Below are positions 1 to 64,000 of a stretch of DNA of 64,000 nucleotides, in pieces; position 1 is the stretch's first letter; the number at the start of each line of letters is the position of its first letter. A program made the position numbers and the translations under genes. Source of the DNA: Raillietiella orientalis (taxonomy: Eukaryota); assembly GCA_036172245.1 (NCBI GenBank), contig JAYWIR010000032.1, positions 62,001 through 126,000 on the forward strand. Reading direction: 5' to 3'. The notes below the pieces were generated by a model. It was not told where the DNA came from. It worked only from the letters and a program-made list of their open reading frames with translations, and ran no database searches.

Positions 1-1129
1 GCCCACATCTGAAGAAGTTTAGCACATCATGAAAACCACAATGTGCTATACTTAGTGATGTCAAGAGGTTAACACCGCTATTTAAATCCGCCTATGGATT
101 GCAGCAGGAAGGATTTGCCGCTGCTCTCTCCAAAGAGTCTCAGTAATTTCAGACTCTCGGGATCTGTCACTTCACTGGGGGTTAATACTCCCCCTCTTCC
201 ATTCTTTTGTTAACGATGTGATCATATCCATTTTGGACCATTTTTCTTTTATAAGTGGATTCGAAACTGTTTTCTCATGTACTCATTCTTTTGATGCAAT
301 TAATGCTGCTAATTGCTCATCCATTTTAAAACGGGAGAAATTAATTAGTAAGGACGTCGGTGGTTGGCATGTGGATGCACTCGTCGTTTGAGATAGAGCG
401 AATTTTCCCTCTCAGATGTTCGTTTCCTCGGCATCACTCTTTTATTCCTCTGGCATGCACACCTCCTCAAAAGTTCCGCTAATCGTAGTTTCATTTCACC
501 TTAGAAGTCTTGTACATTTTATTTCAACGGTGACAAGAAATAAAGAAACAGAGAACAGAGCAGATCAAGGAAGATTTCGCACGAGACATCTGCACGTGAA
601 AACTAGAAGATTTCTGCAAGAAGCCGTTCCTAAAACCCTCAGTTGCTAATAACGAGAGAGCAACAATACAACCGAATTTTTTCAACATGTTGGCTTAAAG
701 TGATCTCTCTACGGAATCTGTACAGGTGCATCGTGAATCAGAAATCTTTTCTATGCCATGGAAACTCACTGTGTACAAAGCAACAACAACCCAGGTGTTC
801 ACGGCGAAGTCGTACTTACGAGACGTACAACATGCGATGTTTCGCGTGTTCGAACGAATGACCACCTGTGTGTGTTCTTCTTGAAAGCTAGCTACCGTGG
901 ACCACGTCCCGTACTTCTGTTTAATAGGGAATCAAGCTGACCTGCACACGGTTCCCCTCTTGCCGAAACCCATCCCTGAAAGTGTTTCAAAACCAAAGGT
1001 AATTCAAGTGGAACACCGAAATCAAGGAGCGGGTGTTCGCTCCTTGGTTTCGGAGGCATTTTGGTGTATCCGGGTTGCGGTGAACGCGAAAATCGGCATA
1101 GGGAAACATGGTGGTTCGCTGCATGGTGG

Positions 1130-1600
1130 TTTCCAACGCCTGTCGGGCCCCAACGATGACACGGATGCCTTAGCTGCAATGCCTCTCCCGTCGAGAGGCC
1201 TCTCGGCGCGAAGAACCGCCGCAGCACATCTCGGTCGGTGTCCTTCTGGTGCAGCAGCGCTGCTGCCAGCCTCCGCTACAGTTTCTAAAGGGCACCGCAG
1301 TCTATAAGCATTTGCGGAAGGATCGATTTCGTCGACCTGCACCTGGCACAGTTCAAGGATGCCACCCTTTCGGAATCTTGGTACCGTTGCTTGTTACACT
1401 GGAATCTCCAGTGGATGAAGAGTAGTACAGCCAGCTCCCAGGACAGATAGAACAATGAGCAGTCCAAACAATAGGGATGGACCTATTGTCGACACAAGTT
1501 CTTCAGGAACAACACTCAAAAGATCGGCCCACCGAAGGAGCCCCTTCGCCACAGAATGCGGAGTGGCAGCATCCACCAACTGACGCGTCTTCCAGGCACC
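1130..1600 (-). mobile_element. Old 3' fragment of an L1/Tx1-like ORF2 (C-terminal region with zinc finger)
   Basis: Minus-strand peptides VDAATPHSVAKGLLRWADLLSVVPEEL and VLLFIHWRFQCNKQR...VASLNCARC match the ORF2 C-terminus of the younger elements in this window (e.g. ADAATPRATPKGLLRWGEALGVAPEEL; LLFLHWGLRYNDQR...VASPYC at ~50.3-50.5 kb). Boundaries approximate. Confidence 0.75.
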
Positions 1601-1664
1601 GAGGGGTGTTGCATTCCCCTCTATGGTGCAGGAAAACTCCTACCTCGCCTCCTACCTCGGAGAA

Positions 1665-1850
1665 TTTAATATAATTATTATATTACATGCCAGGTATAAA
1701 ATTAATATTTTATTATAATAAATAATTTATGTATTTAAATATTTTTATGTTACATTATATATAACATGCATGTATAAGAAAAGATGTTATATATAACAAT
1801 ATATATTTATATATACGTGCATATATATATTTATATAAATATATAACCGT
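1665..1850. repeat. AT-rich low-complexity / degenerate (TA)n tract
   Basis: Almost pure A/T with TATATA runs. Confidence 0.85.
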
Positions 1851-1949
1851 ACCAACTAAATGCTGTCATCTCTTGCCCTGTAGGCAAACAGCGCTGCAAC
1901 GAGGGGTGTAGCGGCCAGAGTGGAACACTTCATCGCATCACCACTTCCA

Positions 1950-3960
1950 GAGGTCGTGGCAACAGAGGTGTTGAGGGGGGTTAAGATCTTAAGGAAATAT
2001 TTACTGGAATGCAGACTAGGATTCAACAGCCTCCTTCCGCCAGGCGTTGAATTTCATTGGGCGGCAGGAGATATCCCGACGGGTTTCCACTGGAGAGGCG
2101 AGTTGCCTCATGGAGAAGTCGAACCCTTGCATCCTGTGCGGGAACTCGGCAGCTAAGAGAGCAGTCCTTCGCTAAAGGTGAACGGAAGTAGGCATACTAT
2201 AAAGTCGCTTTCTCCCATGAATATCTATCAACGACCTTGGAAGTGGCATGACAGAAGGAGGAAAGCCACGCAGTAAGGATCGACTCTTCACTTCGCCTCT
2301 AAAAGAGTTCCTAAAACAGTTTGGACCTCCGTCTTAGGCTTCCAGAGATCTTGGGATGCAGTGGAAGACGGAGCGTAGAAAAAGCTGAAAATTACCATGG
2401 AAAAGTGCTGGGGTAGAAGGGAAGTAGCGCCTTTGCTCAAGCGTTCAGTACAACCGGAATGTAGATCAGGAGCGCAGGATGAGTCATAGCCCGCAAGAAA
2501 GAGAACGATTAGGAATCTCAAGATGAGCTCAAGAACACTGAGAGTCTGAGAAGATGGTGCAAACTCTCTCACTTTTGCCTGCTCTTAACTTGCATGTGAT
2601 GGAATCGCCCGTCCAGGGTAGGAAAATGGAAGCGTTTCCTATCTCTTCGTCACGAGAGGATGCGCCGAGAGGACAAAAGCACTGCATGCTCGTGACCTCC
2701 GAAGAACTGTTGCGAGTCTCGAGGAAGATGTGTTCGATGGATACAGTGTTTCGTTGGTGGCCGAAGATGACGACAGTGATCTTCGGCCACGCGAAGCAGA
2801 TTGCGTCCATCCGAGTTCCACGGTGCATAGCTCCAGTACAGCATGACTCCCTTCTTGCACCGGGAGCCCTGGAGAGGTTCAAGGAGCAGCCATGTCTCAA
2901 GAGGATCGGTGTCTTCATTGGTGTTGCGGGGGGGGAAGCACCCTAGCTATAGTGATAGACTGAGTTGGAGCTCAGAGGGATTGAAAGTGTCCCTCTCTAG
3001 TATCCTCTTTCACCCGGAGGCAGCCTTCACTGCGAGGGTCTCTCCCCTTCAGTGGTGATCGCAAGTTGGTGTTTCATCCACGAACTCGCATTGTTCCATT
3101 TGGCCATGGAACCTCGCTGTTGTGGGCGCACAATTATTAAACTAAAACAACCTAACCTCCAAGGAGCATTGCGTTCACCCCTTCTGGATCGCCCGACAGG
3201 GACGCTGCTGCCGAAATGGATCACAGCATCAGGTTAAAGATCACTCGAACTTGGTGATGCCCTTCAGTTTTCCCTCCTTTCAGGTGAAACTGCAATTTTG
3301 TTTTTATCATCCCACTGAGCCATGCCTCAGCATACCCCAGTCTTTGTTGCTTGATGATCGTTGTTTCTCATATCTGAAGAAACGACCTTTCGGTTATCGG
3401 ATGCTACAGCAGACTGAACACGAGGTCACGGGCAGAAAGGCGTTGAGGAAGAAGCCAGAGGGCGATCAAGGGGACTCCAGACACTTGGAAGTGCGCAAAT
3501 GTTTCACAGCTACCGACATGCAACGATGGCTTTACGGGGAGGGATTCGTCGATACCAGAAAAGCACGGAGATCTTGATGCGCAAGTTGTCTTTCTCGAAA
3601 AAGTGCGAAAATCCAAGAGCAGACCCCTATTGTCCGGAGTTCGAGTAGTGCTTTCTCTCCAAAGAGTCAGCGTGATAGGTATGGCCGGCCTCTCCGAAGA
3701 CGTTAATCCTTGGCACCGTCCATGCCAAGAGCCCGACCAGCGTACCGAAGGATGCGCAGCAAGCCCATCTCATCCTCTGTACGAACCCCCTGTGAATCAG
3801 ATGAATGTTGCTCTTCCTTGTGAAGTCTAGCCACATCAGCAATGTCTACTTTCGTCCAGAATATGATACGTCCCTCATACGTCGAAGAATGACCCTGTGC
3901 AGGGATCTCTCGCTCGTTCGGACGAAGGCAGGAGTCCCTATACAAAATTTCCTATGCTGG
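1950..3960 (-). mobile_element. Possible highly degraded DIRS-like (tyrosine recombinase) retrotransposon relic
   Basis: Fragmentary minus-strand peptides in DIRS order: RT-like (LRRM..GRII..LDE, ~3.86-3.89 kb), DPEGVNAMLL (~3.17 kb), YR-like SAFVLSAHPLVTK (~2.66 kb) and FAPSSQTLSVLELILRFLIVLFLA (~2.5 kb). Many stops and frameshifts; recognised by eye only. Confidence 0.35.
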
Positions 3961-5559
3961 ACTTTAATGCTGTCCGTGGAAAGAGTGCACCTCGGTCATC
4001 GACCTCCTTCAAACTTCTGGTGTGCTAACAAGGAGGCGGGAGTATGTGCTGCTTTCGCGCCGAAGCGACCCGTTGACTGTTCCAGGGAAGCAGTCTCTGA
4101 GATGTTCTGAGGGAGGATTCATAGGGGAAGCGGCATCGAAACAGCTGTGAACGGAAAGTTGTCAATGAAGCTGCGAAAAAGCTGGGAGGCGCTTCTGCTT
4201 CCCTGGTCGCGAAGATCAAGTGAAACAACTACTGCTGCATTCCCAGGTTTTTGCCATCGTCGTGACGGAGGCAACTCCGAGGTCTGAAAACCTGCCCCAG
4301 GACAAGGTGTTGTGGTGTCGTTTTTCTCCATGTGCTGTTCTTTACTCACGGCTGGACGATTGATGTTTTCGTTTAGGCGTGGACACTGCTGAACACCACT
4401 GACCCACGCTCGGCAAGGCCCTCCGTATGCCTTGCATTCCATTCGCTCCCCGTCACCTTCCCCTACTTCAATGGAACGTGTGTGCTCCACCACCGAAAGC
4501 CTCACCTTCTCGTAAGAGCCCCAGCCCCGGACTCTCGCAAGATATCAAGCCGCAAATCAGTGCTGATTGTGGCAGCTGACGAGTTTTTAATTAGCATTGG
4601 GTGGAAGAATGCTTCCATGTGAGGAAGGGTGATTGTTCCTTCCCCTGCATTTCGTGGTCTTTCATCATACTATTTGTTCGTGGGGGATTCCCCCACTCAC
4701 TTGTCAGACTCACGCTTTGTTGTTTTCGCACCTGTTCGGCGGCCCACGTTCAGGGTTCTTCGATCCAATCAAACTGCCTTTTCCCCTGGAGGGTCTCTTG
4801 CAAGAGCCTCCAAGCTGGCAATTCATTTCCAATATGCTTCCTGCCCATTTGCCGTCTCCTGCTCCCTTTTGCCACGCATCGCCATCTGAAGGTTGCCATG
4901 GCAACTGGAGGTAGATGGATATAACTTGCCTCACCCCAAAAAGGGAAAACTTCGGATAACTCGTTTGGTCGCTTTCGATCTGCACGGGTTGGTGCCTCGT
5001 ACGTACATGGGAGGTTTCTGGAGAGAGTGCGTTCTCCTGAATCGAACCCCTTGTTATGTGAGTTCTTTTTATTTGCTTCGAGGACTTGGAGACAGTGGTC
5101 ATCCATTGCTGCTGCGTTCTTGATTGCGGCAATCCACAACCGTTGTGGAAGTACTGTTTTGGAGGGAATACGTTTCAGGGTCCCAATAAAGAAGGATTTT
5201 TCTTTTGATTATTTTGCTTAAGTCGACCGGCGTCTTTCCGGTATCTCTGGAAGCCTTCGCAAGAGCTAATTCCAGCACGGAGCTTCCATCTTGGCATTTC
5301 ATTTGTTTTAGCTTATCTATCAATCATTTTTAATTTCTTTTTTTTCTGGGTGAATTTTCTCTTCCTTTCGGTAGATTTGAGGTCCTTCGGCCTGGTCGCA
5401 GGCATGGCAATTCAATCCCCGAAACAAGGAAGTTTTCTTAATCTTCCGGAGTTACCCCATTTCTCTGCAGCTTCCAGGAACAAGTGGACGCTTCCTTGGA
5501 ATTCCAAGCAAGGTCACTTGTTCTCTCCATGCAGCAGAACCTGCAAGCTAATTAACGTT

Positions 5560-6450
5560 CAAGATTATCAGCACCTCCTTCGCTCTCAGAAAAGAAAGGC
5601 TCTCGGAAAGCAGGCATTTTGTTTTTTACTCCTCTAAACTACGAAATAATGACAGGATCTGGGTTGAATTGCTGTCCCGGGAAGTCCCACACAGCATGGA
5701 AACTGGACGGATGAAGTCGTTCAAAGTGATCGCGAAACAGCCCGTACCGATAAGTGGGTTCCGAGGTCACAGCCTCCCTTGTCACGAACAGCCAAGTCGT
5801 TAATTAGAAGACATTTAAAAGAAATACGAACGTTTGGTATTAAAGGGAAACCCAGCTTGCGCTGGGCCGTGTTGTTCTGGAAGATGCACGGGACCTCTGC
5901 AGAACGACCTTCAGCCGATTTTCGGCTTCCCGACATCCAAGCAACAATCAGTGCATTTTTCTTTTTTCCTCACGTGCCCCCAAAGTCTCAGCAGCACCCA
6001 GAATCCCTTGACGATCTAATGCAACGACAGTTGGTTTTCGATTTCTACCCCGACGAGGTTGTGTTTGGGTAAGATCCATCCTGCAGCATGGATTTTGGAA
6101 GGAAATTGTGTGAAAGGCAGAATCGAACAAGTGTGGTACAATGGTATTAAAAAAAAAAAAAACAGCCCTTCCGGTTCCTGGAGCATCTTCCAATTCCTTC
6201 TTACTTTTAGATGGTGTGGTTGTTGCAGCTGCAAATGGCCAGATTGCCTAAAGAGAAAAAACAAATTGGTATCTCGGTGATGCTCTTATTTACTTCAATG
6301 AACGAAACTCAGCAACCGAAGATTTCTTTTATACCAGGGATGGAAGCGACAAAGCTTCATTTTTCTCAGCTTCCCTTCTCAAAGATAAGGACCACAGTTC
6401 TCCTATTCAATCACCAAAGGAAAATTTTCCTTCATCTCCACCGCACCAGA
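5560..6450 (-). mobile_element. Very old non-LTR retrotransposon RT relic
   Basis: Degenerate motifs in RT order on the minus strand: TVVLIFEKG (~6.39 kb), LFDSAFHTIS (~6.11 kb, KAFD-like), GCDLGTHLS (~5.76 kb, QG-like), GADNL (~5.57 kb, YADD-like). Confidence 0.4.
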
Positions 6451-9400
6451 TCTTTCTTGTGTGACGTCAATTTATTGAGTTTTCGTAAGCTGGAAGAATT
6501 TGTGGAGTTGATCAACTTTTGGAAATTGAACTGTTTCTTGCTCGGGCATTTTCGGTGAGATTAGCACCGCATCAGCATCAGACTTGGAAACCGTTATAAT
6601 ACTTGGACGTTTCCTTTATCTCTCCTCCTAAACTATGGTGATTAAAGCGCCTTCAGTCTTCCAGATGGGATGTCTTCCGCTCTGCTTTCCTTTCTTTTTT
6701 TAATTAAAGCTTTGAGCTTCATCTGAGAGTCGCAGGATTTTAGTATTTGTAAAAATACATAACTTTGGACACAGTATGATCCACCCATCATCATTTATTC
6801 TTAACTTTCATGGAATGCTCCCTCCGTCGGGATGTCGGTCGGGCATTCTTCCTGCTTTTGGAATACTTCTGATCCTCATCTCGTGTGAGCGCTCCCTCTC
6901 TGATTTGCACCCGAATCTTTGCTTGCTTGCTGTGATCTTGGACTCGTCGTTCAGCGGTAGAATGCGGACATCTCCGGAGATGATCTCTTCGAAAGAGCAA
7001 ATCACGCGAAAGCATCTCCGAAACAAGGAGAGCGCATCTGGAGATCAAGGCTCCGAAGAAGCGCCTGTTATGTCGTCGAAAGATTACTCTCTTTTCAAGA
7101 GACCGGCATCTCCTCCGAGATGCGCTTTGATTTTTCCAGCACTGTTGACCATACTGTGATCTTTCCAGTGGTTTACGGTTTGGAATTCTGTTGGAACCAA
7201 GGAACTGCCCTGTTAAAAGAGTTCGAATCAACGACTTAGCTATTAAAGAGCTGTTGGGAATGATTTAAAGGCAAAGTGGCGCAATCGACTCTCCAGCAGA
7301 CTCTCTTCAGAACAAAATACATGAAGACGTAAACTCCTAAGAGGAAAAGCGCTTTTTGTTTTTAGCAGCACACAGAAGGCATGCAACTCTCTCCGATTTT
7401 TCCATGCACGGAAGACAACGTGCTTTATGCAAAATTCACTGCGTTGTTTCCCAGAGATCTTCCGAGGGATCTGGAAAGCACATCGTCCTCAGAGCTTTCT
7501 CGGGTTCTACTCTGCCAGCTGCAATCTGGTGCACTGGTTCTCTCGATCAGCCTCCGGAAAAGCGAGCTCGTGAGTAGGCATTCTTTGGGCATTTCAGTTC
7601 AAGGACTTTCTCCGTAATCCTGTTGCGAGGATCCTAATTTAATGATAGTACTTATTCGAGCTTACTGTACCACTTTCGATCTATCCTCAGTGGGTTAAAA
7701 TAGAGCTTGCTCTTTCTACTGTCTTCAATTTGTATTTTTATTTCGATCCGCCCTTGCTATCAGCTCCGTAGGGCACGTGAGTTGTCAATGCAACATCCTC
7801 GTCTCTGGAGAGCTGTGTTTCTTGTCAGCTGGTAGTCTGCACTCTTTTTGTGGATGCTGAGTTTAGTGTTTCGAATCCTTCGTTGCTATGGTGCTGCCTG
7901 TTCTCGATCGAATGCGGGGAGGGAAGTCCGCAAGACTTTCCTTCTAAGCATCGAGGAAGATTCCTTCCTATTCCCTTCCTTTCTTCGTCTTCCTTACTGA
8001 TAAAAGAGAAATTTCCATTCCGGTTCTTCCTGAAAGTCATTTTCCATTTTTCGGCACCACTTTTTTCCCCAAGGAAGTGCGCCATCTTCCAAATTAAGTT
8101 TCGCCTCTTTGCTAACTAATAGACTGCTTCCTCTAAGAAAGGCCACCACCAGCTGCTCAAGATGGGTCGTCCCGTTCCCCACTTTGCCCATTCCCAGGGA
8201 CTGATAATTTTTTAATTGGATTCTGCGAAGTTTCTTCGTAGTACTCTCCTTTTCACCCTAGTTTCGGCTCTTCGTATTCTGGCTCCCATTCGATCTATCT
8301 GATCCCAGGAATTCTTCTTCCCGGCTTCTTTTTTTCCCATCATGGTTGATTTTTTTTTTTTTTTCGAAATCGTTCTTTCGATGCAGAAACAGAAACATCT
8401 TTCATCCTCTCAACTGCACCGATGGATACGGAGTCATGCATCTTGGAAGCCTGGAAGAGAGAAAATGCTAAGTGGGAAAAGCTCAAACCGAGCTGTTTCA
8501 AAGTGGCCTTGGAACGGCGGTGTGTTTGCGAAACAGATGATGCAGTTCGAGCCATGTCGATGCGTGAAGACATACACAATACGATCAGCAAGAGGGGGAG
8601 AACAGCAGAATGGAGGATCCGAAATGACATCAATTAAAAATAGAACTGAGAATCTAACCAAACACCTTTCCATCTCCAGCTTGCGTGCTGAAAGCCATAC
8701 AGGTCGTGTGTTCCTGGGTACATCCAAACATGAAACCGGCTTGTTCCACTTGAGGAGGAGGGACAGGAATCCTGTTGCAAAGAGATGCAGATGGTTCTCT
8801 TCTCTCCACTTTTCTATTTAAAGACCTTAAATTTCTTTTTGTTTTTTTTTTCCCCTCCCCTTCCTCCTCTTTTTGCTGTTTCCCACTGCCTATTTGCCTG
8901 AGCAAGGAAAAGGTGCTGCAATATCTTTTGTTTCACGAGCTCCTTTCGGAGGGCCTTCGGGGCCGACAAGGACTCCTGTAGGTACCTCATTTTGCAGGCA
9001 CAAGAAATTCCAGAAACAAGAAAGCAGCATTTGAATGTATTTAGCAAATTTTGGTTAGAAAAAAAAGAATAGAATGGTATTACTGATAGGTCTAAAGACC
9101 ACGAGGTGATTTGAAATCCAACTTTATCCATCCATCTTGCTTTCCTTGACTACTTTTTTTTGTTTTTTTTTTCTTGTTTTCAAAATGGCATTCGAAAACG
9201 CTCTTTGAAAAATTCTCCAGATCACAGTAAGCAGTGACTATCACGGGGGAGCTGTGTGATGCCCCAACACGGGTTGCCGTGGGTCGTCCACACAATTGTG
9301 CATATCTGTGTCGTCGTGATTTTTCAAAATGCAAGTAAAAATCTGCCACATTGGTAGTGACTCCCGAAGAAATTGGAAGCTCATCTTGCGTACTTTATCT

Positions 9401-12400
9401 AAAATCCATAATTTTTTACTCCAGGAATGCTCTGGAATGACACGAAGGTGGCTATAATGTTTGCATGAATGTAAGAGAGCACTAATCACGGCACGAATTC
9501 GGAGGGGGGGATGGAAAATAGAATACAGATATTGCAGAAGAGAGTCCTTTATTCCGCCATTCGTATCTAAAATTGATGCGTGTCACAAGCAAATGCGGTG
9601 GAAACTCGCTTTCGGCTTCACTGCGGCCGATCTCATGCGCTCACGCCAGTCTCACCGAGGTCTGCCGAAGACACGTTACCAAGTAAACTTCTAATGCTCC
9701 AAGTTCCAAGAGCGTTTCAGGGAATTACGTGTGGTCCATGGGCTGCAAAGTTGGAATTTCCGCATACCGCGAATACTTCCCCAAATAACCACAGGGAATC
9801 CGAATGATCGTTCGAGGGGATGGAGAAACCTACAGTGATAACCTTACTGACACAGTGACCAGCGGAGAACCTGGCTGGATTTTTTTTTTTTTTTTTCATC
9901 TCAGTCACGGATCGATTTTCCAGGCGTCGCTGCAATGAACACTGAGAAGATGCGGGATGCTGGGACGGAAAGAAAAAAAATGAAGAAAATGTCGTTAGGT
10001 TGTGAAAGTGCTCGAGAGAAAGACGCGGTCCGTCGAGATTTGCATAATCACCCATTCGCAAAAATTCATGTAATGAACTTCACGATGTTCCGTACTTCGT
10101 TCTTGTCCGTGGCAGCAGCTGATCTGAAAGCGACGATCGCACATGAGAAATTTGGAAAGCAAATTAGCTGCATGCGATCGGCAACAGGGTGGTCACTTCG
10201 AAAGTTGAGGGAACGTTCTGCGAGCGGTCGAGGGGTTCAATTCGTCTTGAAAATTGTATGCGCGTGAGGCCCTTCAGTATCGTCTCGATCTGAGCTGACC
10301 ACGAGAGGCCTGCAAAGCACCAGTGGGAAACTGAAGGTGGCCTTCCTTATCGATAGATCATTTTGGATAACTGTTTCCTCGATGAGAAGAAAAAACAAGT
10401 TTGCTCCAACCCATCCCATAATGTCAGACCGTCCTGTCGACAGTAACCGACGAATGAAGAGACTCGTCTTCTTCGACGGCCCGCAAGACGAAACCAAGAT
10501 CGGTCACCCATGTGCACTCAGTATGTAGAAAAACCATGGGAGAATTAATTTCCCTGAAAGCGAAAAATGTCTTCCGCAGATGCTTGTGAACGCATTGCAG
10601 GGGATTCGTCCGATCGTCTGTTTGCACAGCTTGGATTCAGGGACCAGAGATGCTTTCGGCATTTTGTCTTCTGTTCATTCGAATGATGAATTTCCCCAGT
10701 CGTGTCGGAAGATGTGCATTTCTGTGCGCTCCAGGTCAGGAGGCCCCTGTGCAAGGCCCTACCATCGTAGGGGATCTTGAAGACCTCCTTCCTAGATGGC
10801 CACACCTAGGACAAAAGGGCACAGAACTTGCCAGCATCCTGGGCAGGATGCGGAGAACGTCTCCCAAGATCCCTTCCCAAGAAACATCCCTCCCTCCCCA
10901 TTTTTTTCCCCCCCCTTTCCGTTTGCTTTTTCGTGGTTTTCCCTACCCCTTCGCCGGCGGAGCGCACCTCGCCGCTCTGCGCACCGCTTTCCGGCAAGTC
11001 CTTCGCGCGTGGTACGACCACGTGTTCTACCACGAACACGCAAATCTTACGACTTTCATCATCATGATGATTTTTTTTTCGTAGTAAGCGTCCCGGAAAA
11101 TCCTGGTGGAAAACCATCGCGGAGGCAGAGGGAGGGATCGAGGTGGCAATTCACATTTGAGTACTTCCGGTGCGAAATGCGGCTTCATGCGAGAGCGCGG
11201 ACTCTTTAAGTACGACGGCATCTCTTCTTGGTTTTTTATTTGCCTTTGGCAGCTGCGTGCCGAGGGAAAGTTTAGTCGAAGGCAGCAGCCATTTGCTCCC
11301 ACTCCGACTCTCTAAATTTTCAATTTCAGTCGAACCCATTTTTACTCCCACTGGTAAATACCGTACGCCGCCGAGGCGGCTTCGCGCTTTGCATCCCGGA
11401 GAGCACATGCCTCCCTGTGTCTGGGGAGGGGGACCCACTTTCCGATCTTCACCCACGCCTGCAGATAGATGTCATTTTCACTGACGAAGTTCGGTAAAGC
11501 CCGAGATGCTCTGCGTGGTCCTGGTAAAGTCACACGCACCGTGCCGGGACCCGGGCCCTTCTAAACAGTAAGCACGTCCTCTCCTGCAAGTAGCCTTCGG
11601 CATCGAGTGCTTGGATTCGAGTGCTCGCATCCCTGATGGACCACCAACTCTTTAATGAGCTATCAAGCTGGATCGTCTCGCATGGGGTCGCCACAGCCCG
11701 TGGATCGCGGGCTGAGAGATCCACGTTCCCCACTCGCCTCCAATGCAGTGCGTCCCCACTGCTTTCTCGGGATGGTGGCGCGTGCTGCTGCTGGGGAACT
11801 TTGAAAGGGAATGCATCCTTTCTTCTTTCCCGTGTTCCCGTCCATTCCCTTGCTGCCATGCCGACTCTTTGGCGCTTGCACGGGGGGGGAGGAGGGGGGA
11901 TGCAAATCCTCCTAAAACCTCGTGTTCGATCCATGGCCGGGGATGGGGCAGTCGGGAGTGCCAGACGGGTTCCCTTGAACGAAAACAGGGAAATTTTTTT
12001 ATCCGGTGTGTGCGAAAGTTTGCATAAGTGCTGCTGCCGAATTACGCAGAGTTCATTATAATTGCTGTTTGTCGCTTTCTGCAGACTTATCATTGCAGAT
12101 GTACGTTTCCGTTCTCCCTCTCTCCTGACACAGCGGTCTCCCCATTCCTGTTCTCCCGTTCGTAGGGTGAAGGATGCGTGTGGCACAGAAAGCAACTGGG
12201 TTCGCGGCGTCGGAAGAGGAAGGCCAAACTTGTGCCCGCGCCTTCCGCCCTCCGCGCTCGCCAGGACCCATGCGGAGGATGCGGAGCCGACGCCATTGGT
12301 CCTCCGAGACGTTTCCAGGCAACGCTTTTTCTCTCGCTCCTCGTTAACGGGAAAGGAATGCTAGCGTGCCATCGAGTGCTCTGAAATTTTCGCAGTTTCC

Positions 12401-12524
12401 GAACGCTACCTTTCGGGCGACTCTCGAGTGGCACACCTCTTGAGCGCATGCTATTTTTGTTAATTCCTGTTTATCTTCTTTGCTCATGGCTGAGTAATCA
12501 AATTGCATGACATTACATTGATTT

Positions 12525-12526
<2 letters not shown>

Positions 12527-12565
<39 letters not shown>

Positions 12566-12591
12566 CGCGTTCGCAGAATGTGTGTGTGTGT
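12527..12591. repeat. (GT)n microsatellite, two runs
   Basis: gtgtgt runs at ~12527-12563 and ~12578-12591. Confidence 0.95.
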
Positions 12592-13902
12592 GCACGCTCT
12601 CTCCTTTGTGAATGCATAGAAAATTTTTCCGATAGTTCTTTTCGTGATATTTTTTCTTAGATATTCTATTTTAATGCTCCCTGATGTTTACCGCCTCAAA
12701 CACGAAAGATAAGTCCGTTGCTGCTGCAACTGTAAAGAGCAGTCTTAAAACCGCCAGCTGATTACGCAGCCTCTGACGTAAGGCCAACGGGCGTCCAGGA
12801 ACACCTGAAAGAGGTTTCCTTAGGAGGAAATTAATGTTCCCCACTTCTGGACAGTTTGCAAGGAAATCACCTGGAGCTTACGTTGCCATGCGAAACGCCA
12901 AAGCATCCCCTCCTGAGCTTCGCCTTCGGGGGTTTCGTATTCAGAAGGAACGCGCATCCTTACTGTCCGCTTTTTCAAATGCCCGCATAAAGTCCATTGT
13001 GGGAAGAATCGGATATGTGCACAATACATGGAGGATCGCCTCTGATCCTAGAACTCGTACGTACATGTCCGGTACGTACACTCGGACGCTTCGCACCGGC
13101 TGCACGTGTACACGCAGTGAGCGTGTCGTGCATGACAATGGGCGTGTACATTTGTACATTGTCCTCACACCGTAAAGTGCAGCAGCATGTGTGAATCATG
13201 GAGAAGGCATTAGAAGCGGCCTACGCAAATTTCTTCAGCCGACCGGCGCTGACGCTTCGTTTGAAATTTGTCAACGGAGCCCCCGCACGGTTCAGTCCGC
13301 ACGACCTCAAGCCGAAGGGGCAAATTTCAGAGCCGCATGTCGTCAGTTCAGGAAGTCCTTCTGCTCGGGTTGAGGAACCAAAACCGAAAGTGGACGGCAG
13401 GGACTAAACGGAAAGTATCGCGTCGTCACATCGCAGTGATGGGCTGCGATGATGAATGCTGATCAGATGGGACAGAGCATGGAGGAAAGGGGTGGGAGTT
13501 TGGATTCCCGGAACGAACGAGACCTAAGAGACAAGATCAGTACGTTCGTTCTTGTAGCATCTGCAGAACGCGGGCAGGTTCGCTGACTCATCTCGCGGGC
13601 AGGTCGCGGTGCTTCCTGCACCGGGAGATCGCGAGGGCAGCGAGCGGGCGAGACATAACAGTGGACGTTGAGGCTCGCTTGCTGCTCCAGAATCCTGGGT
13701 CTCCGGGCTCCCGCCTATCACAATCCGCGTCTCAACTAGTGCATTTGGAGTCCACGAGGGAACCCACCACGAAGGTAACATTCTTTCCCGCTCCTCATCT
13801 CTAACCCCATTGGCGTCAGAGAAGCCACAAATAGTCTCTGAACTCCAAGAAGAGCACCAGAAGAAGAGCAGCTGCAAGAAGATCGAAACGAAATGCGGAG
13901 GA

Positions 13903-14334
13903 TTCAAAGTGGATCTCCCACGTAATCCAAGTGAATCGTTGGTGAGTTCGGCTCTACAAAAGTCGTTCAGTGAAGAGAATTAATGGATCCCATATCTCTA
14001 GAGGATTCAAAGTGAATCTTGAGTGGACCGTCGAGGGTCCGAAGCGCATCTGACATATTTCCAAGATCTCAAGTGATCACGAGTGGATCTCTTACGGAAT
14101 TCAAGTGGATCGTCAGTGGATAGCTTGAAAATAGATAGAGGACTCCAACTGGATTGCAACTCTGGATTGCTTTTAGTGGATCCTCAGGGGATTTTAAGAT
14201 CAGTAACAGACTCAAAGTGGGTTTCAGGCGAACCACTAGCAGGTCGGAAATGGAGTGAACCCTCGGTGGGCCTCCACAGAAGTTCAAGTGCATCTTCGGC
14301 GCGTCACAGAGGATTTCAAGTGGATCCCAAGTGA
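13903..14334 (-). repeat. Degenerate 11-bp-period tandem array (reverse orientation of the 15.5-15.9 kb array)
   Basis: Units such as ttcaaagtgga, tcttgagtgga, tcacgagtgga, attcaagtgga, tcgtcagtgga, tttcaagtgga. Confidence 0.8.
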
Positions 14335-15500
14335 TTGCGCAGAGCACCAGCACTGACCACGCCGCAATCCTGGAAACCGGTGGAAAGGAAGGCACGGAGA
14401 ATGCCGGGACTCGTGAGGGCGGAGCGTGCAGCGGATGGCAACGCAGACGACGGGAATCTCCTCGCAGGTAGCTGGAGCCGCGAGGTGGGGTTTCTGCCTC
14501 TCGAGAATCGCGAGCCTTAGACAGGCTGCGAAGCCGTTTCGTGAAGACGGGCGGCGCACGCCTGCCACCGCCGTCCCGACCACCTGATCCCTCGCGATGC
14601 CACGCACGTGAGTGAGTGCGCGCGCGCGCGCTCGCGGGAGTCGGGTTTCGGATGCGAGGTCGAAGATTCTCCGGCGCTCACTTCGGCCCGCTAATCAGCC
14701 CCCGCGGAAGCGCGAGCGCGCCTTCCCGGTCAGGAAACGCGATCCGGTGTTCCCTGGTGTTCCGCAGGGATCGGAGGAAACGGAGGTTGAACCAGGCGCA
14801 CGGAACCTCCGGCTGGCGCTCCGAAAACCGGCTCCTCCTCCGCCTTCGCCACAGCTCGACGCCGAGCAGCGTCCATATTGCGTGGAGGAGCGGAAAGAAT
14901 AAATACAATGTAAGAGTGCGCATGCGTGAGTTTCGGTCTTCCTCCTCCCGCTCTCCCTCCGCCCGCCTGGTTTCACAATTCCGCGGGGAGGTCGCTCTGC
15001 TTTTCGCTGGAGTGGGCATCCCGCCCAAGATGTGCTTCCCACCAGGAAAGCGCGGCTGCCACGCATTCAGTGCCTCGTGAACGTCAGCTTCAGGGCAAGG
15101 GCCAGACTCCCTTCCTCGTCCTCCCTTCTTCCTCCTCTTGCCCCTGAGGCTCTCCTGTGTCATCCCTCGCACGCAGAAACTACTGCAATGGCGCCCTTTC
15201 CCACACCGGGAGTAGGAGTTCAGGGAGGCCTGGGATGCAGTGGCGTCCGAGGGGCGCTACATGGGGGCTGGGAAAGGCCGATCGGCGGCCTGGAAGGCTC
15301 CACGCCCACAGGGAGTGCCGCGCGCCGCAAGGAAAGATCCTGGAGATCGCTTTCCTTTCCTCCCCAAGAGCACACCCGTGTCAGCTCCAGGAATGGCTAC
15401 TCGGACCTGCTCGAGTAGACTTCTAGGGGACTTCGATCGAACCCCCATGTACCTTCATGAGACCCGCTTCCTTATCCGTCGCAGCCTCCCTGTTCCCTTC
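14335..15500. promoter_or_regulatory. CpG-rich, promoter-like core between two inverted arrays
   Basis: High GC and CpG content; (CG)n run at ~14618-14631; CACGTG at ~14605; NRF1-like TGCGCATGCGTG at 14917-14928; TCGCGA palindromes. Function is inferred only. Confidence 0.35.
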
Positions 15501-15529
15501 ACTGAGATCTGCCAGGGATTCGCCTGCTC

Positions 15530-15920
15530 TCCACTGAAAATCCACTGAAAATCCGCTCTCGACCCGTTGATGGTCCTTCGGAGATACCTTCGAGATTCAC
15601 TTCAAATCTCCTAGTGATCCGCCAAAGGACCACCAGAGGTTCGCTTGACATCCACCTCCACTCGAGGTCCACCACAGATCTATTTGCGATCCATCAAAGG
15701 TCCAATAGAGAGTCGCCGGAACTCCAATTCAGATCCACCAGAGATCTCATTGAAATCCACGAAAGATCCACCTGCGAGCCACCAGAAACCCTCCTGAGAC
15801 CCACGTTATATTCACGACCGACTCACTCCGCGTCCACCGTGAATTCGCGAGAAATTCATCGGAGCTTCGCAAGAGACCCACCAGAGAGATCCATTGGCGG
15901 TCTGCCGGAGATCTACTTTC
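15530..15920 (+). repeat. Degenerate 11-bp-period tandem array, consensus ~TCCACCNGAGA, about 35 units
   Basis: tccactgaaaa tccactgaaaa tccgctctcga ... tccaccagaga tctcattgaaa tccacgaaaga tccacctgcga; the 11-nt register is kept almost throughout. Confidence 0.88.
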
Positions 15921-18900
15921 TCCTGCATCTGCCCTCGAGCCCGCCTCAGACCTCATTCCAGGATTAGAGAGAAAGGATCCTTCTAGGAGGTCATGGGAGT
16001 GGAGGGTTGGTCTCGCGCTGGTCGCCGAGATTCGCGGGTTCCCGGTTATTCTGGATGGCACGAGAGAAGTGTTACCCTGTTTCTGAACCTCCGACGGATG
16101 TAAAGCAGCAAAGGAGGAGGAGGAGGGAGGAGGAATCCCCCATCCGCATCTCCCGGAATGGCTCGTGTGCTCCTCAGGCGCTGCGCGCACCTCTTGCTGG
16201 GGAGTCGAAAAGGGGGGAGGAGAAAATCCCGAGGGATGCCCTCGCCTTTCTTCGCCGCAGCTTTCTGCGCCTGCGCATCGGGGAGCGTCCTTTGCTTTCC
16301 CACCGTCACCGCTCTCCCTATCCTCCTTCCCCTTCTCCCTCTCCCTCGGCGCTCCTGGCTCGAGGAGCAGCCGGGAGTTCCCAGAGGTCACGTTCGGCGC
16401 CGACCGCCAGCACCAAGATCGAAGGGAGCGCCCGGGACGCGTCACCCCTCGCAGAGGCCCTACCGCCGCGCTGACGGATCGGGGCGACCTACCGAAAGAC
16501 TCCGCCCTCTTCGACGACGGAGGGCCGCAGCGACAAAGGGAAAAAAGGCCACAGTCTTCACGGATCTCATTCGGCGATTTAGCTCGATTTGGCCAGCGGG
16601 GAGCAGCCCGGGTCGCGTATTCCAAGTCGGCCGCCGCATGTCTCCAATCTCCCTACGTCCCTGACTTTCTTCCCACTGCGAGGACGCGCTGTCCCCAACT
16701 GGATCCTGCAGCAGAAACACGCTGTCCCCGGCTAACCATGGCAGCGGGAGGGTGCTGTCTCCAGCTGTCCTCTGCAGTAGGAACGCTACGTTTGTTTATT
16801 CGCTCGCAGCTATCTCTCGCACGATACGTTATCGCCTTCGAGTCGGGATGGGGAATGAACGCACTCCGAGGCGAACCGGTTGCACCAGTTGCGCGTATTC
16901 GGTCCAGCACCGCGCGGAGTTCTCCCTCTTCTCTGGAAATTAATCATCATCTGCGCCATTCTTGTGATTATTTATTTTTCTGGGATCTTGTCCTGCGTCT
17001 TGTCTTCTTGAAAGCACTCGCACTTCCAAGGCCTCTGGCGGAGTAGCAATTTACATTCCACGGAGGATCATTCCGATCGTGCTGTTCGGAGGAGTATGCA
17101 GGAATCTTTCATCTCGGTTGCCCATCGCGTTCGCATCATTCTAGAGCCGTAGCCCAGACGCCCAGCAGCGTTTTGCTTAAAAATGGAAAGCGAGTTTGCG
17201 GTTTTTCAGAAGCCGTTTACGTACGCAAACCCCCTCCTCTTCACAAAAAAGGCATTGTTGCATCGTTCAACAATGAGTAGGGAATTTTTTTTTTTTTTTC
17301 GATCCAACAACGGAGATTCCCTACTTGCGTTCCTTTTGGTTTATAGCAACATTGTTACAGTGCCGAACAATGAGTAGGAACTCATTACATTTGTTCCAAC
17401 TTAATTAGCGGAGTGTTCGTGCCAGCGTTCCACGGACGAAATAGGGGAGGCAAGTGATAAGGAAAAACAGCAGAAAGGAAGCGGAGGATCCAATGAATGG
17501 ACGCGCACCATCGCGACTGTATCCAGGGATTAGGGGTGCCACTTCTAGCAGCTCCGCACGAGTGCTGACGCCGTTTACCTAGCAGCAGTGCTTCCCTGCT
17601 GGTAGGCAACCAGCAGAAAGGTCCAAGTTGAGCTTTAGAGAGGTAAGCATAAAGAAGCATTCGAAAAACCGGTCTCCCGTTGCTCCACCACCAAAAAAAG
17701 AAAAAAACAAACAAACTAAGGCACATGCACAAAAAAAAAGCCAATTCGTACATTCGGAAACTGTTCTCTCGTAATAGATTTTCAAAGCTGGGTGATCACG
17801 AGTGCGGCCATGATTCGTTCGCTCAGCTTCCGCCCTTGCGGATTCGTTTGCTGCTTCGGAGTGGAAACGGAAGGCTGCGTGAAATTCTTCTGCCAGCATG
17901 CTATCACCACCTCGCATCAGAAAGTGAATAACGGAACGGGGTATAAAAAATCGTACCTCTTCGAAGTGCTTTCTGGGCAAGGTTGTGGATGTTCCTCGCG
18001 GAGGACAGGATAAGAATGAAAACACACACACACACCCACACGCTTTGCAGCCTCCGTTCCGCACTTTGTCACTTTCCTCCTCCTTTTTTTCTATTTCCGA
18101 ATAGAATTTTTTGTTCCTGCCGGGAACTGTTCGCCATTCCTGTTTTGTAAGAGTGGAAAGCTATCGTCACAAATTGGAAATTTTTCATTTGCGTGGGTGA
18201 AGAACTCCTCTTTGCTGAAACGCCGAGGGGCTTCGAAACAGTGCACCAAGACACTGAGGACTTCCCTTGACAGTGAAGCCTAGAATCAATAGACAACCAG
18301 GTCCGGTGGCTCTTCGGTGTTCCGATCTTGTTCTTCCAGAAAAATCCCCATGGCATGCTTTTATTCGGCACTCTTCAATGCCAATCAAATGAGATGTTGC
18401 AGCATCCACTCGTATGGCGCCCCCAGGAAGGGAGCGTATTAGGAATAATGCAATCCTTTGTTGACAATAGCAAATCGTAACTGATTTACCCATTGGTAGT
18501 CTCCGCACTCTAAAAGAAAGTTCTCCTACCATCTGATTCCTTTTTTTTTGTTTTTTTTTGTTTTGTTTTTGCAAAAACAAAGAATTGTTTATTTCGGTGG
18601 ACACAGCTGCCCCAATAGCAGTGCGAGAACCCTGGCGGATGATGCACGATCGCATCCGAACGACACTCTTCATGTGCAGCCCACGGAAGCTAAGGCGTGG
18701 TTCTCTTACAGCACGCCAGCTTGTTTTTCTGACGTTTCCCGTTCTAGAATTCCAATTTGTAGCCACTCAGACGAGCCATTTGAAGTTAGTTGCCGTAAAT
18801 GACTGATCTTTCGAGGAGAGCAAGCGGAGTGGGATTTTTTCGGACTATGCCCATTGGAATTTTCATACCATTGGAACGCATTCTTTTACGGGCGCAGAGG

Positions 18901-19730
18901 TTCACGTACTTTTATCCTTACTGATCTTCCTGGAAAGCTCTGCCCAGGGACCGCGCTTCTTTCCTTGAGGAGGTGGAGATCCTCTTGTGCGAAAGGAAAT
19001 CCATTTTTCCTTATTTTACGCGCATCCTGGAGCACAGCAAGCTGCATCTTGTCGGCATCGCATCTTCCTCTTTCTCCCTTCCCTCCTTGCTGTGGGACTC
19101 CGTCCCGGGCGCGAGATCCAAGCGACTCCCTCTTCTTCTTCCTCGAGAGCAGATTGTCGGCTTGAAATCGGAGAGCAATAACGAGAGATGCAACAAATGT
19201 CCATCCGGACGTGAACTCCTCTAAGGAAATCACCGCGTTTCTAAAGACTGTCTCACTTGGGTCTTTGCGGAAAAAATGGTTGTATGCATTCACATTTTCT
19301 GCTGCTTGATGCATTCCTCGAATTACTGGATGCAGCACTGGATATTGGATGCTGCGCCATTTCGGAGGATTACGAGTTTCCATTAAACACAAGCAGCAAC
19401 TTTAGAAATCTCTAAATTATGTCTTCTGCCAGCTACTGTTATTATTCGACCAGTATGGCTTCTAATTCACCTACGTATTTCGGCCATCTTGTTGTCTCCA
19501 TTCTTGTGATTTATAGAACCTAGCGTGAATCAAAACTTCGCCATCAGACTTCTTCTTCCGCAGCATGCGCTGCCGCATCTGCGAAATTGAACTCTTGAGA
19601 GATATTCTTCGCGCATGTCTCGAAGCAAACAGACGGCCTACCCTTGCAAGCAATCTTCAATGTTTTCCATTGGAAAATGCAATTCTCCACTACACCCAAG
19701 TTCCTTGCCTAAACCTCGCATGCTTCTCTA

Positions 19731-19731
19731 T

Positions 19732-19782
<51 letters not shown>
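19731..19782. repeat. Compound (CA)n(TA)n microsatellite
   Basis: acacac... followed by atatat... Confidence 0.95.
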
Positions 19783-19786
<4 letters not shown>

Positions 19787-22381
19787 CAATTTCAAGAGAC
19801 AACTAATAATAATAATAATAAAAAGCAGAGGAAGCAAAATACAGCCAAACTTTACATCGGCACGTAAAAAAAACAAAACAGGAGAAATACACGGAGAAAT
19901 GATGACAAAATTTTTTTCCCCCTCCTTTCTAAGAAAACAGAGCGGGCAGGAATCAGCAAACAAACAAGGAAATGTGAAACACTACATTACTGCTGTTTTT
20001 GCTTTTTATTCACACTTTGCATGCGATCTTCTCGGCATGGACCAGAGCGCCTAGTGATTTCATCACCGTCTTCGAGGAAACGCTTGCAGGATTCCCATCG
20101 CCGCGTTTCGACAAGAAATTCCTCGTGGATAATTTGCGAGCCGAGGGGCCTTTCGAAAGCTGCAAGTGAGCGCTGCACGGTGGTACCTATTAGACTCATC
20201 CCGTGCACTTGACAAAACGTCCAGCACAGCTCAAGAGGAGCGATCGATCTGATAGGGCACTCCCTGATACTTATCTGGCCATTCATAACCCGGCAGATAA
20301 CACTTAATTCCTCTTTTGTGCCTTGGGTTCCTTCGAGAACACGCTCCTAGCTGCGCGCAAACCGTGCATTTCGCGTAATCACCGAGGATCGCACGGATGC
20401 AGCAACGCGGCTGCTTGCAGCTCTTTGCTTTTCCTCCCTCCTGTCCGGCAGCAGGCTGAGACCAGAAGCACTTGTCGGGGCCCCGCCAAAGACCAAAAAT
20501 CAAGCACCAGGAGGAGACGCAACCAGGGTGAGGCGCAAAAAAGACAGCAACAGCAACAGGAAGTCGAGCACCGAATCAGTGAGAGTACACTGCAAGTCCA
20601 TGGATTGCCGCTGCTCGGTTATTTGCAAGAGCTCAGAACTTCATCCCGAATCGATTCCGGGCAGGCAAGGTAGATGGAACAGCTACCACACGTCTTTTCT
20701 CTTCCCGGGATAGGGACTACCAGTGCTTCGAGTAACACAAAGGAAGCAGATGTAATTCGAAAGGGACCACAAGAGAAAGAAAACGAATACTGACCTCACA
20801 GGCGCATGAGTTTGGAACCGGGGATGCACTCCAAAGGTGCTGTCCACGGATTTACAAATGGCGGCATCCTCCCACAGGAGAGCAGACTGCCTTTTTTCTT
20901 GGTTTTCGGGATGAATTCAGCGGACCAAAGGCAAAGGGACCGGGAGCAGAGAGAGAGGTCGGCAAATCAAACGGTTTCGGGCGCAGCGCACGCGGGACGG
21001 TCCACAAGCAGGGACGGCATCGAAGCAGTCGTTGCGAGCGGCTGGAGGCCCTCCACCAGCGCCAGCAACTTCTTCCGGAGGCGGGCGTCCCTTCGAATCG
21101 CTCCATCCACCCGGCTCGCGCGGGTGGCTGTGAAACCTTAGCTACCGACCCTGGGCAGCGGGACGGTTGCTGCTCGCGAATCGCGCACGGCGGACTCCAC
21201 GTGGTCGGAGGTCTGGAGAAGAGGGAAGACCATGGAAAACAAGAAGGGGAAAAAAAAAAAGAAAAAAGTGCGCGCCGAATTAAATCCCGCCAATGAACGA
21301 GCGGGCAGTTCGTGCATCCGGCGCAGCCGAAAAGTCGTAACAGCAGATAGACGGAATTGCAGCGGTGCAGATGAGAGGTGGGTCGCTTTATGGAGAACCG
21401 CGATACCGCGCCGTGCAACTCTTCAACGGTTAAGGAGAGAAGAGAGGAAAAACAGTTTGCAGGAGGAACACAGACAAAAAAAAAGAAAAAGAGAGAAAAA
21501 AAACATATTGGGAATTTGCAAGCGGCCCGTGGAGACCGCACGGCAGCCCGCGTTAGCATCGCGCCGTAGGTCGCGGTGCGGAGATATGGGAAGCTGCGGC
21601 CTTGCGACCGTCAGAGACTCCGTGGCGAGAGAGCCAGCGTGCGGGTTTCCAAAGGGTTCGTTCTCGCGAGCGCAAGCGGTGCGCGCAAAGCCAAGCGTGC
21701 GAGCGATCGGGTGCGGTCTGCCGCGTGGAATGTCCACTTTTTGCGGGACTCGGGTGACCCTTGCCGCCGGAAAAAAAAACATAAGCCAGAGGTGCCTTCG
21801 GATGTCGAGGACGAGCCATGCGCGGTTCGTCTTGGGAACGCCTTCCGCATCCTCTACCTTCCAGCCAGCGTATCTCCGTTCACCCTTTCCCGCCGGGAAG
21901 CGAGCAGCAGAGTAAACGTTTCCAGGAAAGCTCGATAGAGGTCCCTGGAAGGCAAACTGGCACGGCAAGGAGAACAGAGGACACTTCTCCCCGACGAAGA
22001 AGAAGGAAGAGGGAGAACAGGAAGTGGGATAGGGATGGAGGGAGCCTGTAAGGAAAAGCGGGTAAGCATAAGTAAAAGGAGCCACGTCTTTCCGGGAAAG
22101 CACAGGGACAACGCTGCTGCTGTGAGGACTGCTGGAAAGCGCTGGTTCGTTTCCGGTTGCGAGATGTCTACGCTTGCGCTCTCAGAACTACAGCGGGAGG
22201 GAAGCCGCCCGGAATGCAGCCGTCTGGAGGATCGCGGAGAGAACAGAAAGCTGCTCGCTCCCCTGTGATTCGTCCTAGAAAAGGCGACCCCAGTCGAGGA
22301 CAACCAGGACAAACGCGCCGCGTCGTAACCCCGGTGCAACGATGAGAATCGGATGGCAGATAGCAGATCAACGATGATCTT

Positions 22382-24770
22382 AATATGTTGAGATCGCCAG
22401 CAACAATCACGACGTCCTTGGGGGCGACCTTTCCACGGAGTGCTGCATGCAGGGCCTCCGCACAACGATGTTTCAGCCTGTGCGGCCCGTACACGATCAC
22501 CAGGATGAGGTGAACAGTAGCGGACCAGGCCAGTCGCACGCCGATGATTCGTCCGGGTTGGGGACAGAACACTTCCAGCATAGTGGGGGCCAAGTGATTC
22601 ATGATTAGGACCGCCACACCCTGCGCGTTCCGTTCTCCCTTGCTGACGAACATTTGCCCGTTGAATCGCCGTTGCATTCGCTGACCGATCTAGAGACCGA
22701 TCTTGTGGGTCTCCAGCAGGCACACTATGTCTTGTGCGATGGTCCGCACAATCCTTTTCATTTTCCCCTGGTCGACCACACCGTTCACATTCCAAGAGGC
22801 GATGTTGAGCATCCTGGCAGTCGATAGGCAAGAGGCCATAAAAGGAGAAGACCTATTTCTTGGCCTTCCTGAGCTTCTTCTGTATGAGAGAGCGTGCTCT
22901 TCCAGACGATAAAGAAGCAGCGGACTTCTCGCTGACGGCGTCACTCTCCGTTTGGGTGAGGTCGTTTAATTCCGCCTCCTCCGTAGAGTGTTCGGCTCGC
23001 GCGATCAATTTTCGAGATAGCCCTTCTATCTCGACCTTGGCGCGGAAGTTCGCCTTTACGTCGAGAAGCTGTTCTTCTAGCGTCTCGCGCACGGTGACCT
23101 CCACAACCTGGTTGACCTTCTCCTGTGCATTGCAGATCTTCTGCAAGATTTTCTCTTGCTGGGGACCGCTCTGCACGTCTAGGACTTCATTAGCCAGTGA
23201 TGCCAGCTCCTCCGTAGATTGCAGGGCCTCCTGCGACACCGGAGTGGCTTCGGCTATTTCTTCTTCCGCGCCTTCTTGCGCTACCTTCATCTTCTCGCCT
23301 TCTTGCTCTTCACCTTTCAGGATAAGAGGAGCTTCTTGCTCCTTGACGAGCATCTTCCTCTTTCCTTTCTTCCCTACCTGTATGAATCCGTCTTTCTATA
23401 CCGGGACGGCTTCTTTCACCTTCTTCGGCCTTCCTGCCTTCTGAGGCTATTCCGCCTCCATGGTGTTTCTCTCTCTCACGGGAGAGAGTCCTCGAATCCT
23501 TCTGCAGTTTGCAAACTCCGGACAGCTCCATTTGGCATGTCCGTGTTTCTTGCAAAAAGAGCACACCTCCGGCTGCGGGCACTTTTGGACTTGATGTCTT
23601 ACTTTGCCGCAGCGGAAGCAACGGAAAGTTATGCAAGTGCCGGCCATGTGACCGTATTGCTTGCACCCGGTGCAGAATACCGCTTGTTGTTGGTAACGCA
23701 CACTCAATCCTTAAGAGTGTTCGTCAGTAAACGCCAACCCAGGAATAACAGCTCCCTTCTTGATCTTCATCTTGGCGATCATGTTGCCAGAAAATATATT
23801 TCCAGAGTAGTTCTGGAATTCAAGGTCCAGAACCTTTAAAATCTGCTCCGAAAAGTTCCACACCGTTAGCTGCGGTGTGAGGATGGAAATGCCGTTTAAG
23901 AAGACGGCTGCGTATGGCATCTCGCGAATACAACAAACCATCCTTCCTTGAATATTGATCCCCTTCTGGATCAATCTCTCTCTAATGTTTTCACAGACTG
24001 TAATTACTGTGAAACCGTTGCAACTTGGTATAATCGCCTGTATGCGATCAAAATTGATGTCTGTTTTATCCAGGGACAGATACACCTCCCTGATGTTGGT
24101 GAATTTTATTAGCCCAGTCTTAAAAATAATGGGCTTTACATTCGGCCCTAGCTCCACGATCGGCCGATCTACCGTTTGCACTTTTCCACATAGCGGCTTT
24201 TCAAATTTCCTTTGCGGGTGGACACTCGCATTTCCTGCCGCCACAGGCGCCTACGAAATGGGCTGCGCCGTCGCAGCCGAAACAGATGGCGTCACGCCCT
24301 GTACCGCGTGGATGACCGCGGATCCCACCTGGGACGCCGCCGCCGTGGGCGCAGCCTTCGACGCTGCCGCCGTTGCCTCCGCCTGCGGCACCCTCGGCAC
24401 CGCCGCCGCAGGCGCGACCTTTCCCGCACCGGGCACGACCTCCACCGTCGTCGCCGCGGGCACGACTCATGGCATCGCCGCCATCGGCGAAGCATAGCCC
24501 GCCTTTGACGCGATCCTCGGCATGCCTACCACCGCCTCGCCGTTGCCGCACGTTACCTCCATGGCTTCCATGGGGGACGACGGTGTCTCCACTCCTCCTC
24601 CAGGTGCCTGCATCCTGGCAGCTGGTCTTGCTGCACGGGACCACTGCAGGTCTTCCGCCGCGATCTTCTCGGCGCTTCTTTTGTAGTTTCGTTTGGAAAC
24701 TTCCCCTTTCCGGGCACACACGAGCAGAATTAACTGATTAAGTTGTCGAGCGCACAATACTTTGAGCCGC
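22382..24770 (-). mobile_element. L1/Tx1-like element, family D copy 1 (5' region, ORF1, start of ORF2; 3' part lost)
   Basis: ORF1 with an Ala/Pro-rich N-terminus and three zinc knuckles (CTGCKQYGHMAGTC, CFRCGKVRHQVQKC, CSFCKKHGHAKWSC). ORF2 ATG at ~22839 with APE motifs SWNVNG, LETH, VYGP, GDLN; homology to D2 stops right after GDLNI. Contains stops and frameshifts. Confidence 0.92.
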
Positions 24771-25366
24771 GATGCAAGTACACCCTCGGCAGGAGAGGAG
24801 CAATCTCCTCCCTGCCGCTGAGGCTCGACTTCATCGCGTTTTAAGTGTGCTGGGAAATTTGCGCCCCATGCGATTGAAGTGGAAAGCCCGCAGGGGTTAT
24901 TCACGGAAGTCGAGCAGCAAGAAGGCAAGTAGAGAATCCTACCTTGCCCTCGGACGCGATTGGCCGACTGAAGCAGCTGTTCGCAGAGCGCTTTTGATCG
25001 CAGGTGACTTCACCCTGTGCCTGCTTTGAGGTGCGCCGGATACACTGAACGACTGTGTCAACGAGTTGTGCGTAGAAATGCACACGTGCAACTATTTGAC
25101 CGGAGTTATAGCCATGGAACGCGGCATCGATCACGTGTTTATTGACCAGCACGTTTGCTCTTGCGTGGCCAGGCGCGGCAAGGTACTGTTAGAGGTTTCG
25201 GACCATGACCGGATCGTGTTCGAAGTCCATCCGCGCGACATGGGCACCCCGCGTAAGCGTGGCGTCTGCCAGAGGACTGGTTGAAGCTCCCGGACGCGGC
25301 ATAACATCTCCGCGCAACATTCGGTTCTTCAGGCTGCGGACGCTTCAGGACTGGGACCGCTTCAAG
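24771..25366 (+). mobile_element. Internally deleted L1/Tx1-like fragment (piece of ORF1 joined to APE endonuclease piece)
   Basis: FKCAGKFAPHAIEVESPQ is homologous to family B ORF1 (FKCAAKAASEAVGEESPQ); followed by RDWPTEAAVRRALLIAGDF, IDHVF, SDH, LRTLQDWDRFK. Confidence 0.85.
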
Positions 25367-25396
25367 GGGATCGAGAGGATCGGAGGGGGCGGCTTG

Positions 25397-27482
25397 TTAT
25401 CACCAGGGTGCGCCGGGGCGTTTATTATAAACTATCCGAGAACAGGGTTGTTGTACAAAGAGGAAAACAGGAGACGAAGGGGGTGGGATCCCCGACATGC
25501 AGGTCGGTATGCCGAAAGTCCGGAAGGGTAGGGAAGGGACCACAAATACACTACTATACAATATGGAAGAAAAATATGAAAGGCAGGGGACAGGGGTCTT
25601 TGGTGAGTCCGTTCCTTCCTTTCAAAACTGGCGATGAATGCCAGCGATCTCTCTCCTTACGCCCTTTAACAGATGGGCCCACTCGGCAGCGAACGACATA
25701 TTTGTGCAGGCTAATCCGGTGCGCTGACGAAAAATGGCAAGTTTCTCCAACTCTCGGTGGGCCTTGTCGATGGCGCGGGTGCAACACACCGTTGAAACGA
25801 CAGCACCTCAAGACAGGACGCCTGGCGTAAAGAAGCGGCGCATCAAGTCCCTCGCGGTGTCCCCTCGGTGCAGGAGAGTTGAGGCCAGCCTTCGTTAAGG
25901 TCCTAGAAGGGCACAGCAGTTCAGGAGCAGGTGCGGAAGGGTTTCCACTTCCCCGCACCGCTTCCAGTTTGGGGAGACAACTCCCTCGGATAAACGGTTC
26001 GTCCGCTGGTTGGAGTGAAAATCCCAATGGACCAGCATGATGACGTCCTGCTTCCACCAAAGGGGGAACACAAAATTGTTCTAACAGGAGTGAGGGACCA
26101 CAAGTTCTTCGGAGGGCACACTCAAGTGTTCGCTCCACCGAAGGAGTCCCTTCGGGATGTGGCGAGGCGTGGCGGCGTCTGCCACCTCGCAAGTCCTCCA
26201 GCCGCCAATAGTTCGCGTTGTTCCTGCAATGGTGCAGGCGACCCCCCATCTCGCCGGTTCGCGGCTTTCATCTCTTGCCCTGAGGGCTGACAATGCGTCG
26301 GCGAGCAGCGTGACGGCCAGGTGGGTCCACTACTCCTGGCTGTTGCACACCTCGTCCACCGTGCAATACGGGGACAGGTGATCGCAGCGAAGTTCCAAAG
26401 GAAAACATCCTGGTGCTTTGCCCAGTCATGCAACGGTTCCTGCCTTCAGGCTTGAAAGTTCGTTGGGTGGCCAAAGATCAATTCCTGGGCTTCCAGGAGC
26501 CGGTACAGCGGTTTCAAAGGGCATCCGAAGCTTCTCGTGGCGCGCTCCGTGTGCGGCCCCAGCGACAGAAGCCCATCGCTGCCTGTGCAGCGCCGCAAAA
26601 GCAGGCGAGCTGGATCGCACAACGAAGTGGACCAAAGGTTAAGCACAGGGCAACATCCGGAGCTGCACCTGTAGTTTGATTCTCTCCAGCGTGAGGATGT
26701 CCAATCCAGCATCCCGAAGTGGAGCCTCCAATTCTTTGAGGCGGATCCTGGATCTCGCAGGACCCCACAGAGCGTTCCTCAACAGGCTGTGCGCCTGGAG
26801 CGTCGCCGAGTAGGGGAGCGGGCAGACAAAAAGTAGGCGGCCCAAGAGGGGGGTAACTAAGGTGTTCCATATCGTAACCCGCTCCGGCAGGACGAACCTG
26901 CCATGGTGAAACGGGCTCAGGGAATTCGAAACCTTCCGAAGGCAGTGCGAACACACTTCCACTGGGCTGATGTTCCCCAACGGAACGCCCAGATATTGCA
27001 TGGATTCAGCGTTCGGAATCCCCAGACGGATCCAGTCGGACTGCTCCTCCCACGCCGCACCAACAGGTACGACCACGCTCCTGCTTAGGATTACGCTCAT
27101 GCCCGCATCCGAAAGAATCAGCTCGAAGAAATCCTCCAGACTGGACGTCGAGGTGGTCATGGGTAAGAAAAGAAGCAGGTCGTCAGCATAGGCCGTCACG
27201 GACGGCATTCCTGTACAAGAGCTTGGCAGGTTGGCCAGCGTCAGCCTGTACGCCCTGAGCACCAACTCAAAGAAGATGCTGAAAAGCAACTTGGTTAAGC
27301 TGTCGCCCTGCTTGATGCCCTGCCGCACCCAAACGCCGTACAGGTGGCAGCCGCTAAAAGAGACGCAAATCACCGCGTGGCGCCAGCAAGCGCGCAAATA
27401 CGCCACGAGGTGCACCGCAAGACCAAGGCGTTTCAGAAGCTGCAGCATAAGATCCTGATTTACGCAGTCGAACGCTTTGTGC
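25397..27482 (-). mobile_element. L1/Tx1-like element, family C copy 1: ORF2 from the RT KAFD motif to the 3' end, interrupted at KAFD by A1
   Basis: HKAFDCVNQ, GIKQGDSLTKLLF, YADD (~27.18 kb), YLGVP, zinc-finger region, T-rich 3'UTR, AATAAA (reverse complement of 25421-25426) and terminal hairpin. Confidence 0.93.
27468..27482 (+). other. Family A 15-nt target/TSD-like site (antisense of codons for HKAFD)
   Basis: tcgaacgctttgtgc, continuous with the C1 RT frame on the minus strand and directly followed by the A 5' end gctctagggcggacg. Confidence 0.85.
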
Positions 27483-27575
27483 GCTCTAGGGCGGACGTGT
27501 TTTCTCGGTGCTCCTCGTGCCAGGAAGTCTCCCCCAGTGCAAACGTCGTGTGGTTCGGTGGTCGATCAGGCAGCG

Positions 27576-29260
27576 ATGCCTGACGCGACCACCAGGGGTG
27601 GCCCGGGGACAGAGGCAACGCCGCTCCCAGAGGCGACGAAGAGCCAGCGGTCGGCGGCAACGTCGCCCCCAGAGGTGATGGAGGTGGGGGCATCCGCCCC
27701 CACAGAATCGGTCTCCCCTGCAGCGCGGGCAAGGAGCGCCGTGGTGTCGGCGCCATCGCCTGCAGCCGCGGCGGAATTGTCGGCCTATGTAGAGAAGGGG
27801 TACAACCCCTCATTGTTCTACAAGGTAGGCAATTTATATTCTTTAGAGAGCGCGCGCGCCTTCTCGAAGGGCATGCGCGCTCTCGATGTGAAAGAGAAGG
27901 AGCTGAGCGCTATGACCATCCGCAGCGGGAGTCAGTACGTTGAGGTCATCTGCAAACATGCAGAGATGGCACAACGACTGCTTAAAACCCCCGTTTTGAT
28001 AGAAACGCGCAGGCTCCTCCCCACTACAGCGGACCGCAACATGGTGGTCCACCTGTTAGGCGTCACCGCGCGAATGCGCAGAGAACAGGTTCCCGCCGCT
28101 TTGGAACAGTTCGGAACGGTCCACGCGCAATGGACGAAAGTAAGTCCTTTCGAGGACTACACGGGGCTGCAACCCGGCCTCACTGCTGCGCGCGTGACCG
28201 TTCGGGAAGGCTGCACTCTTCCCCACAAACTGGTGGTCGAAGGCGAAACCGTCGACCTCTGGTATGTGGGGAAGCCGAAATACTGTGGCTTCTGCAATAC
28301 GTCGGGCCACCTCAAAAAGAGGTGTCCCAATGTGCAGTGCCAAGTATGTGGCACAATGGGCCATACAAGGGAGGTGTGCCCAAAAGCATCAGTGCGGGTG
28401 GTTTCCAAGAGAAACCTTGATAAACGCGCCCGGCTTCTGCAGAAAAGGCTGGCGGCGAAAGCTGCCGCGAAGGCTGTGCCACCCGCGCCCAAGACCCAGG
28501 CCGCACCCGAGACCCCGGCGACCAACGCCGAAAAAGTTGAGAGAGCCGGTCAGGAGACTGAGTGCCAAGTGGCAACGGCAAAAAAATCAAAGAAGGAGAG
28601 GAGGATGGAAAACAAAATCGCCTACCAACAGAAGCAGAAAGAGCAGGGTAGCGCGATTATTAAGGATTGCAGCGTCGCTGTCGAACGCGTTCTCGATGTC
28701 GCCGAACGCTGCCAGAAAGAACTCGTTGCTACCGACGACCTCCCCTCTGTTGACTCTGTCAACAGCTAGGGGAGCAAGCCGACGGCGGCGTCCGTCATGG
28801 ACACCTCCATCGATGACTTAGCCTTCGCACGAGCCGCGGAGGAACTTGATGCCTCGTTGCAGCCAGAACCCTCAAAGGCTGGTAAGAAAGCCTTAAGGCG
28901 GCCGGCCTCCCCTCAGGAGTCCCCAACTACCGACTCCGAGGTGGACGCCGGAAGCGCAGCCTCCGTGTTCACGGCACCGCTCAAGAATTCTGTACGTAAG
29001 TCCACAAAGCCAAGGAAGCTCGTCTTTCCCGTCGAAGGGGAAGAGGTGGCTTCCGCAAGCGAGGGTGCCATGAGCGTGGGAAACTCTCGGGACCCATCGC
29101 CCGAGAGACTCTCACGCACTGACACGGAGGGATGGAGGGGATGGAGGGGGTGGAGGCCGAACAGGTGTCTCAGGTGCCTGAGAAGGCCGAAACCCCCATG
29201 GACATCCCGCCCGCCTTGCAAGAGGAGGGCTCCCCCACACCTTAATCTTCCAAGCAGTAA
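27576..29260 (+). pseudogene. A1 ORF1 (Gag-like nucleic-acid-binding protein, two CCHC knuckles)
   Basis: ATG 27576; CGFCNTSGHLKKRC and CQVCGTMGHTREVC; in-frame TAG at 28767-28769; frame continues, with a frameshifting ~10-nt duplication near 29130-29150, to TAA 29258-29260. Confidence 0.88.
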
Positions 29261-32200
29261 TGCAGCGAATCTCCTCCCGCCGTCGTCTGCGCATCGCCGT
29301 TTGGAACGTGAACGGCATGACAGACGCCGGCAGGAGACGAGACATGGCCGCCCTTCTGGAGTCCTACGACCTTGCGCTGCTGCAGAAGATCCACATGATC
29401 TCTGCAGAAAAAGCGCAAGAGATCGAACGAATCTCCGGAGGGCGGCTGTGGTACAGGTGTGGGAGAACGAAAAGTTGCGGTGTCGCCTACCTGCTTCGGA
29501 CAGCCGTCGAGGCCGCGGCTCGGGGCGTGCGGTTCGACGATCACGGTCGTGTCGGCCAGCTGACTCTCAGATGGTCCGACTCGATTGACCTGATCGTCAC
29601 GAACGTGTACGCACCGAGCGGCAAGGACCTGATGAACAGGAGGGCGAGGAAAGAGTTTTTCCTTGCCTTCCGGCGAGACTGGCTGACCGAAGCAGGCGTG
29701 CGGAATGCCCATCTGGTTGCAGGCGATTTCAACGTTCGCCTGAAACCAGATGGGCAGAATCCCGAGCGTGACCTGGGCAACGAGGTGTGCATCGCGGTGC
29801 ACACCTGTAATTGGTTGGTCAGTGCACCGATGATGGAAGACAGCATTGACCACGTGTTTCTTGACGAGCACCTGTGCCCTCGGGTGGGCAGGCGCGGCAA
29901 GTTACCGTGCGAGCAGTCCGACTATCGTCCGCTAGTCCTCGAGATTCAACCGCGCGACAGGGGCCCCCCCTCGTCAGCGTGGCGTCTCCCAGAGGACCGC
30001 CTGAAGCTCCCGGACGCGGCGGAACATCTCCACAGGTTCATGCGGAGCTTCAGGCTGCGGACACTCCAGGATTGAGACCGCTTCAAGCGGTCGGTCCAGG
30101 AGTTCTGCGACCAGTTCCCTCTGCACCGCCTACCTACGGATTTTGGGACCGGGGTCCGTAACGAACGAGCCTACCTCCAGGCCCGTCGTTACGCAAGAAC
30201 CCATGACATCCGCATACTGGCGGAATACAAAGCGGGAGCCGAGAGGCAAGCCTGGCAGTCTGGATCGGCCAGCTTACTTGACGATCAGGACGAGGAGCAC
30301 TAGGCAGCTGCCCAAATCCGCGGCCTGCTGCGAAGTTACTACTCCTCCCTGTATGCCAGGGCACCTCCGGAGAGGAACGTCTCACGACTCCTGCTTCCGG
30401 AAGGCGCTCCAGCGATCGGGGAGGAGCAGAGAAAGACCCTGGACGAGCCTTTCACGATGGACGAGATCCTCTCGGCCATCGGAAAGCTCAAAAGGCGAAA
30501 GGCTCCAGGGGAGAACGGCCTGCCCGCGGAGTTTTATCACACTTTCGCGGTTGAGCTTACCACTCTGGTACAGCAACTCACCTTGCTAATACGCGAAACA
30601 GGTGACGTTCCCGCCTCGTTTCGTTCGGCAAAGGTGCGGGTCCTCCCTAAAGGAGGAGATGTGAGGAGCATGAACAACTGGAGACCCATCACAATAGTGA
30701 ATGCGGACGCCAAGTTGCTGGCTAAGGTTTGGGCAGAGCGTCTGGGACGGGTTGCCAACATCTTCATCAGCCCGGAACAGACATATGCTGTTCCCGGGCG
30801 AAGCATGGACGCGAACCTGTTCCACGCTTCCATCTGGCTCGAGCTCCAACATGAAAGGAGCTTGGTGCGCAGCCGGAATTCCGGTGCGTGCGCCGGCAAG
30901 TGGTTGGATGGTCGGGTGGGGGACGGAGACCCTGCGGTCGCAATCGACTAGCGAAAAGCATTCGATTGCGTCGACCAGAATCTCCTTCTGGAGCTTCTGG
31001 AACGCCTGATCTTCCCTGCATCATTAGTGGCCTATCTGCGCTCCTGCTGGCGCGACGCACTCATCAATGTTACTTTCAGCGGGCAGACCGTGCACGGCGT
31101 GCCGGTGCGGCGTGGGATCCGGCAGGGAGACAACATGAGCCCCTTGCTCTTCAGTACCTACTTTGAGTTGATACTGAGAGCGTACAGGGGAACTCTGGCG
31201 CACCTGCCGCACGACTGTGCCGGTACGCCGGCCGTTTCAGCATACGCGGAAGACCTTCTGCTACTGCTCCCTATGTCCATCCCGGCTTCGGCGGTCGAGT
31301 AGTTCTTCGAACTGCTGCATCGGGGAAGCGTACTTACGGTGAACATTGCGAAGTCGTCCGTGATGCCAGTTGGTGCGGCGTGGGCAGGGCAGCAGGACTT
31401 GGTCCATTTGGAAATCTCCACGGTGAGGTACTACAAGTACCTTGGTCTGCCGATGGGGGACTACTCCCCTGCGGAAGCGTGGTCCGGCTGCCTCCATAAA
31501 GTAGAGACGGCGATCGGCCCGTTTCGAGGCGGCAGGTTTTTCCTGCCTGAACGGGCCGCGGTTTGGAACACGTTCGCGGCTTTTTTCCTCCGCTCCCTGC
31601 TTTTTGTTTGCCCCGTCACAGAGAGGATCAGAAAGCAGACTAAGGACCTCCTCCGTATCGCCCTTCGGGGCAACGGGAGGGTCCGAGTCCGCTTGAAGAA
31701 CTTGTGCGCTACTCGTCGGGATGGTGGTCCGGGCCTCCTGACGCTGGAGCGGCTGGAGCTTCAGCTCCAGTTCCGCTTGTAGGCACTCGTTCCAGAGTTC
31801 TGGTGCACCTGTTGTTGCGTCCCTGCACGTCTCCTACTCCAGCAAGCCACCGGCAAGACGGGACTGACGTCGTTTCTTGCAATCCGTCGCCGCGTCATCC
31901 GATGCGGACTCCAGCTACGGACTGTGGCTGCGCTGTATCGGAAAAACCCAGGATTGCTCACCTGTCGCCCGTTGAACTGTAGTGCCTGGTTGCAGGAAAC
32001 CATTCGAACGTGTGGACAGTTCGGCATGCAACTCTCCCAACAGGAACGAAGGTTCCTGTTTGGGGGTTACAGAACTTGCACGCTCCGCGAGATTCTGGAG
32101 GATCCAAAGAAGAAAGCGTGGGCAGGAAGAACCCCCTTCGCTGCTGCGCTGCCCTTTCTGATGGAAGATCTGGACAGAGATGTTGCGGCGAAGTGGGTGG

Positions 32201-32835
32201 TTACAGTAACAATCTCCGGAAAGGAGAAGAAGTTAGGAGAGTGAAAGACGGGCCAGTTAGCAGACGCTGCGACCCCGAGTACGCCTCCCAATGGACTTCT
32301 GCGCTGAAGCACGCTGCTCGATGTTCCCATTGAACATCTGAAGTGGCCCCCGGTGCTCATGACCACTTTCGCCCTCCCCTTAAAATGGCAGGAGTCGGCT
32401 CTCCTGTTGCAGCACTGTGGACTTCCCTGCAACGCCCGCCGACACCACTGGACCTGGGGAGCGGTGGACCCCAATTGCGTCAATTGTGGGGAACGGGAGT
32501 CCCTCCCCCACCTGCTAGTGGATTGTGTTGCCCTTTGACCTTTTTGGTTTCGCTTTGCAGCGGCCATCGGTATCCCCTGCGGCAACCCCAGAGACGCACT
32601 GAAAGCCCTCTTCGTTGCCGACGGCCTTCAGCCAGCGGCCTCGTTAGCAGCTTTGTGCTGCTTACGCGGGATCGTCACCGCTTGGAGCAAGGCTACGGGA
32701 GGACAACGCGACCAGGGTGCCATCCAGCCAGCCTCCCAGTTCCTGAGGTGGGCGTTTCGATGGCCCCACCTGGATCGAGGAATACAGAAGGAGCTTTCCG
32801 GCATCCTGCAAAGGATGCAACGGCCCCACCAGTAA
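29260..32835 (+). pseudogene. A1 ORF2 (APE endonuclease + reverse transcriptase + C-terminal zinc finger), 1192 codons in one frame with several nonsense mutations
   Basis: WNVNG, NVYAP, GDFN, IDHV; KAPG, NWRPIT, RKAFD, GIRQGDNMSPLLF, YAED (mutated YADD), YLG; CVNCGERESLPHLLVDC. All ORF-track pieces 29260/30457/31027/31339/31924/32353/32653 share one frame. Confidence 0.93.
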
Positions 32836-33060
32836 CTGTGATCCCTTCCCTTACCCTCCCAACTTTTTCTTTTTTTTTTTGTTTTGTTTTTCGTTTTTCC
32901 CCCTTCCCCCTGCTGCCGTGGTAAACCGTACCGGTCTGCGAACCGGTGAACCGGCAGGCTCTGTGTTTCTTCGTGCGTGGCTGGAGCAATGGTCTAGCCA
33001 CCGCACGTCTTTGTAAAAGTTTATTTTACAATAAACGCCCCGGCGAAATCCGGGTGAAAT

Positions 33061-33075
33061 TCGAACGCCTAGCGT
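33061..33075 (+). other. 15-nt TSD-like spacer between A1 and A2
   Basis: tcgaacgcctagcgt; 14/15 identical to the 15-mer on the other side of A2. Confidence 0.88.
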
Positions 33076-36000
33076 GCTGCAGGGTGGACGTGTTTTCTCG
33101 GTGCTCGTCGTGCCAGGAAGCCTCCCCCAGTGCAAGCGTCGTGTGGTTCGGTGCTCAATCAGGCAGCGATGCCTGGCGCGATTACCAGGGATGGCCAAGA
33201 GGCAGCGGGAACGCCGCCCCCAGAGACGATGGCGGTAAGAGCATCAGCTTCCACAGAATAGTCCCCGCTGCAGCGCGGGCGTGGAGCGCCGTTGTGTCGG
33301 AGCCATCGCCTGCAGCCGCGGCGGAATTGTCGGCCTATGTAGACGAGGGGTACAACCCCTTATTGTACTACAAGGTAGGCAATCTATATTCTTCAGAAAG
33401 CGCGCGCGCCTTCTCGAAGGGCATACGCGCTCTCGATGTGAAAGAGGAGGACCTCAACGCTATGACCATTCGCAGCGGGGGTCAGTACGTAGACTTTATC
33501 TGCAACAATCAGAACTGGCCCAACGACTGCTTAAAAACCCTGTGGTGTTAGGGACGCGCAAACTCCTCCCTATTACGGCGGACTGCAGCATGGTGGTCCA
33601 CCTGTTAGGTGTTACCGCGCGGATACGCAGGGAACAGGTTCGCGCCGCGTTGGTGGAATACGGAACGGTCCAGGCGCAGTGGACGAAAGTTAGTCCTTTC
33701 GACCTCTACACGGGGCTCCCACACGGCCTCACGGCTGCGCGCGTGACCGTTCGGGAGGGCTGCACTCTTCCCCAAAACTGGTGGTCGAAAACGAAACCGC
33801 CGACCACAAGTTTGTAGGGAAGCCGAAATACTGTGACTTCTGTAATACGTCGGGTCACCTCAAAAAGAGACGTACCAACGTGCAGTGCAAAGTATGCTGC
33901 ACAATGGGACACACGAGGGAGATGTGCCTTAAAGCAGCAGTGCGAGTGGTTTCCAAGAGAAACCTTAAAAAACGCGCCCGGCTTCTGCAGAAAAGACTGG
34001 CGGCGAAAGCTGCCGCGTAGGCTGTGCCACCCGCGTCCAAGACATAGGCCGCATCCGCGACCCCGGCGACCAACGCCGAAAAAGTTGGAAGAGCAGACCA
34101 GGAGACTAAGTGGCAAATGGCAACGGCCAAAAAATCAAAGAAGGAGAGGAGGATGAAAAAGAAAATCGCCTACCAACAGAAGAAGAAAGAGCAAACTAGC
34201 GCGATAATTAAACAGTGCAGCGTCGTCGTCGAACGCGTTCCCGATGTTGCCGAACGCTGCCAGAAAGAACTCGTTGCTACCGACGACCTCCCCTCTGTTG
34301 ACTCTGTCAACAGCTAGGGGAGCAAGCCGACGGCGGCGTCCGTCATGGACACCTCCATCGATGACTTAGCCTTCGCACGAGCCGCGGAGGAACTTGATGC
34401 CTCGTTGCAGCCAGAACCCTCAAAGGCTGGTAAGAAAGCCGTAAGGCGGCCGGCCTCCCCTCAGGAGTCCTCCACTTCCGGCCCCGAGGTGGAGGCCTGA
34501 AGCGCAGCCTCCGTTTCTACGACACCACGCAAGAAAACTGGACGTAAATTTACAAAGCCGAGGAAGCTCGGCTCACCCGTCGATGGGGAAGAGATAGCTT
34601 CCGCAAGCGATGGGGCCATGAGCGTGGGAAACTCTCAAGACCCGTCGCCCGAGAGACTCCCACGCGTGGACACGGAAGGGATGGAGGGGGTGGAGGCCGA
34701 ACAGGTGCATCAGGTGCCTGAGAAGGCTGCAACCCCCATGGACATCCCGCCCGCCTCTTGCGAGGCGGGCTCCCCCACACTTAAATCTTCCCAGAAGTAA
34801 TACCGGGAATCTCCTCCCGCCGTCGTCTGCGCATCACCGTTTGGAACGTGAACGGCATGAAAGACGCCGGCAGGAGAGAAGAGATGGCCGCCGTTCTAGA
34901 GTACTACGACCTTGGGCTGCTGCAGGAGATCCACGTGATCTCTGCAAAACAAGCGCAAGCGATCGAACGCATCTCCGGAGGGCAGCTATGGCACAGGTGT
35001 GGGAGAGCGAAAAGTCTCGGTGTAGCCTACCTGCTTCGGCCAGCCGTCCAGGCCGCGGCTCAGGGCGTGCGGTTGGACGATCACGGTCGTGTCGAACAGC
35101 TGACTTTCAGGTGGTTCGACTGGATGGATCTGATCGTCACGAACGTGTACACACAGAGCGGCGCAGACCTAAAGACCAGGAGGGCGAGGAAAGTTTTTCC
35201 TTGCCCTCCGCCGGGACTCGCTGACCGAAGCAGGAGTGCGGAATGCCCATCTGGTTGCAGGCGATTTCAACGTTCGCCTGAAACCAGATGGGCAGATTCC
35301 CGAGCGTGACCTGGTAAACGAGGTGTGCATGGCAATGCACACCTGTAATTTGTCGACAAGCGCACCAGGGATGGAAGACAGCATTGACGACGTGTTGCTT
35401 GAGGAGCACCTGTGCCCTCGCGTGGGCAGGCGCAGCAAGTTACCGTGCAAGCTGTCCGACAATCGCCCGCTAGTCCGCAAAATTCATCCGCGCGACAGGG
35501 GCCCCCCCTCGTCAGCGTGGCGTCTTTTAGCAGTCTGGCTGAAGCTCCCGGACGCGGCGGAACATCTCCGCACGTTCATACGGAGCTTCAGGCTGCGGAA
35601 ACTCCAGGATTGGGACCGCTTCAAGCGGTCGGTCCAGGAGTTCTGCGACCAGTTCCCTCTCCTCCGACTACCCACGGGTTTTGGGACCGGGGTCAGTAAT
35701 GAACGAGTTTACCTGCAGGCCCGTCGTTACGCCAAAAACCTTGACATCCGCAGACTGGCGGAATACAAAGCAAGAGCTAAGAGGCAAGGCTGGCAGTCCG
35801 GATCGGTCAGCTTGCTGGACGATCAGGGCCAGGAGCACACGGCACTCACCCAAATCCGCGGCCTGCTGCGGAGTTACTACTCCTTCATGTATGCCAGGGC
35901 ACCTCCGGAGAGGAACGTCTCACAACTGCTGCTTCCGGAAGGCTCTCGAGCGCTCGGGGAGGAGGAGAGAAAAACCCTGGACGAGCCTTTCACGATGGAA

Positions 36001-38589
36001 GAGATCCTCTCGGCCATCGGAAATCAAAGAGGAGCAAGCCTCCAGGGAAGGACGGCCTGCCCGCGGAGTTCTACCAAACTTTCGCGGCTGAGCTTACCCC
36101 CCTGGTACGGCAACTCACTTTGCTGATACGCTAGACAGGTGGTTTTCCCGGCTCGTATCGTTCGGCAAAGGTGCGGCTTCTCCCTAAGGGAGGAGATATG
36201 AGTAGCATAAACAACTGGCGTTTCATCACAATCGTGAATGTGGACGCAAAGTTGCTGGCTCAGGTTTGGGCAGAGAGTCAAGGAAGGGTTGCAAACATCT
36301 TCATCAGCCTGGAACAGACATATGCCGTTCACGGGCGAAGCATGGACGCGAACCTGTTCCACGCTTCCATCTGGCTCGAGCTCCAACATGAAAGGAGCTT
36401 GGTGCGCAGCCGGAATTCCGGTGCGTGCGCCGGCAAGTGGTTGGATGGTCGGGTGGGGGAGGGAGCCCCTGCGGTCGCAATCGACTGGCGAAAAGCATTC
36501 GATTGCGTCGACCAGAATCTTTTTTTAGAGTTTCTGGAACGCTTGGGCTTCCCGGCCTCATTAGTGGCCTGTCTGCGCTCCTGCTAGCGCGACGCCCTCA
36601 TCAACGTTACTTTCAGCGGACCGACCGTGCACGGCGTGCCGCTGAGGCTTGGGATCCGGCAGGGAGACAGCCTCAGCCTTTTGCTCTTGAGTACCTACTT
36701 TGAGTTGGTACTGAGAACGTCCAGGGGAATTCTGGCGCACCTGCCGCACGACTGTGCCGGTACGCAGGCCGTCTCAGCGTACACGCACGTCCTTCTGCTG
36801 CGGCTCTTTATGTCCACCTTGGCTGCGGCGGTGGAGGAGTTCTTCGACCTGCTGCATCGGGGAAGCGGACTTACGGTGAAAAGGGCGAAGACGTCCGTGA
36901 TGCCAGTTGGTGCGTCGTGGGAAGAGCAGAAGGACTGGGTCCGTTTGGGGATCCCCACGGTGAAGCACTTTAAGTACCTTGGTGTGCCGTTGGGGAACTA
37001 CTCCCCTGCGGAAGCGTGATCCGGTGGCCTTCAAAAAGTAGAGACGGCGCTCGGCTTGTACCGAGGAGGCAGGTTTTTGCTGCCTGAACGGCCCGCGGTT
37101 TGGAACACGTTCGCGGCACCTCTTCTCCCTGCATTTTCTGTGTTCCCACAGGGAGAGAATTAGAAAGCGGACAAAGGACCTCCTCCGTATCGCCCTTAGG
37201 GGCAACAGGAGGGCCCGATTCCGCTTAAAGGACCTGTGCGCTCCTCTTTGGGACGTTGGTATGGGCCTCCTGACGCTGGAGCGGCTAAAGCTTCAGCTTC
37301 AGTTCCGATTGTCGACACTGGTCCCAGAGTTGTGTTGACGCTGTTGGTCGTCCCTGCACGTCTTCTTCTCCAGCAAGCCACCGGCAAGACGGGATTGAGG
37401 TCGTTTCTTGCACTTCGTCGCCGCATCAACCGATGGGGACTCCAGCTACGGAGGGTGGCTGCGCTGTACCGGAAAAAGCCAGGATTGCTCACCTGTCGCC
37501 CTTAGGACGGTAGTGCCTGGTTGCAGGAAACCGTTCAAACGTGGAGACAGTTCGGCATGCAACGCTCTTAACAGTAACGAAGGTTCCTCTTTGGGGGTTA
37601 CAGAAGTTGCACGCTCCGCGAGATCCTTGAGGATCCAAAGAAGACAGCGTAAGCAGTAAGAACCCCCGCGTTGCTGCGCTGCCCAACCTGATAGAAGATC
37701 TGAACAGCGATGATGCGGCGAAGTGGAAGGTTACAGTAACAATCTCCGGAAAGGTGAAGAAGATACCAGAGTGGAAGACGGGCCAGTGAACAGACGCTGA
37801 GTCCCCGAGTACGCCTCCCAATGGACTTCTACGCTGAGGCGCACAGCTCGACGTTCCCATTGAACGTTTGAAGTGGCCCCAGGTACCAATGAACACCTTT
37901 ACCCTCCCCTTTAAATGGAAGGAGTCGGCATTCCTATTGCAGAACTGGTGACTCTCCTGCAACTCCCGCCGTCTCCACTGGACCTGGGGAGCAGTGGACC
38001 CCAATTGCGTCAGGTGTGGGGAACGGAAGTCCCTCCCCCACTTGATAGTGGATTGTGTTGCCCTTCGGCCCCTTTGGTTTCGCTTTGCCGCGGCTATCAG
38101 TATCCTCTGCGGCAACCTCAGGGACGCACTGAAAGCCCTCTTCGTTGCCGACGCCCTTCGGCCAGCTGCCTCGTTAGCAGCTTTGTGCTGCCTACGCGGG
38201 ATACTCACCGCTTGGAGCAAATCAACGGGAGGTGAACGCGTCCAGGGTGTCATCCAGAAAGCCTACCAGTTCCTGAGGAGAGCGTCGCGATGGCTCCACC
38301 TGGATCCAAGCATGCAGCAAGATCTTGTCGGCATCCTGCAAAGGATGCAACGGCCCCACCAGCTACAGTGAACCCTTCTCGTACCCTCCCAGTTTTTTCT
38401 TTTTCTTTTGTTTTGTTTTTACTTTTTCCTCCTTCCCCCTGCCGCCGTGGTTGACCGTGCCGGTCTGCGAACCAGTGACCCGTCACGCTCTGTGTTTCTT
38501 CGTGCGTGGCTGGAGCAATGGTCCAGCCACCGCACGTCTTTGCAAATGTTTCTTTTACAATGAACGCCCGGGCGAAATCCGGGTGAAAA
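33076..38589 (+). mobile_element. Full-length family A copy 2 (more decayed), head-to-tail with A1
   Basis: Colinear with A1 over ~5.5 kb; many stops and frameshifts; YADD degenerated to YTHV; flanked by 15-nt direct repeats. Confidence 0.96.
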
Positions 38590-38604
38590 TCGAACGCCTT
38601 GCGT
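38590..38604 (+). other. 15-nt TSD-like spacer between A2 and A3 (antisense of codons for RKAFD)
   Basis: tcgaacgccttgcgt; reverse complement a cgc aag gcg ttc ga. Confidence 0.88.
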
Positions 38605-39802
38605 GCTCCAGGGTGGACGTGTTTTCTGGTTGCTCCTCGTGCCAGGAAGTCTGTCTCAGTGCAAGCGTCGTGTGGTTCGGTGGTCGATCAGGCAGCGATG
38701 CCTGAAGCGACCACCAGGGATGGCCAGGGGGCAGCGGAAACAACGCCCCCAGAGGCGATGGAGAGCAAGGGGGCGGCGGCAACGTCGCCCCCAGAGGCGA
38801 TGGAGGTGGATGCATTCGCCCCCACAGAATCGGTTCCCGCTGCAGCGGGGGCGTGGAATGCCGTTGTGTCGGCAACATCGCCTGCAGCCGCGGCGGAATT
38901 GTCGGCCTATGTAGAGAAGGGGTAAAACCCCTCACTGTTCTCCAAGGTAGGCAACCTTTACTCTTTAGAGAGCGCGCGCGCCTTCTCTAAGGGACTCCGC
39001 GCTCTCGATGTGAAAGAGGAGGACCCCAGCGCTATGACCTTTCGCAGCGGGGAACAGTACTTTGAGGTCATCTGCAAACAAGCAGAGCTGGCATAACGAC
39101 TGCTTAAATCTCCCGTTGTGATATGGACGCGCCGGCTTCTCCCTACTACGGCGGACCGTAGAATGGTGGTTTACCTGTTAGGCGGAACCGCGCAAATGCG
39201 CAAAGAACAGGTTCGCATTGCTCTAGAGCAATTTGCAACGGTCCACGCGCAGTGGACGAACGTTAGTCCTTTCGAGGACTACACAGGACTGCAACACGGT
39301 TTCACGGCTGCGCGCGTGACCGTTCGGGAAGGCTGCACTCTTCACCACAAACTGGTGGTCGAAGGCGAAACCGTCGACCTCTAGTATGTGGAGAAGCCGA
39401 AATACTGCGGCTTCTGCAATACGTCGTGCCACCTCGAAAAGAGGTGTCCCAACGTGCAGTGCCAAGTATCCGGCACATTGGGTCACACGAGGGAGGTGTG
39501 CGCAAAAGCAGCAGCGCAGGTTGTTTCCAAGAGAATCCTTAAAAACCCAGCCCGGCTTCTGAAGATAAGGCTTGCGGCGAAAGCTGCCGCGAAGGCTGTG
39601 TTTTCCGCGCCCAAGACCCAGGGCACACCCGAGACTCCGGCGACCAGCACCGAAAAAGTTGAAGTAGCCGTCCAGGAGAATGGGTTGCAATTGGCAACAG
39701 CAAAAAATTAAAGAAGGTGAGGAGTTCAGAAAAAAAGCTTGCGAACCGCCAGAAAAAACAGGAGGCAAGCAAGAAGATAGAAGAATGCAGCCTTGTCGTT
39801 CA
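38605..39802 (+). mobile_element. Family A copy 3, 5'UTR and most of ORF1, cut by the 3' end of C2
   Basis: Homologous to A1 27483-~28680; knuckle CGFCNTSCHLEKRC. Confidence 0.93.
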
Positions 39803-42262
39803 TTAACTGGTTGCGCCGGGACGTTTATTCTTAATATTCACTGAGAACTGTGTTTCCAGGCAAGGGGAACCGAAAATGGGGATAAGATTTCCCGGAACGC
39901 AGGCCGGGTACACTGAGATTTCGGAACGGAAGAAAGTGGGACAATAAATAAATAAATTTGGTGGGAGGATGGGGATAGGGGTATACAGTCTAAACGTTCC
40001 TATTCTCAGAACCGGCGGTGAATCCCGCCGATCTCCGTCCTCACTTCTGCTCCAAGGAGTGGCCACCCGGCGGCCATTTGCAGGTTGCCGGCTGCGGTGT
40101 CGGAAATCGATGTTGGGACTGCTCGCATCTGCAATACGTGGCGGGCCTTTACAATGGCGCGGACGCAGCAGAGGATGGCCACGTCTGCTTCAAGAGAAAG
40201 GCGGCCACGCGTGTAGAAGCGGCGCATCCAATCGAGTGCGGTGTGTCCGGGGTGCAGGAGCGCTGAATACAACCGCCGTCACAGATCCTGGAGGGCACCG
40301 CACTCAAACAGCAAATGAGGAAGCGATTCCACCGCTTTGCATTGGTCACAGTTCGGGGAAGCAACTTATTCGGAAATCAGGTTCGCCCGCTGGTTGCAGT
40401 ACAACCCCCAATGCACCAGCATAAAAGCGTCCTATTTCCACCGAAGGAGGAAGAGAGTCGCGTCCAGACACGCAGAAGGGACCACAAGTTTATCGGTGGG
40501 CACCCCGAGGAGCTCACTCCACCGGAGAAGCCCCTTTGCAAGAATGCGAGGTGTGGCAGAGTCTGCCACTTCGCAAGTCCGCCAGCCGCCCAGCAGTTGA
40601 GTTTCGCCTGCGATTTCGCAAGTGATCACCCACCTCGCCGGCCGGTCACTGTCATCTCGCAACTTGAGTGCACACAGTGCTTCGGCGAGTGGCGAAGCGG
40701 CTAGGCGTGTCCACAGGTCCTGGTGCTCCAGCACCTACCCCACTGGACAGTATGGGGAAAGTTTCACTCAACGGAGTTCCAAACGAGACACATCCTGTTG
40801 CGCTGCCCAGGACGATAAGGCTTCCTGCCTCCAGGCGTTAAAGTTCGTCGGCCGGCAGGAGATCCACTCATGCTTTCCCAGAAACGTGGCGAGGCGCTCC
40901 AAAGGGAAGCCGAATCCTCTGTGGGCGCGCTCCGTTCGCAGATGCAACGAAACTTCTCCGTCGCCACCCGTGCAGCGCTGCAGCAGCAGCCTCGCTGGAG
41001 CACACCAGCGAGTAGTGCAGAACTGCGCAAAAAGTGCCAGCATGCGGAACTACACTAGCAGTCCGATCCGCTCCAGCGTCAGGATGCCCAATCCTGCATC
41101 CCGTCGAGGAGCCGCCAAGTCCTTCATGAGTATTCTGGACCTAGCCGGTTTCCACAGGGCGTTCCGAAACAGGCGTTGCACCCGGCGCTTAGCCAAGTAG
41201 GGAAGGGGACAAACAAAAAAGGGGGGACGGAGGAGGGGAACAAAGAAAATGTTCCACACGAAGGCCCCTTCCGACAGGGGAAACCTGCCGCCTTGGAACG
41301 GGCTCAGAGCAGTCTCGGCCTTGAGAAGGCAGTTCGACCACGCTTCTACTGGACAGAAGGCGCCCAAGGGAACGCCGAGGTTCTTCATGCACCTGCCCTT
41401 GGGGGCACCTGGCGGATCCAATGGGACTGCCCCTCCCACGTAGAGCCAACCGGTACAACGGTTGATTTCGTCCTGTTGACGCTCAGGCCCTTTATCCGAC
41501 GAATGAGCTCGAAGAAGAACCTCGAGTCTGGACGCCGGGGTGGACATGGGCAACAGCAGGAGAAGGTCGTCAGCATAGGCAGCCACGGCTGGTGTTCCCG
41601 GGCATGAGCTCAACAGGTTGGCCAGCGTCAGCCTGTACGCCCTCAACACCAACTCGAAGAAGATGCTGAAAAGTAGGGGGCTTAAGCTGTCTCCCTGCCT
41701 GATACCCCGCCGTATAATAATGCCGTACAAGTGGCGCCCGCTGAAAGAGATACAGCATAACGCGTAGCGCCAGCAGGAGCGCAAGTATGCGATGAGCTGC
41801 GTCGGGAGGCTAAGGCGTCCCAGAATCTTCAGAAAGAGGTCCTGGTTTACGCTGTCGAACGCTTTGCATAGATTGACTGCGACCGCTAAGGCTCCCTGCG
41901 TTCCATCGTGCCTTGAACCCCGCCGCTTACCTTTGGCAGCGGCGATTTTAGCTGCCTGGCACTACTGCGCCACGCGCTGCTGCAAATCGAACCATTTTAA
42001 AGGAAAGAAGAGATTCGCGTCCATGGACTGCCCCGGAACAGCATACGTCTGCTCCGGACTTACCAAGAACCCCGCGATTCTCCCCAGGCGAGCGACCCAT
42101 AGCTTAGAGCACAACTTGACGTCCCAATTCACCAAGGTGATCGGACGCCAGTTGCTGAGGTGGCGCAAATCATCGTCTTTCTTCAGGAGCCGCACCTTTG
42201 CTGAGCGGAAAGAAGCGGGAAGATCTCCCGTCTCAAGCATCAGCGATCGCAAGAGGCAGCGC
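39803..42262 (-). mobile_element. Family C copy 2: ORF2 RT through 3' end
   Basis: ETGDLPASFRSAKVRLL, NWRPIT, KAFD (41855-41866), GIRQGDSLSPLLF, YADD, zinc-finger region, AATAAA at reverse complement of 39824-39829. Confidence 0.93.
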
Positions 42263-42277
42263 CTCTCGCGATCGCTA

Positions 42278-45200
42278 GGTTTCCCCAAGTCCCACAAGGG
42301 GTGGGGTAAGTTTATTTTTCTATAAAAATACAATAAATTTACATTCGCACTCTCATTCACTCAATACAAACATTTTGCACTTGGAGGTCCTTGGGTTCCA
42401 CTAGAGTTCTGCTTTTCAGGGGGGAATTCCAGCTTGATGTTCCCGGGCGTCGTCCTGGATCCTCTTCAGGATGAATTGGTACGTCCAGGCGTGGATCTTC
42501 CCGCAGTTCCTGATTGTGATTTGCCTCTTCAAGAGCCCTTGTAGAATCTCCAACGGTGTTGCACCTCTCCTGGCTTTCCTCATTTTCCACCACCGCACAA
42601 GTATGGCGGTGATGAAGAGGGCTCTGTCCGTCCTCACCATGGGATTGTAACAGGGAACATTACCATCTCCATGAAACAGCCGGCGAGGATCTCCATAACG
42701 GACTTGTTGGTAAGTCCTATGATCCTTTTCAGGATCAGCCAGATATGCAGCAATGTGGGACACGTCAAGACGTAATGTCTCGTGTTCGTGTCTCCACATG
42801 CTGCGCACTCTCTTTCTTCCTGTCTTCCGGAGAAGTGCTGTATGCGGGACCCACTTTGGATTCCTCCATGATAAAACATCAGGAGGTCGTCCTAAGTCCC
42901 CGGCGGTAGGTCACTCCTCCAGAGGGTCGTGCCGATCGTTAGCATGTTGATGCGATCGCTCCCGTAGCGGCCGGCGGCTTCTTCGAGGGTACTGGTGTCT
43001 CTTTCGTCCACCTTCATCAATCTGCGGAGGTTCATTTTCGTTAACCTCGACCACACGAAGTCGTTGTGGTTAATCCACACCTCGCGGATGTGATGGGTGA
43101 AACTCCCTTACATCATCTCTATGTACCGAAGTACACGAGAGTGATGTAGGTATCCTCCTCGGCGCCATTCCTAATTCCGTTGGAGGGTAACTCTAGACCC
43201 CTGGTGTATCCAGCTTCTCGTGTCCGGCTGGACAGGAAGAACCCAAGGGATCACCAGGATGGACTCGTCCTGCCAGAGTTCCCTACTTCTCGGCACGATC
43301 TTGATTTTGTGCCTTTGCACCAGACGTTGCTTCCTCGTCCAGGTTGCGTCGATTTTTTTCCATTCCCCTGCTTTGCTTAGCAGCGTACTCATCAGGTCTT
43401 TCGAGTTGCTCAACAACAACGCGTAGGCCCTGTGCGCCCATACGGCCAGTCATTCTAGTAAGTGGCAATGTCCAGGATGTGTCGCGTATCCATGATTTCT
43501 ATGGAGTGTGCAAGCGACTTCATCCCGGAACCGCCTTCTTCCCTGGGACGACACAGGGGTTTTAGTCGAACTCTTGGGCGATAGTGGCCCCACAGTGTTT
43601 TTCTCTGCAGCTTGTCGAACTCTCTCGTGGTGTCCTTGTCCATCCTCGCAAAGGCCTCCCGAAAGAGCACTTTTTGAAGGAGTACTCCGTTCCATATGTT
43701 GGCCTTTCGCTCCATTCCAAGGTCCGCTCAAGTGTACTTGGCTGCTTCCTTGGCCGTTTTCCCTAGGATCTCGAACCACGATAACTTCGACGCGGAGACG
43801 TCGCCAATGTGGACACCCAGGTGCTTGGCCTTGTCCACCGTTCGGAATCCTCTCCTTGCTAGAGCGGAGAGATCGAGGATTCCAACGGGCAAGAGCTGGC
43901 TTTTCTGGGCGTTAATCTTTAGACCCAGGCCTTTATCAATCAGGTCTAGCACATCCAGAAACGCTCGTTGATTTCTCTCTCCCTTGAAAAAGAAGAGTAG
44001 ATCATCAGCGTATGCCAGATGGGTAAGACGGTGGCCATCGATTGTTATGCCTTGCGGTCGTCCGCTCTTCTCGATAAAGGACGACAACGCCTCCATGTAG
44101 ATGACGAACAGCATCGGACTTAGCGAATCGCCCTGCCAGACTCCCCGTTCCATCCGGATTGCTGCCGTCTCCTTTCTGTTGAAGTTTTTTCGGCAGTACT
44201 GGTTTTTGATTACCACTCTCACGAAGTTGCTGAAGTGTTCCGGAAGTCATATCTTCTCCAGAACCTCCAGCAGCATCCCATGGTCGATGGAGTCGAAAGC
44301 CTTCTCCATGTCAGTGAACACCAGCGCCAGGTTCTCTCCGACGTATCGGCTGAGTCCAACGGTGGCCTGGGAACACTTGACATTGTCCGACATGTGAAGT
44401 CCAGAGACTGCACACGTTTGGTCCGGAGTGATGACCTTCGTCATGACCCTGCCTAAGCGGTTGGACCAGATCTTCGCCAACCACTTGGCATTGGAGTTCA
44501 GGATTGAGATTGGCCTTTATTCAGCCATTTGGGTTGGGTCGCCTCCTTTGGGCAACAATCTCATCCTACTCTTGTAGAAGGAATCAGGAAGTCTGCCTTC
44601 TTCACGGATGCAGAGGGTCAACTGGTAGAACAAGCGCAGGTAGCCATGCATGTACCGCTGATAGTGCGTTAGCGGTACACTGTCAGGGACCGCCGCCACA
44701 TCCTTGCGCAGTTGTCCAAAAGCCGTCTTCACCTCTTCTTCTAAGAATTCCTCCTCCAGTCTGTTCCGCTGGAGGTCGTCGGTCCTCTTCTCGAGATAGC
44801 TCAGAAAGGCTTGTTGACTAGAGCGACAGAGATGTTGTCGCCTGAAGTATTCCGTGTAATGCCTGTGACAGGCCTCCACGATATCATCGAACGACTTTCT
44901 CTCTTGACCGTCGTACTGGATGCAGAAGATATCTGTTGCTAGATTTCTCTTCTCCAGCACGCCGACTTCCTCTTTTATGTTCTTGAGGACGTACCGACTC
45001 TCGTTCTGATCGAAGTACTTCGAGAGTGAGCGATCTTGGATGTTCAGCTCCCGGTACGCCTCCTGCCTCAAGCGCCTATCCCCGAACTGCATGTTTGCAA
45101 ACAGTTGTATCCTGTGTTCCAAGCTGTCCCAGTCGGCGACTCTTTGGATTGTTGTTGCCATCTGAATCGTCTTCAGGAGAGCCTGATGTCCGGGATGGGT

Positions 45201-46530
45201 TTCGAACCAGGCGGGAATGCTGATGAGCGCCGCCCTGGTGCCTTGCCTCCGCCGAGGATTCTCCGTTCTTAGGGAAATCCGCACCAGGGGGTGATCGGAC
45301 ACCGTAGTCATAGTGTCGCGAAACCCTTGGATGCGATTCTTAAGTTCGGTGCTGTGTAGGACGTGATCGATCGGCTTGTGACTTGCTGTTCGCCACACCA
45401 GTCCGAACTCTTCGGATAGCCGCCGATACGCCGTCCTTCCTCTGGGGTCCTGGGAATGAGTGATCTCATCCAATATGTTGAGATCGCCAGCTACGATCAC
45501 GACGTCCTTGGGGGCGACCTTTTTACGGAGTGCTGCATGCAGCGTTTCCGCACAACGATGTTTCAGCCTGTGCGGTCCATACACGTTCACCAGGATGAGG
45601 TGAACAGTAGCGGACCAGGCCAATCGCACGCCGATGATTCGTCCGGGTTGCGGACAGAACACTTCCAGCATAGTGGGGGCCAAGTGATTCATGATTAGGA
45701 CCTCCACACCCTGCGTTTTCCGTTCTCCCTTGCTGACGAACATCTGCCCGTTGAATCGCCGTTCCATTTGCTGACTAATCTCGGAACCCATCTTGTGGGT
45801 CTCCTGCAGGCACACTATGTCTTTTTGTGCGATGGTCCGCACAATCCTTTTTCTTTTTCCCTGGTCGACCACAGCGTTTACATTCCAGGAGGCGATGTTC
45901 AGCCTCCTGGCGGTCGATAGGGAAGAGGCCATAAAAGAAGAAGACCTATTTCTTGGCCGTCCTGAACTTCTTCTGTTTGAGAGCGTGCTCTTCCAGACAA
46001 TAAAGAAGCAGCGGGCTTCTCGCTACCGGCGTCACTCTCGGCGTCAGCGGACGGGTGCTGCCTGGGACGACGCCGCCGCGAGCGCAACCCTCGACGTCGC
46101 CACCGTTGCCGCCGCGGGCGGCACCCTTGGCATCGCCACTGCAGGCACGACCTCCCCCGCTGCGGTCACGATCCTCGGCGTCGCCGCCGCGGGCACGACC
46201 TCCGCCGTCGTTGCCGCGGGCTCGACGCTTGGCATTGCCGCCTCCGACGCAGCAAAGCTCGCCGCGAGCGCGATCCTCGGCGTGCCTGCCACCGCCTCGC
46301 CGTTGCCGCACGTTACCCCTATGGCTTTCATGGGGGACGACGGTCTATCCACTCCTCCTCCAGGCGCCTGCATCCTGGCAGCTGGTCTTGCTGCAAGGGA
46401 CGACTGCAGGTCTTCCGCCGTGATCTCCTCGGCTCTTCTTTTGTAGTTTCGTCTGGAAACTTCCCCTCTCCGGGCACACACGAGCACAATTAGCTGATTA
46501 AGTTGTTGTGCGCACAAAACTTTGAGCCGC
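42278..46530 (-). mobile_element. Family D copy 2: near-complete ORF2, ORF1 internally deleted
   Basis: Open 471-aa endonuclease/linker ORF 44517-45932 (SWNVNA, LQETH, NVYGP, GDLN, IDHV, SDH), then frameshifted RT (EKAFD, GVWQGDSLSPMLF, YADD) and zinc finger ECAACGDTNTRHYVLTC. 5' region ~92% identical to D1 but lacks the knuckle-coding part. Confidence 0.94.
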
Positions 46531-49500
46531 AAAGCAAGTTCGCCGACTCGGCAGGAGAGGAGCATTCTCTCGACAGCCGCGAATGCTGCGCCTTCGCCGC
46601 CTTTTAAGTGTGCTGCGAAAGCTGCGAGCGAGGCAGTTGGGGAGGAAAGCCCGCAAGTGTCCCTCAAGAAAGTCGAGGAGCGCTCCGAGGGAACAGATGG
46701 TGGGTGGAAGGTTGTGGAGAAAGGGAGAAAAACAAAATCTCCCAAAAATTCTCCGCAACCGCACCGCAAGAGCCTGTCTAAGGTAAGAAACAGTGGCGCG
46801 ATGAAGAAGACTCGCGCGAGGGTTCCCGTTGCCAATGCGGAGGCTACCGCCGCGGTCGCAAGTAGCGCGAAAGTTGCCATCTCCAGGGACGATGTTCCTG
46901 TGATCGCGAAAAAGGAAGTGTCCGGGATTCCATCCGCGAACACCTCCGAATCGACACGACAGGTGAGTCGCGAAGCTACCGCGCTGCATGCAGACTCAGA
47001 AACGGAGTCTGAGATCACCGCCGCACGTCGGATCACCCGCACGGAAGCCGTAGCGCGCCAGGCTAAGGTCCTGAGGCGCGCAGCGCAGGCCACGAAGGAA
47101 CGAGAGCTCACCGCGGACAGTCAAACGACGCTACCCGGAGACGAGCACTCGAATTCGTGCAGCACAAGGGAGGACGGTGGCGACCGTCATCACCAGCCAG
47201 CAGTGTTGCTTACCGTGCGCTCGTTGGTAAAAGCGGGCAAAAAGCCGATAACTTCCCAGCATTAATGCGGGGAATAGCTTCTTCTCGTTGCCTGTCCGTA
47301 GCGTGGACGAACTTGAACGGACTGCAGAACGACGAAAAGAGGCGGTTAGTAGCCAACGCCCTGCGCCCCTTCGACCTCGTGCTCCTGCAGGAGATTCACG
47401 TAATCTCCGACGTGCAGGCTGCGGAAGTCGAGGATCGCTCAGGCGGAAAGATACTTTGGTGGTGCGGCGACGCGCGAACGTGCGGCGTCGCGTTCCTCGT
47501 AAGACGAAAAATGGCGGAAGCGGTGCGTGGTGTTCGCTTCGATGACGACGGACGGATAGGCCAGCTTGTCATCAAGAGGTCCGAGTCCATCGATCTCGTC
47601 GTTACGAACGTCTACGCGCCAAGTGGCTCGGGCTACTTCGAAGATAGAATTGCGCTATTCGAGGAAGTAAAATGCCACTGGCTCAACAACTCCGTATCCC
47701 AAGTGGTGCACCTCGTCGCAGGGGACTTAAACGTCCACCTGCTCCACGACGAATGGAGCTGCCCGAGGAAGCGAACGTCGGCCAGCGAGATGTGCGCGTC
47801 AGTACGCGCTCTCAATTTGATGGTCGGCGTACCTGAGATGGGAAGGTCACTGGATCACATCTTCGTCGATGACAACCTGCACCCTCGTGTGACAAGAAAA
47901 GGAAGATTGTCGTCCGCACTTTCTGATCATCACAGGTAGGAGTTGGAGCTCCTTCTGTCAGGCATGGGGCCTTCGTTAAAGAACTGGAGGATGCCTGCGG
48001 ACTGCCTTAGCCATCCGGAGGCGGCGGATCATCTCCGTCAGTACCTCCGGACTTTCGTCATCCGCGAACTCGCAGACTGGGATCATTTAAAGAGGTCCGC
48101 GAGTTCTGCGAACGGTTTCCCTTGAGGCGGCTTCCGTGAGGCTTTGGAGAAGGGGTCACTAACAGCAGGACTTTCTTGACGGCGCGCACTTTTTCTGGAC
48201 GCGCTGATGTCAGCCGACTTGCAGAATACAAGGCGGTAGCCGAGCGCCAGGTCTGGCGGTTTGGAGCATCTTGCTTGTACGACAAAAAAGGCTGGAGTGC
48301 TCGAATCCAGCCGGTATTCGCCGCATCGTAATTACTCCTCGCTATACGCAAAAGCGCCTACGGAAAATATCTTTTCGGAGGTACTTCTATCCCAGGATGC
48401 TCCCGTTGTTAGCGAAGAGGAACGCGCATGTCTCGACGAGTGCTTCACAGCAGATGAAATTTCCTCCGCTATCGCGGGACTCAAGAGAAGAAATGCACCA
48501 GGTGAGGACGGGCTACTTGAAAAGTTCTATCAGAGCTTTTCGACGGAACTTGTCCCTCTGGTGCTTAGGCTCTCCTCGTTGATGAGAATCTCGGGATATG
48601 GCCCCAATTCCTTCCTCTCAGCGAGGGTGCGTCTCCTGCTGAAAGGTGGAGACGCACGCCATCTCAACAACTGGCGTCCGATCACCCTATTGAACTCGGA
48701 AGTCAAGTTGTTCTCTAAGCTGTAAGTTTCGCGGCTAGGGAGGATCGCGCAGTCCTTGGTAAGCCCGGAACAGACTTACGCTGTTCCCGGGCGGACCACG
48801 GACGCAAACCTCCTGTTTGCCCACACCTGGATGCAGCTGCAGCAGCGTGTAGCGCAGCAAAGCCGATCCGTGTCCAAGGCCGCTGCCAAAGGCACACGGT
48901 ATCGACAGAAGCGGCAGGAGGGTACGCCTGGTGCCTTCGCGGTCACAGTCGACATGCACAAGGCGTTCGATTGCGTGGAACAAGGGCTCTTATCAGAGCT
49001 CTTAGAACGCCTGGGTCTCCTAGCGCGACTCCTGAAGTACTTACGCGCTTCCTGGCACCACGGGCTAACCTGCATTTCTTTTAGCGACTGCCACTTGTAC
49101 GGTATTCCCGTGCGCAGGGTCATCAAACAGGGTAACAGCTCAAGCCCGTTGCTCTTCAGCATCTTCTTCGGGCTGGTGCTAAGGGCGTACAGGCTGACGC
49201 TGGAGTACGTGCCTAGCTCCTGTCCGGGTTCGCCTGCCGTGGCTGTCTATGCAGACGACCTGCTTCTTCTGCTCCCCATGTCCACCCCGGCGGCCAGTGT
49301 CGAAGATTTCTTCGAACTGATTCGTCAGGGAGCGGGCGTAAGTGTGAACCGGAAGAAGAGCGTGGTCGTACCTGTAGGAGCGTCGTCGGAGGGGCAGTCC
49401 ATCTGGATCCGTCTGGGGATCCCCACAGCAGGGTTTTTCAAGTACCTTGGAGTTCCGCTGGGCGACCTCAGTTCTGCCTAGCCGTGGTTGGACTGCCTTC

Positions 49501-51185
49501 AACAGGCAGAGTTGGCAGCCAGCCCGTTCATTAACGGCAAGTTCACCTTGCCGGAACGGGCGGCTATTTGGAACACCTTCGTGGCCTCCCTCCTCCGACC
49601 CCTCTTTTTTGTGTTGGATCCTCCCTACGCGGCCAAATAGCGGGCAAAACGCCTGCTGTGGAACGCACTCTGGAGTCCGGGGCGATCCAGGATCCGCCCG
49701 AAAGACCTCGCGGCTCCACGTCGGGATGCTGGTCTTGGCATCCTTAGGATGGAGAGAATCGAACTGCAAGTGCAGTTCCGGATGCTCGCACTGTGTGCTG
49801 AGCTATGGATTCCCCCCCTGTGTGCGCCCGCGCGCATCCTTCTAAGGAGGTGTGCAGCCAGTGAAGGACTTCTTTCCTTGGTGCCTGACATGCGTCACAG
49901 GAAACAGGGATTTGGCTATCCTCTGAGCTAAATCGCCTCCCTATTGGAAGCCAATGCATGGATTTCCTTCTGCCCGATGAACTACAATGATTGGCGGCAG
50001 AAATCCATTGATTCTTAAGCTGTATCCTTAGGAATGAGCCGTGAAGATCTCCGCCCCCTGCGTCGATTTCAACCTTGGTTCCTCCAAGTTGTCATGCAGG
50101 ACGAGGTGGAGATTTTCTCCCTGGCCGCCACGCCCCTCGCCGAAGCACTGTCTGCACTCCAGGATCGAGGTGACAGTAGCCAGCAGGCGAAGTGGGAGTT
50201 TTCTTGCACCATTGCAAGAAGAACAAAACCAGTTGGCGAATGGGCCACGAACGAGCTTGCTGATGCCGCCACTCCTCGTGCAACACCAAAGGGATTACTT
50301 CGGTGGGGAGAAGCACTAGGTGTTGCCCCCGAGGAACTTACAATTTCTCTTTGGAGTTTAAACGGTTCGGCGTTTCCCCTTGCATGGAAGCAAGACGTCT
50401 TGCTTTTCTTGCACTGGGGCTTGCGGTATAACGATCAACGACACCGAGTTTCCGGTAGGGTGGCTTCTCCCTACTGTGCCCAGTGGGGGGCGACGGAGTC
50501 GTTCCCGCACCTTGTTATGCACTGCGGTGCACTCCAGGAACTCTTGCGGAGGCTAGCATTAGCTCTCTTGATTCCAGGGGACACCGCTCGATAACTGCTG
50601 CGACGGTTCTTCCAGCCTCAAGGACTTTCAATGACTGCGACGATTTCCACTGTTGGTTGCATCCGCGCCATCGTCACGTTCCGAGAAGTGCTGGAGAATA
50701 CTGTACAGCAATGTTGTGTCACCAGGAAGGCAGCCGACTTTATTAGGTCGGCAGCTCGGTGGCGACACTTATGGGAAGACACAACGGAGCAACTAACCGG
50801 TATCCATCGCCGGATGAGAAACAGCTTAGAACGACGAACCCGGTGATACGCCCTCGTTTTATTTTTAATTGATTTTTTTGTTTTCGCATCCTTTTCCCTA
50901 TACGCCTTGCAGTGGTTTTAATGCTGAATCTTTTGAATTTCGCGGTGACTGCAGAGCGTCACCAAAGTTTCCTGGCCCACTGCTCCAGTTTGAAATTTTG
51001 TTTCTTTTTTTTTTTTTTTTTTTCTTTTTGTTTTTGGACTCCCTTCAGTCGTCCGTGTTCTTCCGTTTAACTGGCCTGCGTGACGGTGGTGAATGTTCGA
51101 TGCATATCTACATAGTCGTGGGCTGGTAAAAACTGCTTCTAGCTCGCTTATATCAATAAACGTCCCGGCGTGACCGGGTAAAAAA
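46531..51185 (+). mobile_element. L1/Tx1-like element family B: ORF1 C-terminal part, full ORF2 (decayed), 3' end
   Basis: ORF1 frame to TAA 47263-47265 overlapping ORF2 ATG 47265; WTNLNG, LQEIH, NVYAP, GDLN, SDH, HKAFD (48957-48971), YADD; ORF2 stop ~50846; AATAAA at ~51155 plus CCCGG-CGTGA-CCGGG hairpin and short A tail. Confidence 0.94.
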
Positions 51186-54100
51186 TTTTAACATACGCCT
51201 GAAACCACATGGGCCGAATTACGCGCGGGACCTGGTCAACGAGGTGTGCACGGCGGTGCACAGTTGTAATTTGTTGGCCAGTGTACCAGGGATGGAGGAC
51301 AACATCGATCACGTTTTCCTTGACGAGCACCTGTGCACTCGTGTGAGCACGCGCTGCAAGTTTCCGTGCGAGTTGTCCGACCATTGACCAATCGTGGTTG
51401 AAATCCATCGGCGCGACAGATGCCCCCCCTCGTCAGCGTTGCGTTTGACAGGGGACTGGCTGAAGCTCCCGGACGCGGCGGAACATCTCACCACGTATGT
51501 ACGGAGCTTCAGGATGCAGACACTCCAGGATTGGAACCACTTCAAACGGTCGGTACAGGAGTTCTGCGACCAGTTCCCTCTGCATTGCCTACCTGCGGGA
51601 TTTGGGGACGGGATAAGTAACGAATCTGCAGGCTCGCCGTTACGCCAGGACTCCCGACATTCGCAGGCTAACGAAATACAAAGCGGTAGCCTAGAGGCAA
51701 TCCTGGAATTCGGGATCGCTCAGCTTGCTGGACGATCAGGGCCAGGAGCATTCGGCACCCGCTCAGATCCGCGGTCTGCTGCGGAGTTTTTACTCCTCCC
51801 TGTACGCTAGAACGCCTACCGAGCGGGATTTCTCACGACTCCTGCTTCTAAAAGTCGCTCTTGCGATCGGGGAAGAGGATAAAAAGTTCCTAGACGTGCC
51901 TTTTACGATGGGCGAGATCATCTGGGCCATCGGAATGCTCAAGAGGCGCAAGGCTCCAGGGGAGGACGGACTGTCCGCGAAGTTTCATCGAACTTTCACG
52001 ACTGAGCTAATCCTCCTGGTACATCAACTCACCTTGCTGATACGCGAGACAGGTGACGTTCCCGCCTCGTTTCGTTCGGCAAAGGTGCGGCTTATCCCTT
52101 GAGAGGAGATCTGAGGAGCATGAAGAACTGGCGTCCCATCACAATAGTGAATGAGGATGCCAAGTTGATAGCTAAGGTTTGGGCTGAGCGCTTAAGACGG
52201 GCTGCAAACGCCTTCATCAGCCCGGAACAGACGTATGCTGTTACGGGGCGAAGCATGGAGGCGAACCTGTTCCACGCTTCCACCTGGCTCAAGCTTCAAC
52301 ACAAAAGGGGCTCGATGCGCATTGGGAATTCCGGTGAGTCTGTCAGCCATGCGACGGATGGTCGGATGGGGCAGGGAGCACTTGAGGTCGCTGTTGACTT
52401 GCGTAAAGCATTCCACAGCGTCGACCAGAATCTTCTGCTGGAGCTTTTGGAACGCTTGGGTTTTGCGGCCTCATTATTGGTCTATCTGCTCTTTAGCTGG
52501 CGCGATTCGCCAATCAATCTTACTTTCACGGCGTGCCGGTGCGATGTGGGATACGTCAGGGAGCCAGTTTGAGCCCCTTGCTTTTCAGTACCTACTTTGA
52601 GTTGGTACTGAGAGCGTACAGGGAAACTCTGACGCACCTGCCGCACGAATGCGCCGGAACGCCGGCGGTTTCGGTTTATGCGGACGACCTTCTGCTACTG
52701 CTCCCTATGTCCAACCCGACTTCGGCGGTCGAGGAGTTCTTCGACCTGCTGCATCGGGGAACCGGACTTACGGTGAACAGGGCGAAGTCGTCCGTGATGC
52801 CAGTTGGTGCGGCTTGCACAGGGCAGCAGGACTGGGTCCGTTTTGGGATCCCCACGGTGGGGTACTTCAAGTACCTTGGTGTGCCGTTTGTGGACTACTT
52901 CCCTGCGGAAGCTTGGTCCGGTTGCCTTGAAAAAGTAGAGACGGCTATGGGCCCGTTCTGAGGCGGCAGGTTTTTCCTGCCTGAACGGACCATGGTTGGG
53001 CACATGTTCGCGGCTCCTCTCCTCCGTTCCCTTCTTTTTGTTTGCTTCCCCACAGAGAGGATAAAAAAGCGGACGAAGGACGTCCTCCGTATCGCCCTTT
53101 GGGGCAACGGGAGGACCCGAGTCCGCATAAAGAACTTGTGCGCTCCCCGTTGGGACGGTGGTCTCGGCCTCCTGACATTGGACCGGCTGGGGCTGCAGCT
53201 TTAGTTCCGGATTTTGACACTTGTGCCGGAGTTATGGTGCACCTGTTGGTTCGTCCCTGCACGTCTCCTACTTCAGCAAGACATTGGCAAGACGGGACTG
53301 ACTTGTTTTCTTGCACTTCTTCGCCGCGTCAACCGATGGGGACTGCAGCTACGGTGGGTGTCTGCTCTGGCAAGGAAAAATCAAGGATGGATCACCTGTC
53401 TCTTCGCGAACGGTAGTGCCTGGTTGCAGGAAAGCGTTCGCACGTGGAAACAGTTCGGCATGCAACGCTCTCAACAGAAACAAAGGTTCCTGTTTGGGGG
53501 TTACAGAAGTTGCACGCTTCGTGAGATCCTGGAGGATCCTAAGAAGAGAGCGTTGTAAGGAAGAACCCCTTCTCGCTGCTGCGCTGGACTCCCTAATGGA
53601 ACATCAGGACAGCGATGTTGCGGCGAAGTGGAAGTTTACAATAAAAATTTCCGGGAAGGAGAAGAAGCAGAGAGAGTGGAAGACGGGCCAGCTAACAGAT
53701 GCTGCGACCCCGAGTACGCCTCCGAATGGACTTCTTCGCTGGGGAGCGCTGCCTGATGTTCCGATTCAACATCTGAAGTGGCCCCCGGTTCTTATGAACA
53801 CTTCCACCCTTTCATTAAAATGGGAGAAGTCGGCATTCCTGTTGCAGCACTGGGGACTCCTTTGCAACGTCAGTCGACACCAATGGAGCTGGGGAGCGGT
53901 GGACCCCAATTGTGTAAGGTGCGGGGAACGGGAGTCCCTCCCCCACCTGCTATTGGATTGTGTTGCCCTTCGGCCCCTTTGGTTCCGCTTTGCCGCGGCC
54001 ATCGGTATCTCTTGCGGCAATCCCAGGGATGCACTAAAAGCCTTCTTCGTTGCCGATGCCCTTCGGCCAGCGTCCTTGTTACCAGCCTTGTGCTGCCTTC

Positions 54101-54490
54101 GTAGGATCGTCGCCGCATGGAGCACTGCAACGGGAGGACCAAGCGATCAGGTTGCCATCCAGTGCGCCTCTCGATTCCTGAGGAGGGCGTCGCGGTGGCC
54201 TTACCTGGATGTTCACATCAAGCAAGAGCTTGCCTGCATCCTAAGGGGGATGCTGCGGCCCCAGCAGCATCAGTGATCCCTTCCCGTTTCCTCCCACCCT
54301 TTGTTTCTTTTTGTTCATGTTTTTGTTTTTCCGCTTTCCCCTGCTGCCGTTGGACCGTACCGGTCTAGGAACCGGTGCATTCACAGGCTCCGTGGTTCTT
54401 CGCTTGTGGCTGGTGCATTGCTGCAGCCATTAATAATTTCATTATAAAGTTTATTTCCCAATAAACGACCCAGAGAAAAAAGGGTGAAAA
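51186..54490 (+). mobile_element. Family A copy 4: ORF2 from the endonuclease GDFN motif to the 3' end
   Basis: Starts (F)N.RLKP, homologous to A1 GDFNVRLKP; GIRQGASLSPLLF, YADD, CVRCGERESLPHLLLDC; A-type 3'UTR with AATAAA at 54460-54465. Confidence 0.93.
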
Positions 54491-54535
54491 TCGAAAGCTT
54501 TACGCCTTTGAATTTCGTAGTCGAATGCTTTATGC
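54491..54535 (+). other. Two 15-nt KAFD-antisense sites separated by 15 nt
   Basis: tcgaaagctttacgc ctttgaatttcgtag tcgaatgctttatgc; the minus strand reads HKAFDYEIQRRKAFD. Confidence 0.85.
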
Positions 54536-54692
54536 GCTCCAGAGCGGACGTGTTTTCTCGGTGCTGCTTTTGCCGGGAAGTCTCCATAAGTGCTAGGGTC
54601 GCGTGGTTCGTTGGTCGTTGAGGCTGTGATGCCTGAGACGACCACCTGAGAAGGCCAGAGGGCAGCGGCACGCGGCCATCAGAGGCGATTGC
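54536..54692 (+). mobile_element. Family A copy 5, 5' stub (5'UTR and start of ORF1)
   Basis: gctccagagcggacgtgttttctcggtgct... gatgcctgagacgaccacc, homologous to the A1 5' end. Confidence 0.88.
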
Positions 54693-56215
54693 CACCCGGG
54701 TACGCTTGGGGCGTTATTTGCAAAACTCTACAAGCGTGGTACAAGGCCCCACCAAGGCCATAGTCACTGGACCTGCCTGAACACCGGGACGTAGCCCGGC
54801 GTGGCACACCCCGGAAGCGAAAGGGGATGGGGAAAAACAAAAAGAAAAGTAAAAGAAATAGACAAACAAAAAGAATTTGGAGGGCAGGGAAAGGATCACC
54901 GAACGCTGTGAGGAGGGCTCATCCTTCGAAGGAAGTTCTGTAGGTTCTTCTGCATTTATTCCATATGGGGCCATCCTGTGGCTCTCTTTAGGAAGCGAAG
55001 AGTAAATGGGATGGCGTCCCTCTCGTGTTGGTCCATATCTTCGTTGCCGGCTTCGCTCCACAGCGTTACGAGTACTCGGAGGCAACACGGGGATGCGAGG
55101 ACTGCGGCTGACTGCAGGTAGGCCGGCACGAAGAGGAGCCGGAGAACGTCTCTGAAGGTACTGCCTGTGGGGAGCCCGAGGTTCGTTCCAAAGCGTTCCC
55201 ATAGGGGTCGGAGGGCAGCACAATCCAGAACAAGGTGGAGGAGCGATTGCCGCTACCCGCACCTGGCACACGCAGGATCCACAGCTCCCCTTGTCCAGTG
55301 GAAGCGGCGCGAGTTGAGGGGTAGACCTCAGTGCAACAGAAGCAACGCCAAATCTTGCCACTTAAGGGGCTAGATCATGAATTCTCTCAAGACTGAGGGC
55401 CACTTCAGCTCATCCCTGGGGATGGCGAGCAGATCGACCCATTTCAATATTCCACGCGGCTCGACGCTCGGGGTCGTGGCATCCGTCAGTTCACCCATGG
55501 TCCAGCCGCTCATATTCTTCTCCATTCCCGCGATGCAGCAGGAGACTTGCCACCTAGGCGTCGGGATGCTGTGAAAGGCCCTCCTCAGGAAAAGCAGGGC
55601 CATAGCAAGGCAGGTCGTCTCTGCCCACGTGCTTCTTGCTGGACTCTCCAGGAGATTCCGCAGCGTGCAGCGGGCGCAGGGGCTGCACCGGAGAAGCCAC
55701 GAAACGATTCCACGTTTCGTGGCTTCTCCGGTTTACGACTGCTCGCGTTCCGATTTTCTATTCCTGCCAGGCGGGGAAGTTGGAGGGGCAGCAAACAATC
55801 CAGCTGTTCTCCTTTGCCAGGGTTGCCATGCGCTCAAGCAGGAGCCCGCATTTTCTTATCTTCGGGCCTGGGCACAGAAGAAACGAAGCGAGTCCCTCGC
55901 ACCGGGACACACGGCTGGCAAGGAGGCGGGCCGGAATGCACCAACGGGTGATCCACATCTTCGTTGCGATGGCGCCGGTTTGCCATGGCAGCTGTTTATC
56001 CACGCGCTTCAGCGTCAGAAGGCTAAGCTCGCCGTCCCTACGCAGAGCGCACAAGTCCATCAAAGGGACTCGGGGCCTCCCCTTTCTCCAAAGGGCAATG
56101 CAAAGGATGTCCTTTGTCCGCTTTTTGTTTCAACAGTGAGGGGGCAAACAACAAGCAAGAAGCGGACGATGGGGGCCGCGGAAGCGTTCCAAAACGCGGC
56201 CCGTTCCGGCAATTG
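54693..56215 (-). mobile_element. A-related element (E): ORF2 C-terminal part and 3'UTR
   Basis: RRDGELSLLTLKR, TDATTPSVEPRGILKW, GAVDPACARCG zinc finger, T-rich 3'UTR with the hexaloop hairpin. Confidence 0.88.
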
Positions 56216-56280
56216 AATCTTGCCTTCCTGGAACTACACCACTAAACACGAGCGAGTCAGGAGCGCTTAAAGAACACATC

Positions 56281-56480
56281 CGACCGTTGGGACTGCTGGT
56301 GTTGCACTGGGGACTCCCGTGTAACGCCCGTCGGAATCTTTGGGACACTGGGAGTGGTCGACCTCATTTGCAACAAGTGCGGGAGCGTAAGTCCTCTCTC
56401 ACCTATTAATGGATTGTGTGCCTTTCTGGATGCTTTGGAACCGTTTTGCCGCAGCCTTGGTATTCGTTTTTACAGAATTT
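56281..56480 (+). mobile_element. Small ORF2 zinc-finger fragment
   Basis: LLVLHWGLPCNARR...CNKC...HLLMDCV, homologous to A ORF2. Confidence 0.75.
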
Positions 56481-56599
56481 CCATGCCGGTTTGTTAGTCT
56501 GCTCCTTCTTTTGTGACAGTGGTCATCAAAGTATACGGCGCAGTAAGAGCAATGCTTTGCGCTCAACTGCGATGGTGCCTACTTTCTTTCGCGGGAGCC

Positions 56600-57400
56600 A
56601 CTGTTATGTGGTGCTTTGCTGAGCTCCATCTCGGTAGCGAAGTTGTGGTTTAGCAGCCTTCGTTGTCTAAACGAGCCTTTTAAGCGACCTTCCTGCCGCG
56701 CGAGACTTCGAGAGGAGAAGGCTGCTCCTTTTTTGCGTGTCGCGTTGCATTTTGAGAGGACTTCTGCCGCAGTTTTTCGTTCGTTTTCTTCATGACTTTT
56801 ACTGCAACCCACTTTTTCGGAGCGGCAAAGATATGTCTATTTCTGTTTCCTGGCAAATTCAGGACACTGTCCTAAATTGTACTAGGACTCCTTGAAATGG
56901 CGGTATTTTCCTGAGGCGCATTTTTGAGACGGAAATCCTCCTCGCCGCAAAACACGCACACGCGAAGCTTGCATACGATACACAGGAGAACGAACTGTGC
57001 TGTACAGATGAACCACCTGAACTGCGTATTCCATCCGGAGCCACGTAGACAGATGACGGCAATCCATCTGTTTTGCTGAGGACAGACAAGAAAATCAGTA
57101 GAATGCACGACATAATCAAAAAAGTGTGTATCGTGACAAATTGGTAGATCCGTTGACAGGAATTTCAGTCTCAATTTGCAAATGTCCACCAGCAATTTCC
57201 ATCCATCGCGTCTGAGAAGATTTTCTAGCCACGAATGGGCAATGGGGAACAAAACCGGGGCTGCACAAGTGCAAAGCATCTTTCCGTAACCACTGCCCAT
57301 TACGGTCATGATGGCAAGGTCTTTCTCTTGCACGCCAATGCAGTTCAGTTCCTTGAACGACAGATTCTCGTCGCAATCCCCAGACATGTTTCTAGTGAAT
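56600..57400 (-). mobile_element. Degraded ORF1 fragment of an A-related element
   Basis: FKELNCIGVQEKDLAIMTVMGSGYGKMLC resembles A ORF1 SKGMRALDVKEKELSAMTIRSGSQYVEVIC; left boundary uncertain. Confidence 0.5.
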
Positions 57401-59077
57401 TAGTGGTGCTCTTTGATTCTTAATTACCAATGACGACTGTTATGCATGGAAAAGAAAAGAGCAAACTGACAAAATGCATTGCAAGTACATAAAATGAGAA
57501 AGATGATGTTGATTTTGGAAAATGTCTTACATTGAGGAATGTGCTACTAGACTAATTTGTCAAGTCCATATGGATCCTATGATAAATGCAAAGGAATAGG
57601 ATACAGTTTTTTTTTCAAAAGGTGATCACAGTTCTAATAGATGAAAGTATGAACGGCACTATTTAAGAAATTACAAAGACCAATGTAAGACACGTACCAC
57701 CAATAGGAAATGAGCTGATCGGCTCCTCGTCCTTTTGGCTGAGATCAGTACATGCTATTTTTAACCAGGAACAAATTTCAAAAATGCACCTTTCCTATCA
57801 TTATCAAAATGACTGCGTAATATTTAATTTCAACTTTGGTTGAGATCCAACTGCCCATGTACGATGAAATTCACGAAGTCTCCTAGAGTAATGAATACAT
57901 GATTCTCTAAGGGAAGGATTTCCTTGATGAATTTTCACTTTTATTCACTGAGAAAGCCGATAGATCCAGTGATGAAGAACAAAGAACATTCCAGTAAAGC
58001 TTATCAAAAAAACAAAATTCCATGTGCTTTAAATGAATGTGATTTTAAACTATCTTTCATCACGGAACTAGGATCTGCTTCTAGAGAAGCTTTTGCAAAT
58101 TTCATTTAATGATATGAATTCTTCGTTCAAACTTTATTCAGAAACGAAAACTTGAGAATCTGAAGCCAAACAATTCATAAAATGCAAACATTGGTATTTT
58201 TAAAGCTGCTAAGGGAAATTGGTTTCTAAAAAATGCTGTGTGTTGGAAGATCCTTACACCATAAAGAATGTTCTATAATTTGCAATGAATGCTCAGATGG
58301 ACAAACAATTTCTATGAGCAGCAAATAAGAAACATTGAAATGATTTCTTGTGTGCATCTCTTGGAGAAAAGTAACGAACTCCCCTCCTTGTATTCTCAGA
58401 AGAACACGCTGCAGCAGAAGGCAGACTGGTTTGAGTTTACCGCCATTCCTGTATGTATAGAGTCCTTCCATGTACCCACAAGTTTTCAGTAAACTGCAAT
58501 TTGCTGAGCTTTAATTTGCGAAATAAACAGCACAAGAGAACTAGGAAAGTTTATTCTCAGCAATTCAGATTCTGCCATAACCTTCCCAATCATATGCTTT
58601 TTATGTCAACGAAAACTGATGGTTGTCGAACAGGGTCGCAGTGCAAAGTGCAAGGCACTGATCCAACATTCTCTCCTGGGAAGAGCCTAAAATGTACACA
58701 GAAGGTAAACAAGAAAATGGGTGCAAAAAAAATCCACGAAAAGATAAGCAACGAAAAATCAGAGCCTACATCTTCGAGGTAGATATTACGCTATGTTGTT
58801 TCACATTTAGAAAAAGCTGGGAAGAGAATCCACAACACAATTGCAGACGGTGTTGGCACATCGTCTCTAGACAAAACAAACTAGCCGAAGGATTGAAAAA
58901 CCTACACTTTTTCAAATTCTTCAAAACTCATTCATGCAAAAGCATCCATTCATCATATTTCGCATTTCAACAAAACACTCCCAGAATTTCAAGAAAACAA
59001 AATCCCTTCCCACAAAGAATACCTACGTTTGGCATCCAAACACTCATCACTAAAAACCACACGAGAGAAAGACATAC

Positions 59078-59429
59078 CACTGCGTGCTAGACGGATAACG
59101 GAGATAGCAAGTATTCGGCGATCCATGGAGATAGAAAATGACGTTCTCACTTGTAAGGGGACCCGTTACCTAAAATACATTCAACATTTGATGACATGGA
59201 GTACTGTACTCACGAAAATTCCAATCTCACACGCAACACCCAGAGGACCCTCGCAACCATAAGACATTTGGCAATGTCCAGTCGTCTTGTCGAAGAACAA
59301 ATCACAAGGTCCTTGAAACTGTCGAAAATCAAGTGAATCGGTTAATGATCTTTCTAACGTCGAAGAGAAGTTGCCTGCAGGATCCTCTGCAAAAGTTGTA
59401 GCAGAAAGGACAACCACGAAAGCAGTAAT
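59078..59429 (-). CDS. Two probable exons (59429-59214, 59169-59078) of a host alpha/beta-hydrolase-like, possibly secreted protein; partial gene
   Basis: Acceptor tttttctag, 216-nt open exon starting with hydrophobic ITAFVVVLSATTFA, 44-nt GTGAGT...TTTTAG intron, in-frame exon VTGPLTSENVIFYLHGSPNT (beta-strand plus HGxP oxyanion-type motif), donor GTATGT. Other exons not found. Confidence 0.45.
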
Positions 59430-62400
59430 CTAGAAAAACCAATATTTAAAAGGACAAACCCAGCCAAGATCAGAAAAAAGTAATGAAATAATAACAAAAG
59501 GAAACAACAGACTTCGAAAAAAAAAAACAAGACTGTTTCCAGACACAGAAAACCTGAATTTCAAGAGCAAGTCTTCCATCTCATTCCTCATCAAGTTCAA
59601 CGGGTGCGAAGCAGCAAACAATAATCCAAAGAAACCAAAAGAAAACAAGATGCAACCAGGAGAGCAGAGGAAAGAAAAAGAGCGACCAACCTTTCATAAC
59701 AAAGAAACAAATCGAGAAAAGAAGTAACAAACAACAAGATGACACACATGTTGCGAATTCTCGAAGCAGAAATTAAGAAACCTGCAATGCAAAGGAAGAA
59801 ACCAATCAGGGGAAAACTTCGAAATACCAAGGAGTCATTGACGTAAGAAAACAAGCAGATGCTACATCACTCAGAAACCCTTCAATTGAATCTCCCAAAA
59901 AATCGTACCACAACGCGCTGTTTACCCTTAAATCAAGGATTCAGTAGACAATATCCACAAATCGTCCAGCATGAAAAACAAAAACTCAAATCCTACAAAA
60001 ACCATGCATTGAAAAACCAACTACTGCTTACGATGTTGAATAGGAGTGACAGCATCTTTTCTCTCGAAATATCAGCCAAAACAGGCACGGAATTCAGCAG
60101 CGGATTGAGAGAAAAACAACGCATCGCTGGCTTATATACAGATTCACTCGTGGTTTCCAACAGCACATAAGATTTCCTCCTCCCTCCTCCCCCTTCGCTG
60201 TTCTCACAACAAGTGCTGCCATCTCTCTCCTCATTCTGCGGAAAAGAACGGATAATTTACTTTCCCACATCGGAGGACGTTCTCGGCAACAACAGTATCC
60301 TCCCATTAACATTCGTGAGAACTTTCACCCAAAACAAAGTCAACGGAATGCCCTCGAAGTGTGAAAGGAACCTCAACGAGTTTGCAACAAGACATGCGAC
60401 ATAAGAGAACGGAGAGCTGCCTGCAGGTGGCGACCCATGACAGCTTCCAAGTCAGGATGGGAGAAAACATTGAACAAGATAGGCGACGTCCATAAGTACA
60501 TTGCGACGGGAGACAAGTAGCAGCAGGCGTGAAATTAATTTTCCGACACCAAAGGTTAAGAAAGGGGTTCCCCTTAACAAGAGGAGATCCCGCTAGAGCA
60601 TGTCGAATAGGGGCAGATTCTAGAATAACGTGTGCAAGCGCAACCAGGCAGGAGTATATCACCTGTACCGTCGCAGCGAACGCACCACTTTCAAAAGCAG
60701 GCAACTGCGAACAGGGAAGAGACTATTGTGGGGCGAAGAAATGGGCAAGGAAACCATGTGCGAAGGAACAAAGGCTGGAAGTGAAATTTGCTTTCGCAAG
60801 CTCACACCACTCCTTGCATGGGGAAGCTACTTTTACATTCGGCACGTACGGAAAAGTTCAGGGGTTCTATGCGTGGGCCACTAACCTCCAGTAAAACAAT
60901 GAAAATGAGATATCTGCATAGAAAACTGGAATCCACCGCTGACCGCATTTTCATTTCAAACTTCGGAAAGGAATACGAAAGAAAATCTTTTAAAAGCTAT
61001 CGTACACAATAATGCGTATTTTATTAGAGGATGTTTTCGTTATTCTGTGATGACAGTATCAAGCTCTTCTCGACTTCTCTAAGGAACAGTTTGCTCCAAA
61101 CAAGGTGCCGGAAGAGGTTCATGCATGGATATTGAAGCATTGATGCACAAACACAGAAGAAATAAAATCTGATGGAAAACGTGCTGAAATCATCACGGGT
61201 GGCGAAGAAATTGCAGCTTGTCCGCTGCTGTCCTTCTTATCCCCTCAATGATGCTGTCAAATTCGTGCTAGCTGCGTACTATGCGCGCGCATCTCACCGC
61301 GGTTGTTTTGATCATATATCCTTCGACAATTCGAAGGACATGGCCACTTTATATTTCCTACTTCTTCCTTCAGTGCTCCTAGCGGTCACGGTTTCGCAAA
61401 CAGAGCAGAATACTGAGATCGCTCAGGCATCAACATTTGTTCTCTCGCACAGAGTAATAAAACGCCCTTTGGAGGCCTTTCGGAAGTTCTGGAACGTAGT
61501 GAAACGTTCACGCTCACGCCGGTAAGGAGCAAACTCAATAAGCAGCAGTGCCAAGTTTCCAGTTTGCCTCCCCTTTTCCATTCTGGTGCCAGACCATTTC
61601 TCATCAACTGATAAGATTCGCTTTGCATGAGCAGACTGAGTGCAACAGTCGCGAAGCAGTGTTAGCTTCGCAGAAGAAGCATCGATTCGTCGCTAAACGG
61701 CATGGAAATCTTCGCTGCTTGCGACGAGATCTCGATTGATCCGCTCGACGCTGAATTCTTTTAACATGAAAGCAAAGCAAGGTGAATGTTTTAGCTCTGA
61801 ACGCACCTGGCAGTATTTGAACATCAGCATGTTTAATGCAACCTAGCAGTGTATCTTCTATGCTGCAGTGTGCAAGGTGTCGGGGTTCCTACGTAGCCAT
61901 GATAGAGGTACACCAACAACACTTGTCTGTGCTCAAGCAGTGTTCTTGGGGGTACCATTTGATCCTTCAGTAAGCAACCAGATCTGAATTTCCATTTTTC
62001 ACCTCCTTTGCGTGCAGAGCATTTAAGCGTCATCTTGAACAGAGGTCATCGTCTACGGATGCTGGTTGCCAAATAGCGGTCACCAGCTTTAACACATTGA
62101 AAGAACCATAGTTAATTAGTCACCGCAGCATGAAAAACAGATGATTACGAGCAATGAGTAAGCACTACGAAGAATGCTGTTCCCAAGTATCAAAAAACAG
62201 CTTCAGCAGTATTGAGCGCTCACAATTTGGACTCACTTTGACAATGGAGAGTTGCGCTGCACTTTCAAATTGCTATTTGTCAAAATTCTATCCGGTATGA
62301 GAACGGAAAAACCCAGTCCACGTGAATCCAACACGGGAAGCACGACGGAAGCATGTGTGAGAAAAGTGCAAAATACATTTGCAAGAACCACTGCTGGTGT

Positions 62401-64000
62401 CAGTGCGGCACTGCTAAATCATAATCAGGTCCTGCACTCTTACTGCAACCGTCAGCATGCAAAAAAGTATAAATGGATGTTGTCATTCTTCCAAATCGAT
62501 TGTACACTTCTAGGTTCCACGTAATCCAAGAAACGTACAGACATTCTCTTTCGTGGAAGATTATTTTACTACCTCAGAAACGTGTTCTCAGGGAAGCATA
62601 CATTGCGCTACTTTTTCTAGAAATTATAAGAAACCAATTCAATATTTTGGAAAAGTGGAGCTTATTCATGATGCCAATGTTTTAATTTATTTAGCGTATT
62701 CCTATCTTAATGAACATGAGCTTTGCATTTTGCGTCAAAAATGTTGGTCGCACCTTTGAAAACAAGCTTCATCGCGAGAGCGAGCCACAATACATGCAAA
62801 AATTGCAGGACGTGGAACATATTCCACTTGAGTCTGAATCAAAAGGACACAAGCGCAGAACACACTTTTTTAAAATGGATGCTCGAGTGGCGTTATTATG
62901 AACTTATTGCGATTTACTCAGATTATTTAGTGGTTTTCCTCTTTGCCTAACAAACTAAACCGCTAATCGATTCTGCTAGACAATTTGCAGTTTAATTCTA
63001 ATTTAATCAGCGCCCTCGTGATGTTGTTGAGTAAATAGGGAAATTGAATTTAGTGTAGCTACAGGGATGAGACTCGCGACGAAGCGGTGGTCGAGAAGGA
63101 AAGCAGACCAGATGGTTGTTCCTTGCAAGGTTATAATAACATTCAAAATCATTTAAATGCCGCTCCTCTGAGTACTTGGTGAAGGATAGTTCACAAGAGA
63201 TCACGGGAAGTTTGCGTATTATGCTTCTGAAAATGCAATCACAACGAATTTTTGATGTTTTGCGAAAGAAAACGCAACTGAACATGAAAGCGTGAAGTGA
63301 CAGCCGAATCCAGGTTTGTTATACATACGAAATTATGATTAAAACGGAATAGCATACTATTCTCCACCTGATTTTATCAACTTTCTTTTTTACAGCAGAC
63401 TGCTTGCTTTCTGGAAACCCTTCAAATCTGTTTGCGGGCATCTGCAGCGCTGTCCTCGAACATTCTGGAAGATCTAATGTTTTCCTGACTGCTTGCGCAA
63501 AAAGTCCTCTTGCGCCCTCCACAATGCTTCCGCAAGTGTTCTTTCAGCTGAAAACTAAAATACTGTTCAACGCCTTAGGCAGAGTGCATCAGAAATAACA
63601 TTGAAGAAGTAAATATGTTCCAATCGCAGGATGTCAGAGAGAGCATTTGGTTCGCTCAAAGAGAATGGAGCTGAGGCCGTTATGTCAGATGGACGAGTCT
63701 CTCACTGCATGCAAGCAAATATGCAGGAACATGCCAACAGACAGTGGTATCGTGGCTAAGAAACGAGCGTTCCACAATAACACTTTGCATGTTCTTGATG
63801 CATCTCGCCACGATCTCCACTGCTTCCATTTCGGACACGAGACAATCGGATTCCACTTAGTATGGAAATAAATGGAATCATTATACTCGCGTTTGAAACA
63901 GCAGCAACGTGAACTCTGTCGCCTTTCCTGTGATGAAGCTTGGAGATATCTGCCATTGTGGGCACAACCGCTAAAACACACGCGTATGCTCCGGTCTCCA

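Follow-up and report, generated by a model that had tools for sequence, protein, structure and literature searches.

A LINE family bordered by the antisense of a reverse transcriptase motif: probable sequence-specific integration within a retrotransposon nest of Raillietiella orientalis

The locus described here, lying in a window of 64,000 nucleotides of Raillietiella orientalis DNA (the whole stretch that was analysed), raises a simple question: Why do all the termini of one family of LINEs, called A in the following, meet the same sequence of 15 nucleotides, TCGAANGCNTNNNGN, the reverse complement of which encodes (H/R)KAFD, the motif lying just downstream of the catalytic aspartate in reverse transcriptases (RT)? 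When A1 is compared with the window by blastn, five copies of this family of LINEs with an APE endonuclease and an RT are found, arranged head-to-tail in two arrays. All five lie on the plus strand. The reference copy, A1 (27483..33060), is full-length with 5578 bp, as is A2 (33076(33081)..38589), which has 87.0% identity to A1 by blastn. A3 (38605..39799) comprises the 5′ 1.2 kb of a copy broken by the 3′ end of another LINE, C2; blastn follows it to 39724 with 86.7% identity to A1, and local alignment lengthens the match to 39799. A4 (51185..54490) covers A positions 2244-5577, reaching the 3′ end (81.5% identity to A1 by blastn), and A5 (54536..54688) retains the first 154 nt of a copy (78.6% identity to A1), which is cut by the 3′ end of LINE F. 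The two termini of the family are unlike each other, 5′ GCTCCAGGG... and 3′ ...AATAAACGCCCCGGCGAAATCCGGGTGAAA(A/T), and terminal repeats are absent. In A1 the order is ORF1, with a sub-threshold CCHC knuckle, then APE, then RT, with its own RKAFD at 30952 and four in-frame stops private to this copy, and finally a structured 3′ UTR. Rfam gave nothing at gathering score over the whole window; around the 5′ end of A (27440-27900) its sole match was a sub-threshold snoRNA, with no ribozyme.

The class of the family can be stated plainly. Pfam recognizes Exo_endo_phos in A1 (E 3.4e-9, 29182-30072) upstream of RVT_1 (30304-31299), the APE to RT order being the same in the neighbouring LINEs B and D2. 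P0006, a protein encoded on a JGI contig that is 72% identical to the RT of A1, gave E 7e-40 to 5e-39 with human L1 ORF2p chains, whereas R2 proteins reached 7e-17 or weaker, in a comparison that covers solved structures only. With APE before RT, an L1-like RT, and the ends and target-site duplication discussed below, family A is an APE-type non-LTR retrotransposon of the L1 superfamily. Its nearest Atlas cluster is labelled Eukaryota, with Bacillariophyta as the commonest taxon, while a cluster automatically named 'Transposon TX1 ...' stands at rank 22 with a score of 0.88, under the 0.9 mark; the next named protein matches, with identities of about 30%, are from fish, frog and tick. Tx1 is given as an animal clade (PMC4494074). 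P0006 found 0 loci in viral_contigs and one locus, 26% identical, in genome_contigs.

The sequence-only reading of this DNA had placed the 15-mer at all the ends of family A, and both the blastn borders and the sequence confirm it: the 15-mer adjoins every terminus present (5′ ends 4/4, 3′ ends 3/3, at 5 sites), with base precision in all 7/7, and its five versions are exactly as they had been written. That their antisense encodes (H/R)KAFD holds for four of them: T0 (27468..27482, TCGAACGCTTTGTGC; HKAFD), which combines native minus-strand codons of LINE C1 with the left border of A1; T2 (38590..38604, TCGAACGCCTTGCGT; RKAFD), between A2 and A3; T3 (54491..54505, TCGAAAGCTTTACGC; RKAFD), after the 3′ end of A4; and T4 (54521..54535, TCGAATGCTTTATGC; HKAFD), before the 5′ end of A5. 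The claim fails for T1 (33061..33075, TCGAACGCCTAGCGT), between A1 and A2, which reads R*AFE and thus contains a stop. Over the whole window there are 8 matches to the pattern TCGAANGCNTNNNG, with 0.85 expected and 0/100 shuffles reaching 8; five of the eight matches are A borders and three are RT motifs of A1, A2 and B, those of A1 and A2 being RKAFD on the plus strand. The direct repeat said to flank A2 is also there, T1 and T2 being identical at 14/15 positions (1/15 differs), and the flanks of A1 are indeed unlike, T0 and T1 differing at 4/15 positions (11/15 identical).

What the variation among the 15-mers signifies is a different matter. The variable positions, 6, 9, 11, 12, 13 and 15, are those previously reported; the concentration at wobble positions, which had been taken as the mark of coding sequence from different RT genes, is marginal, with 4/6 variable positions falling among the five wobble positions (hypergeometric P=0.047). 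Most differences are C/T and G/A transitions, several of them at CpG, and about 10 changes lead from one ancestral site to all the 15-mers, which is of the same order as the divergence of 13-20% among A copies. The wobble pattern is weak and fits decay through CpG changes and transitions. As this variation is mostly transitional and matches in size the neutral divergence among the A copies, it requires no more than one or two founding sites, and hits in different RT families are a possibility only.

The LINEs surrounding family A offer an internal control. Besides C1, treated below, they include E (24912..25396, plus strand), an A-like fragment corresponding to A positions ~2149-2633, with 70% identity to A1 and A2 by blastn and a tblastx match as well, cut on its right side by the 3′ end of C1; C2 (39800..42252, minus strand), of the C family, corresponding to A positions ~3095-5200 and inserted antisense into A3; D2 (43458..46681, approximate limits, minus strand), a more distant LINE with APE and RT and ~31% amino acid identity to P0006; B (47253..51185, plus strand, its 5′ coordinate being provisional), a related LINE with 52% amino acid identity to P0006, the 3′ A-run of which adjoins A4 at A position 2244; and F (54689..56234, minus strand), the 3′ part of a related LINE, corresponding to A positions ~4039-5483 and inserted antisense into A5. 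For four of these non-A LINEs the 3′ junctions were read, and their flanks (B TTTTAACATACGCC; C1 CAAGCCGCC; C2 ACGACAAGGCTGC; F CGCCTCTGATGG) are unlike the 15-mer and unlike each other. The core TCGAANGCNTT is unoccupied at no fewer than five sites of the window, i.e. at least in the motifs of A1 and A2 themselves, in C2 (41855-41869, TCGAACGCTTTGCAT), in D2 (44293-44307, EKAFD) and in B (48956-48970, HKAFD), the last of which had rightly been described as matching yet empty. Some other arrangements were considered and rejected: A3 and A4 as halves of one element, for which the missing 1 kb shows no similarity at 42.2-43.6 kb; twin priming, the inverted piece being of another family with its own 3′ end; and template switching at the RNA's 5′ end, which predicts a sense chimera while the observed one is antisense.

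The evidence connecting the 15-mer with a host gene comes from C1 (25397..27482, minus strand), the 3′ part of a related LINE which runs from the HKAFD of its RT (Pfam RVT_1) to a 3′ end with AATAAA and a stem-loop, its translation being 52.7% identical in amino acids to that of A along positions 3473-4297 of the latter (tblastx). Its 5′ limit is exactly T0. The alignments of C1 to B and C2 extend to 27482/27479, and the minus-strand frame ...RPRA|HKAFDCVNQDLMLQLL... runs through T0 into the RT of C1, so that translation and alignments agree with the earlier statement that the 15-mer continues this frame and that C1 ends there. T0 is therefore the in-frame HKAFD of C1, and its location corresponds by homology to the KAFD found in A, B, C2 and P0006. 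Among the five 15-mers an extended host flank is present at T0 only, and no window site has both flanks forming one RT gene split at KAFD. A second host junction is hinted at beside T4 by the spacer of 15 nt that separates T3 from T4 (54506..54520, CTTTGAATTTCGTAG), which resembles RT sequence: it is identical at 9/15 positions to the C1 sequence left of T0 (P=0.004; 9/12 for the nearest positions), vs 7/15 for C2 and B and 6/15 for A1 and D2, and blastn pairs 27456-27636 with 54509-54688 at 79%. On its 5′ side A5 has 30 nt of flank, namely this spacer plus T4, which suggests that its parent, too, was located within a C-like RT, with transcription coming from upstream.

Are the A copies products of separate retrotranspositions, or duplicates of each other? 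The ratio dN/dS for ORF1 is 0.43 between A1 and A2 (CI 0.29-0.63), 0.52 between A1 and A3 and 0.55 between A2 and A3, compared with 0.90-1.08 in shifted frames; for RT it is 0.62, 0.51 and 0.54 among the A copies, with 0.81-1.27 in shifted frames. These values were obtained by NG86, which is blind to transition bias, the shifted frames being the only control for it. The signal of selection is uneven: in APE, A1 and A2 give 0.47-0.50 against A4 and 0.92 against each other, and the RT differences between A1 and A2 are distributed as 75/63/86 over the codon positions, not significantly uneven by a chi-square calculated by hand. No stops or frameshifting gaps are shared among A1, A2 and A4 in the 1.8-kb RT alignment. 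Because dN/dS lies below the shifted-frame controls and no disabling mutation is shared, the view that the A copies arose by separate retrotranspositions, rather than as local duplicates, is supported.

Copies outside the nest were sought in several ways. Sequencing run X1 contains 0.11 of the sampled words, and 294 of its contigs match at >=80% likeness (11 at 99%+, 36 at 95-99%, 82 at 90-95% and 165 at <90%); the eight pieces listed, of 201-366 nt, are too short to show flanks, and none of the loose ends and joints listed lies at 27483 or 33060, with 180 loose ends outside that listing. A word-based search with the junction peptide, i.e. the antisense of the A 5′ end plus HKAFD (residues 1-45 of P0001), gave 0 matches among proteins of 169-539 aa. 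A profile of three junction peptides had a sole match among 1.84 billion representatives, P0043, rejected as a protein with LEEPRDVCTGG repeated three times and lacking KAFD; likewise, 17 metagenome loci with the pattern of the A 5′ end were attributed to chance, as they have no further similarity (blastn over 20-57 kb; tblastx with A1). Hence, no dispersed A copy was found by the protein, profile and metagenome-pattern searches or in the short contigs of run X1.

These results bear on other histories of the nest. One would be that A, having no specificity, inserted only once into C1, hitting the KAFD position by coincidence, giving a duplication of 15 bp, and that the unit formed by A and its 15-mer was then amplified locally, through unequal exchange or segmental duplication. 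All five 15-mers do lie within the two arrays of one 30-kb LINE nest, their differences fit decay from a single sequence, and the left flank of A5 resembles that of A1, as a duplicated junction would; moreover, dimers can expand by unequal exchange, for which there is precedent in the R1 arrays described in PMC5932611. Nevertheless, the first dimer would require exchange between two repeats of just 15 bp, and array members with dN/dS under 1 (the shifted-frame controls lying close to 1) and no disabling mutation in common are not what such amplification predicts. The 36 of 294 run X1 contigs that are 95-99% like A1, vs 87% for its neighbours in the array, point weakly in the same direction, as the run may represent the same locus in another strain. 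We thus regard local amplification as unlikely.

Alternatively, the 15-mer could belong to A's own environment, as a target or mimic carried at the ends of the arrays or as a 5′ or 3′ extension of the RNA, and C1 could be a later, 5′-truncated insertion, the cDNA of which was joined to the leftmost 15-mer by annealing at its own KAFD. LINEs commonly undergo 5′ truncation in which homology assists the joining. Positions 9, 13 and 15, which set T0 apart from T1 and T2, are the very ones at which it matches C2 or B, as would follow from repair toward the cDNA of C1; A5 indicates that A RNAs are able to carry 30 nt of upstream flank, and some families of R2 have target-like sequence within the 3′ UTR, according to the account in PMC5035012. 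Against this history stand the 15-nt annealing it needs, far above usual microhomology, the landing of C1 just beside an array, and a deletion that must be assumed too, given that the 3′ junction of C1 lies in E, 2.1 kb away. It would, in any case, alter the order of events and leave the target unchanged, A being still specific for the antisense of (H/R)KAFD, and we give it a small probability, comparable to that of local amplification. An assembly artefact or chance resemblance is highly improbable: mis-joined repeats in the assembly could produce arrays or borders, but the array units are 13% apart with private stops and indels, unlike collapsed or duplicated reads, the borders are base-precise in 7/7 termini, and 0/100 shuffles reach the observed count of the motif.

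The preferred reading is, then, that family A integrates at a defined sequence. Independent copies share the 15-mer border, and the 3′ flanks of four non-A LINEs are unrelated to it; specificity of A for this sequence, combined with a duplication of 15 bp at the target site, is therefore very probable, and its arrays probably owe their growth to new insertions at the site thus restored. Independent copies flanked by one target are one mark of a target-specific LINE, and here they are found in copies from one 30-kb nest. That the target consists of ~15 bp corresponding to the antisense of (H/R)-K-A-F-D codons we hold to be fairly probable. The process may be envisaged as follows. The endonuclease of A, as the presumed determinant of specificity, would nick the sense strand of the host LINE directly after ...TTCGA, where reverse transcription would be primed on the 3′ end of the A RNA (...GGGTGAAA(A/T)); a second nick, 15 bp off, would produce the 15-bp duplication and leave a complete site on each side of the new copy. 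Later A copies could then re-use either regenerated site, so that head-to-tail arrays would arise in which neighbouring units are separated by a single 15-mer. The first array would have been founded at the KAFD site of C1, on the opposite strand, splitting its RT gene.

A broader proposal goes beyond this: A would be a hyperparasitic LINE, the endonuclease of which recognizes the codons of (H/R)KAFD, tolerates synonymous changes and homes antisense into the RTs of several LINE families, perhaps including its own. Of the initial idea of antisense insertion into the KAFD of other LINEs, sequence specificity and one direct host junction, that with C1, have stood; the involvement of several families goes beyond them, as do the competition with other LINEs and the antisense RNA against them that were first envisaged. 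Hyperparasitism on this scale is accordingly a tentative possibility, which we consider rather less probable than its negation.

LINEs with defined insertion sites are known from rRNA, snRNA and tRNA genes, from microsatellites and telomeres, and from a few DNA transposons. No LINE targeting the codons of an RT motif was found in the open-access literature searched, and family A is an element of a known kind, probably with a target of a new class. Outside LINEs, homing endonuclease genes and inteins target the codons of conserved catalytic motifs; as with these, the site of A encodes an essential motif that cannot easily mutate away, but their homing proceeds by double-strand breaks, in contrast to the target-primed reverse transcription of A, for which tolerance at wobble positions is a proposal only. 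Tx1L of Xenopus laevis, reported to target the DNA transposon Tx1D (PMC4494074), and the crocodilian Tx1/SINEU-3 system, reported to target Mariner-N4_AMi (PMC6719617), resemble A in that an APE LINE, or its SINE partner, aims at a defined site in another multicopy transposable element. As these sources describe them, those systems enter DNA transposons that are non-coding or non-autonomous, whereas A enters, in antisense, an RT motif that is under protein constraint in related, autonomous LINEs. Keno, Mutsu, Kibi, Koshi and Utopia, LINEs described as inserting specifically into snRNA genes, rRNA genes or microsatellites (PMC4640811, PMC4494074), similarly exploit conserved sequence present in many copies, where landing is safe; on these accounts that sequence consists of host RNA genes or simple repeats, unlike the coding sequence of another retrotransposon used by A. 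The arrays have their counterpart in R1 of Drosophila, an APE LINE specific for 28S rDNA that forms head-to-tail tandem arrays with units separated by a 33-nt rDNA target duplication, a known result of double insertion (PMC5932611). R1, as presented there, differs in its rRNA-gene target, its clade and its near-identical array units, those of A being 13% apart.

In biological terms, the part of this picture already in hand provides a clean example of how arrays may be built as successive copies insert into a target duplication that is regenerated each time. If the wider reading is true, family A would have found a multicopy landing site that is unable to mutate away, each insertion inactivating the element that it targets, and would thus occupy a new niche, that of one transposon living inside its relatives and disabling them. 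The logic of homing endonucleases, which rely upon an immutable coding motif, would then have arisen in a retrotransposon, and its APE endonuclease would have a long and definable recognition site, of interest for targeted insertion.

Degenerate APE+RT LINEs, recognised by Pfam Exo_endo_phos and RVT_1 matches, are nested within one another from about 24.9 to 56.5 kb of the window, a segment with 53-60% G+C versus 38-46% in the 56-64 kb segment to its right; an Rfam scan of the window gave no match at gathering score. The pieces of family A, delimited by blastn of A1 against the window, are A1 itself (27483-33060, 5578 bp, the reference), A2 (33076-38589, 87.0% identity to A1), A3 (38605-39724, 86.7%), A4 (51185-54490, A positions 2244-5577, 81.5%) and A5 (54536-54688, 78.6%). 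By local alignment A3 reaches further right, to 39799, and there meets the 3' end of C2, an element on the opposite strand. The neighbouring related elements were positioned by tblastx in A coordinates: E (24912-25396) and B (47253-51185) on the plus strand, C1 (25397-27482), C2 (39800-42252), D2 (about 43.5-46.7 kb) and F (54689-56234) on the minus strand. Besides those of A, six nested LINE-in-LINE junctions occur between 24912 and 56234: C1, C2, F, D1 and D2 are antisense to the A-like element they adjoin, B alone being sense-oriented, and every insertion point is different, in a sample too small to test. The interval 10500-24300 is also G+C-rich (51-58%). Both its strands carry numerous ORFs of 110-330 aa, and there is a single, sub-threshold APE match (22171-22689); it probably holds more decayed elements, D1 and others.

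Every A terminus present, four 5' ends and three 3' ends, is bordered by a 15-mer, with sequences identical to those listed in the sequence-only reading. The four 5' ends all start GCT(C/G)(C/T)AG, and the three 3' ends all terminate ...AATAAACG(C/A)CC...GGGTGAAA(A/T). The pattern TCGAANGCNTNNNG occurs eight times versus 0.85 expected, a count reached in 0 of 100 shuffles; five matches are A borders, and the remaining three fall on RT motifs, one each in A1, A2 and B. The antisense translations of the five 15-mers are HKAFD, R*AFE, RKAFD, RKAFD and HKAFD, the His/Arg switch at position 13 being CGC to CAC.

At T0, the left border of A1 (27468-27482), a minus-strand ORF (26642-27565) passes from antisense A1 sequence directly into ...HKAFDCVNQDLMLQLLKRLG... 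Its C1 part, compared with the A RT starting at the homologous RKAFD, has 52.7% identity; compared with P0006, an intact RT homologue, starting at residue 230, it has 54.9%. Given this in-frame ORF, these RT identities and the nucleotide alignments of C1 to B and C2, which reach 27482 and 27479, T0 is the KAFD site native to C1, which terminates there. T0 departs from T1 and T2, the 15-mers between A1 and A2 and between A2 and A3, at three positions (9, 13 and 15), in each of which it agrees with C2 or B. These differences fit later mutation; they also fit ectopic recombination of one A copy with another, or a truncated C1 cDNA joined to a pre-existing 15-mer. At position 9 of T0 (27476), the three covering contigs of the public sequencing run X1 all have C, not T, which is the state of T1, T2 and B; these contigs may come from this locus in a different strain, or from other junctions.

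The neighbouring elements provide an internal control. Related families have the 3' architecture of A (AATAAACGYCCCGGCG..CCGGGT plus an A-rich end), and the 3' ends of A, B, C and F have in common AATAAACG, a short CCCGG..CCGGG hairpin and an A-rich tail (33030-33060, 51155-51185 and 54460-54490 in window forward coordinates; 25397-25426, 39800-39829 and 54689-54730 on the minus strand). RT identity being only about 52-55%, these shared features suggest a 3' recognition structure that the families have in common; the A1 3' UTR, folded as the final 116 nt of A1 together with T1, has z = -4.25. The 3' flanks at the four junctions read, those of B (TTTTAACATACGCC, adjoining A4 at A position 2244), C1 (CAAGCCGCC, adjoining E), C2 (ACGACAAGGCTGC, adjoining A3 at about A position 1197) and F (CGCCTCTGATGG, adjoining A5 at position 154), bear no relation to the 15-mer or to one another. 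Among the elements whose junctions were read, the constant border is seen in A only.

Between A4 and A5 lie the 15-mer T3, a 15-nt spacer and a further 15-mer, T4, with the antisense reading HKAFDYEIQRRKAFD. The spacer and the stretch of C1 on the left of T0 are identical at 9/15 positions (P=0.004; 9/12 in the nearest 12), versus 7/15 for C2 and B and 6/15 for A1 and D2, and the blastn alignment of A1 with A5 continues 12 nt past the 15-mer. On the simplest reading, the A5 RNA would have started some 30 nt upstream, inside a C-like RT, before insertion at T3.

Are the array units separate insertions or local duplicates? The answer decides whether the recurrent 15-mer bears on specificity. Copies were aligned in the A1 reading frame, which the intact P0006 validates, and compared by Nei-Gojobori dN/dS, a method that ignores transition bias, with two shifted frames as controls. 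ORF1 (about 310-330 codons) gave 0.43 for A1-A2 (bootstrap 95% 0.29-0.63), 0.52 for A1-A3 (0.36-0.75) and 0.55 for A2-A3 (0.38-0.79), versus 0.90-1.08 in shifted frames; RT (about 590 codons) gave 0.62 for A1-A2, 0.51 for A1-A4 and 0.54 for A2-A4, versus 0.81-1.27. The APE values were 0.47-0.50 for A1-A4 and A2-A4. The A1-A2 signal is uneven: APE gives none (0.92), and the RT differences by codon position (75/63/86) are not significantly uneven by a hand chi-square. In the 1.8-kb RT alignment, A1 has four in-frame stops, A2 three frameshifting gaps plus seven stops in the A1 frame, and A4 two frameshifting gaps plus three stops, and no two of these copies have a lesion in common. The dN/dS values and the lack of shared lesions show that array neighbours diverged partly under purifying selection in active lineages, each copy being intact at its creation. 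The array units are thus separate retrotranspositions, each landing beside the 15-mer. Such arrays would be built by double insertion, with the target duplication left between units, a route known from R1 (PMC5932611). The four stops in the A1 RT region (30274-32106) are all TAG, probably reflecting C-to-T or G-to-A decay, and those of A2 and A4 are mixed.

How far does the targeting of RT genes extend? The sequence-only reading had A inserting site-specifically into the KAFD motif of other retrotransposons; site specificity is probable, given the borders of all termini and the direct C1 junction at T0, while homing into several RT families is no more than plausible. The roles in competition and antisense RNA proposed there would be speculative. 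The wobble pattern, taken there as the mark of different RT genes, is marginal (4/6 variable positions, P=0.047), and decay from one or two founding sites explains the 15-mers as well as many host families would. Their pairwise differences (1-6 of 15) are of the same order as the divergence of A copies (13-20%), and the changes are mainly C/T or G/A, several at CpG. A split RT with both halves present was found at none of the 15-mer sites in the window; five core-matching sites there are empty, as expected for any multicopy target, and hence uninformative. In support of RT targeting, T0 is a direct host junction, 5/5 sites correspond to antisense (H/R)KAFD, and the spacer next to T4 resembles C1.

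On sequence grounds, family A can be assigned to the L1 superfamily: APE precedes RT, two sub-threshold matches are a CCHC knuckle in ORF1 and a zf-RVT in the C-terminal region, no solved structure is closer to the RT than human L1 ORF2p, and named protein matches, about 30% identical, are L1-like proteins of fish, frog, tick and plant. Diatom is the main label of the nearest Atlas cluster, and a TX1-named cluster does not appear before rank 22 (score 0.88). Published work describes insertion of Tx1 into the piggyBac-type Tx1D and of SINEU-3 into Mariner-N4_AMi (PMC4494074), the recognised strategy of TE-into-TE targeting (PMC6719617), and target-like sequence in the 3' UTR of some R2 families (PMC5035012). 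The open full-text literature yielded no LINE targeting an RT coding motif, which does not prove novelty since Repbase Reports, Dfam and subscription journals lie outside that coverage.

Run X1 (word share 0.11) has 294 contigs at 80-99% likeness, which shows that a sequenced organism carries this family in multiple copies; among the short pieces listed, no loose end or joint falls at an A terminus. Searching protein collections for the junction peptide brought no usable match, the viral and prokaryote collections yielded nothing, and 17 metagenome loci matching the A 5' end pattern were judged chance matches. P0043 (143 aa, representative library) has LEEPRDVCTGG three times, without KAFD; TEPHDVCTGG, read antisense from the A 5' end, is similar, whether by chance or as a distant repeat that a similar 5' UTR gave rise to. 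The only close relative found is P0006, a 619-aa RT on a 2870-bp contig (source jgi) with 72% identity to the A1 RT and carrying VAVDLRKAFDCVDQ; this RT is uninterrupted, and among the organisms sampled there may be one in which the family is active.

Homing endonucleases offer an analogy for the targeting of KAFD codons, and the aspartate of D..KAFD is catalytic. We consider it fairly probable that A is a sequence-specific LINE that duplicates 15 bp at an antisense (H/R)KAFD site and was founded here in the RT of a related LINE; that it homes generally into several RT families is plausible, if a more tentative proposition.
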